DNA from: a virus
Length of the DNA stretch: 64,000 nt
Strand: one strand, 5' to 3'
IMG/VR virus record: IMGVR_UViG_3300048834_000128
Span: 11,879 to 75,878 of that record
Part shown: positions 1-64,000 of the stretch, in pieces
Numbering within the stretch: position 1 is the first letter of the stretch
How the letters are laid out: each line of letters opens with the position of its first letter
Made by a program: the position numbers and the translations under genes
Notes under the pieces: model-generated
The model's input: the letters and a program-made list of their open reading frames with translations, nothing else
The model's database searches: none
What the model was told of the DNA's origin: nothing

Positions 1-101
1 GTTTTATTGCAACCCGAAGAACACAGAACATTCAATGGCAAACAAGAATATTGGTGGTTTTCTAAGGCGTTAGTACATGCAATCATAAGAAATCAGGAAA
101 T

Positions 102-413
102 ATGAAACAATTAACACTCGCACTCCTGCTGCTGACATTCGCGGTGGGCTGCAAAAAGGAACCCTATGAGAAGAAGATCCGAAAAGTCGAGATATCATTC
201 TCCGAAAGCATCAAGTATAAGGCGTATATGTCGGGATGGACTCTGAATTGCTCGAAAGATACGAGGACATTGTACATGAAGTCGGGAGAATCGCTTATCT
301 TCGACGTGACCACCTGCAATACCCCCAACGTATCGGTAAAGGTCATGTGTGCGGGGAAGAACCTCTATGAGAGATACAACGGAACCCATAATGTTAATGT
401 AACCATACCATGA
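102..413 (+). CDS. Small lipoprotein
   Basis: Hydrophobic signal with lipobox AVGC. Confidence 0.6.
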   Translation: MKQLTLALLLLTFAVGCKKEPYEKKIRKVEISFSESIKYKAYMSGWTLNCSKDTRTLYMKSGESLIFDVTTCNTPNVSVKVMCAGKNLYERYNGTHNVNVTIP

Positions 414-640
414 CATTCATAGAAGCAAGAGATAAATCATTGAAAGTGGAGTGGGAAGTTCTGCCGTGCCCGATGGGAGAGGATTGTTGGTGCAGGATAA
501 TAGCACCGAAGTCGCCTCTGAGATACACCGAACATGGAATCAGTGAGAACTACTTCATAATCACAAGCGGTCAGATGGATACGGCAACCGCAGAACATTT
601 GGTAAGGTTGCATAATGAAAGTTTAAATGTAAATGCTTAG
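410..640 (+). CDS. Hypothetical phage protein
   Basis: ATGA overlap with the upstream gene; CxxxxxCWC motif. Confidence 0.55.
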   Translation: MTFIEARDKSLKVEWEVLPCPMGEDCWCRIIAPKSPLRYTEHGISENYFIITSGQMDTATAEHLVRLHNESLNVNA

Positions 641-1082
641 ACAGAAAACCACCTCATCGACCTTCATAGAGTACAAACTCCAAGCAGCGATATGTAAGTA
701 TCTGCTATCTCAGTATCCTCATGTCATGTTCTCGAGCGATACCATATCCAATGTTAAGTTGAGCGGACCACAAAAACTTCGCAACTCCAAACTTCAACAC
801 CCCGACTTCTCAGTTCCAGACCTTGCAATCTACCACCCTACCAATACATACCATGGTCTGTTTTTGGAACTCAAGGCGGCAAATCCATATACGTTGAGCG
901 GAACTTTGAAGAAGATGATGAAGAAAAGATTGGATAGGAACGGAAACGTGATAGAGGTATATGACCATTACGCAGAGCAGGATAGGAGTCTTAGAAGATT
1001 GAGAAACCTCGGGTACAAGGCGGAGTTCTGTTGGGAACTCGATGACGCTATTAAGATTATTAAGGAATATTTGAAATCATGA
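633..1082 (+). CDS. VRR-NUC family PD-(D/E)XK nuclease, putative resolvase
   Basis: E..LQ, VPDL, GLFLELK and LRNLGYKAEFC motifs. Confidence 0.8.
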   Translation: MLRQKTTSSTFIEYKLQAAICKYLLSQYPHVMFSSDTISNVKLSGPQKLRNSKLQHPDFSVPDLAIYHPTNTYHGLFLELKAANPYTLSGTLKKMMKKRLDRNGNVIEVYDHYAEQDRSLRRLRNLGYKAEFCWELDDAIKIIKEYLKS

Positions 1083-1243
1083 GAGAAAAATTAATTAAAA
1101 AACTTTGGAAACAGAGTAAATTCAAAACAAGTGCAATCTTAATACAAGGTATTGGCATATTGCAATTTCAATCATTTTGGGATAAAGAAAGACCTCAAAG
1201 GTTAAAGGAAATATTTAAAGATTACAACTTAGCAGGATTTTAA
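1079..1243 (+). CDS. Small hypothetical protein (54 aa, not in ORF track)
   Basis: ATGA overlap upstream and TAATG overlap downstream; MREKLIKKLWKQ... Confidence 0.45.
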   Translation: MREKLIKKLWKQSKFKTSAILIQGIGILQFQSFWDKERPQRLKEIFKDYNLAGF

Positions 1244-1830
1244 TGCTATTCACCGACCTAAAGAAACTCGTATCAGACAATCCAGACAATGATTGGGAGG
1301 AACTCCACTCCTATGCCAAGAAGTTAGGTTTGGGTGGTCGTGGATGCGAATGTATGTCGGGAGAACTGCCCTACTATAATGTCGGATACAAGATGTATTC
1401 CAAGCAAATTCAAGCGGACTCTATCCTCGTCATACCCAAACACAATCTTCTGATATATCTCAAGCACGGAAAGAAGCCCAAGATGAACGTCGTGCCAAAC
1501 TACAAACTTCTGTTGGCAAGAAACCATTTCAAGGAAACCGTGCGTGACATCGAAGCAATCAACGGAATAGAATACCCAAACGTCTACGAAAAATACGAAG
1601 GTTCCATGAGTAAGGTAAGCGTCAAGTGGTACAAGGATGAGGAGGAGTTCTATCTCGAGTTCTCCCAAAAGCACCCCGAAGGATACGGGTACTACAAGAA
1701 CGGAGAAGTATCCAAGGATGTCCTCATACCCAAATTTACAAGGGAGTGGTTCTACTCCAAGGCAGTTCCCGTACCACATAAACAGGCGATGTCTTTGATA
1801 TATCGAGAAAAAAACAAACCTTTGCGGTAG
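1243..1830 (+). CDS. Hypothetical phage protein
   Basis: 195-aa ORF coupled to the upstream ORF. Confidence 0.6.
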   Translation: MLFTDLKKLVSDNPDNDWEELHSYAKKLGLGGRGCECMSGELPYYNVGYKMYSKQIQADSILVIPKHNLLIYLKHGKKPKMNVVPNYKLLLARNHFKETVRDIEAINGIEYPNVYEKYEGSMSKVSVKWYKDEEEFYLEFSQKHPEGYGYYKNGEVSKDVLIPKFTREWFYSKAVPVPHKQAMSLIYREKNKPLR

Positions 1831-1852
1831 ATAACCATTAAATAAAATATAT

Positions 1853-2224
1853 ATGACAGAAGAATTAGTATCACATCCGAACTTCCACCAAGCGTTTAGT
1901 ATCGCTATCGTGTGTCACCAAGCAAATAAGGCATGGTGCGAACAAAACTCCGATAACTCCCAAAAGGATTGGGTAGAAGCGGAAGAGTGGCAAAGGGATT
2001 CTGCCGTTAAAGGGGTGTTGTTCAAGATGGACAACCCTAATGCAGGACATGACGCTCAGCACAATTCATGGATGGCTGAAAAAATCGCCGATGGATGGGT
2101 GTATGGAGAAACAAAGGATGCGGAAGCAAAAACCCACCCTTGTATCGTACCATTCGACCAATTGCCCTTATTTCAACAGAAGAAAGATGCACTATTCTGT
2201 GCTATCGTAGACGCTTTGAAATAA
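1853..2224 (+). CDS. Stand-alone RyR-domain protein
   Basis: HNSWMAEKIADGWVYGETKDAEAKTHPCIVPFDQLP...KD matches the RyR repeat signature. Confidence 0.85.
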   Translation: MTEELVSHPNFHQAFSIAIVCHQANKAWCEQNSDNSQKDWVEAEEWQRDSAVKGVLFKMDNPNAGHDAQHNSWMAEKIADGWVYGETKDAEAKTHPCIVPFDQLPLFQQKKDALFCAIVDALK

Positions 2225-2280
2225 CCCTCTACGTTGTGGGTGAATCACGTTAAACCCTCGTTTTTTTTCAAACAAACAAT

Positions 2281-2955
2281 ATGGAATTTACACCCGATGA
2301 CTTCAAGCGGATGATGTTCAACGTCTTTGAAGCGGATATGGACAAACCCTTCATACATCAGTTCCCCGAACTCGCACTCTACGATGAGTTCCGAGAAAAC
2401 CTCCCTCAACTCGATAGAAATACAATAATCAAATACATCTGCTATGTCTATGACAAGAACTCCCCTTACAGAGTAAAATACAAGGACTTGACCCAAAGGA
2501 AGGTTCGTGCCATGCTCGATGCGGGATACGGACTCAACGACAAGCAGGAGTTCGAGAAACCCGTAGAAGATGTCATCCAAGGAAGGGACTATAAAGCCGC
2601 AGACATGGCGGTAGCCTTCATCAAACTGCATTGTGACCTCGAATACTCACACGTGATACTTCTTGAAGCGATGTATTTCCGTGCAATGAAGAATGTCTTT
2701 TTAGGCAACTCTGAGAAAATCAAGGAACTCAACGAAATCAAGGAATCATACACCAAGGCTCAGAACGACCTCGTTTCCAACGACCAAACCAAGGCAATGA
2801 TGCAGTCGCTCTACAAATCCATCAATCGGGACAGGATAAAACTATCTCCCGAAGATATCGCCACCTCAATAAAGGACAAAGGCGTGGAAACTACCGTAGC
2901 GGAACTGAGCGATGACGAATTTGAAGCAATGGATATGCCCGAAGATGATGAATAA
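2281..2955 (+). CDS. Putative terminase small subunit
   Basis: Helical protein directly upstream of and overlapping TerL; call is positional. Confidence 0.45.
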   Translation: MEFTPDDFKRMMFNVFEADMDKPFIHQFPELALYDEFRENLPQLDRNTIIKYICYVYDKNSPYRVKYKDLTQRKVRAMLDAGYGLNDKQEFEKPVEDVIQGRDYKAADMAVAFIKLHCDLEYSHVILLEAMYFRAMKNVFLGNSEKIKELNEIKESYTKAQNDLVSNDQTKAMMQSLYKSINRDRIKLSPEDIATSIKDKGVETTVAELSDDEFEAMDMPEDDE

Positions 2956-5134
2956 CAAGGATATCAAGTACAAGAACATTCCCAAGTCGATACTCCTTCA
3001 ATATTCTGACGGAGAAACATTCATAGACTTCAATCTCGAAGACCCCGACCTCGATACCATCAGAGTCCCCCTGCCTAAAACACCACGTTGGGATAAGATT
3101 GACAACTTCGGACTACCTGCCGTCGAGCAGAAATTCAACATTCAGCAGATTCCGGCAAAGATTATAGAACTGCAGGAGGAACAGAACGAAAAAGGAGAAT
3201 TTCTCACCCAGGAGGAGATTTGGGATAAGATTGAAACCAACATCGACTATTACAAGGATGAAATCAAGTACATAAAGGCTCAGTGGAAACACATACTTGA
3301 AGGATATTGGTTCTTTAACAACGGAAAGGCGACCTATATCGACGGGTGGCACTATGCCTATCTAAACTTCTTTGAACTCGATATCGGACTGCCTGAGTAC
3401 CGTGACCGTGACAGACGATTCTTTCACTTTGCGAGATTCTGCAAACTCGACCCTTCATGCTTCGGATTCATATACCCCAAACACCGACGTGAAGGGGCTA
3501 CCTATAAGACGAGTTGCATACACTACTTCATCATCAGCCTACTCATAAGGGCGAGGGGCGGTATTCAATCCATGACGGACGATAGCGGACGTGACGTATT
3601 TCAGAAGCACGTTATTGATCCGTGGAGTCAGATGCCGTTCTTCCTAAAGCCGAATCATGACGGAGGTGACAACCCGAAAGCAAAACTCAGGTTCTATCCA
3701 TCGGCTTCAAGAGGTAAGATTGGAATAAAGAGAAGGTCGAACAAGTCATTGAGAAGTGAGATTGAGTATCGTGCCAGTGGCGAACTTGCATTTGACGGAA
3801 CAAAATTATTCTTCTACCACCATGAGGAGGTCGGCAAAACCAAAGATGTAGACATCAATAAGCGTTGGGAGGTCGTACAACTGACCCTATCCACGGGAGG
3901 AAACTCAAAGGTTCACGGGTTCTCGATACATACTTCTACCGTCGGAGAAATGGATGCGGGAGGCGGTCAGCAGTTCCGAGAACTATGCGACTCAAGCATG
4001 TGGGGACAACGGAACGCAAACGGACAGACCGCTTCTGGACTCTATATCCTATTCATACCTGCATGGGACGGACTTGAAGGATTTGTCGACGAATATGGAA
4101 TGTCCGTAATAGATACCCCTACTCAGCAGCAGTCGGACTTCATAGGGAAGAAAATCGGTGCAAGACAATTCATAGAGAACACCCTTGAACACTTGAAGAC
4201 ACTCCCTAAGAAAGACAAACTGCTTCAGTTCCAACGTGAACACCCGACGACTTTCAGAGGGTGTTTCAGGTCGAACATCAAGTCACCATTCTTCAATATG
4301 CAGAAACTTGAGGAACGCATGGACGAACTCAGGGTTGACAGAACCGCCGTAATCCACGGGGATTTCAAATGGAAGAACGGAGTAAGGTTCGGAACGGTCA
4401 TATTTGAAGAACACGAAAATGGCAGGTTCAGATTATCTAAACGACTCGACTCGTCGGAATCAAACAAGATTACATGGGACTCATCACTTGAGAGTTGGAC
4501 AGCCCACAACGTCTACTATTGTGCAGGTGCCGACCCATATCGTTCAGACAAAACCAAGAGCTCCAAGCAGTCATTGGGAGGAGGTGCGGTCTATTGGGGG
4601 CACGATATAAGAAAAGACCCTTTCGAGAAACCGATTGATGATTGGGAGTCGGCAAGATTCATTTGCACCTACCTTTACAGACCTCCCACTACCGACGACT
4701 TCTGTGAGGATATGCTCATGATGTGCTGGTACTACGGATGCCCGATGTATCCCGAAACCAACGTCGAGAAGGTAAGGGAGTACTTCACAAGGAACGATTG
4801 CGAGTTCATGCTCGTACACCAATACAAGAAAGGCAAATACGACGAGCAAGGTGGTCAGCAGACCGATGAAAGAACCAAACAGAGGATATTTCAACTTCTT
4901 CAGATACAAGTGGAAAGGCACTGCCATAGGGAACGTCACAACGACCTTCTCAATCAGATTTACGAGATTAAGGGAGTAGACGACATGACTAACTATGACC
5001 TATTTACCGCAGCAGGTTATGCAATGCTCGGGGCGGACAACTATCTCGACGACCTTAACAAGGAAGTGCAGAATACCAAACCCGACGGAGGTAATCCAAT
5101 GCAGGACTACTACGGAAGGTTTTTCGGCAAGTAA
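2912..5134 (+). CDS. terL: Terminase large subunit, crAss-like (true start probably about 2945-2948)
   Basis: Walker A-like KHRREGAT, Walker B-like FFYHHEEVGK, TSTVG, RNase H-like GADPY and YPETN. Confidence 0.9.
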   Translation: MTNLKQWICPKMMNNKDIKYKNIPKSILLQYSDGETFIDFNLEDPDLDTIRVPLPKTPRWDKIDNFGLPAVEQKFNIQQIPAKIIELQEEQNEKGEFLTQEEIWDKIETNIDYYKDEIKYIKAQWKHILEGYWFFNNGKATYIDGWHYAYLNFFELDIGLPEYRDRDRRFFHFARFCKLDPSCFGFIYPKHRREGATYKTSCIHYFIISLLIRARGGIQSMTDDSGRDVFQKHVIDPWSQMPFFLKPNHDGGDNPKAKLRFYPSASRGKIGIKRRSNKSLRSEIEYRASGELAFDGTKLFFYHHEEVGKTKDVDINKRWEVVQLTLSTGGNSKVHGFSIHTSTVGEMDAGGGQQFRELCDSSMWGQRNANGQTASGLYILFIPAWDGLEGFVDEYGMSVIDTPTQQQSDFIGKKIGARQFIENTLEHLKTLPKKDKLLQFQREHPTTFRGCFRSNIKSPFFNMQKLEERMDELRVDRTAVIHGDFKWKNGVRFGTVIFEEHENGRFRLSKRLDSSESNKITWDSSLESWTAHNVYYCAGADPYRSDKTKSSKQSLGGGAVYWGHDIRKDPFEKPIDDWESARFICTYLYRPPTTDDFCEDMLMMCWYYGCPMYPETNVEKVREYFTRNDCEFMLVHQYKKGKYDEQGGQQTDERTKQRIFQLLQIQVERHCHRERHNDLLNQIYEIKGVDDMTNYDLFTAAGYAMLGADNYLDDLNKEVQNTKPDGGNPMQDYYGRFFGK

Positions 5135-5162
5135 CAACATACCGACGTAAACCTTAACTTTG
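5132..5162 (+). promoter_or_regulatory. Putative late promoter (portal)
   Basis: TAACAAC-N16-TAACTTTG. Confidence 0.7.
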
Positions 5163-5181
5163 TAGCAATTCATATCTGACG

Positions 5182-7677
5182 ATGAACCTTAATGCACCAA
5201 CTGCCGACGGACAAGGCATATACGGATTTCCGAGACACGACGTTCCTCCCGCAACCAAACTCAAGAAGGAATGGAATATCCAATACTGCCAAGCGATACA
5301 TTACCTTTATAGGAACGGACTTGCGGGGATAAACTTCTCCGATGTAAACCTTTTCGCACGTTACAGACAATACGGAAGCGGTGTGCAGGACCCCTATCAG
5401 TACATGGACCGACTCGGTATCAATCACCCAAGCGTGCCGACACTGCCCAATCAGCAGACCGTCGCACAAGGTGAATTAGGTCCTGGAAGTCAGCCTTCCG
5501 ACCACGCAAGAAAGGGTTGGATGGACATTAACTTTGAAATCCTATCGGTAGCACCCAACTTCAAGAACATAGTACTCGGAATGTTCGAGGAAATCGAACA
5601 TGACATTTACGCTGACGGAGTTGATGACAAGTCTTCTACCGAACGTGAGATGATGAAATGGGCGTTATGGGTAGAGAAGGAGATGCAGGGATATATGGCA
5701 CAGATGGAGGAAGCGGCGGATATCAAGATACCGAGGTCAAACTATGTGCCCGAAACCATGCAGGAACTTGAAATGTTCTCCTCACTCGGAGGATTCAAAC
5801 TCAGAAGCGAGATAAGCATTGAAGCGGCAATCAAGTACACCATGGATATTTCCGAAATGAAGGAGATAAAGCGTAAGGTCATTCAGGACTTATTTGAACT
5901 CGGAGTCGCATGCACAAAGGACTATCTCGACCCCGACACTCAGAAAGTCAAGGTGAGATACTGCGACCCCGCACTCATGGTTCTTCCATACACCAATCAG
6001 GATGAATTTACAAACATGCCGTTCGCAGGGGAGTACACCTTCTATACCATCGCTCAGATGCGTTCGCTCGTGGACGAGAACGGAAAGCAATGTTTCACAA
6101 ACGACGAACTTGAGATAATCGCAAAAAGCGTACTCAATCAGTTCTCAAATCCTCAGACATTCTCGAACTGGACCATAGACCCCGTTACGGGATGGTATCT
6201 TTGGGATAATTTCAGGGTATGCGTACTTGACTGCGAGTTCAAATCCGATGACTACAAATACATTACCGAACGTGTAAACAATGAGGGCGAAACCGTCGTA
6301 CATGAAGACGAGTTCGGACGTGTCAAGAATAGCGACAAACGCAAGACCCACGTCACCAAGACCCTAATGGTCTACAAATGCAAGTGGATAGTGGGTACGG
6401 TATATGCTTGGGATTACGGACATCAGTTCAACGTGCCAAGACCTACGCCTTCTCAGGCAAACCTTAGTTTCCACGCCTACAAGATGAAGGCAGGTTCCTA
6501 TGTCAAGAGAATGATTCCGCTATTGGATTCGATTCAACTTGCATGGTTGAGACTTCAGAACCTTATCGCCAAGGCAGCACCTCCCGGACTTGCAATCGAG
6601 GTAGGTTCACTCAATAACGTGACGGTCGGAAATCAGAAACTCAATACCCTTGACATTCTAAAAATCAGATCCATTACCGGAGATTTGCTATATCAGGTCG
6701 GAACCCACAGGTCATATATGCCGACCGCCACCAATTACAAACCTATTCAGGAGTTGCAGGGTGGGGTAGGAGGACAGATGCAGGAGATTTTCTTCCTTAT
6801 CAACTCAAATATCGAGATGATTAGGCAGATTATCGGAATAAACAGGGTTGCCGACGGAAGTTCACCGACTGCCGACCAATTGGTAGGGGTAACGGAACTT
6901 TCTATGCAGGCTGCACAGAACACCCTCAAACCGTTATATTATTCGTATCTCACAATTAAAGAGAGGTTGTGCCGAAATGTTGCACAGAGAATACAACTGA
7001 TTGTCAAACACAACGGAATGTATGAATTGTCCTATTATAAGGCGTTGGGTAAGAATATTACCGAAACGCTCAAGATAGGTGCCGAGGTCAACAATGCCAT
7101 GTTTGGAATAAGGATAGAGGCAAGACCCGACGCAGGGGAGAAGCAAATCATACTTCAGGCTGCACAACAGGCGATGTCGGTTGGTAGGCAAGGTGTCCCG
7201 ATGATAAGCATGAGTGACTATCTTATGATAAACTCATTTTTGCAGAGAGGGATGCTCAAATTCGCACAGGCATACCTTGCCCATAAGGAACAGCAGACAA
7301 TCAAACGTCAGGAAGAACAGCAACAGGCGGCAATCGAAGCACAGGGTCAGCAGAACATGATGCTTGAACAGACAAAGGCACAGCAACAGCAGCAGTTAAT
7401 AGAATTGCAGAATAATCAGCTGATGTTACAGGAGAATGAGAAACGCAAGACTCTGATGCTCCAGGAAGAAGAAAAGCGGAAGACAATCCAATTACAAGGT
7501 AGTCTAAAGATGAATGAAATCCGACTGACCAAAGGGCTGGACCTTGAGAACGACATCATCACAAAAGGAATGGAAATCGAGCAGCAGGACAAGGAACTTG
7601 AGGTTCACGAAGAACTTGAGGAGAAGAAAATCAAGGCTATAAAGGATAAACCGACACCAACAACACCAAAGAAATGA
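5182..7677 (+). CDS. Portal protein, crAss-like
   Basis: 831 aa following TerL; IRQIIGINRVADGS motif; Q-rich coiled-coil C-terminal barrel. Confidence 0.88.
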   Translation: MNLNAPTADGQGIYGFPRHDVPPATKLKKEWNIQYCQAIHYLYRNGLAGINFSDVNLFARYRQYGSGVQDPYQYMDRLGINHPSVPTLPNQQTVAQGELGPGSQPSDHARKGWMDINFEILSVAPNFKNIVLGMFEEIEHDIYADGVDDKSSTEREMMKWALWVEKEMQGYMAQMEEAADIKIPRSNYVPETMQELEMFSSLGGFKLRSEISIEAAIKYTMDISEMKEIKRKVIQDLFELGVACTKDYLDPDTQKVKVRYCDPALMVLPYTNQDEFTNMPFAGEYTFYTIAQMRSLVDENGKQCFTNDELEIIAKSVLNQFSNPQTFSNWTIDPVTGWYLWDNFRVCVLDCEFKSDDYKYITERVNNEGETVVHEDEFGRVKNSDKRKTHVTKTLMVYKCKWIVGTVYAWDYGHQFNVPRPTPSQANLSFHAYKMKAGSYVKRMIPLLDSIQLAWLRLQNLIAKAAPPGLAIEVGSLNNVTVGNQKLNTLDILKIRSITGDLLYQVGTHRSYMPTATNYKPIQELQGGVGGQMQEIFFLINSNIEMIRQIIGINRVADGSSPTADQLVGVTELSMQAAQNTLKPLYYSYLTIKERLCRNVAQRIQLIVKHNGMYELSYYKALGKNITETLKIGAEVNNAMFGIRIEARPDAGEKQIILQAAQQAMSVGRQGVPMISMSDYLMINSFLQRGMLKFAQAYLAHKEQQTIKRQEEQQQAAIEAQGQQNMMLEQTKAQQQQQLIELQNNQLMLQENEKRKTLMLQEEEKRKTIQLQGSLKMNEIRLTKGLDLENDIITKGMEIEQQDKELEVHEELEEKKIKAIKDKPTPTTPKK

Positions 7678-7880
7678 AGCATATAATCACCATTGCGGAC
7701 AAGATTCGCGAAAACGGACACCAGATAGTCGTGTCTAAGAAAGAGAAGGAGGTAAGACTCTATCTCGGGAATGATAAGAAGCAGGTCATATTATCGGTAG
7801 AAGGGGAACTCACCACCGAACAGAAGGAAGCACTTCACTATTATTTAGTCACCAATCTGAACCCTGCAAAAGAAAGTTAG
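7674..7880 (+). CDS. Hypothetical protein
   Basis: ATGA overlap with the portal stop. Confidence 0.5.
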   Translation: MKHIITIADKIRENGHQIVVSKKEKEVRLYLGNDKKQVILSVEGELTTEQKEALHYYLVTNLNPAKES

Positions 7881-7916
7881 AACAGTTCTTACTTGTGTAT
7901 TTATAAAGTGTGTACT

Positions 7917-7949
7917 AATCCTCGGGAATAAAATCTCGGGGATTTTTTT
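7917..7949 (+). terminator. Intrinsic terminator
   Basis: AATCCTCGGGA-loop-TCTCGGGGATT followed by a T tract. Confidence 0.75.
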
Positions 7950-7956
7950 AAATAAA

Positions 7957-7988
7957 TTTGGCAATTACAATACGATGTAATACATTTG
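7957..7988 (+). promoter_or_regulatory. Bacteroidota sigmaA-type promoter with TAC-N3-GTA palindrome
   Basis: TTTG-N20-TACATTTG; TACGATGTA at 7971-7979. Confidence 0.75.
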
Positions 7989-8083
7989 CCATAGATAACC
8001 ACGTTTTTAACATATTCTGAGAATTAGAGTATTTTTCATTTTAGACTGCCCTCTTTCATCGGAGGGCTTTCTATTGAACAACA

Positions 8084-8419
8084 ATGGGCATGAAGACAAA
8101 AGAACAAGCAATAGAAGAAAGATTCGACCGATTCTTGGAAGAAAACGGATTCGAGTTCGATGTCAAGAAGGTGGCAAGCAGCCATTACAGACTATTGAGC
8201 GAAATGGGAGAAAAGATGTTTGACGTCTATCCTAAGAGCGGAAAGGTGTTCACCTTCGATACCCATAAGTACCATGACCTGAAAACCTTTGAGAACGCAC
8301 TCTTGTTTGTAAGCGATATGATGAATGGTGTCAAAAGGGATTACGATTCGGCTATGATTAAGCAATGCGTCGAATTTCTAAGAAAAAGAGGTTATACGAT
8401 AATCGAACCGAAAAAATAA
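8084..8419 (+). CDS. Hypothetical protein
   Basis: 111-aa ORF with an A-rich start region. Confidence 0.6.
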   Translation: MGMKTKEQAIEERFDRFLEENGFEFDVKKVASSHYRLLSEMGEKMFDVYPKSGKVFTFDTHKYHDLKTFENALLFVSDMMNGVKRDYDSAMIKQCVEFLRKRGYTIIEPKK

Positions 8420-8450
8420 TTTGGAAATTAAAAAATCATTCCTATATTTG
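8420..8450 (+). promoter_or_regulatory. Bacteroidota sigmaA-type promoter
   Basis: TTTG-N19-TATATTTG. Confidence 0.75.
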
Positions 8451-8455
8451 CCCTC

Positions 8456-8880
8456 GTGTTTAGGGTATTAGACACAGATTACATAGAAAGTATTCAAATC
8501 CATAGAATATTCGGAAATGTCCTCGCTTAATACCCTAAGTGGGGCTTTTCTTTTTAAGTCAAGTCCTACACTCGGATATGATGTATGAGCCACAGGACGC
8601 GTTTAATCATATCTTAAAGCGGTAAAAGTATGCTGCGAACCGCAATCGGTTGACACACTCCGAAAGGGGCAGGGAGAGCCGAAGGACAGTGACAGGGTGT
8701 TCAATCGGAAACGATAGCCTTGACAGTCTCCCTTGCTAATGGATAAGAACATCACATTGGCTAATGCGAAACTCCCGACTTCTCAAGTCAATTATAAAAG
8801 CATTAGTGTCCAATCTCTTTATGTCTATTTATTTAGACGTTTAGGGAAGGGACACATTTTGCCGCTCATCAGCCCTCATT
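8456..8880 (+). ncRNA. Candidate structured RNA: loop-loop attenuator followed by a multi-stem domain
   Basis: No credible ORF; many complementary stems and GAAA tetraloops (see findings). Confidence 0.5.
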
Positions 8881-8924
8881 CTAAGTCAATTATATATTCT
8901 TACTATACTATATATACTATAATA

Positions 8925-9152
8925 ATGAAAATAAAAGTAAAAATTGTCAAAAAAAGCGATAATTCCGAAACGGAAGTCGAGATGACACCGAAGCAGTATA
9001 AACAATATTTTTCAAGTAAGTATGGTAAGGTTAAAAAACCAAAGAAGAAGCGACTGAAGAAATCTTTTACAGATGTAAAAACAGGTCGTGCTATCGGAGG
9101 AATTAAGAATATGAATGCTGAATTTAGGAGAAAAATGATGCTCGATGACTAA
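8925..9152 (+). CDS. Small basic protein (75 aa; start reassigned from 8733)
   Basis: ATG after an AT-rich start region; the upstream extension overlaps the structured RNA. Confidence 0.5.
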   Translation: MKIKVKIVKKSDNSETEVEMTPKQYKQYFSSKYGKVKKPKKKRLKKSFTDVKTGRAIGGIKNMNAEFRRKMMLDD

Positions 9153-9174
9153 AAAACACCCTAAAAGTCAGTCG

Positions 9175-9205
9175 TAACAACGTATTTTCTTTCTGTATAT
9201 ATTTG
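9175..9205 (+). promoter_or_regulatory. Putative late promoter (scaffold-capsid)
   Basis: TAACAAC-N16-TATATTTG. Confidence 0.7.
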
Positions 9206-9228
9206 CAGACAGATAATTACAGAATGTT

Positions 9229-10428
9229 ATGACAGAACAAAATGACCCTGCTACAGAAAGAATGATGGCCGAGTTTATGGAAGGTTTGGAAATTCCGAAA
9301 GAGAATCCGACACCGACACCAGAACCGACCCCTACTCCTGAACCTGAACCAAATCCCGAACCTACACCTGAGCCAGAGCCGAATCCAGAGCCAACGCCTG
9401 AACCGACTCCCGAACCCGACCAGATTGCCGACGATATAAAACTTCGTGCAATCAACGAGATGCTCGGAACAAACTTCACTTCAATAGAAGATGCTGGTTA
9501 TATCAGAAATACCTTGAATGAGGTAGACTCATTAAGGGAGGTACAGAAGAAATATAGGGAGATTGAGGAAACTCCCATTGCCAAATTTCACAATGACAAA
9601 CTGAGGGAACTCAATACGTTTGCGGAAACTACTGGCATAGATTCACCATCGGTATTCGAGAAGATAAAGCATTTCGACGCTACCGATAAGAAAGACCCTA
9701 TCGAGGCAATCGTCCTCGCAGAGATAATCAAAGACCCTTCACTCGCCACCAAAGCCGATTTGCTTAGAAAGTCAATCGCAAGGGAGTATAAGACGACCAT
9801 TCCTAATGAAGAAGATTTGGATGGAATCGAACTTGAAAGGGCGAAGGAGGATGCTGAACTCGAGTCATTCCGACTTGAGAGAAACGCAGCGAAGGCACAG
9901 AAGGAGATATCCGACGTGCTTGACAAGGTTAAGGCGGGAACGCCTAACGAAACAATAAGGCAGATTCAGGAAAGGAGAGAGGTCATACGTGATTCGTGGG
10001 ACAAGTATCTTACTGAAAAGCAAGAATTGGTTTTTGCCAAGATTCCAGTACAAGTACCGAAGGGAAAGGATGGTAACGGCAACGAAACATTCGAGGTTAT
10101 AGACAATATCACATTGTCAAAGGAGGAGATGAAGGAGGCAGTACAGGCTGTCGTCAAGGAGGCTGAACGTAAGGGACTCGAACTGAATCAGGAGAATTTC
10201 CTGAAACTCGTTCCGAAACACTACGACAGAATCATTGCAAAGAACATCCACAAAGTCACCACGTCAATCTCTTCAAAAAAAGAGGCGCAGATTCGTCTGG
10301 AACTTGAAAAGAAGTATTCCAACCCGTCAAACCTCAAGATTGAAACCAAAGTACCCGCAGGTAATGACAAACCTAAGACCGTGGATGATATCCTCGATCC
10401 TATGTACAAAGCCCAAGGTTACATGTAG
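9229..10428 (+). CDS. Putative capsid scaffolding protein
   Basis: Acidic and helical with a (PE/PT)n N-terminal tract; immediately upstream of the major capsid gene. Confidence 0.65.
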   Translation: MTEQNDPATERMMAEFMEGLEIPKENPTPTPEPTPTPEPEPNPEPTPEPEPNPEPTPEPTPEPDQIADDIKLRAINEMLGTNFTSIEDAGYIRNTLNEVDSLREVQKKYREIEETPIAKFHNDKLRELNTFAETTGIDSPSVFEKIKHFDATDKKDPIEAIVLAEIIKDPSLATKADLLRKSIAREYKTTIPNEEDLDGIELERAKEDAELESFRLERNAAKAQKEISDVLDKVKAGTPNETIRQIQERREVIRDSWDKYLTEKQELVFAKIPVQVPKGKDGNGNETFEVIDNITLSKEEMKEAVQAVVKEAERKGLELNQENFLKLVPKHYDRIIAKNIHKVTTSISSKKEAQIRLELEKKYSNPSNLKIETKVPAGNDKPKTVDDILDPMYKAQGYM

Positions 10429-10483
10429 GTCTAAATCACCGATCCCTAACTTACATTAACAAAAAAGCAAACAAACAAACAAA

Positions 10484-11869
10484 ATGGCAAACATTCCACA
10501 AATTGCGGCAACCTATCAGAATAACATAGTGTCCGCATTCGATGTCCACAAACCGGACAAACTTTCTAAACTCTTCCGTCGTTATGGCGACCAAGGTGCA
10601 TCATGGTATCTGAAATTGGCACAAATGGGATTCGTCCTTCCTGTCGCTCAGATGCAATATTCGCACTATGAAGACCAGTTGAAAAACCCTACATTCCAAG
10701 CGAGAGCCGGTGTAGCACAACCAGCAGCAGGTGCAACCATGGATATCACATTGGCAGCAGTCGATGTAGATACCAATAACAACTTCTATCCACGTCTTAA
10801 CGACATCGTTAATTTCAAGGGCGGGCAGAAAGGTTTCATCCAGTCAATCGACGTAACCACTCCATCTCAGCCGGTTCTTACCGTTGCTCCATTGGGTGCA
10901 GGTGCATCATACAGACTTCCTGCGGTTGATGCCAATGAGGAAATGTCACTTACCACAAACGCCTTCGCAGAGAAGACAGGTCAGCCTAAAGGTATCGTTC
11001 CAAGCGCTATCGAAAGGGTGAACTACACTCAGATCATGAAGGAGACATTGGAAGTGAGCGGTTCTGAGCAAACCAACCAGACATGGATGACAGGCGGATG
11101 GGCTAATTTCAACGGAGTAACCATGGCAGACGGTCAGGTTGCATCAGGCGATACTTGGTACAACGTAAACTTCCTTGACATGGAATGGAGAATGAACAAG
11201 CAGATTTCAGGAGCATTGCTCATGGGGCTTGCAGGTGACGGTACATTGGTTGACGATAGCGGTAATGCCGTTCAGACAACCCAAGGTGTCGTTCCTACCA
11301 TTCAGGCGTTAGGTAACAACCAGACTTACACTCCGGGTTCATTGTCGGTAACGGACTTCGACGCATGGAGCCGTATCCTTGACAGGAACTACGCAGGTGA
11401 CTACGTTATGGGTTCATTCTCTAAATCATTGCAGGATGAATTGGAGAACCTATTGGTTGCATACCTTGCCAACACAAACATCCAGTTCGCAGACCCTACA
11501 GTTGAGAAAGCCGTAAATATCGGATTCACAGCATTGAAGAAATCCCAAAGGAACTTCATGTTCGACGTCGAGATGGCATTCAGCGACAGACAGACATTCG
11601 GTATCACAGGTTCAATCTACGAAGGAGCAGGTATGTTCATTCCGGTATTGAAGAAACGTGACGCGAAATCAGGTCAGATGGTCGACAACATCGGAGCACG
11701 TTACAAGGAGAAGAACGGATATTCAAGAAAAATGGAAATCTGGTCAGTAAGCGGTTCCGGTCCTGGTATGAAAGTAACAGACATCGACAAATCCGCTACC
11801 TACATGAGATGCGATATCGGTGCCCATATCTTAGGTGCAAACCAGATGATATGGTTGCAACCGGCCTAA
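10484..11869 (+). CDS. Major capsid protein, crAss-like
   Basis: 461 aa; NYTQIMKETLEVSGS and TTQGVVPTI HK97-type motifs; strong AAAC-repeat start region; followed by a terminator. Confidence 0.88.
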   Translation: MANIPQIAATYQNNIVSAFDVHKPDKLSKLFRRYGDQGASWYLKLAQMGFVLPVAQMQYSHYEDQLKNPTFQARAGVAQPAAGATMDITLAAVDVDTNNNFYPRLNDIVNFKGGQKGFIQSIDVTTPSQPVLTVAPLGAGASYRLPAVDANEEMSLTTNAFAEKTGQPKGIVPSAIERVNYTQIMKETLEVSGSEQTNQTWMTGGWANFNGVTMADGQVASGDTWYNVNFLDMEWRMNKQISGALLMGLAGDGTLVDDSGNAVQTTQGVVPTIQALGNNQTYTPGSLSVTDFDAWSRILDRNYAGDYVMGSFSKSLQDELENLLVAYLANTNIQFADPTVEKAVNIGFTALKKSQRNFMFDVEMAFSDRQTFGITGSIYEGAGMFIPVLKKRDAKSGQMVDNIGARYKEKNGYSRKMEIWSVSGSGPGMKVTDIDKSATYMRCDIGAHILGANQMIWLQPA

Positions 11870-11886
11870 CTAATTTAAACTATTGA

Positions 11887-11927
11887 GGGAGACGGGAGTA
11901 AAATCCCGTTTCCTTTTTTTACCTTTG
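11887..11927 (+). terminator. Terminator overlapping a -7 promoter element
   Basis: GGGAGACGGGA-loop-TCCCGTTTCC plus T tract, then TACCTTTG at 11920-11927. Confidence 0.7.
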
Positions 11928-11959
11928 CATAGATAACAGATAACACCAACGAAAAAATC

Positions 11960-12919
11960 ATGATTTATATTAACAACGAACTGCTCAACTATAATAAGCC
12001 TGAGCACAAACAGTACAGAAAGGCGTTCGACGCTTTCAGAAGGAAATTCTCGGAGAACTTCGTAGACGGTAGAATGGTAAAGCCGTTACTCGTCAAATAC
12101 AAGGAGGATCTGGTTAAGCCGGACCCGAGGAACAAGGGATTGCTACTTCAACCTAAAAGTATGGGGCTTCAGTTCCGTTCAAGAATCTACAATGAGGATG
12201 GTCAGGAAGTCGAGATAAGGTATTCAAGGACTCCTGGTATAATGGACCACAAACTCGGAATACTTACCTTCAAGGAGAATTTTACAGAAGTTGTGGACGG
12301 AAGACTTTCAATCACAGACCCGGACCTTGCATTGTATTTCTCGGAATATAGCAGACAGAACGCAGACAACCCTAAGAACCAAGGGGAACTTTCGGCATGG
12401 TTCAGAATCGACGATCCGGTAGCGGAAAGAAAGATTGTGGCACAGGCGAAAGCAAGGGAGGCATTATTCATGTCGAGATTGTGGAACGAACCGGAACATG
12501 GCGGACTTGGAGACAGTCGCCTGAGAGTCATAGGTGCGGAACTTATGATTAAGGATTCAGACACCGTTGATGTGAATGAATTAAGGGAGAACATCGACAG
12601 ACTGATTAAATTCAGACCGGCACTGAAGGACGAGTTCCTTGACAGAACGGACGCTACGGACATCACACCGGAAGAGGAGCATGCAAGAATGGTATTGGTC
12701 GCCAAGGCAATCGAGATGAAACTATTCAGCGTGAACACCATCACAAGGACATATCACAAGCATGACCCTGAGACTAAGAAGCAGATAAAGAAGCCGATAT
12801 TCAACTACGGAAAGAACGAGAAGAATCACAGATTGGCTTTCTATGTATATCTTGAGACAGAAGAACCAGAGACTATTGACGCGTTAAAGCAGTCGATGGC
12901 ACTTCTGACTGAGGCATAG
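11960..12919 (+). CDS. Conserved-type protein following the capsid gene in crAss-like phages
   Basis: Synteny and size only. Confidence 0.5.
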   Translation: MIYINNELLNYNKPEHKQYRKAFDAFRRKFSENFVDGRMVKPLLVKYKEDLVKPDPRNKGLLLQPKSMGLQFRSRIYNEDGQEVEIRYSRTPGIMDHKLGILTFKENFTEVVDGRLSITDPDLALYFSEYSRQNADNPKNQGELSAWFRIDDPVAERKIVAQAKAREALFMSRLWNEPEHGGLGDSRLRVIGAELMIKDSDTVDVNELRENIDRLIKFRPALKDEFLDRTDATDITPEEEHARMVLVAKAIEMKLFSVNTITRTYHKHDPETKKQIKKPIFNYGKNEKNHRLAFYVYLETEEPETIDALKQSMALLTEA

Positions 12920-12949
12920 ACGAGTTCGTTCATAATTCGTGGTTATCTA

Positions 12950-13007
12950 AGACCCTCATTAGAAATAGTGAGGGTTTTGTTTTTTAGAAAAAATGTATTT
13001 ATATTTG
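12950..13007 (+). terminator. Terminator followed by a sigmaA-type promoter for the tRNA
   Basis: AGACCCTCA/TGAGGGTTT hairpin; TTTG(12976)-N20-TATATTTG(13000-13007). Confidence 0.7.
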
Positions 13008-13018
13008 CAATGTCACAC

Positions 13019-13089
13019 AAGGATATAGTTTAATGGCAGAATAAAGGTCTCCAAAACCATTGGTAGCGGTTCGAGTCCGTTTGTCTTTG
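13019..13089 (+). tRNA. trnW: tRNA-Trp(CCA), no encoded 3' CCA
   Basis: Acceptor AAGGATA/TGTCTTT; D arm TAGTTTAATGGCAGAAT; anticodon loop CT-CCA-AA; T loop GGTTCGAGTCC; one A-A mismatch in the anticodon stem. Confidence 0.85.
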
Positions 13090-13106
13090 CAAACATTTAT
13101 TAAGAA

Positions 13107-13200
13107 AGGGGCGAAAACTTTGAATTACATGACCGAAAGGGTTGCAAACCGATTGGAATAAGATTCAAAAAGCACCTGCGAAGTACAAGCAGTCAGCCCC
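13107..13200 (+). ncRNA. Candidate multi-stem small RNA downstream of the tRNA
   Basis: GGGGC/GCCCC closing stem, TTTGAAT/ATTCAAA, ACC-GAAA-GG, CTGC/GCAG. Confidence 0.45.
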
Positions 13201-13238
13201 GCAGTTATTTCCCCCTTAAGATGAGAAATTCTTAAGTT

Positions 13239-13271
13239 TGCCAATCCAATTGCAGGGTTGGCATTTTCTTT
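13239..13271 (+). terminator. Intrinsic terminator
   Basis: TGCCAATCC/GGGTTGGCA plus T tract. Confidence 0.7.
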
Positions 13272-13274
13272 ACC

Positions 13275-13305
13275 CAACAACCTAACGTGCTAAATATTAT
13301 ATTTG
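13275..13305 (+). promoter_or_regulatory. Putative late promoter (lysis)
   Basis: CAACAAC-N16-TATATTTG. Confidence 0.65.
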
Positions 13306-13312
13306 TATCATC

Positions 13313-13597
13313 ATGAAGAAAAAAATAGGCATATTTCTGAACACCCCTACGGGTTCGTTCGTAAAGGTGTTCTTGGGTTCCATGGTAGGATACTATCTGA
13401 GCACCTTCCTTATGGAGGATACCGACCCGTTCACCTTTGACAGGAAATCCATAAAGGCAATCATTGCGGGAGGAATCGCCCCTATTCTGCCGATAATCAC
13501 CAATTTCATAAACAGGCAGGATACGCGTTACGGAAAATCACCAAAACCTACAAACCTTTCTCCCGATCCGTTAAACCCCGATAAGTATAAGTCATGA
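13313..13597 (+). CDS. Putative holin
   Basis: Two hydrophobic segments; overlaps the endolysin start. Confidence 0.65.
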   Translation: MKKKIGIFLNTPTGSFVKVFLGSMVGYYLSTFLMEDTDPFTFDRKSIKAIIAGGIAPILPIITNFINRQDTRYGKSPKPTNLSPDPLNPDKYKS

Positions 13598-14088
13598 AAG
13601 ACCAAGTAACATTAGACAGGATAGAACTAATGCACCCTCTGTTAAAGGATGAGACGCATGAGATATATAATGAGATATGCGAAGCATTGAACGGAAGGGC
13701 GATTTGCAGGTTCGCCTACACCTTGAGAACATTTGAAGAACAAGACAAACTATTTCTTAAACGCCCAAAAGTCACCAATGCAAAAGGCGGACAATCCTAT
13801 CACAACTATGGTTTAGCCGTGGATGTTGTTCTTTTAAAAGACAAGGATGGTAACGGCACGTTTGAAACGGCATCATGGGAAACCAACGTCGATTTTGATG
13901 GTGACGGAGTTGCAGATTGGACGGAAGTGGTAAGGATATTCAAGATGTACGGATGGGAAGCAGGCATAGATTGGAAATTTAGAGATGCCCCTCATTTCCA
14001 AAAGACGTTCGGCAAATCAATTAAAGACCTTCAGAGAATGTATTCGGCACAAGGCAAACCTAAGTACATACAATTCTCACATTTGTAA
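13594..14088 (+). CDS. Endolysin, M15 family L-Ala-D-Glu peptidase
   Basis: LRTFEEQDKL, VTNAKGGQSYHNYGLAVD, DAPHFQ. Confidence 0.92.
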   Translation: MKDQVTLDRIELMHPLLKDETHEIYNEICEALNGRAICRFAYTLRTFEEQDKLFLKRPKVTNAKGGQSYHNYGLAVDVVLLKDKDGNGTFETASWETNVDFDGDGVADWTEVVRIFKMYGWEAGIDWKFRDAPHFQKTFGKSIKDLQRMYSAQGKPKYIQFSHL

Positions 14089-14122
14089 CACTCACTCAAA
14101 CAACACATTAACATATATTTGG

Positions 14123-14184
14123 TGCCTGAAAGTAAAATTTCGGGCATTTTTATTTGGTTTTTATAATACGTTGTAATACATTTG
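14123..14184 (+). promoter_or_regulatory. Terminator, then sigmaA-type promoter with TAC-N3-GTA palindrome
   Basis: TGCCTGAA/TTCGGGCA hairpin; TTTG(14153)-N20-TACATTTG(14177-14184); TACGTTGTA at 14167-14175. Confidence 0.7.
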
Positions 14185-14189
14185 TGGTC

Positions 14190-14414
14190 ATGAAAGCGAA
14201 AGTCAAGAAAAAGAAATCGAGAAACAAGACGGACAGGACACATCAGCCGAGGGGAGGATCCAAGGCAATGATAGTTGTAAAATCCGAGGCATGGTTGAAG
14301 TCTGACATGATAGCGATAGGGGAGAACATGGAGCCTAAGTGTACATTGACACAGGTGGTGATTCAGGCATTGATAAACTATCGCAGGGAGAACGAACATC
14401 TAATAGCACCGTAA
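14190..14414 (+). CDS. Possible ribbon-helix-helix DNA-binding protein (74 aa)
   Basis: Basic N-terminus; KAMIVV strand, helix, then TLTQVVIQALINY helix. Confidence 0.4.
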   Translation: MKAKVKKKKSRNKTDRTHQPRGGSKAMIVVKSEAWLKSDMIAIGENMEPKCTLTQVVIQALINYRRENEHLIAP

Positions 14415-14415
14415 A

Positions 14416-15564
14416 ATGAAATCAGTAATAAACAAAAAGATAGCGGTAAAGATAAACACCGAGCGAGATAGGGAGTTGGTAATCCCTTTCTTGCAGTCAT
14501 TGGGAGGTGGGAATGTTCACCATGTAACCAATGACAATATAGATATCGGTGAAATATGGTACATATCAACAGATAAAAATAAGATAGTGATTAACAAGTA
14601 TGTAGATTTAAAAAGTGAAGGTTACACCATCCTCGAAGGAGTGCCGACTGATTTTGAACTACCAAAAACAACTGAAAGTAAAACAAGGGAGCAGCAGTTA
14701 GAGGAAGAAAACAAGGCTTTGAGGGATACTTTAGAAATGGCAAAACAATATTTCTCAGATGGCACTACTGATGACTTGATTATCCTATGTGAAAGGATTG
14801 ATAAACAACTAATAAATAACCAATGAATAAAGAAGAATTTTATAAAAGAATAGATGACTTGACAAATGAAACAGGGTTTGATTTATCTAAAGAACAAAAA
14901 CGATTTGCATTTGTTGTTGCCGAACAATACGCCACATCCCAAACCTCACAACTTGAAAAGGAGATAGAGGTGCTGAAAGAAAAGATTGAAATAGTAAAGA
15001 ATATTCTTAACGATTGTATTAGTACAGATAGTGCCGTTTGGACGATAAACACAGCAAGAGAAATATTGTATAAAGACACCCACACCACCAAAACAATAGA
15101 GAAATGAAACAACCAAATAATATAATAAACTATATCTGTTATTTATTAATGTGCTTAAATGCCCTTTATAGCGTATGGAATCACGAAATTGGTTTAGCAT
15201 TCCATATATCAACCACACTATTATTCATGAGATTGTGGCACATTGAATTAGGTAAGGGTAAAGTTACAAATGTTAAAGCGGATAGTGTTGAGTTAATTAT
15301 AAAACAAAAAGATAACCAATGAAACAACTAATAATAGCCTTAATCCTTCTATCAAGTTGCGATAGAAATTACAACAACGATGTAAGCGGCTCAAAAAGAC
15401 AAACACCATCGGCAAACACAATATTGCTTTCAAAAGGCAGCGACGATAATGTAATGACAATAGAACATGATTCGTGCGAATATATACTATTTCAAGGATT
15501 TCAAAGAGGTGGTATAATTCATAAACAAAATTGCAAATATTGTAAACAAAGAAATCAAAAATGA
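14416..15564 (+). other. Four small low-GC ORFs (14416-14826, 14823-15107, 15104-15322 membrane protein, 15319-15564 lipoprotein)
   Basis: ATGA-coupled chain; LSSC lipobox in the last ORF. Confidence 0.6.
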
Positions 15565-15614
15565 AACACCTACTTATACTAATAATCCTATCAAGTTGCT
15601 CTCAAAAGGCATGA
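15561..15614 (+). pseudogene. Orphaned 5' end of a spanin-like lipoprotein gene
   Basis: MKHLLILIILSSCSQKA-stop resembles SSCTSQKAW of the 16338 gene. Confidence 0.55.
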
Positions 15615-16390
15615 AACGATTTATCTCATTTTCTGGCGGTGTTGAAAGTACGACCATGTGCATATTGTATGGCAAATGGGCGAAGGCTATTTGGTGCGAT
15701 ACGGGAGCGGAGCATCAGAAGATGTACGATAGAATGGATTTGGTAGAAGAAAAGTTAAAGAAACTGCATGGCGGTGATTTCGAGATTATCAGATTGAAGC
15801 CCAGCACGAAGATAAAAGGTGAATTGGTCGATAATCTTTTGGATGGAGTCATCAGGCAGAAATTCATGCCTTCATCTATGAAGCGTTATTGTACGAGATT
15901 GTTCAAGATTGAGCCTATTGATAGGTTTTTAAAAGAGCAAGGCGAATGTGAACTGATGATAGGATTGAACGCAGACGAAACCGCAAGAGAGGGTAATTAC
16001 GGGATGATGGCGAATGTCAAGTATAGTTACCCATTGCAGGATGATGGACATAGTAGAGCCGATTGCGAAGCGATACTTGATGTTTACGGATTGCACCCCA
16101 GATTCCCTGCATATATGTTGAGGGGTGGATGTTCGATGTGTTTCTTCAAATCGGAAAAGGAATATAAGGCATTGTGGTATATGGATAGGGATGAATTTGA
16201 TAGGATGGTTGAGTTTGAGGATAGATACCAAGACAAAAGGGTAAAGTTCTACTCAATAATGGGGAATGGTAAATCACTAAGGCAGTTAGCCAGAGAGTGC
16301 GAAGCGGAAATGTTTAAAATCGAATTAAAGGGAATATATGAAAATTACAATAAACAAGGCAAGTCTTGCGGTGCTTTTTGTCATCGTTAG
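15611..16390 (+). CDS. PAPS-reductase-like PP-loop protein
   Basis: ISFSGGVES, CDTGAE, RYCTRLFKIEP, IGLNADE, RGGCSMCFF. Confidence 0.85.
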   Translation: MKRFISFSGGVESTTMCILYGKWAKAIWCDTGAEHQKMYDRMDLVEEKLKKLHGGDFEIIRLKPSTKIKGELVDNLLDGVIRQKFMPSSMKRYCTRLFKIEPIDRFLKEQGECELMIGLNADETAREGNYGMMANVKYSYPLQDDGHSRADCEAILDVYGLHPRFPAYMLRGGCSMCFFKSEKEYKALWYMDRDEFDRMVEFEDRYQDKRVKFYSIMGNGKSLRQLARECEAEMFKIELKGIYENYNKQGKSCGAFCHR

Positions 16391-16802
16391 TCTGAGTTCA
16401 TGCACAAGTCAAAAGGCATGGATAAAACGTGGTGAGTCTAAGGGATGGTTACAGACCAAATCCGACACGTTAATCATCAAAGACACGATTCAAGGGTGGA
16501 GATATGACACTACGGTTCAATTCCTTTGGGTTCACGATATAGACACCCTAATAACCTCAAATGGCAAAGATAGTGTAGTTACCATAGTAAAGTGGAAAGA
16601 ACGCACCATACGCCAAATAAAGACCGAAAAAGACACGATAGTAGAGAGTAAGATAATTACCAATGAGATTCCGATATTAAAAATCATCAAACCGAACTTT
16701 TGGCAACGTCTATGGTGGCTATGGATAATACTTACATTCATACTGACAATTTGGTTAGTGAAGTATTTAAGAGAGGATTACAACGTAAATAAAGAATTAT
16801 AA
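16338..16802 (+). CDS. Putative unimolecular spanin
   Basis: LSSC lipobox, beta-rich middle, C-terminal transmembrane helix. Confidence 0.7.
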   Translation: MKITINKASLAVLFVIVSLSSCTSQKAWIKRGESKGWLQTKSDTLIIKDTIQGWRYDTTVQFLWVHDIDTLITSNGKDSVVTIVKWKERTIRQIKTEKDTIVESKIITNEIPILKIIKPNFWQRLWWLWIILTFILTIWLVKYLREDYNVNKEL

Positions 16803-16804
16803 TT

Positions 16805-19800
16805 ATGGAATACCACGAAATTATCAACGCAAAAGACTTAAGAGTAGGCAATCTTATACTGAATAATATGTTTGTCGATGATTGGGTAACAATAGAAGTA
16901 GACCAATTATTTATCTACATAGCATCGGTAGACAATAATTTATTTAACAGATTCAGTAAAGGGATAGACTTAAGCGAATACATAATGGGGAAACTTGAGC
17001 AAGTCAAGAGAAAATCAGATTATGTATTTGTATTGTCCGAAAACGACAATTGTTATTTGGAATTAGAAGACCACAATTGGGATGAACCTTGTTTTGATGT
17101 ATTTATCAATGGGGTATATGTTACGTGTGTGTATACCTTACATGGTTTACAGAATCTTTACAAGGCACTCTACAATGAAGAACTCGATGTAGGTAAAATA
17201 GACAAGTATAAAAAAGAGAAAAATGAAGACAAAACCGAAAAGGCATAACTATTGGGTGCTGCCAAACAATGTTTATAAAATACTATTGAGTACCTATATG
17301 AACACATACGAGTATCTGTTAGATTTAGTCATTGATAACTATAAATCAACAACACCTAATCGTATCAAATCATTCAGTAAATCAGATGTAAACACACATT
17401 AAAATTAGCAAATAAAATAACTTATATAAAATGAAATATATGGAAAAACTATTAGAACAATTATCAATTCGTGGAGGTGCTATTGTTTGCACATCTTCAC
17501 TTGATTCAGAAGAAATAAACCAAGCGATGGCATCTGATAGGATGTGGGTAGAACCCAATACATCAATAGGCTATGTCTATTTACCTAACTGGGTAGGATT
17601 TCCTACAACAGAGGAACAGGTAGAACAATTTGAAAAAGATTACCCACTTTCAGTTGATATGCCAGAAGGGTTAATGAACCCAGATTTTATATTACTTTCA
17701 AATGAGAAAATAGTTGAACATACCGTATCGTACATAAAAAATGCGCTTTGTATGATGAGTATTGATGAGATAAGCCACCATGATGTACTGAATTTTCTAA
17801 GAAAGAAAAAACATTAAAATTAGCAAATAAAATAACTTATATAAAATGAAAGAAATTCTAATAAATCATTTATGCGAAAGATACCCTCAATTCAAAGAAT
17901 ACGAAGGTGAAGGGCATTATTTCACACACTACATTGAAGATGTAAATGAAGATGCTTTGACGGACGAATGGCTTAATAAAGGGACATCATATATTTACAA
18001 GGTGGGGGTGTTCGCAGCGATTGACAGCAATAAATGCGACTACCTACATATAGTAATTGGAACTCAAAGAGACGATGTTTCTACGCCTGAAATAAAAGGA
18101 TATTTCTATTTCTCGGAAGGCGAGAATGATGATGTTGCGAGGGTGATGAGTAGGGCAATGAGATGTTTAGAAAGAATGCATCCAGTTTTTGAACAACGTG
18201 AAGAATACTAAAGAATAACCACTTAAAAAATAATAATAACATGAGTCAAACAGAAACCCACATAGGGAAATTAAGAAAAATAGAATCAACTGAGTCTATC
18301 GAAAAATGGTGCGAAAATACTTGTATATCATTAGGATATTCAACTAAGGAAAGTTACTACGGTTCATGGAAAGAAAAGTTGCAAGATGAAACCAAATGGC
18401 AAAAGTATTTTTTCTACAATGATAGTATCTATGAAATGATAGAACATCAGGAAGTCGAGGATGATATTGATTCTATCACCTTGAATAGCGACGGCACGTA
18501 TTCTTTTATAATGCAATTTTATAATGGCGGCACTAATCTAACCGAAATGATTGAGGACGGGATAAAACGTATTCACAAAACCCAATAACCACTAAAAAAC
18601 CATAACCAATGAAAGTAAAAGACCTAATCGAACAATTGAAGAAACAAGACCCTGAAAAGGATGTGATGATACAGCAAGGGGAGGAGTTCGACTATATGTT
18701 GGCACATTCCGTAAAGGTTATGGAGTTGGCAGATGAAGAAGAAGAAGAAAACATTGAGGCGGTTGTAATAAAATATTCATAACACCATGAGCGAAAAGAA
18801 ACAGACGGCATTACAAATGTTAATAGCCGATTTAGAAGAACAAGCAAATACTTGTCCAATGAAGGATAGGAAATTCTACATCTATTGCAAGACCTTAGCG
18901 ATACAGAAGTTAGAAATGGAACGTGAGCAGATAATTGAAAACCACGCATGGCTATTAAGTGGTGTAATGGATGAAGAATCAGCAAGGGAAAATGCAGAAG
19001 AATATTTTAAACAAACCTATGGAGAATAAACCAACTGAAATATGGATAGATACATTAGCGATGTCTCAAGGCAAAATGTGCGATTACATAGGCACAAGTC
19101 AGCAAACCATTGACGATGTCAAATACGTTTCAGCAGCCCACCATGCTAAAATAGTAAGCGAGTTAGATGATGAGGTGCATGAATTAGCAATGTCAAGATT
19201 TGAGTTGAACGTTGAGATTTTAAAATTAAAAGAGGAAATAGAGAGATTGAAAACGGAACTACTATTACAGAGAAACCTATTTAAAAACGCTAATAGAGAA
19301 GATATATGAAAGAGATAGTTATTTACGAATTTCAATTAGATAGAATAATAGAAGCATTAAGAATAACCTCTAATATTCATAATTGCAAGACTAAAGAAAC
19401 GTGTTTTGATAGGCAAGTTTGCCAAGCGTTGGCTTTTGCGAGAAACGCCAAAGAAGGGAATAAAGATAAACAAGTAAACTACCTATGAACCAACCCACCA
19501 CAAGCGAATTAGACCTCTACATAAATTCAATCGTAGATAGGTTAAGAGATAAGTACGGATATGCAGATAGGAATAGATTGAAGACGTGCGTCAATTTCTT
19601 CTACATAGATTTTGACTTACAATCTGAGTCTATGCCTCACAAAGTAGATATCCCCTACTCAGAACTCGAAGAAAGCATGAAAGAAAATACATTACCAAAA
19701 CAGATTGAAGAAATATTATGAGCAAAAAAAGAAAACAATCGCATACGACGACTAAAAACACAATAAAGAAAGTTCCCGTAACGAGATTATTGGTCATTGG

Positions 19801-20388
19801 GTTGAAATTGGAAACATGGCACAAGGAATTTGTAACTGACTTTCTAATGGAAGATGATTTTCATAGGTTATTCTATAAATGGTATGATGACCCAAAAACA
19901 ACCGATTGGTCTCCCGAAAGCCTTATCCTATATATTAAAAATATCCACCCAAACAGAATATGTGTTTTAAAAGAGGATTATGACAACATAACCAAAGGTA
20001 AAGTCATTGAAGCAACAAGAGAAGAATGGCTAAGAGAACAGAATTAACCAAGATAAATTAAAGATATATTATGTTTATAGGCGAATTAAAAAGAATGGAA
20101 AAAAGATACGAATATAGAGGTGTTAATTATACCATATCCGTAGATATGGGCAATATATCTAAAGGCCCAAGTAGTGCTAAAAACCCGCATGACCCACGAT
20201 GGCGTGAGCATATAATAGTTTATGAACGTGTTCCAATATCGAACTTAAGAAAAGTCTTGTATGTGTCTAATGACACAATAAACGGCCTCGAAGAATTAGC
20301 ACAAACCAAAATAGACGAACTACTCGATGGTAGATACCATGAAATAATTAGGACTCTCAGGTATAATGAATTTACAGAAGTAAAATAA
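16805..20388 (+). other. Low-GC array of about 12 small hypothetical ORFs (16805-17248, 17223-17402, 17431-17817, 17846-18211, 18241-18588, 18609-18782, 18787-19029, 19019-19309, 19306-19488, 19485-19721, 19718-20047, 20071-20388)
   Basis: Tightly packed, co-oriented ORFs with A-rich start regions. Confidence 0.65.
17396..17851 (+). repeat. Perfect 41-bp direct repeat (17396-17436 and 17811-17851) flanking one ORF
   Basis: ACATTAAAATTAGCAAATAAAATAACTTATATAAAATGAAA occurs twice. Confidence 0.95.
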
Positions 20389-20478
20389 AGGAATTATTAT
20401 AACCTTTGAAAAAATCCCGTAACTGCAATATCTGTAAATCAAGAATGGAATACCCAAGACCTGCCTCTTTTTATTAAA

Positions 20479-20509
20479 TAACTACCTATTGTCTAATTTG
20501 CTAAATTTG
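20479..20509 (+). promoter_or_regulatory. Putative late promoter (tail operon)
   Basis: TAACTAC-N16-TAAATTTG. Confidence 0.65.
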
Positions 20510-20532
20510 CTGTCAACAAACAAACAGGCAAA

Positions 20533-22740
20533 ATGGCATTCTCTGACTCAAACCTGCTAATAGGTCTCGGCTTCGACCTGACCAACGCACCAAAGGACTT
20601 CAACCTTACCGACAATACCGACTACTCCGACCTTACCTATACGGATATATTCGGTGTCCTAAAGGCAGTCGACCCTTCAGGATCTCAATTCTACAACAAT
20701 ACCGACTTCAATGACCCGGATATCGACTATAACTCGTCCGATACTTCCGCAGCACTCGGTTCACTACCTTTGGACTCAGACGGACTCGTTAAGACCGGAA
20801 CATATCAGTTCACCTATTCGGTAAAGATTGTGGACATGCTGCAGTCTTTGACCATAGTGAGCAATGATTCTGGAGCGAAGACATTCACGGTAAGCGGAAA
20901 CCAGGTTGCGTTGATTCAGGCTGCAAGTGCTGCAGATTGGGAGTGCGTGGATGCGGTTACTACTGCATTGACCATCATAAGTGCAACATACAGTTCCTCG
21001 ACTCAACTTACCACTGTCACCATTGATGAAACTCTCGGAGCGTTGACCGCACTCGCTCAGTTCCAATGGACGGTAGACAGGGAGTATTCAAAACTCGTAT
21101 CTCAGGTCTACTCATACGAAACTCCTTCGGTCTGCCTTAATTGGGTAAGCGACGAATGTTGCTCCTCAATGACAATTACCGATGTGACGACCTATTTCTC
21201 AGGTGCGACCGTTACAAGACTCCATACCGTAAGTTACCCGATCGGGATTTCTCCCGCACCTGCCGACCTTACAAGTCCTCTGCAGGAGTTCTCAATTACA
21301 CCTATATGGACGGGAACTTGGGTCGATATCTTTACCGCAGACGTTGAAGCGGTCAACGGAATCATAACCATAACCGATTCGGTAAGGGGAGTCAAGGAAC
21401 ACAATGTTTCAAGCGACGAATCCTTATGTCAGGCATACACTTGTCTGGCAAATATGTCTACAAAATACAACACATTCTTAGTCACCGCACCTCAGAAAGC
21501 GATGGAGATGAGTAAGTTCATCGACCAGGCAAGTATCGCATTCATGGCGTACACGGTAGGCAAGAGATGTGGACAGAGCGACTATGCTTCCCATTTACAG
21601 GCGATATTTACGATTGCCGACTCATGCGGATGTGGTTGTTCAAGTTGCAACGATTGTTCAAGCACTCCTACTCAGGTAGTGGGATGCTGCGAGAATGTAG
21701 GCAGTTCCGATTATACGATAGTGATTCAGTCTACGGGCGGATCGCTGACCGTAACATCAAATACCGTAGGAGACACCACGACCTTTGAACTATCTGTAAC
21801 GGGGTCTTGGCTCACCACTCAGATTAACAATGCGATAGGTGCTGCAAGTATCGGGGATTTGTCAGATGTCGACGTGACGACTGCTACTCCTGCCACAGGT
21901 CAGGTTCTCGTATGGAACAACGGAACGGGTAAATGGGAGAGGGCAACGGCACAGGTATCGCTTCTCGAACTTACCGATGTAGACGATACGGGACTTGCCG
22001 ACGAAATGATAATGTACTACGATGCAGGTACTCAGACATTCAAGTTCAGACTTGAAACCGCACTTGCATTGGAAGACCTTTCAGACGTGACAATCACCGC
22101 AATAGCGACCAACGATATCATCAAATGGAACGGAAGTGCTTGGGTGAACGTCGACAACTTCCTATCATTGCTTACCGATGTAAACACTACGGGCATAGCA
22201 GACGGTTCTGCACTTGAATGGGATACCGCAACAAGCAAATGGATAGTGTTTACGCCTAAGAAGACATTGGCAAGTCTGGATGATGTAAACTTCTTAGGTC
22301 TTGCTGACAACGACAGAATACAATATAACACGGGGTCGGATTGGACTAATAAACCACTCCCTGCATTTACATACGGAGCGGCATCTTTTGCATCAGGATA
22401 TGGTGCTACTCTTGCAGGTTTCCACGATTTTGGGTATGCTATTGACGTAATAACCAACGAGATAACAATAAGGGGTGCAATATCTAACTCTAACGGTGCT
22501 TCGGGTACTGCAATAACTCCCGTAACACTTCCCGTCGGTTACAGACCTCAGCAGACCATTCCTTTCCATTGTACGGTAGGGGGTGGAGTTGCAAACGCCA
22601 TAGCAATCGGAGAAATACAGACGGACGGAGATATCGTCATATACTCATACTACAATCCTGCAGACGGAGTTCTTACGGACGGAATACCTGCAGGTGCGAT
22701 TCTTTTATCACCATCGGTTAAATTCTATTCAGCAATCTAA
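20533..22740 (+). CDS. Tail fibre/collar protein
   Basis: Cys cluster CGCGCSSCNDC; about five LxDLxDV...W fibre repeats; LPVGYRP tip domain. Confidence 0.7.
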   Translation: MAFSDSNLLIGLGFDLTNAPKDFNLTDNTDYSDLTYTDIFGVLKAVDPSGSQFYNNTDFNDPDIDYNSSDTSAALGSLPLDSDGLVKTGTYQFTYSVKIVDMLQSLTIVSNDSGAKTFTVSGNQVALIQAASAADWECVDAVTTALTIISATYSSSTQLTTVTIDETLGALTALAQFQWTVDREYSKLVSQVYSYETPSVCLNWVSDECCSSMTITDVTTYFSGATVTRLHTVSYPIGISPAPADLTSPLQEFSITPIWTGTWVDIFTADVEAVNGIITITDSVRGVKEHNVSSDESLCQAYTCLANMSTKYNTFLVTAPQKAMEMSKFIDQASIAFMAYTVGKRCGQSDYASHLQAIFTIADSCGCGCSSCNDCSSTPTQVVGCCENVGSSDYTIVIQSTGGSLTVTSNTVGDTTTFELSVTGSWLTTQINNAIGAASIGDLSDVDVTTATPATGQVLVWNNGTGKWERATAQVSLLELTDVDDTGLADEMIMYYDAGTQTFKFRLETALALEDLSDVTITAIATNDIIKWNGSAWVNVDNFLSLLTDVNTTGIADGSALEWDTATSKWIVFTPKKTLASLDDVNFLGLADNDRIQYNTGSDWTNKPLPAFTYGAASFASGYGATLAGFHDFGYAIDVITNEITIRGAISNSNGASGTAITPVTLPVGYRPQQTIPFHCTVGGGVANAIAIGEIQTDGDIVIYSYYNPADGVLTDGIPAGAILLSPSVKFYSAI

Positions 22741-23423
22741 TGACAGTAGACGAGATATATCAATGGGTGAACCTTGAACTTAACAAGTCACAGACGGGAG
22801 GCACACTGAATCCCGAGGAGTTCAACCTTGCATTGAAGTGGGCGAATCAGCAGTACTTCAAGACAAAGTACGGACTGCCCGAAACGTATACCCCAGGAAC
22901 ACCATTGCCTCCCCAAGCATGGAGTATCACTCAGGAGAATATCGACGCATTGAGTCCGTTCCTTAAAGGTAAGGGCGGAAGGGATTACCCTGCATTAAAG
23001 GTTGACATCGACGGAAGGGCAAGTATCCCGCCTGACTATGTACACGTCTCATCGGTAAGATATGGAAATAAGGCGGTAGAGGTATTGTCAAACGACGTAT
23101 TGGGAGACAGACTTTCAAGTGCCTTGGTATATCCGAGCGAAAAATATCCGATATGTACCTTTTATGGAGGGTATATTCAGTTCCATCCCGTCAGTTTGGG
23201 ATTTGTGAACTTTGACTATCTGCGAATGCCTGAGACTCCCGTTTGGGCATATACGGTGGTGAACGACCAAGCGGTGTACAATAGCAATGCTTCAATTCAG
23301 TTGGAATGGAACCCGATATACCATATTGATATCGCTAACCTGACCTTACAGTATGCTGCAAATAACCTGCGTGACCAACTGGCGATGCAGATGGCGAATA
23401 ATGTTAAAATACAAGGACAATAA
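22740..23423 (+). CDS. Tail ring/adaptor structural protein
   Basis: LNKSQTGG.LNPEEFN and DYLRMP motifs; crAss-like synteny. Confidence 0.65.
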   Translation: MTVDEIYQWVNLELNKSQTGGTLNPEEFNLALKWANQQYFKTKYGLPETYTPGTPLPPQAWSITQENIDALSPFLKGKGGRDYPALKVDIDGRASIPPDYVHVSSVRYGNKAVEVLSNDVLGDRLSSALVYPSEKYPICTFYGGYIQFHPVSLGFVNFDYLRMPETPVWAYTVVNDQAVYNSNASIQLEWNPIYHIDIANLTLQYAANNLRDQLAMQMANNVKIQGQ

Positions 23424-24067
23424 TGAATAAGGCACAGATAACGGAGTTGGTTCGTCGCAGTCTCAGTGGCGGTGACGCCCCCGCAGAACTTCGTGGCAGA
23501 TACCATGAGAAGGAGATAGAGGCGTATCTTGACCTTGCATACGAATCCCTATTCAACGCAGACCCTTCCGAAAGGCAGGAGATGAGGGCGGAATTGGGAC
23601 TTGATGCTTGGAAGTACGACAAACTCACCAAATCATACAAACTCGATATTGAATTTGATTCAGATACCGAAAAGTATTATTCGACACTACCTGTCAATGT
23701 GACCTCGATAGTGGACAACACGGGTATCAGAATGGTACACCCTTTAAAGGAGGAAACCTCGGTGTTCTTTCCGAGACATCAGACGGATGCGTTCCTTATG
23801 GGAGGACTCGACGTAAATCAGTTCTCCGATATGGTCTACTACTACCTTGAAGGAAAGACCTTGTGGTACACGGGTTCGATAGACTGCAATTGGAAGCAGG
23901 TACGGGCGAAACTATTCATAAAGTTCAGCGAATTTGACGATACCGACGATATATCTTTGCCCGACGGAAAGGACATGCAACTGATTCAGATAGCGATTCA
24001 AATGCTACAGGCTAAGAAACCTCAAGATATTTTAGACGATAACGCACCAATACAGACAGCACAATAA
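23423..24067 (+). CDS. Tail ring structural protein
   Basis: TAATG-coupled within the tail operon. Confidence 0.6.
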   Translation: MNKAQITELVRRSLSGGDAPAELRGRYHEKEIEAYLDLAYESLFNADPSERQEMRAELGLDAWKYDKLTKSYKLDIEFDSDTEKYYSTLPVNVTSIVDNTGIRMVHPLKEETSVFFPRHQTDAFLMGGLDVNQFSDMVYYYLEGKTLWYTGSIDCNWKQVRAKLFIKFSEFDDTDDISLPDGKDMQLIQIAIQMLQAKKPQDILDDNAPIQTAQ

Positions 24068-24837
24068 TGGCAGAAAAACCCTCATACGCACTAACGATAG
24101 CACAGGTTGTCAAATCTTTCCAAAACGAGCGTGGCGAAAAGACGCTTACCAATTTCGAGAGATACATGCAGATGGCACTCGAAGGATTCAGCGACATGAA
24201 CGTGTTCGAGATTAACTCGATAGAGGTCGTGTATCTTACCATCGACCCCGAAACCATGATTGCCGAACTGCCCGCCGACTTCATCACCATGACCAAGATG
24301 GGCATTAATATCAACGGAAAGATGTGGACCCTTACGGTAAACAACGACATTCTGTTGCCTCCTCCTTCAAGTATATGCGATATCGAACCGGCAGCAGTAC
24401 CCGGAACTCAGGTCATAACGGATCCGATCGGAGGATATTATTTCGCACCTCACTACAACAGGTCGGGCAGATATGTAGACACCTTATACGGAGTAGGTGG
24501 AGGATTCAATACCGCTTATTACAGGATTGACATGTCGAGAAGGATTATCTACTTCCAAGGCAGGATTCCTAATAATGAGGTGATACTTGAGTATAAATCG
24601 TCAGGCATTAAGGGCAGTGGAACGATAGTGCCGAGACAGGCGGTTCCTGCATTAAAGGCATACCTTCATTGGAAGTCAACAGAATATGACGGTCGTATAT
24701 CAATGGGCGAAAAGATGCGTAAGGAGAACCTTTACGATAAGGAACTTGTCAAACTTACCCAACTCGAAAACTCATTCACGGTCAGCGAATTTTTGGATAC
24801 AATGTACTCAACTTATAGTCAAACTGTTAAGAGATAA
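24067..24837 (+). CDS. Tail tubular/ring protein
   Basis: AELPADFI and VILEYKS...ALKAYL motifs; precedes the stabilisation protein. Confidence 0.65.
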   Translation: MAEKPSYALTIAQVVKSFQNERGEKTLTNFERYMQMALEGFSDMNVFEINSIEVVYLTIDPETMIAELPADFITMTKMGININGKMWTLTVNNDILLPPPSSICDIEPAAVPGTQVITDPIGGYYFAPHYNRSGRYVDTLYGVGGGFNTAYYRIDMSRRIIYFQGRIPNNEVILEYKSSGIKGSGTIVPRQAVPALKAYLHWKSTEYDGRISMGEKMRKENLYDKELVKLTQLENSFTVSEFLDTMYSTYSQTVKR

Positions 24838-24843
24838 TAATAA

Positions 24844-27800
24844 ATGTCAGACATTAAAGACCAAAGATACTTCTGGGGAGGCATCGACTCGGACAGCGAT
24901 TTTCGTAACGTCATGCCCGAAGATTACATTTCGGCACACAACATCGTTTCGGGTCTTTCTAAGATAGGCGGAGTGACCAACTTCAAAGGCAATACGCTTG
25001 TTCCATATTCCCTACCTACGGGCAACAACACCTGCATAGGAACCCTTAGAAACATCAAGGAGAACTCAATCATCTATTGGGTCTATAATGACCAAGGCAA
25101 CCATTCAATACTCGAATACTACTGCGATACCAATTCCATACTCCCGATACTTGAACCCGATGCCGCATTGGGATTCACTACCGACTTCTTGGGATTCACA
25201 CTTGACCATAAGATACATTCTGCGAACATCATAAACGACCTTCTGTTTTGGACAGATAATAATGTATCCCCAAGGCAGATAAACAAGAAGTCCGCAAGGG
25301 CGTTTCTCAATCAGACACCTCCGAGTGCCGACGTGTTCCCTTATGACAATCTGATAGCGACTTCTTTGGTAGAGGCGTACAAGACTCAGTTTCTTGAAAC
25401 AATCAAGTACAAGCCCGAATCACAACCCCTTATAGACCTTCGATACGACCCTACGAGAAAGACCAACTATCTGAGGGAGAAGATGGTGCAGGTAAGATAC
25501 AGGTATATCTACCTTGACAACGAGCCTTCGAGGTGGAGTGACGGGTCCTATGTATCATTGCCAACGGGAGTCGAGAATATCAACGGACCCGACTATAACA
25601 TGATAGCGAACAACTATCTGAGGGTATTCGTAAACACGGGGCATCCCAACGTAAAGGAGATTGAACTCGCATTCAGGTTCGGGAATACGGAAGCATGGGG
25701 TAGACTCGATACCCCGATACGCAAGTATGACAATGACAATCAGAGACTACTTTCGGATTTCACGGTGGTCACATACGACTTCTACAATGACTCGGTTCTT
25801 ATCATACAACCCGACGAAATAGACAACTATGATGCGGTTCCTTTAAAATCAAAGACTCAGGAAATAGTTGACAACAACATATTGGTATATGCAAATAATG
25901 AGGAAGGGTACGAAAATCCCGACCTTGATGCAAGTATTACCTATTATAATGAGTTGACGGATATGGGAGAACCCGAACTCGATGACTTCAAATATGTACT
26001 CGATACGACAAACTATCTCCTTATACCTATGAACAAGGGTGAGTTGACAGTCGGGTGTACACTTACCTTCTTTGCAAACTATTTTGCCCCCGTAAGTGAT
26101 TTCTATATCAGTTACGCATTTCAGGAAGACGATTTCATAAATTGGCCGTATAATTTCCAAGAAAGCCTTTATCAGATGATGGTAAACTCGTTGGTTCCAC
26201 CCGTATCTCCAAGTACCGTAAACAAGGTGGCATCATATAATTATTTGGGAACTGATTATGCTGCAATAACCATTGACAATGCTTCTATTGACGATTTAAC
26301 GGTTCTGACCCCATTTAAGAAAATACCTTCATGGAAGAAAGGTGCATGGCACCCGTTCGGAATAGTCTACAAGGATATACAAGGTCGGGATGGCGGAGTT
26401 CTTACGGGTCAGTCATTGGCATTATACAATCCGTATCTGCCCGAAATATTTCCTCTGACTTCACTTGACAATCAGTTCGCATACAAGTCTCAGGCAAGGA
26501 TTACCATTAACCACCAACCTCCGATTTGGGCACACACCTACGAGATAGTATATGCCACCAATGACCTTCTTAAATACACCCAATTCGCAGTCAAGGATAA
26601 TCCTACTCAGGACGTCAACGGGAATTACAACATAAAATGCGACTACATTATCGACTATATAAACGATGTAAGGGTTGACGGTTCACTCGACTTTCAGTTT
26701 GAAACGGGAGACAAGTTGAGATTCATTGCAAACACCGACAACTATTGTTCCATGTATGTGGAAGCGAAGGTATTGGCGTTCGATACATCTACAAACGTAT
26801 TGACCGTTTCGGCATATTCATCTTCTCAGATTACCGCAGGGATGGGCACCCCTACTCAGGAAGGCACGCTTGTGGAACTATTTCAGAACAAGACCCTTGC
26901 CACTCAGGAAGACAGACCATATTTTGCAATCGGAGAAACCTACTCGGTACTCAATGCAGGTACGGCAACCCGTGCCCATCAAGGCAATCTTGTCAATCAG
27001 AACACTACCCTCGGGATACCTGCACAACTTTCATTAAATAGAGGGGACTGCTATATCTACCGAAGGTATTTCGATGACAACACGCTTGAAACAATGGTGG
27101 AATCCGAGAATTTCAGCGATGTGTATGCTTCAAGGAATATCGACATTTCATCATTGTATGTGGTGATTCCGAACAACAGGACTCGTAGATACGAACAAGG
27201 ATTAAGGCACTCAGGAAGGTATTTTCCGAACACCAATGTAAACAATATATGCAGGTTCGGAGGTAGCGATACAGACACCCTTAATACAATGTACGGACCT
27301 ATCAACAGGATAATGGCGATAGGATACACCTTGAAATGCCTTCAGACCAAGAAGAACACCTCGATATACATTGACCGAAACATGATATTCAATGCCGACG
27401 GAACATATCAGTTGGCGACAACGGACAAGGTATTCGGCAATAAGAACCCGAGCGAACTCGACTACGGATGTATGCACCCCGAAAGCGTTGTGGCGGACGA
27501 CAGACAGATGTACTTCTTCGACGTAAACACGGGGTCATTCATTCAGGATTCGGCAAATGGAATGATACCTATTAGTGATTACAAGGCAAGGACATTCTTC
27601 CGTGACATATCAAATCTGATAAAGAACAATCCCGATATCTATGTGTACTCGGGAGTTGACAATGCGAACGACTACATAAACGTCACCTTCATCGACACGG
27701 GACTGGTTCCTGCGATTGAGGATACCACGATAGTCTATCAACCTTCTTCTAACAGATGGAAGACATTCACCGACTACCTGCCCGAATACTACGGGTCAAA

Positions 27801-28254
27801 CGCACTCGTGATAGCGATGTTCAAGGATGGTCAGTTGTGGACGGGCAATACCAATGCGATAAGAAATAGTTTCTTCGGGGTGACATATCCTTCAAAAGTG
27901 AAGACCGTTTCAAACATGGATTTCGCCAAGATAAAGGTATTCTTAGCGGTTGCAATCTATTCAAACAAGACATGGTTCAGTCCTAACGACGGAGATATCA
28001 ACGTACTGCCTTCGGTAACGTATCCTCAAGGGATGACATCAAGGTTGCTCGAGTCGAAGTTCAGGTGGAAGGAAGGTGTTTCTTATAGCGAATACATGAG
28101 GGATTTGCTGACTCCGAACACTACCAACCCAATCATCAACGGAAGGAAACTGAGGGGAGAATGCCTCGTGCAGGAAATCCGCAACGAAGATACCGACGAA
28201 GTGATACTCTATTCCGTGATAGTTCACTCCACTCCGAGCGAAATGTCCAAATAA
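24844..28254 (+). CDS. Tail stabilisation (muzzle; P22 gp10-like) protein
   Basis: 1136 aa, beta-rich; GGIDSDSD, LFWTDNNVSPRQIN, YGCMHPES, KFRWKEG. Confidence 0.8.
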   Translation: MSDIKDQRYFWGGIDSDSDFRNVMPEDYISAHNIVSGLSKIGGVTNFKGNTLVPYSLPTGNNTCIGTLRNIKENSIIYWVYNDQGNHSILEYYCDTNSILPILEPDAALGFTTDFLGFTLDHKIHSANIINDLLFWTDNNVSPRQINKKSARAFLNQTPPSADVFPYDNLIATSLVEAYKTQFLETIKYKPESQPLIDLRYDPTRKTNYLREKMVQVRYRYIYLDNEPSRWSDGSYVSLPTGVENINGPDYNMIANNYLRVFVNTGHPNVKEIELAFRFGNTEAWGRLDTPIRKYDNDNQRLLSDFTVVTYDFYNDSVLIIQPDEIDNYDAVPLKSKTQEIVDNNILVYANNEEGYENPDLDASITYYNELTDMGEPELDDFKYVLDTTNYLLIPMNKGELTVGCTLTFFANYFAPVSDFYISYAFQEDDFINWPYNFQESLYQMMVNSLVPPVSPSTVNKVASYNYLGTDYAAITIDNASIDDLTVLTPFKKIPSWKKGAWHPFGIVYKDIQGRDGGVLTGQSLALYNPYLPEIFPLTSLDNQFAYKSQARITINHQPPIWAHTYEIVYATNDLLKYTQFAVKDNPTQDVNGNYNIKCDYIIDYINDVRVDGSLDFQFETGDKLRFIANTDNYCSMYVEAKVLAFDTSTNVLTVSAYSSSQITAGMGTPTQEGTLVELFQNKTLATQEDRPYFAIGETYSVLNAGTATRAHQGNLVNQNTTLGIPAQLSLNRGDCYIYRRYFDDNTLETMVESENFSDVYASRNIDISSLYVVIPNNRTRRYEQGLRHSGRYFPNTNVNNICRFGGSDTDTLNTMYGPINRIMAIGYTLKCLQTKKNTSIYIDRNMIFNADGTYQLATTDKVFGNKNPSELDYGCMHPESVVADDRQMYFFDVNTGSFIQDSANGMIPISDYKARTFFRDISNLIKNNPDIYVYSGVDNANDYINVTFIDTGLVPAIEDTTIVYQPSSNRWKTFTDYLPEYYGSNALVIAMFKDGQLWTGNTNAIRNSFFGVTYPSKVKTVSNMDFAKIKVFLAVAIYSNKTWFSPNDGDINVLPSVTYPQGMTSRLLESKFRWKEGVSYSEYMRDLLTPNTTNPIINGRKLRGECLVQEIRNEDTDEVILYSVIVHSTPSEMSK

Positions 28255-28282
28255 CAACAAACATATTAATTTCTTACATTTG
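28252..28282 (+). promoter_or_regulatory. Putative late promoter (cargo proteins)
   Basis: TAACAAC-N16-TACATTTG. Confidence 0.7.
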
Positions 28283-28308
28283 TACTCTATAAAGCAATCT
28301 GAGGACAA

Positions 28309-29160
28309 ATGATACCAATATTAGAAACTCTTACCACCGTGCTACCCCAAGTCAAGTACGGAATTGCTCCACTTGCAATAATGGCCGCAGCACAAGCCAT
28401 ACCTTTCGTAATCAATACCGCCAAAGGAATTTCTCAAGGATATAAGGCGAAACAACTTGCCAAAACTCCAAGGCCCGAGTATCAGATCCCGGACGCTTTA
28501 ATAAAGTCCGTGAACAACGCCAAGTACATTTCCTCAATGAGGGAATTGCCAGGACAGAACCTTATGGAAGGAAGAATTGGGCAGAATTTGTCAAGAGGTA
28601 TTCAGGACTTGAAGGATGTCAGCTCATCTCCGGCAGAACTTGCTGCGAACGTATCGAGAATGTACTCGGGTTCAAACAATGCTATAAATGATATCGGAAT
28701 GGCTGCAGGACAGAATTGGCTAAACAATCAGGCGGGATTCCGTCAGGCATTGGGTCAGTTGGCAGGTGCGCAGGACAGGCAGTGGCAGATAAACAAGTTC
28801 GACCCTTATGCTAATGACATGGCTGCAAGTGCGGCACTAAGAGAGGGTGCGTTCAGAAATATATCGGCAGCAGGACAGAATATCGCAAGCGGAATTAGTG
28901 GGTATGGAAACATGAAATTCATGGAGAATCTTTATGGTGGCGGCGACAATTCAATCGGAAGCGGAACGTCTGCAAAGACATTCGACACGGGCAATTCGGG
29001 CAATGCCCCTAATATATCATTGGGAGAAGCCATCGGAAGTGCCAACAATATGAATGGGCCGAATCCGAACGGAGGTCTTGACATAAACGCAATGATGCAG
29101 TATATTCAGAACAGAAACAATACCATGAGTCCTCAATATCAGAAACCATTACCAAGATAA
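28309..29160 (+). CDS. Putative internal virion/ejection protein 1
   Basis: A/G/Q/N-rich and helical with a hydrophobic N-terminus; podovirus synteny. Confidence 0.6.
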   Translation: MIPILETLTTVLPQVKYGIAPLAIMAAAQAIPFVINTAKGISQGYKAKQLAKTPRPEYQIPDALIKSVNNAKYISSMRELPGQNLMEGRIGQNLSRGIQDLKDVSSSPAELAANVSRMYSGSNNAINDIGMAAGQNWLNNQAGFRQALGQLAGAQDRQWQINKFDPYANDMAASAALREGAFRNISAAGQNIASGISGYGNMKFMENLYGGGDNSIGSGTSAKTFDTGNSGNAPNISLGEAIGSANNMNGPNPNGGLDINAMMQYIQNRNNTMSPQYQKPLPR

Positions 29161-29163
29161 GAA

Positions 29164-30651
29164 ATGGATGGATTAGGATTAGTATATGAGAAACAGGGTA
29201 ATACTGGTGCGGCTGCATACAATCAGCCCGTATTTCAGATAGGCAATAATCCGCTCGATATGCTTGCTGCCGAAATAGGTCAGCAGGGCAGAATAGAGCA
29301 GATAAATCAGATGCGTCAGCAGAAGGAACTCGAAAGGGGCAATCAGCAGGCGTTGAAATTCGATGCTTCGGGTTGGGATATCGACAACAAGGCTTTCTTT
29401 ACTCAGGCGACAAAAGACTTAATGGCAGAGGGTGCATATCTTCAATCTCAGGGATACAATCTTAATGATTGGAGCAATCCCGAAGTCAGAAAATGGAATG
29501 AGAATAAGATAGGAACTATCCATGCGGCACAGGCGTCTAAAGGTCAGGAGAAGGAGATAAAGGCATATTTGGATAATGTCACCTTGAATCCCGACAAGTT
29601 CGATGTAGATGCCACCATGAAGAATTTCAGGGCATATCAGGCGATGACTCCTATACAGAGGATGCAGTTGAACCCCGCCGACATAGTTGTACCTATGGAG
29701 AAACCTTTGGATATCTATACTCCATTGGAAGAAATAAAGATTGACGACTTCGTTGACGTATCGGATAGCGAGAATCCTGAAACACGCTTTAAGACCAATA
29801 AGTTAAGGGATAAGGATTTGAAGACAGCTATTGCAGCACAGATAAAGAACCCTATCTATCAGGACATCATTAAGAAAGGTGTTGAGAAAGGTCTGTTTAA
29901 GGATGAAGCGGAATACGCACAGATGCTATTCGATAAGAAGAAATTGGAGTTCTCCAAAAACACTACCTACGAGAAGAAATCCCCACCATCAAACAATGAA
30001 TGGTCACTCGACTATATCAATTCAAGAAGTTCGGATGACCTTATGGGGGAGATAGGATATGGGGCGACAACAATTAAACTATATAAAGGAGGAACACACA
30101 ACTATGCGTACACAACTGATGTCGGAAATATCAATGCCGTAATAGGTAAAAGGGGTGCTATTGACGCTTCCGATGGCAAATATTTAAACGAAACGGGCAC
30201 ACTCAACTTACAGAGCGGTAAACTTGTTTTGGCTCCCGTAGATGCTGTCACAGGTATTCCGATACATACCAAAAACCCCGAGAACGAACGCAAACTTCTT
30301 AAAGAGGGTAAGATAATCTTCAAGCCTATGATTATAGGCAAGGCATCCGAAGGCACGGGAGATACCAAAAAGGAAATTGACATTTGGGTTCCTGCCGAAT
30401 CTACATTACAGACTACGGGAGAAAGCAAGACCATGACTGCCGCTCAGAAAGCATACATCGCATATCAGAAGAAAGCCAACGACCTCAATTCAGTAAGGGA
30501 GAAGAAAACCACAGGCACTCAGAATACACAACCTAAGAAGACAGCAACAAGAGCACAAGTCAAGTCGCTTGTCGGAACAAAAGGATATGAAGGATACACC
30601 GAACAGGAACTTATCGAGTATTACAAGAGACAAGGGTATGAAATAAAATAA
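29164..30651 (+). CDS. Putative internal virion/ejection protein 2
   Basis: Synteny and composition. Confidence 0.55.
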   Translation: MDGLGLVYEKQGNTGAAAYNQPVFQIGNNPLDMLAAEIGQQGRIEQINQMRQQKELERGNQQALKFDASGWDIDNKAFFTQATKDLMAEGAYLQSQGYNLNDWSNPEVRKWNENKIGTIHAAQASKGQEKEIKAYLDNVTLNPDKFDVDATMKNFRAYQAMTPIQRMQLNPADIVVPMEKPLDIYTPLEEIKIDDFVDVSDSENPETRFKTNKLRDKDLKTAIAAQIKNPIYQDIIKKGVEKGLFKDEAEYAQMLFDKKKLEFSKNTTYEKKSPPSNNEWSLDYINSRSSDDLMGEIGYGATTIKLYKGGTHNYAYTTDVGNINAVIGKRGAIDASDGKYLNETGTLNLQSGKLVLAPVDAVTGIPIHTKNPENERKLLKEGKIIFKPMIIGKASEGTGDTKKEIDIWVPAESTLQTTGESKTMTAAQKAYIAYQKKANDLNSVREKKTTGTQNTQPKKTATRAQVKSLVGTKGYEGYTEQELIEYYKRQGYEIK

Positions 30652-31133
30652 TGAAAGAGATAAAACTAAAGACCGGAGGTGTTGCATTCGTTGATGACGA
30701 AGATTTTGATTTATTAAATCAGTATGTCTGGTATGGTATAAAGACACAAGCGAATATTTATGCCGTCAGAGCTTTATACGACAAGACTACAAACACAGTA
30801 AGGCATGTACGAATGCACCGAGAAGTAATTGGCGCTGTTGGTAGATGGAATTTAGTAGACCATATTAATCACAACAAATTAGACAACAGAAAAGAGAATT
30901 TAAGAATTGTTACGCAGCAACAAAATCTTTGCAATCAAAGAAAGAAAAATGGGTGCAAATTTCCGTACAAAGGAGTAAAAGCAACCAAATCCGGCAAGTA
31001 CTCATCTATGATTACGCACAAAGGTAAGGGGATGGACTTAGGGACATTTGCAACAATTGAAGAAGCGGCGATTGCCTATAATAATGCTGCCATTAAGATA
31101 CATGGCGAATATGCACATTTAAATAAAATATAA
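30651..31133 (+). CDS. HNH-AP2 homing endonuclease
   Basis: RMHR, VDHINHNKLDNRKENLR; AP2 motif LGTFATIEEAAIAYN. Confidence 0.92.
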   Translation: MKEIKLKTGGVAFVDDEDFDLLNQYVWYGIKTQANIYAVRALYDKTTNTVRHVRMHREVIGAVGRWNLVDHINHNKLDNRKENLRIVTQQQNLCNQRKKNGCKFPYKGVKATKSGKYSSMITHKGKGMDLGTFATIEEAAIAYNNAAIKIHGEYAHLNKI

Positions 31134-34100
31134 TGCCAGAAGAATTACTCCCTCCACCACCACCTAAGAAAAGTCAGACAACTGATGTAGATAATAGTGG
31201 ATTGTTACCTCCCCCGCCGAAAAAAAAAAGTGGCATAGATACTTCCGAGTCTTTAAATACACCATCGGCATTTCCATCTACAAATAATCTACCATTTGGA
31301 GGGACTCTCCCGACATTTCAAAAGCCTATGGACAAGTATTCTGATCCATACGGAGGAGAAGATGCGCCACCTAAGAAAGTTCCTGAGAAACCTAAAAGCA
31401 CAGGAGGGTTTGTCAAACCATTACCTCCTACAAAAGACCCGAGACAGATTACTCAGGAAACCGAAATGTCAGATAACACCAAGGTCAAGCCGACCAAGGT
31501 AGATACGATACAATTTACAGAATATGAAGCGGTAAAAGGCGATGACGGCATAATGGTCATTAAACCTAAACCCGTAGTACCTGCCGCTACCGAACCTTCA
31601 TTGCCGCCCGAACAGGAAGCCTATCAGGGAACGGGAGAACCACCTTCATATCTTGCAGGTATAGGTCAGGGTGCAGTAAGTGGGGTAGGTCAGATGGTCA
31701 AGGGATTGGCAGGTCTGTTAGCGACTCAGAAGGTAATGACATTGCCTAACGGAGAAACCGTCACATATTCAGATAAGAAACTTTCAGACTACGCACTATA
31801 CAAGGTAGGGCAGACGATAGAAGACTTCGCAAAGGAGTATTTCCCGACAACAGAAGGTCAGAATGAGGAATTGTTAGGCAAACTTGCATCAGGTGCAGGA
31901 AGTATGATACCATTCATATTCGGAAGTGTTTTAGGAGGTGCATTTAAGATAAACGCCTATGTGACTCCTACATTGATGGGTTCGTTACAGAACGGGGCAT
32001 CTGAATATGAGTCTGCCATAGCAAACGGAGTTGACGAAGATACTGCATTGAAGGCTTTTTGGAGTGGTGCCGCCATTGGTTCACTCGAAGGATTGCCAAT
32101 AGGTCAGTGGGCTAAACGTCTTAATGGAAAGACAGGTGGACTTCTCGATGAAGCCATGAAGAAACGTATGAGAAATAAACTCGGAACTCCCGAAGCGGTT
32201 CTCGGTGCATTGGAAGAAGCAGGACAGGAAGCGTCAACCCAATTCCTTAATAACGTAAGTGCCATGAATATCTATGATGAAACACGAGGTCTTTGGGACG
32301 GAGTGGCTGAGTCAGGTATGCTCGGAGGTATATTGGGTGGAACTTTAAACGGAATAACATCGGTTCTTACTTCTAAATTAGAAGATCCGAATTTGACACC
32401 TGCCGAAAAGGTTCAGGTTCAGAAGTCATTGGATTATATGAATCAACAGGCTAAGAAACTCGAAGGAGTCGCTGCCGATGATTTGGTAAAGTTAAATGAC
32501 GATAGCGATTCGGTAAAGGAATTGAAGGTTCAGAAACAGGAACTTGAAATGGATATGGCGTCACCGGAAATAACTCCCGACGTCAAGGAACAGATATCCG
32601 CCAAGATAGAAGAAACGGATGCTCAGATAGCACAGGTCAAGCAGGAAGAATTACAGGCTGAATCAGCGATGGTTCAGACGGAAGGCGCCATTGCGGACTT
32701 GGAAGCGGAGAAAGCGGAGATTGAGAGTCAGATGTCAACGGCGACAACTGCCACTCAGGAGATATTGCAACCTCAGTTGGATGCGATAGTGTCTGACCTC
32801 GAATCATTAAGGGAGATAGTCCCGCAACAGGAGGTTACGGAACAGACGCAGACACCTGTAGGGGAAGCCAATATCCATGACTATATAAGCAGTCTTTCTC
32901 AAGACAACTATCTATTCTCTCACGTCACTACCGAAGGTAACGCAAGAAGTATAACCGAAGGGGGCATGAGCATATCTCCTGGCACAGGTATTTCAAGTAC
33001 ACTTTCTCAACTAGGAGCATCAAGTGTGAATGGGCAGATTACAAGACTGATGAATGGAGAGGTAGTACATAGGGATACGAACAACAATTCATTGGCCATT
33101 ATATCTGTACCGAAAGCGGAGATTGATGCGATGTCGGGGAAGGATGTAGCGGAGAAATTCGAGAATTGGTTGGCGGAGAACGGCCATATAAACAAGGAAG
33201 GTAAATATGCAATTCCGCAGGAATTTAACGCAGGATATTTAAGTGGAGATTCCTTCATAACAAACAAAGCAGCCCAAAACCAACAGAATAATGTCAAAGA
33301 AGAAACCAACGACCAAGGGCGGACGGAAGTGCTGACAGGTCAACAGGAAGACATGGGAGTGGCGGAAAGTGCTACTCCCGTTGTTGAAGATGTTTCCCTT
33401 ACAGATGAGGTGAACAATGTTGAAGGTGTTGCAGGACAAGGTGTTGAAGTGTCTGAAAAACCATACACCATGGATTACCCTGAATGGAAAGAGCAGGCGA
33501 GCAAAGGAAAGATGCACCGTGCAACAGGCATAACAACCGAAGAAGAGCGATCACTTGAATCTCCTATCGAAATCGGGGAGTATAATGGCTATTCCCCGCA
33601 AGATATCGCTCATTTTTATGATCGTCGTAGAGGCGGTGATATTGCAGGATATAGAGAGTATATAGTTGACGCTATTTATGCGGGCAAAGATGTGCCAGAC
33701 AAGATAATAGAAACTGTTTTTTCTGATAAGGCGATGGGTAAAATGAAAAAACTGAGAGACAAGAATGTAAAGAATAAACCAAAAATAACCAATGAAACGA
33801 ACACCACTGACGGAAAGAAAACTGCCGAAAAGCGTAATGCAAAAGGCGTACAAGAATCTGTACAACAGACTCCTGCTAAGAAAAAAATCAGACGCAAAGG
33901 AACCCCTATCCACCAAAGAAAAATAAAGGGCAAGAGATTACAGGCTGTAAATATCGAACCTCATACTTTGAGAGAGGAGATAATGCAGCGTATAATCGGT
34001 GGTGCACGGGTCATTCGTGAGGATATCGTCAAGATGCTCGGTAGTGAAACCGAAGCGAAGATAAAGATGAACCTTACCGCCAAGAAAGAGAACGGAGGTA

Positions 34101-37100
34101 AGACAATCGACCGACTTGCCGAAGAAATCACCGCAGAACAATACAATCGTGATGCCGACGGAAACGGAAGGTATTCCGAAGATGAGGTCAAGGCGGAACT
34201 GATGGAAGTCCTCAGAATGTATGACCATTATTCTGCAATGGCGGATGAGATAGTCGATTCAAGGGAACGCAGTGCCGAAATGGAAGCGGAAATGCTTACC
34301 ATGGATGCCGAAGAAGAACTTATCGCTGCATTGGGCAAGAATCCCGACATGGAGGCTGCCGATGCCGCATTGGATATCATGGAGATGTTCTCAGACGAGG
34401 AACTGACTCGGATGGCGGAAGAAAAGGACATGGCATTCTCCCCTGAGATTGAGGAAGAAATATCTGACATTGAATCGGATTGGACTCCATGGGATGATGT
34501 GCCCGAAACCCCCTCAACAACCGACAAATTAATCGACGCACTCGAAAAGGCAAAGATTGATACCAAGAACACCCTTAACGCATTCGGACTACTGCCTACC
34601 ACCTATAACGCTGCAATTGATATCGTCATAGCGGCAATCAAGGCAGGAAAGGCTATCTCGGTTGCAATCAAGGAAGCACTCGACTATATCAGGTCTACCA
34701 ACCCCGAAAACTTCGATGAGAAAGGATTCACCGATAAGATTCAAAGCGTGTTTGATAAGAACACCAAACCAAAGGAAGAAGTAAAGCCCGAACCTAAGCA
34801 AGAGAAGGAAGAAAAACCTAAGACACGTGAGAAATCATTGTTCAAGAGGGCATTTGAAGGAACTACCAACTCAAGGATGAAGCAACTCATTTCCGAACAT
34901 GGGCTTGATTACGAGATAGAATCGCACGATAGGGCACAAAAGGCCGCTAAAGACTTTGTTAATGAAGTCGGACCTGACGCTGCATTGGATGCCGTAAGAA
35001 AGAACATGATTGAAGATGGTGCTGCAGCATTCGTTTGGGCGGAAATCATTGATAAGGTTGAGGTCGAACTTCAATCCGCTACCGACCCTGACGAAATATC
35101 AAGATTGCAGGAGTATCAACGTGATTTGCTCAGTGAGTTCGATAGAAAGGCTCGTTCGGGAGGTAGATTCATAAGTGCATTGCAAAGGATTTACAGGGAT
35201 TCGCTATTCAATTACAAGGCGGATACTCAGATTCAGAGGTATAAGGATATGAACAACGGAGTCATTCCTGCCGAAATAGAACAGAAGTTCAAAGACCTTG
35301 AAACTAAACTTAAAGAGGTCAATGAGAAACTCAAGGAAACCGAAGCGAAACTCGAAGAGGAACGTGAGAAACAGGCTATTGCCGACATAAAGGAAAGTGT
35401 TGAACGTGAAGCCAAGACCAAACCATCGGTAAAGAAGGCTGCAAAGCGTATCGCAGACAAGATAAGGGAGGGTAAGACCAACCGCCCCGACATATTCATG
35501 TCAAGCAGTCCTGCCGCTATCGTATGGAACGGGGCATTGGAAGTTGCCGCCAAGGCGGTAGAAGCGGGAGGCAGTATTGCCGAAGCCTTGCAGAAAGGAC
35601 TCGAACATATCAGAAACTCCGATTGGTATAAGAACCTTTCAGACGATACCAAGAAGTCGGCAGAGAAGGGGTTCAGAGACCATATCAACGAAACCAATCC
35701 TAAGAACACCCAAGTTGAAGTCGTAGGAGATAAGATTAGAATACCGCACGAACTTATCAGACAGAAAGTTGCCGATGGTATCACCGATCCGAACCAGCTC
35801 GCACAATCAGTATTAGACGAAATAAAGTCGGAATATCCCGATTTGACCATTCGTCAGGTTCGTGACGCCATATCAAAGTATGGAAGACAGGTAAATATGT
35901 CCAAAGAGGATATTGAAGTCAAGATACGGAAGATAAAGCGTCTGCAAAAAGCCATTTCGCAATTGGAGGATATCGCACAAGGCAAGAGACCATTGAGAAG
36001 CGGACTCCAAAGAGACCCGCTTGATGCCGAAGAACGTGCCATTCAGAAAGAGGTCAAGGAACGGATGAAGGAACTCCCTGCCGATGAAGAAACCGCAGCA
36101 AGAGAACTCAAGACCGCACTCGATGCAGTCAAGTCAAGGCTTAAGAACGCAATCGAAGATATCCAAAGGGAGATTGATACACGTGCCAAATCACCGAAGA
36201 AAGGAACGATAGAATACGACCAGGAAGCCAAAGACCTTGCTGCCGAACGTGACAGATTGAAAGCATTGAGGGATGAGATTCTCGGACCTAAGACTCTAAC
36301 CGAAGAACAGATGATTGACCGTGCTATCAAGGGACTTGACAGAAGTATCCGAGAAATGCAGCGTCAGATAGCGGAAGAAGATGTCGCCCCTAAGAGCAAG
36401 ACTCAGGTAACTTCTCCCGAGATAGAGGAAAGACGTGCAAGGAAACGATTGCTTGCCGCTCAACTAAAGACCATGAGAGAGGAATTGGGTATCACTCAAG
36501 CCCGACAACTTGCCAACGCCAAGAAACGTGCTCAAGCACAGATTGACGAACTGCAAAGAAGATTGGACGATAGGGATTTCAGCAAGAAGACCAAGAAACA
36601 ATCGCCTACCGACCAAGAACTTAATGATTTGAGGGCGGAGAAAGTGCGTATCCAACAGGAGTATGATAAGGAGCAATATAAGAATGAACTGAAGAATAGG
36701 GCGCTATGGCAAAAAATCATAGATGGTTTAATTGAAATTATAAACCTGCCGAGGGCTGCAAGGGCAACTGCAGAATTTTCTCCCGTATTGATTCAGGGAG
36801 GTATTCAGACAGTCAGTCAACTCGTCAGAAATCCTATGTCTGTAATGAGAGCATTTAAACGATTGGGGTTAAACTTCGTTTCAGAAAGTAAAGCAGAAAG
36901 ATGGATGGATAGATTGGTGGCAAGTTCGGAGTACCCCGTAATGGAACAGGCAGGTCTTTCAATAACTAAGACCGATGCAAAGATGACCGCAAGGGAGGAA
37001 CTATATTTGAGTGGGCTTCTTACTCACATGTGGAACGCAATGGGATTGCCATTGAAGGCATTGGGTAAAAAACCTTATGAGATATGGAAGGCGGCCAATC

Positions 37101-38035
37101 TACCCGCCGCATTTGAACGTGCAGGAACGGGTTATCTTAACGTGCTAAGGGTTGAAAGATTTTTGCAGGGAATGAGGATGCTCGAAATGCAGGGTAAGAA
37201 TCCACAGGACAATCCGCAGGACTACAAAGCTTTGGCAAAAGTAATAAACACATTGACAGGTCGTACCTCTTTAGGTAGGGCAGAGATGATGTCGAAGGTA
37301 TTGTCAATAGCATTGTTCTCCCCTCGAAACTATGCTTCGGTAGTTAAGCAGACATTATTATTACCACTCCTTGCAGAAGGCAGAAACAAGGACGGCACAA
37401 TGAAGCCATCGGTTGCTCAGAAGATTGCAATGACCGACTTCATTACCTACATGGGCATTATGACATCAATCATAGCAATGGTTAAATTCGCATACGAAGA
37501 CGATGATGACCCCGACGCACCGAAAGTAAACACCGACCCGAGAAGCAGTCAGTTCATGACCATAAGGACAGGAAACACGGTAGTAGACCCTTGGCATGGT
37601 ATGAAGCAGTACGTGGTATTGGCATCAAGACTCATCTCAGGTTCAACGGTAACAGGCAAAGGCGAAGTCAAGGAACTCGGCTCAGGTCCATACGTTCCTA
37701 CAGAGGGTAAACTGCTATACAACACCTTATTCAAGTACAAACTATCTCCTACCGCTTCAATGGTGGAGAAATACCTTTCCGCCCCACGGAAGAAAGACGA
37801 GAAAGGTGAATATGTCAAGGTTGACGAGTTTTCTAAGGAACCTATAAATGTCCTCGATATGACCACATCAAACCTCTATCCTATCTATTGGGAAACCCTA
37901 ATGGAAGTAAACAAGGACAGACCTGCCGACGTTGCATTATTCCTTAATGCACTCGCCTTCTGGGGTATCGGTACTCAGACATACGAACAACAGGTTAAGA
38001 AGAAAAAAACTACCGAATACAAGAAAGTGGACTAA
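31133..38035 (+). CDS. Giant (2300 aa) ejection/polyvalent protein
   Basis: Gly/Ala-rich hydrophobic helices, long coiled coils and inserted domains; no RNAP DxDGD motif seen. Confidence 0.7.
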   Translation: MPEELLPPPPPKKSQTTDVDNSGLLPPPPKKKSGIDTSESLNTPSAFPSTNNLPFGGTLPTFQKPMDKYSDPYGGEDAPPKKVPEKPKSTGGFVKPLPPTKDPRQITQETEMSDNTKVKPTKVDTIQFTEYEAVKGDDGIMVIKPKPVVPAATEPSLPPEQEAYQGTGEPPSYLAGIGQGAVSGVGQMVKGLAGLLATQKVMTLPNGETVTYSDKKLSDYALYKVGQTIEDFAKEYFPTTEGQNEELLGKLASGAGSMIPFIFGSVLGGAFKINAYVTPTLMGSLQNGASEYESAIANGVDEDTALKAFWSGAAIGSLEGLPIGQWAKRLNGKTGGLLDEAMKKRMRNKLGTPEAVLGALEEAGQEASTQFLNNVSAMNIYDETRGLWDGVAESGMLGGILGGTLNGITSVLTSKLEDPNLTPAEKVQVQKSLDYMNQQAKKLEGVAADDLVKLNDDSDSVKELKVQKQELEMDMASPEITPDVKEQISAKIEETDAQIAQVKQEELQAESAMVQTEGAIADLEAEKAEIESQMSTATTATQEILQPQLDAIVSDLESLREIVPQQEVTEQTQTPVGEANIHDYISSLSQDNYLFSHVTTEGNARSITEGGMSISPGTGISSTLSQLGASSVNGQITRLMNGEVVHRDTNNNSLAIISVPKAEIDAMSGKDVAEKFENWLAENGHINKEGKYAIPQEFNAGYLSGDSFITNKAAQNQQNNVKEETNDQGRTEVLTGQQEDMGVAESATPVVEDVSLTDEVNNVEGVAGQGVEVSEKPYTMDYPEWKEQASKGKMHRATGITTEEERSLESPIEIGEYNGYSPQDIAHFYDRRRGGDIAGYREYIVDAIYAGKDVPDKIIETVFSDKAMGKMKKLRDKNVKNKPKITNETNTTDGKKTAEKRNAKGVQESVQQTPAKKKIRRKGTPIHQRKIKGKRLQAVNIEPHTLREEIMQRIIGGARVIREDIVKMLGSETEAKIKMNLTAKKENGGKTIDRLAEEITAEQYNRDADGNGRYSEDEVKAELMEVLRMYDHYSAMADEIVDSRERSAEMEAEMLTMDAEEELIAALGKNPDMEAADAALDIMEMFSDEELTRMAEEKDMAFSPEIEEEISDIESDWTPWDDVPETPSTTDKLIDALEKAKIDTKNTLNAFGLLPTTYNAAIDIVIAAIKAGKAISVAIKEALDYIRSTNPENFDEKGFTDKIQSVFDKNTKPKEEVKPEPKQEKEEKPKTREKSLFKRAFEGTTNSRMKQLISEHGLDYEIESHDRAQKAAKDFVNEVGPDAALDAVRKNMIEDGAAAFVWAEIIDKVEVELQSATDPDEISRLQEYQRDLLSEFDRKARSGGRFISALQRIYRDSLFNYKADTQIQRYKDMNNGVIPAEIEQKFKDLETKLKEVNEKLKETEAKLEEEREKQAIADIKESVEREAKTKPSVKKAAKRIADKIREGKTNRPDIFMSSSPAAIVWNGALEVAAKAVEAGGSIAEALQKGLEHIRNSDWYKNLSDDTKKSAEKGFRDHINETNPKNTQVEVVGDKIRIPHELIRQKVADGITDPNQLAQSVLDEIKSEYPDLTIRQVRDAISKYGRQVNMSKEDIEVKIRKIKRLQKAISQLEDIAQGKRPLRSGLQRDPLDAEERAIQKEVKERMKELPADEETAARELKTALDAVKSRLKNAIEDIQREIDTRAKSPKKGTIEYDQEAKDLAAERDRLKALRDEILGPKTLTEEQMIDRAIKGLDRSIREMQRQIAEEDVAPKSKTQVTSPEIEERRARKRLLAAQLKTMREELGITQARQLANAKKRAQAQIDELQRRLDDRDFSKKTKKQSPTDQELNDLRAEKVRIQQEYDKEQYKNELKNRALWQKIIDGLIEIINLPRAARATAEFSPVLIQGGIQTVSQLVRNPMSVMRAFKRLGLNFVSESKAERWMDRLVASSEYPVMEQAGLSITKTDAKMTAREELYLSGLLTHMWNAMGLPLKALGKKPYEIWKAANLPAAFERAGTGYLNVLRVERFLQGMRMLEMQGKNPQDNPQDYKALAKVINTLTGRTSLGRAEMMSKVLSIALFSPRNYASVVKQTLLLPLLAEGRNKDGTMKPSVAQKIAMTDFITYMGIMTSIIAMVKFAYEDDDDPDAPKVNTDPRSSQFMTIRTGNTVVDPWHGMKQYVVLASRLISGSTVTGKGEVKELGSGPYVPTEGKLLYNTLFKYKLSPTASMVEKYLSAPRKKDEKGEYVKVDEFSKEPINVLDMTTSNLYPIYWETLMEVNKDRPADVALFLNALAFWGIGTQTYEQQVKKKKTTEYKKVD

Positions 38036-38064
38036 AAACAACAGACGACAAACAAACAAAATAA

Positions 38065-40296
<2,232 letters not shown>

Positions 40297-40298
40297 TT

Positions 40299-40850
40299 AT
40301 GGCAACATTCGGCAAAACGGCAATAGGAGGAACCACGGGAGGTACATTTACGGACCAATCCTATGTGGGAACATGGTTTACCGCACCAGAAGACGGAACG
40401 ATAACCAAGATTTGGTTCTATGCACAGGTTCCCTTTGCAGGGTCTCCCGTGGACTTCAAGACCGCTATATATAGCAGGTCGAGCAATCTACCTCTGACAT
40501 TATTGGCATCAAGTGCGGGAGTGGGGAGTATTCCATTGGCGTTCGCTTGGGCGTCATGTGACATAAGTTATGTGATGACAAACGGGGAGGAACTCTTTCT
40601 TTCGGCATGGGTCAATGATGCCTATGACATAAAGTATGATTCGGGAACCACCGACCAATCGTTCGAGAAGTACAATCAGACATACCCGACATGGATTACA
40701 CCTATCAACACGGGAGCGGATTTCAACGCCTATACCACGGAAGTGTCAATCTATGCGGAATACACTCCTGCAGGACCACCATCCCCGTTCGGAACACCTT
40801 CCATAAGAGGGATACAGGTAATCAAAGGAATACAAGCAATCAAATTTTAA
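40299..40850 (+). CDS. Putative virion appendage protein
   Basis: Beta-rich; DGTITKIWFY motif; in the fibre operon. Confidence 0.5.
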   Translation: MATFGKTAIGGTTGGTFTDQSYVGTWFTAPEDGTITKIWFYAQVPFAGSPVDFKTAIYSRSSNLPLTLLASSAGVGSIPLAFAWASCDISYVMTNGEELFLSAWVNDAYDIKYDSGTTDQSFEKYNQTYPTWITPINTGADFNAYTTEVSIYAEYTPAGPPSPFGTPSIRGIQVIKGIQAIKF

Positions 40851-40851
40851 T

Positions 40852-41445
40852 ATGGGAACAAAAAACGCATTAGATATCAGTGTTACAAGACAATCCGTAC
40901 CGAGTTCAATAACAAGGGCGGGTTCGGCAGACGGACTTTGGCCCGTAGAAATGATTTCGGTACTTCAATCGGATTTTACACTGAGTGCCGCATCGGGAGT
41001 GCAGACCGCATTCTCGTCGGGGCAAGACGTAATCACATTGGAAGGGTCCACTACCTATGAGTTTTGGGGTCAGTTCGACATCACCTGCGGAACTACAACG
41101 CATACTACGGCAATAGCATGGCTCGCAGGGTCGGGGCTTACGATAAATTGGATAAACTATCAGACAAGGGCGTGGAACTCCGTTGCCAATACGGTTGCCA
41201 CCGCTACTCAGGGTACATGGATTGACAGGCTTGCATCAACGGTAGTGACATCGACGGCTACGACGGCAGGTAATCATATAATGTTCAGAGGATTCATAAA
41301 TGTAAATGCAGGCGGAACACTGACTCCTCAGATAGCCTTTTCTGCCAATCCAACGGGAACCAACCTCATGAAGGCGGGCAGTTTCTTCGCATTCAAACCC
41401 GTAGGAACTAATACAGTTACCGTTACATCACCTTCAATAGCGTAA
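40852..41445 (+). CDS. Putative virion appendage protein (C1q/BclA-C-like fold possible)
   Basis: T/S/A-rich beta sandwich pattern. Confidence 0.45.
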   Translation: MGTKNALDISVTRQSVPSSITRAGSADGLWPVEMISVLQSDFTLSAASGVQTAFSSGQDVITLEGSTTYEFWGQFDITCGTTTHTTAIAWLAGSGLTINWINYQTRAWNSVANTVATATQGTWIDRLASTVVTSTATTAGNHIMFRGFINVNAGGTLTPQIAFSANPTGTNLMKAGSFFAFKPVGTNTVTVTSPSIA

Positions 41446-43706
41446 TGAGAGGCATCTTTTCCATAATAGGGGCGAATGCAGGGAGTGCGACTCCACCCGA
41501 CCCCGACACCTATACATTGAGTGCCGAATCGACGACAAGTGCGGGAGTGTATAAGGACGGGGACTTGGTAAGGACTCTTTGGAGTAATGTGGTGCAGGGT
41601 GCGGGAACGTATGCCAAACCTACTTGGGATGGGGATGATGACAACGGCAATCCCGTTACATTACCTGCCACAATAACGGTTATGGCGAACCGAATGACCT
41701 ACCAATGGCATGCAGGTATCGGAAATACAAGTACCGAAACGGAAGGACCTAACAAGATACGTGCATTAAGGCAGGTATGGGATTCTGTCACTTACGGGGA
41801 TTATCTTTATAATGTGACGGGATTCGTAGAGGGCAATTCACCGATATTCAAAGTTGATTACACTACCGACATCAACTACATGATACCCGTTCTACCGACC
41901 TCTAACCATGACGTGGTGTTTGAAATCAACTATCTATGCAGGGACGCTTCAAAGATGTATTTTGCAGGATTCGACGCATACGGATATCTTGCCGCAAATG
42001 CAATAGACTCATGTATCTATGCGATAGAACTGCCTTCGGAAGCAAAGTTCACATTCTCGTCAGGCACGACCGTCCAGCCCGCACTTGCAGACGAAACATT
42101 CAGTTGTACGGCACTCGTATATGACGATTCGACCGCAAGAATAACGGGCATGGCGGTACATCAGACGGGTGCGTTTCTCTACATAACGAGGGGTGCTCAA
42201 AACAGACTCGAACTTTATAATAAGAATACGGGAGGAGGAGGTTCGCTAATCAACTCGACTCCCATGACAGACCTTTCCATTGACGGAAATGTACTTTGGG
42301 CTATAAGCGGAAGCGACATTATCAAATGGAATATCAATGCACTTAACGGACTTATAACTTCGGCAGGAGTCACCATTTCGGCAACCAATCCCACAAGGAT
42401 ACATGCTTCGGGAGGTAACGTATATGTTATTGAAGCGGACACCATGCAGGTCAAGGCATACAATTCTTCAGGAGTGCTTCAATGGACATTCGGGCAGTCG
42501 GGAGGTTATACCAACGCACCATTGGCAGCAGATGACAAGTTCCACTTCATAGATTCGGTAGACCTGTTTGCAAGGGGAGTCATTACCACAGATTCGTCAA
42601 GCGGAGATATTTGGATTGGAGACACAGGCAATAACCGAATGATGAGATACGATTCGTCAAGGACATTGCTCGATAGTTTCTCATACCTGCCTATGAATTA
42701 CAATGCTGCTGCCGACATTAACGACGGGCAGAGGGTATTTGCCTTGTTTCAGGAGTTTGACGGCATTACCGAAGAGTTCGTCGCCAATTGGGAAGCCAAC
42801 CTTTGGGCACAGGTGGACCCTACCGACTACATTCAGATGGACAGGCGTAACGTATTCAGGAACACTTGGACAATCGACGGGCATACCTTCGCTACGATAG
42901 ACAATTATTCGGATGGCGGAGGGCTGAGGTTCCCCGAAGTGGTGGAACTTACAAGCACGGGCATAAGACTCACGGGAATAAATTGGGATTACTTCTCAAT
43001 GGATATCGTCGAACAGAACGGAGATATAATCAGTTTCCCTTACAATGAATCGACGTCAGGAACTCAGAACCTTACAAGACAGGTCTACACGGGATTGGAT
43101 GGCAGCGATAATCCTCAATGGAACGCACCGACCACCATATCTTCCGTGCCACTTGCATTAGATACTCCGACTTGGAGTAACGGGTCAAGACCTTCTTCTA
43201 AGGGAGTCATACTCTCACCTGCTTGGCAGAACGGAGGCAGACACTTCGGTAGATATGCCGACGGATCGTGGAAATGGATGGTAGGCCCGAGTACTGCCGA
43301 AAGTTATTCAGGACCATGGTTGACTGACGGAACATTCGATTGCGGCAATGACATTCCTGCGTTCGGAGGTTATGCAGGTTGGGATAGGTATGCTTGTGAC
43401 GACATGGAAGTATGGAACTACATCGGGGAAGGTTGGAAACAGAATCAGGTAAACAAGTGGACATTGTACCACGACACGGGACTCATGCTTATGCAATTGG
43501 GCAAGACAGGTCCCGAAGCACAGATAGATTCAGGAACAGACGAAGCACCTGCACAGGCGGCAGGAAATGCGATTGCAGGTCGATTTGTCAAGATAGGCAC
43601 TAAATATTATATCTTTCATTGCGACGAATCAAGGCATGGAGCGGTTCACAGGTTCGAGATAGACGGATATTCTACCATTCAGACGTTCGATTTTGTAGAG
43701 ACATAA
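41445..43706 (+). CDS. FlgD-Ig-like plus beta-propeller (NHL-like) protein
   Basis: SAGVYKDGDLVRTLW...WDGDDDNG; IWIGDTGNNRMMRY. Confidence 0.7.
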   Translation: MRGIFSIIGANAGSATPPDPDTYTLSAESTTSAGVYKDGDLVRTLWSNVVQGAGTYAKPTWDGDDDNGNPVTLPATITVMANRMTYQWHAGIGNTSTETEGPNKIRALRQVWDSVTYGDYLYNVTGFVEGNSPIFKVDYTTDINYMIPVLPTSNHDVVFEINYLCRDASKMYFAGFDAYGYLAANAIDSCIYAIELPSEAKFTFSSGTTVQPALADETFSCTALVYDDSTARITGMAVHQTGAFLYITRGAQNRLELYNKNTGGGGSLINSTPMTDLSIDGNVLWAISGSDIIKWNINALNGLITSAGVTISATNPTRIHASGGNVYVIEADTMQVKAYNSSGVLQWTFGQSGGYTNAPLAADDKFHFIDSVDLFARGVITTDSSSGDIWIGDTGNNRMMRYDSSRTLLDSFSYLPMNYNAAADINDGQRVFALFQEFDGITEEFVANWEANLWAQVDPTDYIQMDRRNVFRNTWTIDGHTFATIDNYSDGGGLRFPEVVELTSTGIRLTGINWDYFSMDIVEQNGDIISFPYNESTSGTQNLTRQVYTGLDGSDNPQWNAPTTISSVPLALDTPTWSNGSRPSSKGVILSPAWQNGGRHFGRYADGSWKWMVGPSTAESYSGPWLTDGTFDCGNDIPAFGGYAGWDRYACDDMEVWNYIGEGWKQNQVNKWTLYHDTGLMLMQLGKTGPEAQIDSGTDEAPAQAAGNAIAGRFVKIGTKYYIFHCDESRHGAVHRFEIDGYSTIQTFDFVET

Positions 43707-43722
43707 TATTGTCATACATTTG
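43692..43722 (+). promoter_or_regulatory. sigmaA-type promoter, leaderless transcript
   Basis: TTTG-N19-TACATTTG; ATG 5 nt downstream. Confidence 0.7.
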
Positions 43723-43726
43723 AGGC

Positions 43727-44884
43727 ATGAACGAACCTAAATTCTCAATAGTAATGATTGCCAAGAACGAAGCGAACGTGCTTGGCAGATGCCTTAACTC
43801 ACTTTCAAACTTCATTCAAAGGGGTGGAGAAATAATCCTATGTGATACGGGGTCTACCGACAATACGATTGCCATTGCCCACCAATACGGATGCAAGGTG
43901 ATAGAATACTCAGGTGCCCGAAAGGAACTCAAACGTGCAGACGTGGAGAACATCAATTTCCTATCAAAGAGATACGACGAAGATAAGATTGCCGAATACG
44001 GAGACTTCATCTTCGATTTCTCAAATGCCCGAAACCATGCCACCGAACACGCCAAGAACGACTTCATAATCAGTCTCGACGCCGACGAGGTATATGCCAC
44101 ATTGGATATTGACGCCATTAACTCACTTATTGACAATGGTGCGAGAAACATCAGTTACGACTTCGTATTCTCTTTCAGACCCGATGGGACTCCCGACGTT
44201 CAGTTCGTGCAATCAAAGGCATTTGACAGAAGATACTTCAAGTGGGTCAATGTAATTCACGAGGTATTGCAGGGCGAAGGTCCGACCATTTACGTTCCAT
44301 CGGAAACCATAAGACTCGAACATCATCAGGAGGCAGGGAAGGAACATCGTACCAACTATATCAAAGGTCTTGCATACGACCATCTTTGCAACCCCAAGGG
44401 TGACAGAAATGCACACTACTACGCAAGAGAACTCATGTACACGGGCAGATACCGTTGGGCGATTGACAGATTCAGACACCACCGAAACCTCAACGCTTGG
44501 GACTTGGAAAGGAATCAGAGTCTTATCTACATGGGCGACTGCTACGGATACATCGGAAACCAACCTATGCAGGAAGCATGCTATCTCGACGCCATAAAGG
44601 AACTCGCAACCCGAAGGGAAGGACTTATAAAACTCGCTTGGTTATATTACTCTCAGAAGAAATACCGTCACGCCATCATATACGCAACGGGTGCACTATC
44701 CATTCCTTGGACAAGTTACTACTCGAACCGTGCATCACACTATAATGAGGAACCTTACGAGATACTCTACCTGTCATACGGATGGCTCGGAGAAATACCA
44801 AAGGCTAAGGACTTCTGCCAAAAGTGTATCGAACTTTGCCCCGACTCAGAGAAGTTCAAAGACCATCTGAAATACTATCTATAA
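43727..44884 (+). CDS. GT2 glycosyltransferase with TPR repeats
   Basis: SIVMIAKNE, DTGSTDNT, DFSNARN, LDADE, IHE; TPR-like C-terminus. Confidence 0.92.
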   Translation: MNEPKFSIVMIAKNEANVLGRCLNSLSNFIQRGGEIILCDTGSTDNTIAIAHQYGCKVIEYSGARKELKRADVENINFLSKRYDEDKIAEYGDFIFDFSNARNHATEHAKNDFIISLDADEVYATLDIDAINSLIDNGARNISYDFVFSFRPDGTPDVQFVQSKAFDRRYFKWVNVIHEVLQGEGPTIYVPSETIRLEHHQEAGKEHRTNYIKGLAYDHLCNPKGDRNAHYYARELMYTGRYRWAIDRFRHHRNLNAWDLERNQSLIYMGDCYGYIGNQPMQEACYLDAIKELATRREGLIKLAWLYYSQKKYRHAIIYATGALSIPWTSYYSNRASHYNEEPYEILYLSYGWLGEIPKAKDFCQKCIELCPDSEKFKDHLKYYL

Positions 44885-44912
44885 CAACATAAGGATTTTG
44901 TCGTTAAATTTG
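44882..44912 (+). promoter_or_regulatory. Putative late promoter
   Basis: TAACAAC-N16-TAAATTTG. Confidence 0.7.
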
Positions 44913-44934
44913 CCTGTATCAAACAGACAAAATA

Positions 44935-45474
44935 ATGAGCAGCATCACGAAGAATTTCGCTAACCATATCCTCATTCAAGGGGACAACATGACTCAACCT
45001 GCAATATTTACCAATTCGGCAGATGCAGTCTGTACCTATACCGAAAACTCGGTCACTCTTTCTTTCGGCAACAAGGGATTCATATTCTCCTCCGATTGGG
45101 GCATTTCAACCCACGGGGCATTGACCGAAGTTCTTACCGTCGATGTTTCGGCATGGGACCCCGTTGATATCGCAACACTTATTAACACCAACGTGCTTAC
45201 CGAAGACCGTGCATCAGGCGACCCTGTGATTATCGCAGACACTACCATGGTGCCAGGTCAGTTCACCGTAATCGAAGCATTAAGCGATACGGTTCTCGAC
45301 GTTTCCGACTCCGCAGCAACGGTGGAAGTGGATGGTTCGGGGGATCCTATCACGACATTGGGCGATTATGTAGGACAGACAATCCCTAAAGGTGCGTTCG
45401 TCTACGGAAAGTTCACTCAGATACAACTTGTAAGCGGTGCTGTAAAGGCATACTCTAACCTTTCAAACGTATAA
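44935..45474 (+). CDS. Putative structural protein
   Basis: TIPKGAFVYGKFTQIQLVSGAVKAY C-terminal motif; late-type promoter. Confidence 0.55.
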   Translation: MSSITKNFANHILIQGDNMTQPAIFTNSADAVCTYTENSVTLSFGNKGFIFSSDWGISTHGALTEVLTVDVSAWDPVDIATLINTNVLTEDRASGDPVIIADTTMVPGQFTVIEALSDTVLDVSDSAATVEVDGSGDPITTLGDYVGQTIPKGAFVYGKFTQIQLVSGAVKAYSNLSNV

Positions 45475-45480
45475 ATCTAA

Positions 45481-46374
45481 ATGACCAAGGGCATCAGTAT
45501 CGGACCCGGCATTGGTCCTCTATATCCGCATAACCGACCTTACGATGGCAACCCTTTCATGGTGGCATCAGGAGGAACCGTTACCGAGGATGGAGATTTT
45601 AAGATACATACATTCCTTACTTCCGACGACTTCATTGTTTCCAATTTGGGAAGCACGGGAGAAGTCGAGGTATTGCTTGTTGCAGGTGGTGGTGGTGGTG
45701 GTTCTCCGAACTCATCAACATCTGCAGGTGGAGGAGGTGCGGGTGGAGTACTTCATCTCGCATCGGAAATACTCGGCGGTTCAGGTACATACCCCGTCGT
45801 AGTTGGTGCAGGAGGTACCGCTACATTATTCTCAAACGCGCCATCAGGACAAGGAGGTCCAGGAGGTAATTCAACATTCAATAGCAACACTGCAATAGGT
45901 GGTGGTGGTGGTTCAAGGTTTGGAATCGTAGGAGGGAACGGAGGTTCAGGCGGTGGAGGGTGTTATACATCCCCTGCAGGAACGGGCACGGTCGGTCAGG
46001 GCAACAACGGAGGTCCTAATATAGGAGGTGGCGGAGGTTGCGGTGGCGGTGGTGGTGGTGCGGTCGGTTCATCTCATTCAGGAGGCTCGGGAGGTAATGG
46101 CGGAAATGGTGTTTCAAACTCCATCACGGGAAGTGCCGTAACATACGGTGGTGGTGGTGGTGGTGGAACATACAATAACGCCACGGCAGGAACGGGTGGA
46201 ACGGGTGGTGGTGGAGCAGGAGGCAGTTCATCCACTCTTAACGGGACTGCAGGAACAGACGGACTCGGAGGCGGTGGCGGTGCCGGTGCGAACACGGGAG
46301 GAACCAATATCGGAGGAGTAGGCGGTTCAGGAGTGGTAATCATAAGGTATCAGTTTCAAGATTCAACCCCATAA
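45481..46374 (+). CDS. Glycine-rich virion protein
   Basis: KIHTF, VLLVAGGGGGG, GGSGVVIIRY. Confidence 0.85.
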   Translation: MTKGISIGPGIGPLYPHNRPYDGNPFMVASGGTVTEDGDFKIHTFLTSDDFIVSNLGSTGEVEVLLVAGGGGGGSPNSSTSAGGGGAGGVLHLASEILGGSGTYPVVVGAGGTATLFSNAPSGQGGPGGNSTFNSNTAIGGGGGSRFGIVGGNGGSGGGGCYTSPAGTGTVGQGNNGGPNIGGGGGCGGGGGGAVGSSHSGGSGGNGGNGVSNSITGSAVTYGGGGGGGTYNNATAGTGGTGGGGAGGSSSTLNGTAGTDGLGGGGGAGANTGGTNIGGVGGSGVVIIRYQFQDSTP

Positions 46375-46751
46375 TGGCAAAAACATACTGCATAGTGAAG
46401 GATGGTGATATTGTGAACGTAATAGTCGCATCCGAAAGATTCATTACCAAATACGCAAGGAGGAACACCGACGTAAAGGCGATTGAGAATACCGATACCA
46501 AAGTCGGGATGGTAGGAGGTCTTTATGATGAGAAATCCGATAGGTTCATTCCTGCCAAACCATATAAGCAATGGGTTCTTGACGAAAAGACCCTCAAGTG
46601 GAAGTCCTCAAAGGAAGTTCCCAAAGACAACAAGGAATACGTTTGGGATGAGAAACTCGACAAGTGGGAGGATATTGACGCCTACAAACTGAAATACAAG
46701 AACGACAATACGAAACCTGACAAGGAAGACGTTAAAATCAAACCGAAATAA
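46374..46751 (+). CDS. Companion of the Gly-rich protein
   Basis: IVNVIVA, YDEKSDRFIPAKPYKQWVLDE, YVWDE. Confidence 0.65.
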   Translation: MAKTYCIVKDGDIVNVIVASERFITKYARRNTDVKAIENTDTKVGMVGGLYDEKSDRFIPAKPYKQWVLDEKTLKWKSSKEVPKDNKEYVWDEKLDKWEDIDAYKLKYKNDNTKPDKEDVKIKPK

Positions 46752-46793
46752 TCCTATATTTGCAAAATCAAACAATTTAAAACCCTATAAATC

Positions 46794-47039
46794 ATGCAAC
46801 AATACATCATCTGGTGGCAACCGACCAAAGAAACAGACTTGGTGAATGAGTTTCCTGAACTCGATACAACCAACGCAACATACGAAGAACCGACCGTCGC
46901 TTGGGAGGATGGATACAATTGGGTCGAGCAGGACTTGACTCCAGAACAATTCGTCATAGTGGATAATGCCGCTAACCAATTGATCGCGATTGATGTAAAA
47001 CCGTCTCCACATCCACCTTATTCACCGACAGGCAGATAA
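46794..47039 (+). CDS. Hypothetical acidic protein
   Basis: TATATTTG at 46755 and an A-rich start region. Confidence 0.5.
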   Translation: MQQYIIWWQPTKETDLVNEFPELDTTNATYEEPTVAWEDGYNWVEQDLTPEQFVIVDNAANQLIAIDVKPSPHPPYSPTGR

Positions 47040-47045
47040 TCTGAC

Positions 47046-47498
47046 ATGGGCAATCAACTGAGAAAGTTTATGTGGAATCTGATAGTAAGGGACATTTGGC
47101 ACAAGTACAATTGTTTCGGTGTCACCAATGCACGGAAAATCAATTCCATATTGCTCATGTGTATCATACCTTCGGCAATGCTATGTTACCTTATCATGTA
47201 CTATCTTCTACCTGCAAAGGCGGTCGATGCACAATGGTACACGTATTTCATAACCAAGGCGGCACAGATGATGGCGTTCTCGTTCATCTCCTACTCATAC
47301 TTCAAGGATTCACGTGATGCGGGGATGGCTACGGCGGTAATGGTATATTGCGGAATCAACTTCATTTCCGACGTGTTCGGATTCCACCACAAGATGTTTT
47401 GGTTCAACGCAATGGCATATCTTTTCTTCGCAGCAATGAGCCTATATATTATAAGAGATATTTGGCACAGATGCAAGAAAGATGAAGATGACCGATAA
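47046..47498 (+). CDS. Multi-pass membrane protein
   Basis: About four hydrophobic segments. Confidence 0.6.
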   Translation: MGNQLRKFMWNLIVRDIWHKYNCFGVTNARKINSILLMCIIPSAMLCYLIMYYLLPAKAVDAQWYTYFITKAAQMMAFSFISYSYFKDSRDAGMATAVMVYCGINFISDVFGFHHKMFWFNAMAYLFFAAMSLYIIRDIWHRCKKDEDDR

Positions 47499-47814
47499 AT
47501 ACTTTGAAATACTGTCTTCATACTTAGGCATCATTACATGGTTCATCATATTGATCGCTGCCAAGATAAGCCATGTGGCAACACGGAAGAAGCTCACACG
47601 CAGTCAGCTCGTCGCCAATATCCTCTATGCACTCATAGGTGGAGTACTTGCATTTTTCGGCACCGCAACCCTTCAGCAGAACATAAGGATAATAGCGGTA
47701 GGAGTGGGAGTCCTCGCAGGAGACGTGATAGTGGAGTGGATACCGAGCAATTTCAAGGGATTATTGGACACGGCAGGAACCGTCGTAAAAAAATGGTTGT
47801 CCAGAAAGAAATAA
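47482..47814 (+). CDS. Holin-like membrane protein
   Basis: Three TM segments and a basic C-terminal tail. Confidence 0.55.
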   Translation: MKMTDKYFEILSSYLGIITWFIILIAAKISHVATRKKLTRSQLVANILYALIGGVLAFFGTATLQQNIRIIAVGVGVLAGDVIVEWIPSNFKGLLDTAGTVVKKWLSRKK

Positions 47815-47861
47815 TTACATACATTCGCATTCTCATTGTATTCAGTTTTTAAAGTTTGTAG

Positions 47862-47892
47862 AAAGACCCTCATTGATTTGTAGGGTCTTTTT
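47862..47892 (+). terminator. Intrinsic terminator
   Basis: AAAGACCCT/AGGGTCTTT plus T tract. Confidence 0.7.
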
Positions 47893-47942
47893 GCTTATAA
47901 AATAAATTTGGACATTATATACATTTGTAATACATTCGCAAA

Positions 47943-48170
47943 ATGAATATATTTAAAAGGAGAGTCAAAAAGAAAATCAGTTTTATTAAAACGGTTGAAC
48001 TCAAAAGTGCGAATAGTTGGGATACTTCCTATCATACAGAGGTAAATGGTCGCTATGTATCCAATAGCGTATCTCACAATAAAGAACAAGCGGAATCAAT
48101 CTTTGAAAAAGTATTGGAACTGCATGGGACAACAAAAACCAAAGAAGTGTTAAGAGAAGAATATCGGTAA
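47943..48170 (+). CDS. Hypothetical protein, leaderless
   Basis: TTTG(47907)-N20-TACATTCG(47931-47938); ATG 5 nt later. Confidence 0.55.
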   Translation: MNIFKRRVKKKISFIKTVELKSANSWDTSYHTEVNGRYVSNSVSHNKEQAESIFEKVLELHGTTKTKEVLREEYR

Positions 48171-48538
48171 TGCCTAAGCAATGTCAGCACGAAGGGTGTA
48201 CCAACCCGATATTCTCCCACGGATTCTGCCGTTGGCACCAAGGATATAGAACCGACAAGAAACCCAAAAGAATCAATCCCATATCGGAGAAACTCGCTGA
48301 GAACCTGAAGGTCTACAAGGCGGTTAGGGAGGAGTTCCTCTCAAGACACCCTCTCTGCCAGGCAAAGATAGCAGGATGCACAAGGGAGTCGGTTCAGATC
48401 CATCACAAGAAAGGTAGAATAGGCGAACTTCTCACAGACAACCGATACTTCCTCGCGGTCTGCCACAACTGCCACCACCATATCGAACTCAATCCAATCG
48501 AAGCAAAACTCAACGGATGGTCACTCGATAGGTGTTAA
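48170..48538 (+). CDS. Zn-binding HNH endonuclease
   Basis: CQAKIAGC...IHHKKGR...VCHNCH. Confidence 0.75.
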   Translation: MPKQCQHEGCTNPIFSHGFCRWHQGYRTDKKPKRINPISEKLAENLKVYKAVREEFLSRHPLCQAKIAGCTRESVQIHHKKGRIGELLTDNRYFLAVCHNCHHHIELNPIEAKLNGWSLDRC

Positions 48539-48566
48539 CAACGTATCGTTTTTATTCCTATTTTTG
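48536..48566 (+). promoter_or_regulatory. Putative late promoter
   Basis: TAACAAC-N16-TATTTTTG. Confidence 0.7.
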
Positions 48567-48609
48567 ACACATTATTTAATTTAACTTAATTTAAAAACAA
48601 ACAAACATC

Positions 48610-49188
48610 ATGTCACAAATTTCATTAACCGTAGTGCAATCAGGCACAAAATTGCTTGACACTCCATCCGTGCTTTCATTGAACTCTTTTTGGTTCAACC
48701 TTCTGACTGCCGATACTACCGTGTCAGGCGCAAACTCTAAAATAGAATATCATCGCTCGGGACCTGCCGGTGGAAGTTATTTCGTCTACTATGTGAGTGA
48801 AACCGTAACTGAAATCGAAGCACTTGTAAACGGCGCAAGTCCTGCATTGACCAATAGGGTCGCTGTATCAATCCCTGCCACCGCAACGATGGCTGAGGGA
48901 GATTTGGCCAAGGGATATGTCGTAACCACGTCAGCCGCAGCCACAACAATCACAACCCGTACATTTGCACAGATATCTGCAGAGCTTGGTGCTGAAGCAG
49001 GTGCTACTTATGATTGGGTTTTAAATAATGTTGGCGGCGCAAACACCGTGACAATTACTCCAGGTGCGAATATCACTGCAGCAAGTGCGTTGACAGGTGG
49101 TACTGACATGACCGTCGCAAGTACAGAGTTAGCGGTATTCAGAATTACATTCGCAGCCTCCTCTGCAACAATCGCAAGACTCGTGTAA
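48610..49188 (+). CDS. Putative capsid decoration/minor virion protein
   Basis: A/T-rich beta protein; late-type promoter, strong start region, own terminator. Confidence 0.5.
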   Translation: MSQISLTVVQSGTKLLDTPSVLSLNSFWFNLLTADTTVSGANSKIEYHRSGPAGGSYFVYYVSETVTEIEALVNGASPALTNRVAVSIPATATMAEGDLAKGYVVTTSAAATTITTRTFAQISAELGAEAGATYDWVLNNVGGANTVTITPGANITAASALTGGTDMTVASTELAVFRITFAASSATIARLV

Positions 49189-49218
49189 GTATCCTTTTAT
49201 TTTCTATATTCATTCAGA

Positions 49219-49255
49219 GAACCCTTGCGAAAGCAGGGGTTTTTTGTTATACTTG
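49219..49255 (+). terminator. Terminator overlapping the HNH gene promoter
   Basis: AACCCTTGC-GAAA-GCAGGGGTT plus T tract; TATACTTG at 49248-49255. Confidence 0.75.
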
Positions 49256-49452
49256 CAGTATGAATATAGTTAATTTAGAGGGCGAAGAATGGCGTCCAGT
49301 AGTAGGCTATGAAGGTCTGTACGAAGTATCTAATTTGGGTAGGGTTAAATCTCGTGATAGAAGAGTAAGGTCAAAAGGAAATTTAACTCAAATGAAAAAA
49401 GGGGTGCTAATGACTCCTTATTTAAACAATGGTAACTATATACAAGATTAAC

Positions 49453-49911
49453 CTAAATATTTCCTTGATTTGCCCATTTTTGAAATTCTCCCATATTAAA
49501 AACCTTCAATAAATTGTTGCCTACTTGACCTCTAAGCCATATTTCAGCAGATTGCTTATAACCTCCACCATCTAAAAGCACTATTACTTGGTGAGGGTGT
49601 TTCTGTTGAATATTCAATACAAAGTATGGAAACTTTTCATCGACCGATCCGCCACTCTGTTGCCACTTACTTTCTATAATCAAACAATTTACCCATTTTT
49701 CAGGATGAAACAAAACGAAATCACAATACATTGGAGTTCCGTATATACTTGCTCCTATATGAAATTGCCTTGAATAAATTGGCTGATTAAGATAAGTTGC
49801 AACCTTGAATTTATCTCTTGGAACATACTGATATTCCTTTTCAATTAATCTGTCTTCAATGAACTTTTCTAATCGTGTCCCCGTGTAATTTGACTGGTTC
49901 TTTTCTTTCAT
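49453..49911 (-). CDS. PD-(D/E)XK nuclease, restriction-endonuclease-like
   Basis: GTRLE, CDF, IIESKWQQSGGSVDEK. Confidence 0.75.
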   Translation of the reverse strand: MKEKNQSNYTGTRLEKFIEDRLIEKEYQYVPRDKFKVATYLNQPIYSRQFHIGASIYGTPMYCDFVLFHPEKWVNCLIIESKWQQSGGSVDEKFPYFVLNIQQKHPHQVIVLLDGGGYKQSAEIWLRGQVGNNLLKVFNMGEFQKWANQGNI

Positions 49912-50855
49912 TAGTAGTTTGTAATTAAAACCTCTTCAACGGCATTTCTACCATTTGGTTTGCAATTTACAAGTCTTGGAGCATTTACAATAGAAATTTT
50001 GAACATATTACCCTTATATAAATCTCTTATGAAAGGTGTATTGCTATTTGAAACCATTATTTTCACTCCTTTTTTATGAAGTGACTTGCAAAACTCAGAA
50101 AGTTCCCTTTGGTTTTGTTCTGTAAATCCATCAACTGCATACTTTGTAAATGATGTATCAGTAGTAGGGTGATATGGGGGATCAAAATAAATGAAATCGC
50201 CATTTTGCGGACTTAGTTTTGAATAATCACCATATCTAACATCTACATTCTGCAATGCTTTATTACAAAGCAAAAGATTGTCCTTTTGGCAAATTCCAGG
50301 ATTTACATATTTACCCATAGGCACATTAAATTCACCTTTTGAATTGACACGATATAAACCATTAAAACAAGTCTTATTCAAATATATCATTCGTGCTGCA
50401 ATTTCAATAGGGTCTTCTAAATTGTGCTGTGAACGAATATGATAATAATATACTTCATTGTGTTTTGCTTGATGTTTTTCAAGAATTTCAATCAACTTTT
50501 CAACGTCCTTTTGAATGACCTTGTAAGTTAAAATCAAGTCCATATTAGCATCATTTAAAACAGCATTATTTAGTTTTGATTGCAATTCAAAAAACAATGC
50601 ACCTCCACCAACAAAGCCCTCCCAATATGTATTAAAGTGTTCGGGTAATCTTGATGTCAGTTCGTGCATTATACTGCGCTTACCGCCAACCCATTTTAAA
50701 AAGGGGGTTGCTTTATCTCCTTGCTCTTCATCTTCTGGTATATCAGACAAGTCCTTTGTATTCACATTTGAAAACCTTTCAAGTGCTTCCGAAAATGGCA
50801 TATCAAGGCTGAATGCAGGATCGTGTTTTTTTGGGTTTGATGTTTGTTTTGACAT
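49911..50855 (-). CDS. dam: Dam-family (D12 class) N6-adenine DNA methyltransferase
   Basis: PFLKWVGGK, EGFVGGGA, YLNKTCFNGLYRVN, YFDPPY, EVLITNY. Confidence 0.92.
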   Translation of the reverse strand: MSKQTSNPKKHDPAFSLDMPFSEALERFSNVNTKDLSDIPEDEEQGDKATPFLKWVGGKRSIMHELTSRLPEHFNTYWEGFVGGGALFFELQSKLNNAVLNDANMDLILTYKVIQKDVEKLIEILEKHQAKHNEVYYYHIRSQHNLEDPIEIAARMIYLNKTCFNGLYRVNSKGEFNVPMGKYVNPGICQKDNLLLCNKALQNVDVRYGDYSKLSPQNGDFIYFDPPYHPTTDTSFTKYAVDGFTEQNQRELSEFCKSLHKKGVKIMVSNSNTPFIRDLYKGNMFKISIVNAPRLVNCKPNGRNAVEEVLITNY

Positions 50856-51796
50856 TATGCGTTAGCGATTAGTTGTTGATATTTGATTCGTTTTCCATCG
50901 CAACTATTCAGTAGCAAATTAAACCTATTTTCTTGTGATATTTCTCTTGTATTATATCTAAACGCAAATTCATTCAAATAGTTGTTAAGGTGTTTAGGAC
51001 TTACGAAATGGTAAATTCCTATAATACCACGTTTTAAAAGCGAGAAAAAACCCTCTGCGGTGTTAGTGTGAACTTCACCTTTTACATACTCACCATGTCC
51101 ATGTTTTACTATTTGGTGATTGTAAAGCCATTTTACTGAATTATAAACCCTATACTCATCGGTCATTAGTTTTGTTCCTAAAACCACATTGTTAGTAATA
51201 AAATTACCTATTGCTTTGCTATCGACTGAATCAGATTTTTGAACCTTTACAATTCCTTTTCTTTCTACAACTGCAAGGACTGGAGTTTTAGTCTTTGTGC
51301 TTCTACCTTGTGTATTTTCAGTTTTCTTAGATCTATGTTTGTTCTTTTCTTTGCCACCAATGTATGTTTCATCAGCCTCAACGATATTTTTCAAAGGAGC
51401 ATTGAAAGCCTTTGTTCTACTTGCGTGGCGTAATCTATGAAGCATAAACCAAGCGGTTTTTTGTGTTACATCCAAATCTTTGCCTAACTGCAAAGAACTG
51501 ATACCTTTTTTGTGTGAGGTTATTAGATAGATAGCAACAAACCATTTTTGAAGTGAAATTTTAGTACCCTCGAAAATGCTACCAACCTTAGCAGTAAATT
51601 GTTTACGACAATCTTTGCATTTAAACCTTTTTCCATCTGAAAATGCGTAAACTTTCTCATTTCCACAATGAGGGCAATAAATACCATCTTTCCAACGCAT
51701 TTGTTTTAGGTGTTCAAGGCAAACTTTCTCATCAGAGAAATAATTCATAACTTGCATTAAACTATTGAAATTCAGGTTTTTGCTATCTTTTTTCAT
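50855..51796 (-). CDS. IS1595 (ISXO2-like) DDE transposase
   Basis: Zn ribbon CPHC/CKDC, HTH, VEADETY, MTDE, HTNTAEGFFS, YLNEF. Confidence 0.95.
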   Translation of the reverse strand: MKKDSKNLNFNSLMQVMNYFSDEKVCLEHLKQMRWKDGIYCPHCGNEKVYAFSDGKRFKCKDCRKQFTAKVGSIFEGTKISLQKWFVAIYLITSHKKGISSLQLGKDLDVTQKTAWFMLHRLRHASRTKAFNAPLKNIVEADETYIGGKEKNKHRSKKTENTQGRSTKTKTPVLAVVERKGIVKVQKSDSVDSKAIGNFITNNVVLGTKLMTDEYRVYNSVKWLYNHQIVKHGHGEYVKGEVHTNTAEGFFSLLKRGIIGIYHFVSPKHLNNYLNEFAFRYNTREISQENRFNLLLNSCDGKRIKYQQLIANA

Positions 51797-51819
51797 ATTC
51801 TATGTCCTAATTGACACTA

Positions 51820-51850
51820 CAAATATACACAAAATTTTGGGTTAAACAAG
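51820..51850 (-). promoter_or_regulatory. IS promoter with its -33 element inside the TIR
   Basis: CTTG-N19-TATATTTG on the - strand. Confidence 0.65.
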
Positions 51851-52274
51851 TATATAATTACCTAAACAATAAATACATGAAAGTGTTATTAAGGGATGGG
51901 AATAGAAAAAAACTGGTTTATTTACATAGGTTAATAGCAGGGGCATTCATTGATAATCCTAACAACCATCCTATGATAAACCATATAGACGGCAATAGAT
52001 TAAACAATTCTATCGACAACTTAGAATGGTGCACAAATTCAGAAAACCAAATACATGCAATATCCATCGGGTTAGTAGATAGGGGTGATTTATATAAGAG
52101 GCTCAATAATAACGGAAGAAGAGGTCTTGGTACTGCAAAGTATGTGGTTAATTTAGATAATGGGGTATTTTATGAATCAGCGAGAGAAGCGGGTATTGCT
52201 CATGGAGTAAGGCATGGGACTATGGCATCATGGCTAAATGGGTCGCGCCCAAATAAAACCAATCTCCGGTACGC

Positions 52275-54425
52275 TTAAGGTTCGCAATCGAATCCGAGAC
52301 TCTTATGTTTGACGACCTGGATAATTTTTGCGGGTGATTTGACGTATCGAGGATTGAAGAAGGTATCTGAATCGGTATCTTTGAAAGGAATGAGTCTTAT
52401 CCATTTGGGTTGTGACTTAGGTTCCTGAACGAGAAGGTCTGCAGCGAATATTTCCTTCATCCTTCAAAAATAATGGTATCGGGATATACATAGACTACCT
52501 GACCGCTCTTGTCCTTGCATAGTGCGAGTGTTTCGGGGAGGTGCTTGACGGTCTGCTCGTATCGTGTTATTATTCCGTCGGTGGTCATTATAGGAACGAG
52601 TTCGGGCACGGGAGTGATACGTTGCGCCCATTGGATGAACTCGAGGGTGTCGTATTTCTTCTCTCCCGTGTCTTGGTCTGTTTCGTAGACAGCCTTTATG
52701 AATACTGAGTCAGTCATGCCGAAGTTGCGAGATAGATTATGAATGAGAGTATCGCTATTGCAATGAATAGGTCCAACCAACTCGGAGGGTCGGGAAATCC
52801 GTCGTAACGGCTTGATTCGTCGAGTGCGGATTCATGGTCGAAATGGTTGTTGTCTATCATGGCAGATTTTCTTTTACTTGAGGGTTCACAACAAGTCGAT
52901 TGCCTCCCCTGCCTTTCATGTATAAGTATGGAGGCACGCCCATTTCGTAGGCCAAGTCCATTATAATAGACTCCTGTTTTGATAAAGGCTTTGGTTTAAC
53001 CAAGCCATCTTTTGTCTTTATCCTGAAATATTCGTTATAATATTCTGATGGTTTCATAATTTCTTTCTTGATAAAAAGTTGTGGTTCCAAGTTGTGTCGA
53101 GGTGAGCGATGTAAGTGTGTATGCCGACCAATACAATGTCAATCGCATACAGAACACTCAGAGAGATAATATCTAATGCGTACAATATGCTGACGAAGGC
53201 AAATGAGTACATAAATAATATCCCCCACTCCTTATACATATTTCTGAATTGTCTTCTTGTCATGATTTAATGCCTCCTATAAATTCATCCCAATCATCTA
53301 TCGTGTCAGCGTCCTCGCCTTTAATATGCAAATCATCCCCGCCTCTACATCTGAAATATGTGCACCCCTTGCACCTATCAATACCATGCAGTCTTTGAGA
53401 CTTACACCCTAAACAACCTCCATGGAATATTATATTAGGGTTATCCCCTCTTATTACATAAGCATTAGGTTTATACTTTCGATACAATTCTTTCCAATTG
53501 GCATCATCGTATATTTTATAATAGATGTATTGGTCATCATCAAGGCATTGGGTGGCGAAACTATCACTACCATGTTCGGCTTGCCATATCATTTCAAATC
53601 CCTCTTCTTCTGTCTCAGCATCCTTCATATAATCTCGAGTACCTGCCATAAATAGAAGTTCATCTCGGGTATATAATGGTCTCCAATCAGGGGTATCCGA
53701 GGGTTTGTACGGAGGGTTCTCCGCTTTGTGTGTCGCCCTTATCAATAGAAGGACAATGACAAATGGCAATAAAAATAGTATATCGTTCATCATGGCAGTA
53801 TTAAGTCACCCGAGCATTCGTCGGATTGTTTTGTTTTCGGTGGTATCCCCCACTCAAGTCCTTCTCCCCACTTCTCAAAGGCGGATTGTTCCTTGGCGCG
53901 CTCAAAAGCAATATGCCCTTCTTGGCTAATTGGGTCTACCCTTCTTATACCTTCCTCCCCAAGATGCACCAAGGCTTCACCGAAATTAAAGAAATCATTG
54001 AATACAAGATTTTTCATACCTTCACTTATATGCTTCATCTGTCTATGTTCAAAATCCATATAATTCAAGTCATACCATGCCCCGTTTATCTGAACGGAAG
54101 TTGTCAATTGTTTATTCTTCCAATTGCAGTCGTCGTATATGTTCTCTTCGGTCATATCTCAAAACCTATCAATCTTGGTGCATGAAACTATATAGACGAA
54201 ATTCTCCAATGAAGAAATATTGCTTCTCGCCTTATCCTCATTGTCTGCGGTAAGTCTTGTCTCTCGGTCGGAACCTTCGCTATCAACCCACCATACCCTG
54301 AATGTGGGAGGTGCGGATGTCTGAAAGTTCTCTTCGGGAGATTCGTGGTTCTTGTTCGGAAGTGTCACGTCAAGGTCGTGTTCGCCTTTCTGAAGGTCGT
54401 CGGTAGGTGGTCTTTGGTTGGTCAT
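52275..54425 (-). other. Chain of small hypothetical early ORFs (52275-52460, 52457-52717, 52714-52860, 52857-53057, 53054-53263, 53260-53793, 53790-54155, 54159-54425)
   Basis: ATGA-coupled chain. Confidence 0.6.
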
Positions 54426-54437
54426 TGGATTGTTGTT

Positions 54438-54821
54438 TTACTTTACAAATATAAGTGTTGAATCGTGGTTTTTTCTCCTTACGAGCTGACTATATATGAC
54501 TCCGTATGAAACTCCCATCTGTTGGGACGCTTCCATCATCGAGCGGTACGTCTTTCCCGTGGATAGGTCGTAAACCTTCTTTGCCGCACCATTGGAATAC
54601 TCCATAGGGGTTATGTACTTTGACTCGGGGAGTTCGGGAAGTTCGTTCATGAACTTGGCATCCTTCCATCTCGGGAGTCGGTTTTCGGTCATTATGAACT
54701 TGTCCTGAAGGCACTTGTCGCATCTGTGGTGGTCAACGGAGTTAATGTGTCCGCACTCAAGGCAGTTCCACATTCCCATCCCGAATAGTTTCTCGTCGGT
54801 GTATTGTTTGATATTATTCAT
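54438..54821 (-). CDS. Zn-ribbon plus NUMOD1-like HTH protein
   Basis: WNCLECG...CDKC; KKVYDLSTGKTYRSMMEAS. Confidence 0.6.
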   Translation of the reverse strand: MNNIKQYTDEKLFGMGMWNCLECGHINSVDHHRCDKCLQDKFIMTENRLPRWKDAKFMNELPELPESKYITPMEYSNGAAKKVYDLSTGKTYRSMMEASQQMGVSYGVIYSQLVRRKNHDSTLIFVK

Positions 54822-56162
54822 TTATTGTTGTCCGTATTCTATGTATTCCGTAAATATACCCGTCAGTTTGTGGAACGTGAACTTTCTGCCTCCAACCATT
54901 CCTCCCCTATTCTTCGCTATTATCAGTTCTATGACGGGGTTTAGATCCGATTTGTCCTGTGCATTCTCGTCGTAAATAAATATCACGAGGTTGGCGTCCT
55001 GCTCGAGTGAACCTGATTCTCTGAGGTCACTTAGCATCGGCTTGGAGTTAGCTCCTCTTTTCTCCACATCCCTGCTTAACTGAGCAAGTGCTATTATCGG
55101 CATATCCAATTCCTTTGCCGTGTTCTTTATGGATTGGCTTATGAAGGATATCTCCTGCTCCCTGTTGCCCACCTTAGTTCCCGCCTTCATCAACTGAAGG
55201 TAGTCCACTATTATCATCTGAACTCCGTACATCTTCTTCATCTTCCGTGCCTTAGCCTTGAATTGGGCTACCGACAATCCCGAAGTGTCATCCACATAGA
55301 TAGGCACGTCATAGGTCGTCTCCTGAATGAATCTCCAATTATCTTCCGTAAGGTTGTTCTTGGTGATATTCAGTTTATTCACTCCCGCCCTTATTCCTAA
55401 CAGATTGTTGGCAAGTTCGTTCTCCGTCATTTCAAGTGAGAATATCCCCACGGGAATCCCTTTTGATGCAGCATTGTTAGCAAAATTCAGTGCTGCGGTC
55501 GATTTGCCCCCTCCTGGCCTTCCCGCCAATATTATCATGTTACCCTTCTGCCAACCCGGAATTACCTTGTTGAGTTCGTGGTATCCCGTGTCTATGCCGG
55601 TAATGTGTATCTTCTTGTTCTGTGCGTCGTCAATCTCCTTGATCCGTCGTTTGATTACGGGTTCGATATGCACCGCTTCCTTCCCTTGTTCGACGGAAAT
55701 CCTGTCGAGTGCGATATTGAGGTCGTTCTTGACTGCGAATACGTCGGCTTTATCTCGGTAACATTCACGCACCACGTCGGAACACCTGACTATAAGTTCT
55801 CTCAATGCCCATTTTTCGTATATGATGGCACAATGGTATTCTATGTTAGCGGTACTTGACACCTTTTGGGTGAGTTTGGCAAGATAGAACGCACCGCCTA
55901 TGAGGTCGAGATGGTTTGACTTCTTGAGTTGCTCGGAAACGGTAATCATGTCTATGGGCTGATTGGTGTTCGATAGTGACACGCACGCTTCGTATATGAG
56001 TCTGTGGGCATCCATGTAGAAGTAGTCTCCACGTATCATCGAGGTACGTTCGAGAATATCCTTCTCAATCATTATCGCACCCAATACCGCTTCTTCGGCA
56101 TCGAGTGCCTGTGGTGGCAGGTATCCTGATTCAAGTGCCTGTATGGGGATTATTTCGCTCAA
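54822..56162 (-). CDS. dnaB: Replicative DNA helicase
   Basis: AEEAVLG, AGRPGGGKS, FSLEM, VDYLQL, LAQLSR, DLRESGSLEQDA, IAKNRGG. Confidence 0.97.
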   Translation of the reverse strand: MSEIIPIQALESGYLPPQALDAEEAVLGAIMIEKDILERTSMIRGDYFYMDAHRLIYEACVSLSNTNQPIDMITVSEQLKKSNHLDLIGGAFYLAKLTQKVSSTANIEYHCAIIYEKWALRELIVRCSDVVRECYRDKADVFAVKNDLNIALDRISVEQGKEAVHIEPVIKRRIKEIDDAQNKKIHITGIDTGYHELNKVIPGWQKGNMIILAGRPGGGKSTAALNFANNAASKGIPVGIFSLEMTENELANNLLGIRAGVNKLNITKNNLTEDNWRFIQETTYDVPIYVDDTSGLSVAQFKAKARKMKKMYGVQMIIVDYLQLMKAGTKVGNREQEISFISQSIKNTAKELDMPIIALAQLSRDVEKRGANSKPMLSDLRESGSLEQDANLVIFIYDENAQDKSDLNPVIELIIAKNRGGMVGGRKFTFHKLTGIFTEYIEYGQQ

Positions 56163-56797
56163 TCTTGGGGTATGTTATCAAGGTTGGGGTATATGGTGTC
56201 CTGCACGGGTCTTGTAAAGATAGGGGACATTGACAAAGGGGACTGACTTATTATTTCATCATTCCACGACTTGTTGTTAAGATATGTAGAAGGGTCTTTG
56301 CGAAACTTCTTATCGGGTTGTGCCAACTTGTATTTAGGTACGTGTTGAAATATCTTTTCAATATCAGACTTTGGCAAGTTGTTGAATTTTGCTTCAATCT
56401 TAACCTTGTCACCTACTTTCTTATCATATAAATCCCAAAATCTGTCGAATGATAAAGCATTGTCATTTACATTTACATTATCAATACCATTATCATTATC
56501 ATTAGGGTTATTGGAATAACCATTCGGTTTTGTTGGGTTATTTTGGGTTTTAGGTCTTCCTCCTTTTAATCCATTTGTCTGATTCTGAGCGATAATCTTG
56601 TCGTATTTCTCTCGGTCAACACGAAATTGATTCTTCATGAAGGCAAATGGCATGTAGATAGGGGAGTCAGTTGCGGGTTCCGTTCCGTCAATCTGATACT
56701 CCATAATTGCCCTAAATAATTTACCCATGTCTTCGTCGGATAAAATTTTAATAGGGTTGTAAAAAGATTTGTAGAGAATAAAGGTGTCTTTGTTCAT
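56159..56797 (-). CDS. Replication initiator (DUF6291-like N-terminus); in-frame upstream ATG at 56977
   Basis: FILY...LSDEDMGKLFRAI, NGLKGGRPK, DNxN repeats, FDRFWDLYDKK, PSTYLN..W. Confidence 0.8.
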   Translation of the reverse strand: MNKDTFILYKSFYNPIKILSDEDMGKLFRAIMEYQIDGTEPATDSPIYMPFAFMKNQFRVDREKYDKIIAQNQTNGLKGGRPKTQNNPTKPNGYSNNPNDNDNGIDNVNVNDNALSFDRFWDLYDKKVGDKVKIEAKFNNLPKSDIEKIFQHVPKYKLAQPDKKFRKDPSTYLNNKSWNDEIISQSPLSMSPIFTRPVQDTIYPNLDNIPQD

Positions 56798-56926
56798 TGA
56801 TAAAAAAAGACCGCACCGAACACAAAGGCTGTCCAGATGGCGACAAAAGATTTGTCTAATGTGGCGATGTGAGCGATGCGGAAGATTTTTAAATAAGTTT
56901 TCATCTGAAACAGCGTCACAAATGTA
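56798..56926 (-). promoter_or_regulatory. Promoter plus attenuator-like leader of the initiator gene
   Basis: TACATTTG at 56919-56926; long hairpin 56811-56881 plus U tract. Confidence 0.6.
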
Positions 56927-57185
56927 AGGAATAAATTCGTGTTCGCAATCATTTATTTCTAAAGATAATTGTGTCATTGTGTTGTTTGTTGATTTTTAAA
57001 GTGTTATTGTTTGTAGTCGTTAAACTGATTGATTCGTTTAAACGATACCCATATCTGTATTATCACGAGAGGGATGAAGGATACGAGGATATTGAGCGGA
57101 TTTACCCAACCCATAATGGTGATTATGAGAGCATATAGACCGACGCTATTTATCGCTATTTGGATTTTGTCTAAGATTGATTCTT

Positions 57186-57569
57186 TCATTGCAATAGTTC
57201 GGGATTTTCGTAAATGTTACCTATGACTTTAATATAATGTTGCCTTGTGCCTAAATTCAAATTGTTTTTACTGTTTGTAATAACCCATCCTCCAAGATAC
57301 TCGTGCGAGAAAACAATTTCCGCCCCATCAATATTGTACGGGTCAGAAACTTTAACAATATCACCTTCATATATATCGACCCCAATCTTGTCACGAAATC
57401 CCGTGTATTGCATGAATGATGAATTATGCAACCCTACATGGTCATACCCATATTTATCGCCATTATTGTGTTCTATTTGCTGCTTCAAGCACTCTATTAC
57501 ATTATGGGTGTCATAAATCATTTTACTGCCCGTCCACATCCTGAATTTTATTTCTCTATTCATGCTCAT
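57186..57569 (-). CDS. YopX family protein
   Basis: REIKFRMW, MQYTGFRDK.G.DIYEGDIV, VIGNIYENPELL. Confidence 0.92.
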   Translation of the reverse strand: MSMNREIKFRMWTGSKMIYDTHNVIECLKQQIEHNNGDKYGYDHVGLHNSSFMQYTGFRDKIGVDIYEGDIVKVSDPYNIDGAEIVFSHEYLGGWVITNSKNNLNLGTRQHYIKVIGNIYENPELLQ

Positions 57570-57570
57570 G

Positions 57571-59321
57571 TTATTTAATATTTAAAACTTCCTCAATTTG
57601 CTGTATTCTTTTGCTTCTGACGGACTTTATGGACAGAAGATATAGGTAATCCTGTCTGCAATCGTTTAAGACTCTCTCAAGGTCTGTAATGCGTTTTCTC
57701 GCTTCCGTTAGTTCGTGCTGCAATTCCCCCTCCTTGCTCAATTCCCTCGATACCCTTCCTACTATTGCCGCCAATTCCTCATTCCCTGCACGTGATATGT
57801 AGTTTCTGATCGGTTCGCTCATTGGTTGGGTGTATTTGGCATTTTACTTGAATTATCGCACTCTTCGTGCCATATATGCGTACCGCCCCAATCGGACATT
57901 GCTGATCCCTTGAACCCTCTCTTGCCGCAAACGCTGCATTTATCAAAGTATCTTCTTCTCATTCTCTGGTATGGGTGGAACTGAATTGACCAATGATGGA
58001 TGTGCCACTTCGGATGCTGATACCATTTTCTTAATTTTCTCAATATATCGGTATAAACTATTTCGGCACACTCTCTTATCATTTCATCTCTCTTTTCTTT
58101 GGTGTATGATACATTGCATCCTATTTGAAACTTACGGACAATCACATCTCTGATGCTATCCCTGTTGTTCTCGGCAAAATATGTAATTTCATCCCTATGC
58201 TTACGCATGAACTTCCATGACTTATCCCATGCCTTTGATGGGGATATTTTGTCAAACGGATTGAACACTATCTTTGAAGCATAAAGATACATATTAAACA
58301 CGATGCCTTGAACCGACATTACATTTTCTCCGTACTTATTGAACCATCCACAATTGTATTCAAACCCATTTTCCCCGATGTGTACGCTATCCCACTCCAT
58401 ATTAAATTCCTTTACAATCATCTCATAAATACGCTTATCTGTATGTCGGAGTCTTATGAACCATCCGCAACTATCATCTGTTCCGTCTGTTTCAGGGTCG
58501 TTATGCCAAATGGTTATGAATGGGGATTTGTAGTGTCCGTTCTTTTTCTTTTTTCTGCCTAAGTATATGTCAAAGGCGACTGATTTTGGGTCGTGCATAT
58601 TGTCGTATTTTAATATTTAATCCTATAACTATTTATCCTTCCGTAGTACAAGTCGAGTCTCCTACGATACCAAGATTTCGCCCTTGAAATAAGGTTCTTG
58701 ACCACAAGGTACGCACCATATCCGAAAGTCGCACTCCATTGTAGGGGCATCTTGAACGGATCAATTATGTTCGCCCGAATCTCGCTATATCTCCCTTGCT
58801 CGAGTTTGTTCGCACGTTTGTAGTATTGGAAGGTGCATTCGAGTCCTATGATATAGTAGAGTCCTATAAGTAGCAGTATGGTCATACCTTCTCCTCCTTC
58901 CTTTCCAATATTTCGGTAAGTTCTGAAATGTCCATCAGTGGGGCGAATAATGATTCGCTTAAATACCATTCATCCCCGTTTGCATACCTCAGTCCTTTGC
59001 ATATCGAACATTGCACCAATGGGGTATGTATTGTAATGCCTACATCTAATAAAACATCACAACATGGTTTAACTATACCATTTATTGTATATATTTTACC
59101 TTTTATCACAGCCAAATTAGAATGTGACTTAATGCAAACTATCTCTTGTCCTATATACCAGTTCATACCTTCCCCCTCCTTTCAAAGAATCGGTAAAGTC
59201 TCGGCCCTGCACATTGTGCCACCACTCCCATAACTACATGCAGTACAAGACCTGATGCAAGATACAGAAAGAACGGATGCTCGCCCGCCTGTCTGATTAG
59301 TTCCTCGTTCGGTTGTTTCAT
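57571..59321 (-). other. Hypothetical ORFs (57571-57822, 57819-58598, 58610-58885, 58882-59166, 59163-59321)
   Basis: Coupled, co-oriented ORFs. Confidence 0.6.
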
Positions 59322-59344
59322 TTTTTATTAAAGTTTAAATAGGT

Positions 59345-60127
59345 TTAAATTCTGTGCCAATTTCTGTTCATCCAATCCCTGCACTCCTTGATTCTGTCTA
59401 TCATGCCCTCAATCTTCGCCTCATCCCTGAATACCTCAACCTCATGCACCCTCTTCGCCTCTGGAATGTCATAATCCCATTCTTCCATAGGGGTATGCAG
59501 TTCAAACCATGGATAGTCCTTTAGGAACAATCCCATGTCGAATATGCTCTCCTTCTCAAGTTCCTTGCAATCCTCGATGTATTCGGGAGTCTCTATGTCG
59601 ATTATCTCATGCTTCTTCTTGAGTCTGTATTTCTCATCCATCAGAAGGGTTGCGGGGGTGTTTACGAGGCAATGTGCCACGATGTGCTTGGTCGCCTTCG
59701 ATAATGCCATATACACCAATCCCTGATACATATAGTCGTCGTCGGTTTCCTCGTCAAGGAATGAAGGAAATGTCGCCATCGACCATGAGGACTTGGTATC
59801 CACTATCTCATTCGAGTCAAAGAACGTCTCTCCGTCGAACAAATCACATTCTCCGCTAAAATACTCATTCTCCCTTCTTTCCTCGTTCTTGCGGTAGAAT
59901 CTGCCCTTTACGATCGTGTACAATGTTATGCTCGACTCCTCGGCAATATTACCCTTCTTGGTGTACTTATTGGCAATCTTTGGTCTTCTGCCGTACTTGT
60001 ACTGACGCATAAGTGCCACAAGTTCCCTCTTGCAGGTCAGAGAATCCTCGACGGACCATTTCTTCTTCACTCCGGTCATTATCTTGCCCATCGAGGAGGC
60101 TCTGAAAAGAATGTTATTTGCTTCCAT
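59345..60127 (-). CDS. YqaJ/lambda-exonuclease-like nuclease
   Basis: FRASSMGKIM, KG..AE, SGECD, DTKSSW, YMYQGLVYM. Confidence 0.85.
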   Translation of the reverse strand: MEANNILFRASSMGKIMTGVKKKWSVEDSLTCKRELVALMRQYKYGRRPKIANKYTKKGNIAEESSITLYTIVKGRFYRKNEERRENEYFSGECDLFDGETFFDSNEIVDTKSSWSMATFPSFLDEETDDDYMYQGLVYMALSKATKHIVAHCLVNTPATLLMDEKYRLKKKHEIIDIETPEYIEDCKELEKESIFDMGLFLKDYPWFELHTPMEEWDYDIPEAKRVHEVEVFRDEAKIEGMIDRIKECRDWMNRNWHRI

Positions 60128-61025
60128 TGGTGAGTTCCTCGATTTTCTTCTCAAAGTGCGCCTTATCTACCGATGGGTGTTGTTCCATGAGTTTGTTCAC
60201 GGACTCTACATCTTTCTGTTTTGCAAGAAGTGCGAGTATTCTGTCGGTTTCAATCTCTTCCTTTGTCTTAGGCTTGGTCTTTGACTTGAAAGCCTGTTCG
60301 ACGGTCACGTCACCATCCTTGATGGCGGTCCCTATTCCTATCAGCACAACGAGGTCGTCTGCAGTGATATGGGATACCGACGCCTTGCCTATTGCAAACA
60401 GAATGTCCTCTTCCTTTACCGAGTAGGTATCCTTGAGTCCGTTGAGAACCTGAGTCCTCTTGGCAATCAGTTTGGTTTCATCCGATACGTCACCCGTGAG
60501 GGTTGCCTTTGCAGCATTATACACCTTATCAACAACGGGTCTCGGTATTACGGATAGGACTGCGTTTCTCAATGCTATCGAGTTTGCCGCATTGCCTGTG
60601 ACGGTAATCATATCGTCTGTGAACCTTCCCGTCTTACCCACTATCGAACGCTTCACCTGAGTCTTGATGGCAAGGTTGTTCTCAAGGTCGAAACACACCG
60701 CTTCCGATGTGACCTGCCTGTCGTCTATTGACACGACCTTTGCATCTACCCTGAGATTTCCCCACACCTGAGCGAGTATCTTGGCAAGGTGTACGGATGG
60801 TCCCGTTATGGGTTTACCTCCACGTGGAACCGAATATGTACATGTTTTTGCGGTTTCCGCATCAAGGGTTACTATCGCTATTGCGTTCTCTGTGGACTTC
60901 TTGATATTGCGTGGAAAGTTCTTTGCCGTTGCAATCTGAACGTCAATCATTGCTCGGTCTTGTTGTTCGTAAATTCCAATCTCCTGAGTGGGTATTACTA
61001 TTTCTTCGTTGTTTTCTGTTGTCAT
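60114..61025 (-). CDS. Putative ssDNA-annealing recombinase
   Basis: AKNFPRN and GPSVHLA..WGNL motifs; adjacent to the exonuclease. Confidence 0.55.
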   Translation of the reverse strand: MTTENNEEIVIPTQEIGIYEQQDRAMIDVQIATAKNFPRNIKKSTENAIAIVTLDAETAKTCTYSVPRGGKPITGPSVHLAKILAQVWGNLRVDAKVVSIDDRQVTSEAVCFDLENNLAIKTQVKRSIVGKTGRFTDDMITVTGNAANSIALRNAVLSVIPRPVVDKVYNAAKATLTGDVSDETKLIAKRTQVLNGLKDTYSVKEEDILFAIGKASVSHITADDLVVLIGIGTAIKDGDVTVEQAFKSKTKPKTKEEIETDRILALLAKQKDVESVNKLMEQHPSVDKAHFEKKIEELTNGSK

Positions 61026-61028
61026 TTA

Positions 61029-62324
61029 TTAGATATTTTCTGCGATCTGATTAGCCCATGATTTGAATGACTCGAACTTTGAGGTTATTTCGGCATAGGC
61101 TTTAACCGATTCCTCGCTTTTAAGGGATAGTTCGGGCATTGACAGGGATTGTATCGCTTCCTTGACCTTAATGGCGTCAGGTGCCTTCTGTGCCTTCTTC
61201 TCTGCTGCGATACGTGCTTTCTCCAATCTGTCGGCTTCCGCCTTACGTTCGGACTCCTCTTTCTGTTTCTGAGCGAGTTCGTCGGCAAGTCGCTTATTCT
61301 CCGCTTCAACTTTCTCTCGCTCGATACGTTCCGCTTCCGCCTTATCTGCTGCCGCTTTCTCCAACGCAAGACGTTCTTGTTCCTTCGCTTCGTAGATTGC
61401 CTTCCTATCGGCAAGGAGTGTTTCAAACTCGCTTTCCGTAAGTTCCGCCACATCGCTATGGTGGGTATATCCGCACTGGCTCAACTGACTCGTTCTGATT
61501 GTTCTCTGACGTGCCTGTTCAATACGCTTGGTTTCGGCTTCTTCTGCCTCCTTCTTCAATCTCTCGTTCTCAAGTCTCACTTTCTCCTGCTCGGCTTCAT
61601 AGGTCGCCTTGACGCTTTCCACTACCTTTACAAAGGTGTTCCATTCGTCGTTCGTAAGGGTTCCGAAGTTCTGTTCCTTGCTTTCATCGCTCATGTGCTG
61701 CCATAATCCTTCCGCCATGAGAATCTCCTTCCTACCGGCATGGATGTTTCTTATTTCCTGCTCACGCTTCTCCTGTGCAATCCTTTCCTGTTCCGCTTTC
61801 TCGGCTGCTTCCTTCTGTGCTTTCAGTCCGCCTACGAAGGTCTCGAACATTTCATCCGATAGGTTGATGACCATTTCGCTTGTAACGGCAGGAAAGTCCT
61901 TTACAATATCCATTCTTTGGGCAATCTTAGCCTGTCTTTCCTGTGCTTCGATAAGTTCCTTGAATTTCTCCTGCTTTTCGAGGTGTTCCTCGATTGCGGA
62001 AATCTTCGCTTCAAACTTGTTGTAGATGTCCTGGACTACCTTGTTATATAGGGTGGCATCGGCTTTGAGTTCCTTACGCACCTTGTCGGCACTTGTCCTG
62101 ACCTTAACCAATGCGAGTCTTGACTCCCTTGCCGCCTTCATGAGGTCGGTCTGTGATACGTCGGTTACTTGGATTTGATTTGCTTTGGCTTCCCATTCGT
62201 CGAATTGTGCCGCGAAGGGTTGGAATGCTTCGAGAATCTGATTTCTCGTGATGGTCGATAGCCCGTTGATTGATTCCACGCTGAGAATCTCAGGTGCTTT
62301 GATTGGTTCTGTTTCGTTATTCAT
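61029..62324 (-). CDS. Coiled-coil protein (DUF1351/Gam-like position)
   Basis: E/K/A heptads; upstream of the recombinase. Confidence 0.55.
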   Translation of the reverse strand: MNNETEPIKAPEILSVESINGLSTITRNQILEAFQPFAAQFDEWEAKANQIQVTDVSQTDLMKAARESRLALVKVRTSADKVRKELKADATLYNKVVQDIYNKFEAKISAIEEHLEKQEKFKELIEAQERQAKIAQRMDIVKDFPAVTSEMVINLSDEMFETFVGGLKAQKEAAEKAEQERIAQEKREQEIRNIHAGRKEILMAEGLWQHMSDESKEQNFGTLTNDEWNTFVKVVESVKATYEAEQEKVRLENERLKKEAEEAETKRIEQARQRTIRTSQLSQCGYTHHSDVAELTESEFETLLADRKAIYEAKEQERLALEKAAADKAEAERIEREKVEAENKRLADELAQKQKEESERKAEADRLEKARIAAEKKAQKAPDAIKVKEAIQSLSMPELSLKSEESVKAYAEITSKFESFKSWANQIAENI

Positions 62325-62350
62325 GTTGATTAAATTATTGTTTCTAAAGT

Positions 62351-62581
62351 TTAAATCCGTCTATAAATTATGACCCACTTGTACCTGCTTTTGGCAATGG
62401 GTCTGAGATCCTCGTCCATACGTTCCACCACCTCATGTATTCCTCCCTTATTGGTATAGACCTCGTATTTCCATCCTTTCTTGGTTTCCTGCCTTCCTAT
62501 CACCACTCCCCTGAACCATAGTCCGTCCACCTTGAAAGACCTGCATTCCACAATATCGAGCAATCGAAATACTTTCACCAT
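62351..62581 (-). CDS. Hypothetical protein
   Basis: Directly after a consensus promoter. Confidence 0.55.
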   Translation of the reverse strand: MVKVFRLLDIVECRSFKVDGLWFRGVVIGRQETKKGWKYEVYTNKGGIHEVVERMDEDLRPIAKSRYKWVIIYRRI

Positions 62582-62588
62582 TGGTTGA

Positions 62589-62620
62589 CAAATGTAATAC
62601 GACGTAATCTAAATTGCAAA
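62589..62620 (-). promoter_or_regulatory. sigmaA-type promoter with TAC-N3-GTA palindrome
   Basis: TTTG-N20-TACATTTG on the - strand; TACGACGTA at 62598-62606. Confidence 0.75.
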
Positions 62621-62627
62621 ATTATTT

Positions 62628-63785
62628 TTATTCTTTTTCCTTCGGTTTGGACGATATGGTGTATTTCTCCCTATTAATATGCACATATTCAAACTCTTGG
62701 TCGCAATGACTACATTCCACTTCCCCTCTAAAATTGGAATCCACATCATCATTGTCAGGTTCCCAATCTTCAAATTCATCATCACATTCGATGGTGTTTT
62801 TGGTGTTGCATTTCGGGCATACGAATTTCAATGAGAAGGTATAGGTAGTCTTCTCGTCTATCTTCATCTCCATTTCGCCTTCATAGATTTCTTCCTCCTC
62901 TTCGTCGGTTACGGAAGACCTATTGAAGTTCTTGGACTTATACCAAGATTCTCCGAGTTTGTCCTTCAGTGCCGATACTTGGGCGGGATTCCCAAACTCA
63001 GGCTTGACCACGTTTCCGCTTTCGTCAACGAATTGTCCGTTTCTAATTGTCAGTGCCATAGGTGTTTCAGATTTGTTTTCTCGTTACCGTCAGTTCGGGT
63101 TTGGTGTCCCTTATATCGGGCATAGGATTGATCCGCCCCTTCTCAATCGCTTTTTTGATAAGCACTCCAATGGAAATATCATTGGGCTGGGGCAGGTGTA
63201 TGAAGTCGTTTCGCTTTTTTGTCGCCATGATGTATGTTATTTAAAGTTTTTCAATTTCCGATTTGACCTCTTGCCAATAGTCCATAGACATTAAAAAACA
63301 ATAGGGGTCATCTTTAGGGGTAGATTTCACTAATATGGAGTCTATTTCGGCAATCGCTATCAATGCACATTGTTTGGCATTTTTGGTCTGTTCTTCATAA
63401 CTGAATACAAAGTCATTTTCTCCGTCTATGTCGTTAATCACATACTTACGGAATGACTCAACTAATGCCTTCGCTTTTTCTTGTGGTGTTTTCATTTGTT
63501 CATCAATTTAATTACTTTCTCCCTTAGTGCTTCTATGTCTGATAGGAGGGATGATAGGGATTCGGTTTGTGAGTCTTGCGATAGCGAACCAGATTCAGCC
63601 CAATTTATACCCCACCAATAATCATAACCTTCATCTGTAAACTCCCAATCCATTGTGTACACATCGCACAATCTTAATTCACCTATCTCTGTATCTGTAT
63701 ATTTGGCATTTTTATCTGAATACTCCCTACACCTCTTAATGGCAAGGTTTCTTACTTCTTCGTTCTTAATGTCTTTTATTAGCAT
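62628..63785 (-). other. Hypothetical ORFs (62628-63059 Zn-ribbon, 63067-63228, 63241-63495, 63492-63785)
   Basis: Co-oriented ORFs; CxxC pairs in the first. Confidence 0.6.
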
Positions 63786-64000
63786 AACAATTGATTAACA
63801 AGTTTGATTATCTCTTCACCGATATACTTTCTGCAAATGTCGGCAGTCTCCATTTGGTTATTCTTTCTTGCAGCAGCAGCAGCAGCATCAGCAGCATCAG
63901 CATAAGCAGCAGCAGCAGCAGCATCAGCAGCATCAGCATAAGCAGCAGCAGCAGCAGCATCAGCAGCATCAGCATAAGCAGCAGCAGCAGCAGCATCAGC
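63779..64000 (-). CDS. C-terminal part of an Ala-rich repeat protein
   Basis: Frame reads (YADAADAAAAAA)n-RKNNQMETADICRKYIGEEIIKLVNQLLC-stop. Confidence 0.75.
   Translation of the reverse strand, partial: ADAAAAAAYADAADAAAAAAYADAADAAAAAAYADAADAAAAAARKNNQMETADICRKYIGEEIIKLVNQLLC
63870..64000. repeat. 36-bp tandem repeat, at least 3.6 copies
   Basis: (GCA)6-TCA-GCA-GCA-TCA-GCA-TAA. Confidence 0.95.

Follow-up and report, generated by a model that had tools for sequence, protein, structure and literature searches.

Promoters in the Bacteroidota carry the -7 element TAnnTTTG, which is the signature of the primary sigma factor of this phylum (PMC6847099). One published promoter study of Bacteroidota phages of the kind considered here reported host-type promoters only: in phi14:2 and 13 related crAss-like genomes an "extended tripartite motif" is read by the host RNA polymerase, and the Escherichia coli sigma-70 holoenzyme needs no phage factor to transcribe from the phi14:2 promoters (Drobysheva et al., bioRxiv 10.1101/2020.03.07.982082). 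Like the phage described here, phi14:2 has a Bacteroidota host and the TAnnTTTG -7 element, and its non-early genes rely on the host polymerase. Reading the phi14:2 genome directly, we found that the regions upstream of g070, g075, g108 and g110 combine an A-rich tract, a (C/T)TTG -33 element (CTTGAC, CTTGCA, GTTTGCA and ATTTGGA) and the -7 element. They match the canonical promoters of the present genome, while its second class of sites, termed class A below, has no TTG at -33; no AACAAC-N16 site occurs in the virion-gene half of phi14:2. A previous sequence-only reading of this DNA knew of no description of such a class for crAss-like phages, which agrees with the canonical type of the published phi14:2 promoters.

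The phage has a genome of about 76 kb (75.9 kb), its host is assigned to the Bacteroidota, and the window analysed is a 64,000-nt stretch of it. The earlier label crAss-like fits only loosely. In its favour, a 1136-aa protein contains the crass muzzle C-terminal domain (PF25729) and the capsid protein is of the SU10 type, from a family that carries PF17236; against it, there is no visible virion RNA polymerase, the 2300-aa protein having neither a DFDxD motif nor a Pfam or PHROG match, and the terminase places the phage nearest, among named relatives, to the Pachyviridae (about 27% identity). Of the sequencing runs listed, four DNA runs contain the phage at small shares, and no RNA run does. 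A host call via an IS1595 transposase was dropped, this family being found in many phyla and the best match reaching 61%.

Seven sites with fixed geometry

Scanning the window for YAACWAC-N16-TAnnTTTG returned seven matches against 0 expected (shuffles: mean 0.00, maximum 0), and these are exactly the seven sites with an invariant 16-nt spacer that had been listed before, each of them on the plus strand (Table 1). All of the class-A sites are intergenic and lie on the same strand as the gene that they precede, with the ATG 7-43 nt downstream. The 75.9-kb genome holds 41 copies of YAACWAC, just 7 of which are followed by TAnnTTTG at N16, and a pattern scan of the genome portion beyond the window gave no extra class-A site. 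Class-A sites occur neither on the early strand nor in coding DNA of the phage genome, which supports the earlier claim.

Table 1. Class-A promoters predicted in the window and the corresponding sites in related phages (G and L handles are ours).
Feature	Position	Strand	Site and unit	Sites in relatives
Portal unit promoter	5132..5162	+	TAACAAC-N16-TAACTTTG; portal ATG 5182; box TAA is the terminase stop codon	AAACAAG/CAACAAG-N16-TAnnTTTG, portal ATG 19 nt on (G001, G002, G004, G211)
Scaffold-capsid promoter	9175..9205	+	Scaffold-like 399-aa gene 9229, major capsid gene 10484; terminator 11885-11916 closes the unit	TAACAAC/G or AAACAAC-N16-TTACTTTG (G001, G004, G002); CAACAAC-N16 (L252/L253, 42% capsid-identity group)
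Holin-endolysin promoter	13275..13305	+	Holin-like gene 13313, endolysin 13594; terminator 13239-13263 immediately before	Orthologous sites (G001, G004, G002, G211)
Tail block promoter	20479..20509	+	Block 20533-28254, including the 1136-aa muzzle-domain protein	Same architecture, spacers diverged (G001, G004, G002, G211, G003, G005)
Promoter within virion block	28252..28282	+	Precedes 28309-43706 (283 aa, 495 aa, 2300 aa, 743-aa collagen-like fibre); box TAA is the stop codon of the 1136-aa gene	TAACAAG/AAACAAG/CAACAAA-N16-TAnnTTTG (G001, G004, G002, G211)
179-aa gene promoter	44882..44912	+	Gene 44935 and the next genes, including a glycine-rich 297-aa protein; box TAA is the glycosyltransferase stop codon	TAACAAC/AAACAAC-N16-TAnnTTTG (G001, G004, G002, G211)
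192-aa gene promoter	48536..48566	+	Gene 48610; box TAA is the stop codon of a 122-aa HNH-like gene; terminator 49215-49246 downstream	Ahead of a 226-aa homologue (G001)

Class A fronts the portal, scaffold-capsid, holin-endolysin and tail units together with the remaining virion blocks. The listed promoters of the canonical type TTTG-N19/20-TAnnTTTG (7957, 8420, 12976, 14153, 43692 and 62620-) are likewise all present, with TTTG and spacers of 19-20 nt, and this type fronts the tRNA, the accessory block, the glycosyltransferase, the HNH unit and the entire minus-strand replication block. The division supports the presence of two promoter classes in the phage, class A for virion and lysis genes and the canonical one. 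At the class-A sites, TAnnTTTG is exact in 7/7 cases, while the -33 TTTG, normally about 19-20 nt before the -7 element, is missing and WAACAAS stands in its place, which bears out the earlier view that the -7 element was kept and the -33 element replaced by a phage box. Within this genome the -7 elements of the two classes are indistinguishable, so that most simply the same sigma region 2 would read both. The holin-like ATG lies only 7 nt past the -7 box of the 13275 promoter, and for this reason the transcript starting there is probably leaderless.

The TAA of the box doubles as the stop codon of the upstream gene in 4/7 sites, and strong terminators precede several sites while four others lie within operons, without an upstream terminator. 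The overlap with stop codons and the four sites inside operons would suit sites that are not promoters at all, namely an RNA processing or translational signal in read-through transcripts, or chance conservation tied to stop codons. We regard this as highly improbable, since three of the seven sites are away from stop codons, the sites come after the terminators where these exist, the -7 element downstream matches that of the host exactly and stands at a fixed distance of 16 nt, and conservation is confined to two promoter-like blocks.

A 10-bp box conserved in related phages

The motif form first proposed, YAACWAC-N16-TAnnTTTG, holds within the window, but the true box is longer. As refined with the relatives it is an asymmetric 10-bp element, WAACAASnTA, spanning about -35 to -26 in the numbering of PMC6847099, in which the -7 element runs from T-12 to G-5. 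Its invariant core is just AACAA; among the relatives position 1 is T, A or C and position 7 is C, G, T or A. The A at position +9 of the box, which is outside every selection pattern, was found in 24 of 27 unique sites. In an information profile extending 25 nt to each side of the box, information content is limited to the box and the -7 element, and a second half-site or inverted repeat is absent, the box being a single asymmetric block. The -7 element is exact in 24 of the 27 unique sites, which come from four genomes, the other three having one mismatch (TTACTTTG). The k-mer enrichment of upstream regions was dominated by A-rich leaders.

Extending the scan to the whole genome and its relatives, as had been suggested, we found the box, N16 and the -7 element conserved in six related phage genomes (4/6 at least 90% complete), before the orthologous portal, scaffold-capsid, holin-endolysin, tail and other genes. 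In relatives at 54-64% portal/capsid identity, 6-8 sites per genome lie at orthologous genes; the opposite strand has none, and reversing the pattern as a control gave 0. In total there are about 45 class-A sites over seven genomes; G001 and G004 are closely related, and the clade amounts to about four independent lineages, not seven. Identity across lineages is 0.98 in the AACAA core and 0.99 at the specified -7 positions, values inflated at selected positions because the orthologous sites were found partly by pattern; outside the motif, the spacer and the free -7 positions are both at 0.45 and the upstream flank is at 0.37.

In complete relatives at 38-41% capsid identity the virion genes are retained, as are the -7 elements of the orthologous promoters, but these genomes have 0 boxes, no common upstream word and not one of the early genes found in the box-bearing clade. 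Box and early gene set are thus lacking together, and the box travels with the early gene module. Further afield, both the AACAAC box and the common upstream word are absent from Cellulophaga phage phi18:3 (Pachyviridae), and an exact scan of the viral collection for AACAACnTA-N13-TAnnTTTG gave, among the matches listed, almost only single ones at chance level. No deposited phage matched an 8-kb query by megablast, and a capsid-profile scan of metagenomes recovered two contigs, both known already. Distant capsid hits at 42-53% identity were also obtained.

The box in Bacteroidota genomes

In 201 Bacteroidota genomes the pattern is not in excess: 130 of them lack it, the highest count, 6, comes from copies of one repeat, and the reversed-pattern control is equally or more frequent. 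Nor did it exceed the reversed control in 4 further chromosomes, three from named Bacteroidota and one from an unclassified MAG. In the Bacteroidota genomes scanned, the box does not constitute a promoter class of the host. These counts bear on the alternative in which the reader is a protein of this phage's own host, be it a transcription factor or an alternative sigma factor. The box does contain AAC, a mark of ECF-type -35 elements as well, which have a similar spacing. The downstream element is nevertheless the -7 box of the primary sigma and not an ECF-type -10, and relatives whose promoters are still of the Bacteroidota type lack the box and the phage early module alike; with the lack of excess over the reversed control, this makes a host reader unlikely.

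Search for a candidate box-reading protein

In order to find a phage factor, the complete genome was searched in six frames. Sigma70_r2, r4 and r4_2 (PF04542, PF08281 and PF04545) gave no match at E <= 1, with positive controls. MotA was sought with PF09158 (MotCF) over the same six frames, again without a match at E <= 1, the profile staying below its cut-off in every control genome as well, and AsiA with PF09010, likewise without a match at this threshold. No phage-encoded RNA polymerase gene was detectable. Ten conserved early proteins compared with Pfam and PHROGs gave nothing significant, tblastn of three of the conserved early proteins against all deposited phages gave no match, and neither a Zn-finger nor a Mor/C-like protein was recognised among the phage proteins examined.

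Several early proteins restricted to the clade have no recognisable family, which leaves some room for a highly divergent phage sigma-like protein that would take the place of the host sigma and recognise a -7-like element as well as the box. Some phage late sigma factors, such as T4 gp55, have diverged beyond the reach of family profiles, and the sigma-70 profiles would miss a factor as divergent as that one. The absence of any sigma-70 match argues the other way, as does a -7 element that is the same in class A and in the canonical promoters of this genome, and we consider such a replacement distinctly unlikely.

Comparing presence and absence in box-bearing and box-lacking genomes did not separate a single reader candidate, because the entire early module is restricted to the clade. 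An 86-aa basic family, with 62 representatives and a model of high confidence (pLDDT 84), has neither a Pfam family nor a PDB match; it was rejected as the reader, being missing from one box-bearing genome, G211. The likeness of a 228-aa protein to MarR-type winged helices reaches a TM of only 0.42-0.50, and its putative recognition region is not conserved. The early region spans genome positions 1-14,000 and 61,331-75,878, and the shortlisted candidate readers are the proteins of 228, 116, 195, 78+88 and 76 aa. A 78-aa and an 88-aa protein are fused as one 144-aa protein in one lineage. The best Z for the model of this fusion, 7.7, is in the noise range of the tool, and its resemblance to T7 Gp2, at Z 5.1, is not evidence.

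A probable phage factor acting with the host polymerase

From the sequence patterns, we infer that transcription initiates at the seven sites and that the box is bound by a protein of phage origin. Our main reading, to which we give a probability of roughly 0.6, is that the sites form a phage-specific promoter class used by the host sigma-A polymerase together with an early phage factor at the box. The host RNA polymerase, with its Bacteroidota-type sigma-A, would read the unchanged TAnnTTTG, and WAACAASnTA would take the spot where sigma region 4 normally reads the -33 TTTG. Most likely an early phage protein sits on the box and either recruits the polymerase or remodels it, with the result that class-A units would fire only after this protein has been made; the accessory, replication and tRNA units would use ordinary host-type promoters, with no need for such a factor. 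That the virion and lysis units are late is presumed, their timing being deduced from gene content.

The contrary sign of regulation has to be considered too: the box may be an operator, at which an early phage repressor covering -35 to -26 would hold -7-driven promoters off until it is diluted, degraded or titrated, giving negative timing. Promoters of Flavobacterium johnsoniae have a weak -33 element throughout the genome and are very nearly defined by the -7 element alone (PMC6847099). Since the -33 element is weak there, promoters with a -7 element only may work unaided, which leaves room for an operator; moreover, the box overlaps a region that the polymerase must occupy, and the orthologous late promoters of the box-lacking relatives consist of the -7 element alone, with no common upstream word. 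Phage repressors, though, usually bind dyads, and the box is no dyad but a single asymmetric 10-mer without a second half-site within 25 nt. The fixed N16 to the -7 element also suits a protein that touches the polymerase better than a mere blocker, and to our knowledge a delay of late genes through repression at seven or more separate promoters would be unusual among well-studied phages. All in all, repression seems improbable to us, and we retain the activating phage factor as the preferred reading.

More speculatively, this factor could belong to an independently evolved appropriation of sigma-ABfr, in which one or two early proteins displace or remodel sigma region 4 and the reader docks at WAACAASnTA, the 78-aa and 88-aa proteins being a possible pair, and in which the box-reader pair of each lineage moves with the early module. 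We hold this to be doubtful but conceivable; if true, late-gene control would be a swappable cassette across Bacteroidota phages. More broadly, the finding bears on how Bacteroidota phages, among them the abundant crAss-like phages of the gut and their relatives in the environment, switch on their virion genes. A defined 10-bp box, a fixed geometry, dozens of sites in the seven genomes and natural relatives lacking the box make the question directly testable. The box would also offer a compact phage-inducible promoter part for Bacteroidota genetics and, if its reader remodels sigma-ABfr, a new example of polymerase capture would be added in a phylum whose transcription machinery is unlike the E. 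coli model.

Comparison with known systems

Bacteroidota housekeeping promoters, read by sigma-ABfr, share with class A the same -7 element and a comparable distance to the start codon, and differ in having the -33 TTTG where class A has WAACAASnTA (PMC6847099). Another parallel in regulatory layout is offered by P2/186/P4 (Ogr, B, Delta) and Mu (C, Mor), where several late operons each have the same activator site before a weak promoter without a good upstream element, the activators being small early or middle phage proteins. Their sites are dyads centred further upstream, at about -55 or -43, unlike the single asymmetric 10-mer of class A at -35 to -26. T4 middle promoters, with a MotA box near -30, a sigma-70 -10 element, MotA and the co-activator AsiA, resemble class A in that the host downstream element is kept, that a short asymmetric phage box replaces the upstream element at about the same place, and that many copies per genome head units (temporally regulated in T4, presumably so here) without a phage polymerase. 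The present phage differs from T4 in having no MotA or AsiA homologue, in the divergent Bacteroidota type of its sigma factor, with -33/-7 elements, and in placing virion and lysis genes, not middle genes, behind the box. By this analogy, the best reading is that class A would work like the T4 middle promoters while standing outside that family.

Distribution and conservation of the class-A sites

A pattern search for class-A sites (YAACWAC-N16-TAnnTTTG, candidate phage-specific promoters) returned seven exact matches in the 64-kb window, all on the + strand, and none in 100 dinucleotide-preserving shuffles of the window. The seven sites of the sequence-only reading were reproduced in coordinates, strand and 16-nt spacer, and its canonical promoters (TTTG-N19/20-TAnnTTTG, the Bacteroidota type) were also found, with TTTG and spacers of 19-20 nt. 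The whole phage genome is complete (75,878 bp, direct terminal repeats), the window covering 11,879-75,878; the pattern search gave no class-A site in the remaining 11.9 kb. YAACWAC occurs 41 times in the genome, with TAnnTTTG 16 nt downstream in just the seven class-A sites. All seven stand in short intergenic gaps, 7-43 nt 5' of a same-strand ATG, and a role other than that of a promoter appears very improbable for them. At four of the seven the upstream gene ends within the box, whose first three bases, TAA, serve as the stop codon; this overlap of box and coding sequence may be why T is preferred at box position one.

Queries with the portal and capsid proteins brought up six related viral contigs (54-64% identity); 80 loci, the most distant at 29%, were reached with a broader capsid profile. 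The core pattern is present 2-8 times per record in the near-complete relatives G001, G002, G004 and G211 and the fragments G003, G005, G212 and G213, always on the coding strand with none on the opposite strand, and the reversed-pattern control gave zero matches. This search of the whole genome and relatives, proposed in the sequence-only reading, found the sites conserved at orthologous genes: a counterpart exists in at least one other lineage for all seven window sites and in three or four lineages for six of them, for example AAACAAG-N16-TACCTTTG, 19 nt 5' of the portal ATG, and TAACAAG-N16-TAGTTTTG ahead of a 283-aa gene. Among four lineages (G001 and G004 being close to each other), pairwise identity is 0.98 in the AACAA core and 0.99 at the specified -7 positions, compared with 0.37 in the 20 nt upstream, 0.45 in the spacer and 0.45 at the two free -7 positions, values that are inflated at the selected positions since orthologous sites were located partly by pattern. 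Despite this selection, the contrast with flanks and spacer is still informative in such sequence comparison, as is the unselected +9 position: an information profile of 27 unique sites confines the signal to the box and the -7 element and lengthens the box to WAACAASnTA, with A at +9, which lay outside every selection pattern, in 24 of the 27. We conclude that the class-A motif is genuine, with strong statistics and conservation in evolution.

The HNH gene of the relatives is preceded by a class-A promoter, after which come a mini-ORF (MARNPS*), a hairpin with a T-run and, 4 nt from the ATG, another -7 box. This attenuator-like arrangement is missing from the window phage.

Transcription units behind each promoter class

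The genome is composed of a long + strand block and a - strand block wrapping round the contig ends, and on the + strand canonical-promoter units are interspersed among class-A units (Table). The two-class split proposed earlier turned out to be a complete partition in this genome, with virion and lysis units behind class A and the others behind canonical promoters: class-A sites are absent ahead of non-virion units, and canonical promoters head no recognisable virion or lysis gene. The tRNA-Trp gene forms a small unit of its own, wedged between the capsid and lysis units. The accessory block, between the lysis and tail units, has about 20 small genes with a GC content of 0.34-0.36 vs ~0.44 elsewhere, is mostly missing from relatives and is probably a recently acquired region. 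Where the two strand blocks converge, a low-GC stretch (0.33) holds an IS1595-family transposase (DDE_Tnp_IS1595 and zinc ribbon) adjoining a Dam-type N6-adenine methyltransferase; this transposase family is spread across many phyla (best match 61%), and an insertion sequence within a phage genome is uncommon.

Table. Features of the phage genome and its relatives (window coordinates unless a locus or genome is named)
Feature	Position	Strand	Remarks
Box TAA as upstream stop codon	5132-5134, 28252-28254, 44882-44884, 48536-48538	+	
Class-A unit	5182	+	portal
Class-A unit	9229, 10484	+	scaffold-like 399-aa gene, major capsid gene
Class-A unit	13313, 13594	+	holin-like gene, endolysin
Class-A unit	from 20533	+	tail block, includes 1136-aa protein with crAss muzzle domain
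Class-A unit	from 28309	+	2300-aa protein (31133-38035), collagen-like fibre
Class-A units, two further	44935, 48610	+	
Strong terminators splitting the strand into units	7917-7944, 11885-11916, 12948-12979, 13239-13263, 14121-14148, 49215-49246		
Canonical unit, tRNA-Trp (anticodon CCA)	13019-13090		promoter 12976-13007, terminator 13239-13263
Canonical unit, low-GC accessory block	14416-20388		
Canonical units, glycosyltransferase and HNH			
Canonical unit, whole - strand block		-	DnaB, DUF6291 initiator
Canonical promoters with spacer words	7957-7988, 14153-14184, 62565-62596 (-); locus L040 4817-4855 (-), 8495-8533 (+)		
Canonical -7 box 4-7 nt from ATG	43715-43729, 62581-62596 (-); locus L040 6455-6469, 8526-8541		
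78-aa and 88-aa early genes	19485-19721, 54159-54425	+, -	
78+88-aa fusion	locus L325 16962-17396	-	144-aa ORF
86-aa gene	locus L040 6467-6727	+	
Transposase and methyltransferase	49911-51796	-	
Arrangement ahead of HNH gene	G001:C1:61496-64525 (locus L022)		equivalent places in G002, G004

Promoter geometry and the polymerase

According to Baez et al. (PMC6847099), the -7 element spans T-12 to G-5 and transcription starts 4-5 nt further downstream. On this numbering the full box covers -35 to -26 (7-mer, -35 to -29), a position coinciding with that of the canonical TTTG (-35 to -32 with a 19-nt spacer). The earlier proposal that the -7 element is kept and the -33 element replaced is thus borne out, the box sitting exactly where the canonical TTTG would be. 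A box at this place could alternatively be the operator of a repressor, which we regard as unlikely. From the distances to the ATG, leaders of class-A units would mostly be about 15-22 nt, while no leader would remain in the holin unit or in many of the canonical early units; for the early mRNAs this follows because many canonical promoters have the -7 box 4-7 nt from the ATG and transcription starts 4-5 nt past the box.

Class-A matches numbered two, vs 15 for the reversed control, in ~21 Mb from five chromosomes: three from named Bacteroidota genera or families and two MAGs, one of Dysgonomonas and one unclassified. Among 201 Bacteroidota genomes, 130 had no match and the maximum was six per genome, all six being copies of one repeat, and the reversed control was as frequent or more; the phage, for comparison, has seven sites in 0.076 Mb. 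With no excess over control, a general host promoter class can be set aside for the sampled genomes, which may not be the host's. That a factor specific to the host reads the box is a doubtful explanation.

A divergent phage sigma reading the box is more improbable still, as the six-frame search of the phage genome gave no match to Sigma70_r2, r4 or r4_2. Neither AsiA nor the MotA C-terminal domain had a match in the phage, nor did T7-type polymerase in a search run without a positive control. Neither a DFDxD motif nor a match to Pfam or PHROGs was found in the 2300-aa protein, which lies in the virion block, at the place of the virion RNA polymerase in crAss-like phages, and is only partly conserved in relatives. 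Given that no sigma, polymerase, AsiA or MotA domain was matched, the unchanged -7 element would most simply be read by the host primary sigma. We favour, with a probability of roughly 0.6, the explanation that host sigma-A polymerase acts together with an early factor of the phage that docks at the box. This mechanism of the sequence-only reading stands as the best available explanation, its grounds being anatomy and comparison.

Box-lacking relatives and candidate box readers

In six complete relatives of 66-77 kb, at 38-41% capsid identity (G214, G215, G217, G219, G220 and G221), the AACAA box is missing from both strands, and no other word common to them was found in its place. Their early regions carry canonical TTTG promoters, and the orthologous promoters of portal and scaffold have -7 elements. 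When every shared family was searched as a profile against the complete set of ORFs, the overlap of these relatives with the window phage was limited to a GroES-like protein and the virion core (small and large terminase, portal, scaffold, capsid and tail proteins), joined in three of the six by the HNH protein. The 228, 116, 149, 195, 78, 88 and 76-aa proteins, DnaB and the initiator occurred nowhere outside the box-bearing clade. This clade distribution fits a box reader encoded in the early module, where co-occurrence cannot single out one gene because the whole early set is clade-confined. The early and replication genes of the box-lacking relatives form an entirely different set (loci L327-L342 and L347-L354), and the conserved virion half with swappable early halves is a clear case of module exchange.

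The 228-aa basic protein adjoins the divergent early control region, weakly resembles MarR-type winged-helix regulators (TM 0.42-0.50) and has a putative recognition region that differs between lineages. The spacer word of canonical promoters is also lineage-specific: AATACGAT here, with AATACG(A/T)T some 4-5 nt upstream of the -7 box in early promoters, and a different word, ATAGTAAT, shared as ATAGTAAT(T/A)AATT, in relatives. Because its recognition region varies, the 228-aa protein seems to fit the spacer word better than the conserved box, and the word could serve as operator to a regulator specific to the lineage, for instance this MarR-like protein.

In four genomes the 86-aa basic protein is the product of the first early gene reading rightward. 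Its family has 62 representatives in a library of 1.84 billion proteins and the signature K.Y...IAK.FGY.S..SF..SSA..RI..GI..II..VE; the model, a confident one (pLDDT 84), has three short helices and one long helix, and no Pfam or PDB match was found. This protein is disfavoured as box reader, since it is missing from box-bearing G211. The 78-aa and 88-aa genes are adjacent in most relatives and separated, on opposite strands, in the window phage. Their natural fusion into a single ORF in G211 and two further contigs (83-94% identical) suggests that the two proteins act together. The C-terminal domain of the fusion is confidently predicted as a beta-beta-alpha-beta fold, with structural matches (best Z 7.7) within the noise range. 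Among the other candidates, the 76-aa basic protein is Tudor/SH3-like and the product of the first gene behind an early promoter, and the 116-aa and 195-aa proteins belong to a conserved block that immediately precedes the terminase genes.

Comparison with known systems

Published promoter analyses of crAss-like phages are limited to that of phi14:2 (bioRxiv 10.1101/2020.03.07.982082), which reports transcription of the early genes by a virion polymerase and, for the middle genes, an 'extended tripartite motif', with two blocks resembling -35 and -10, that is transcribed by the E. coli sigma-70 holoenzyme. Read in the phi14:2 genome, the four named promoters display an A-rich tract, (C/T)TTG at -33 and TAnnTTTG, and its virion-gene half has no AACAAC-N16 site; the published motif is therefore like the canonical class of the present genome and unlike class A. 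A full-text literature search returned no description of a phage-private box at the -33 position for phages of this phylum. The T4 middle promoter, with MotA and AsiA, is the nearest known parallel to the way class A would operate, but tests of membership place class A outside that family.
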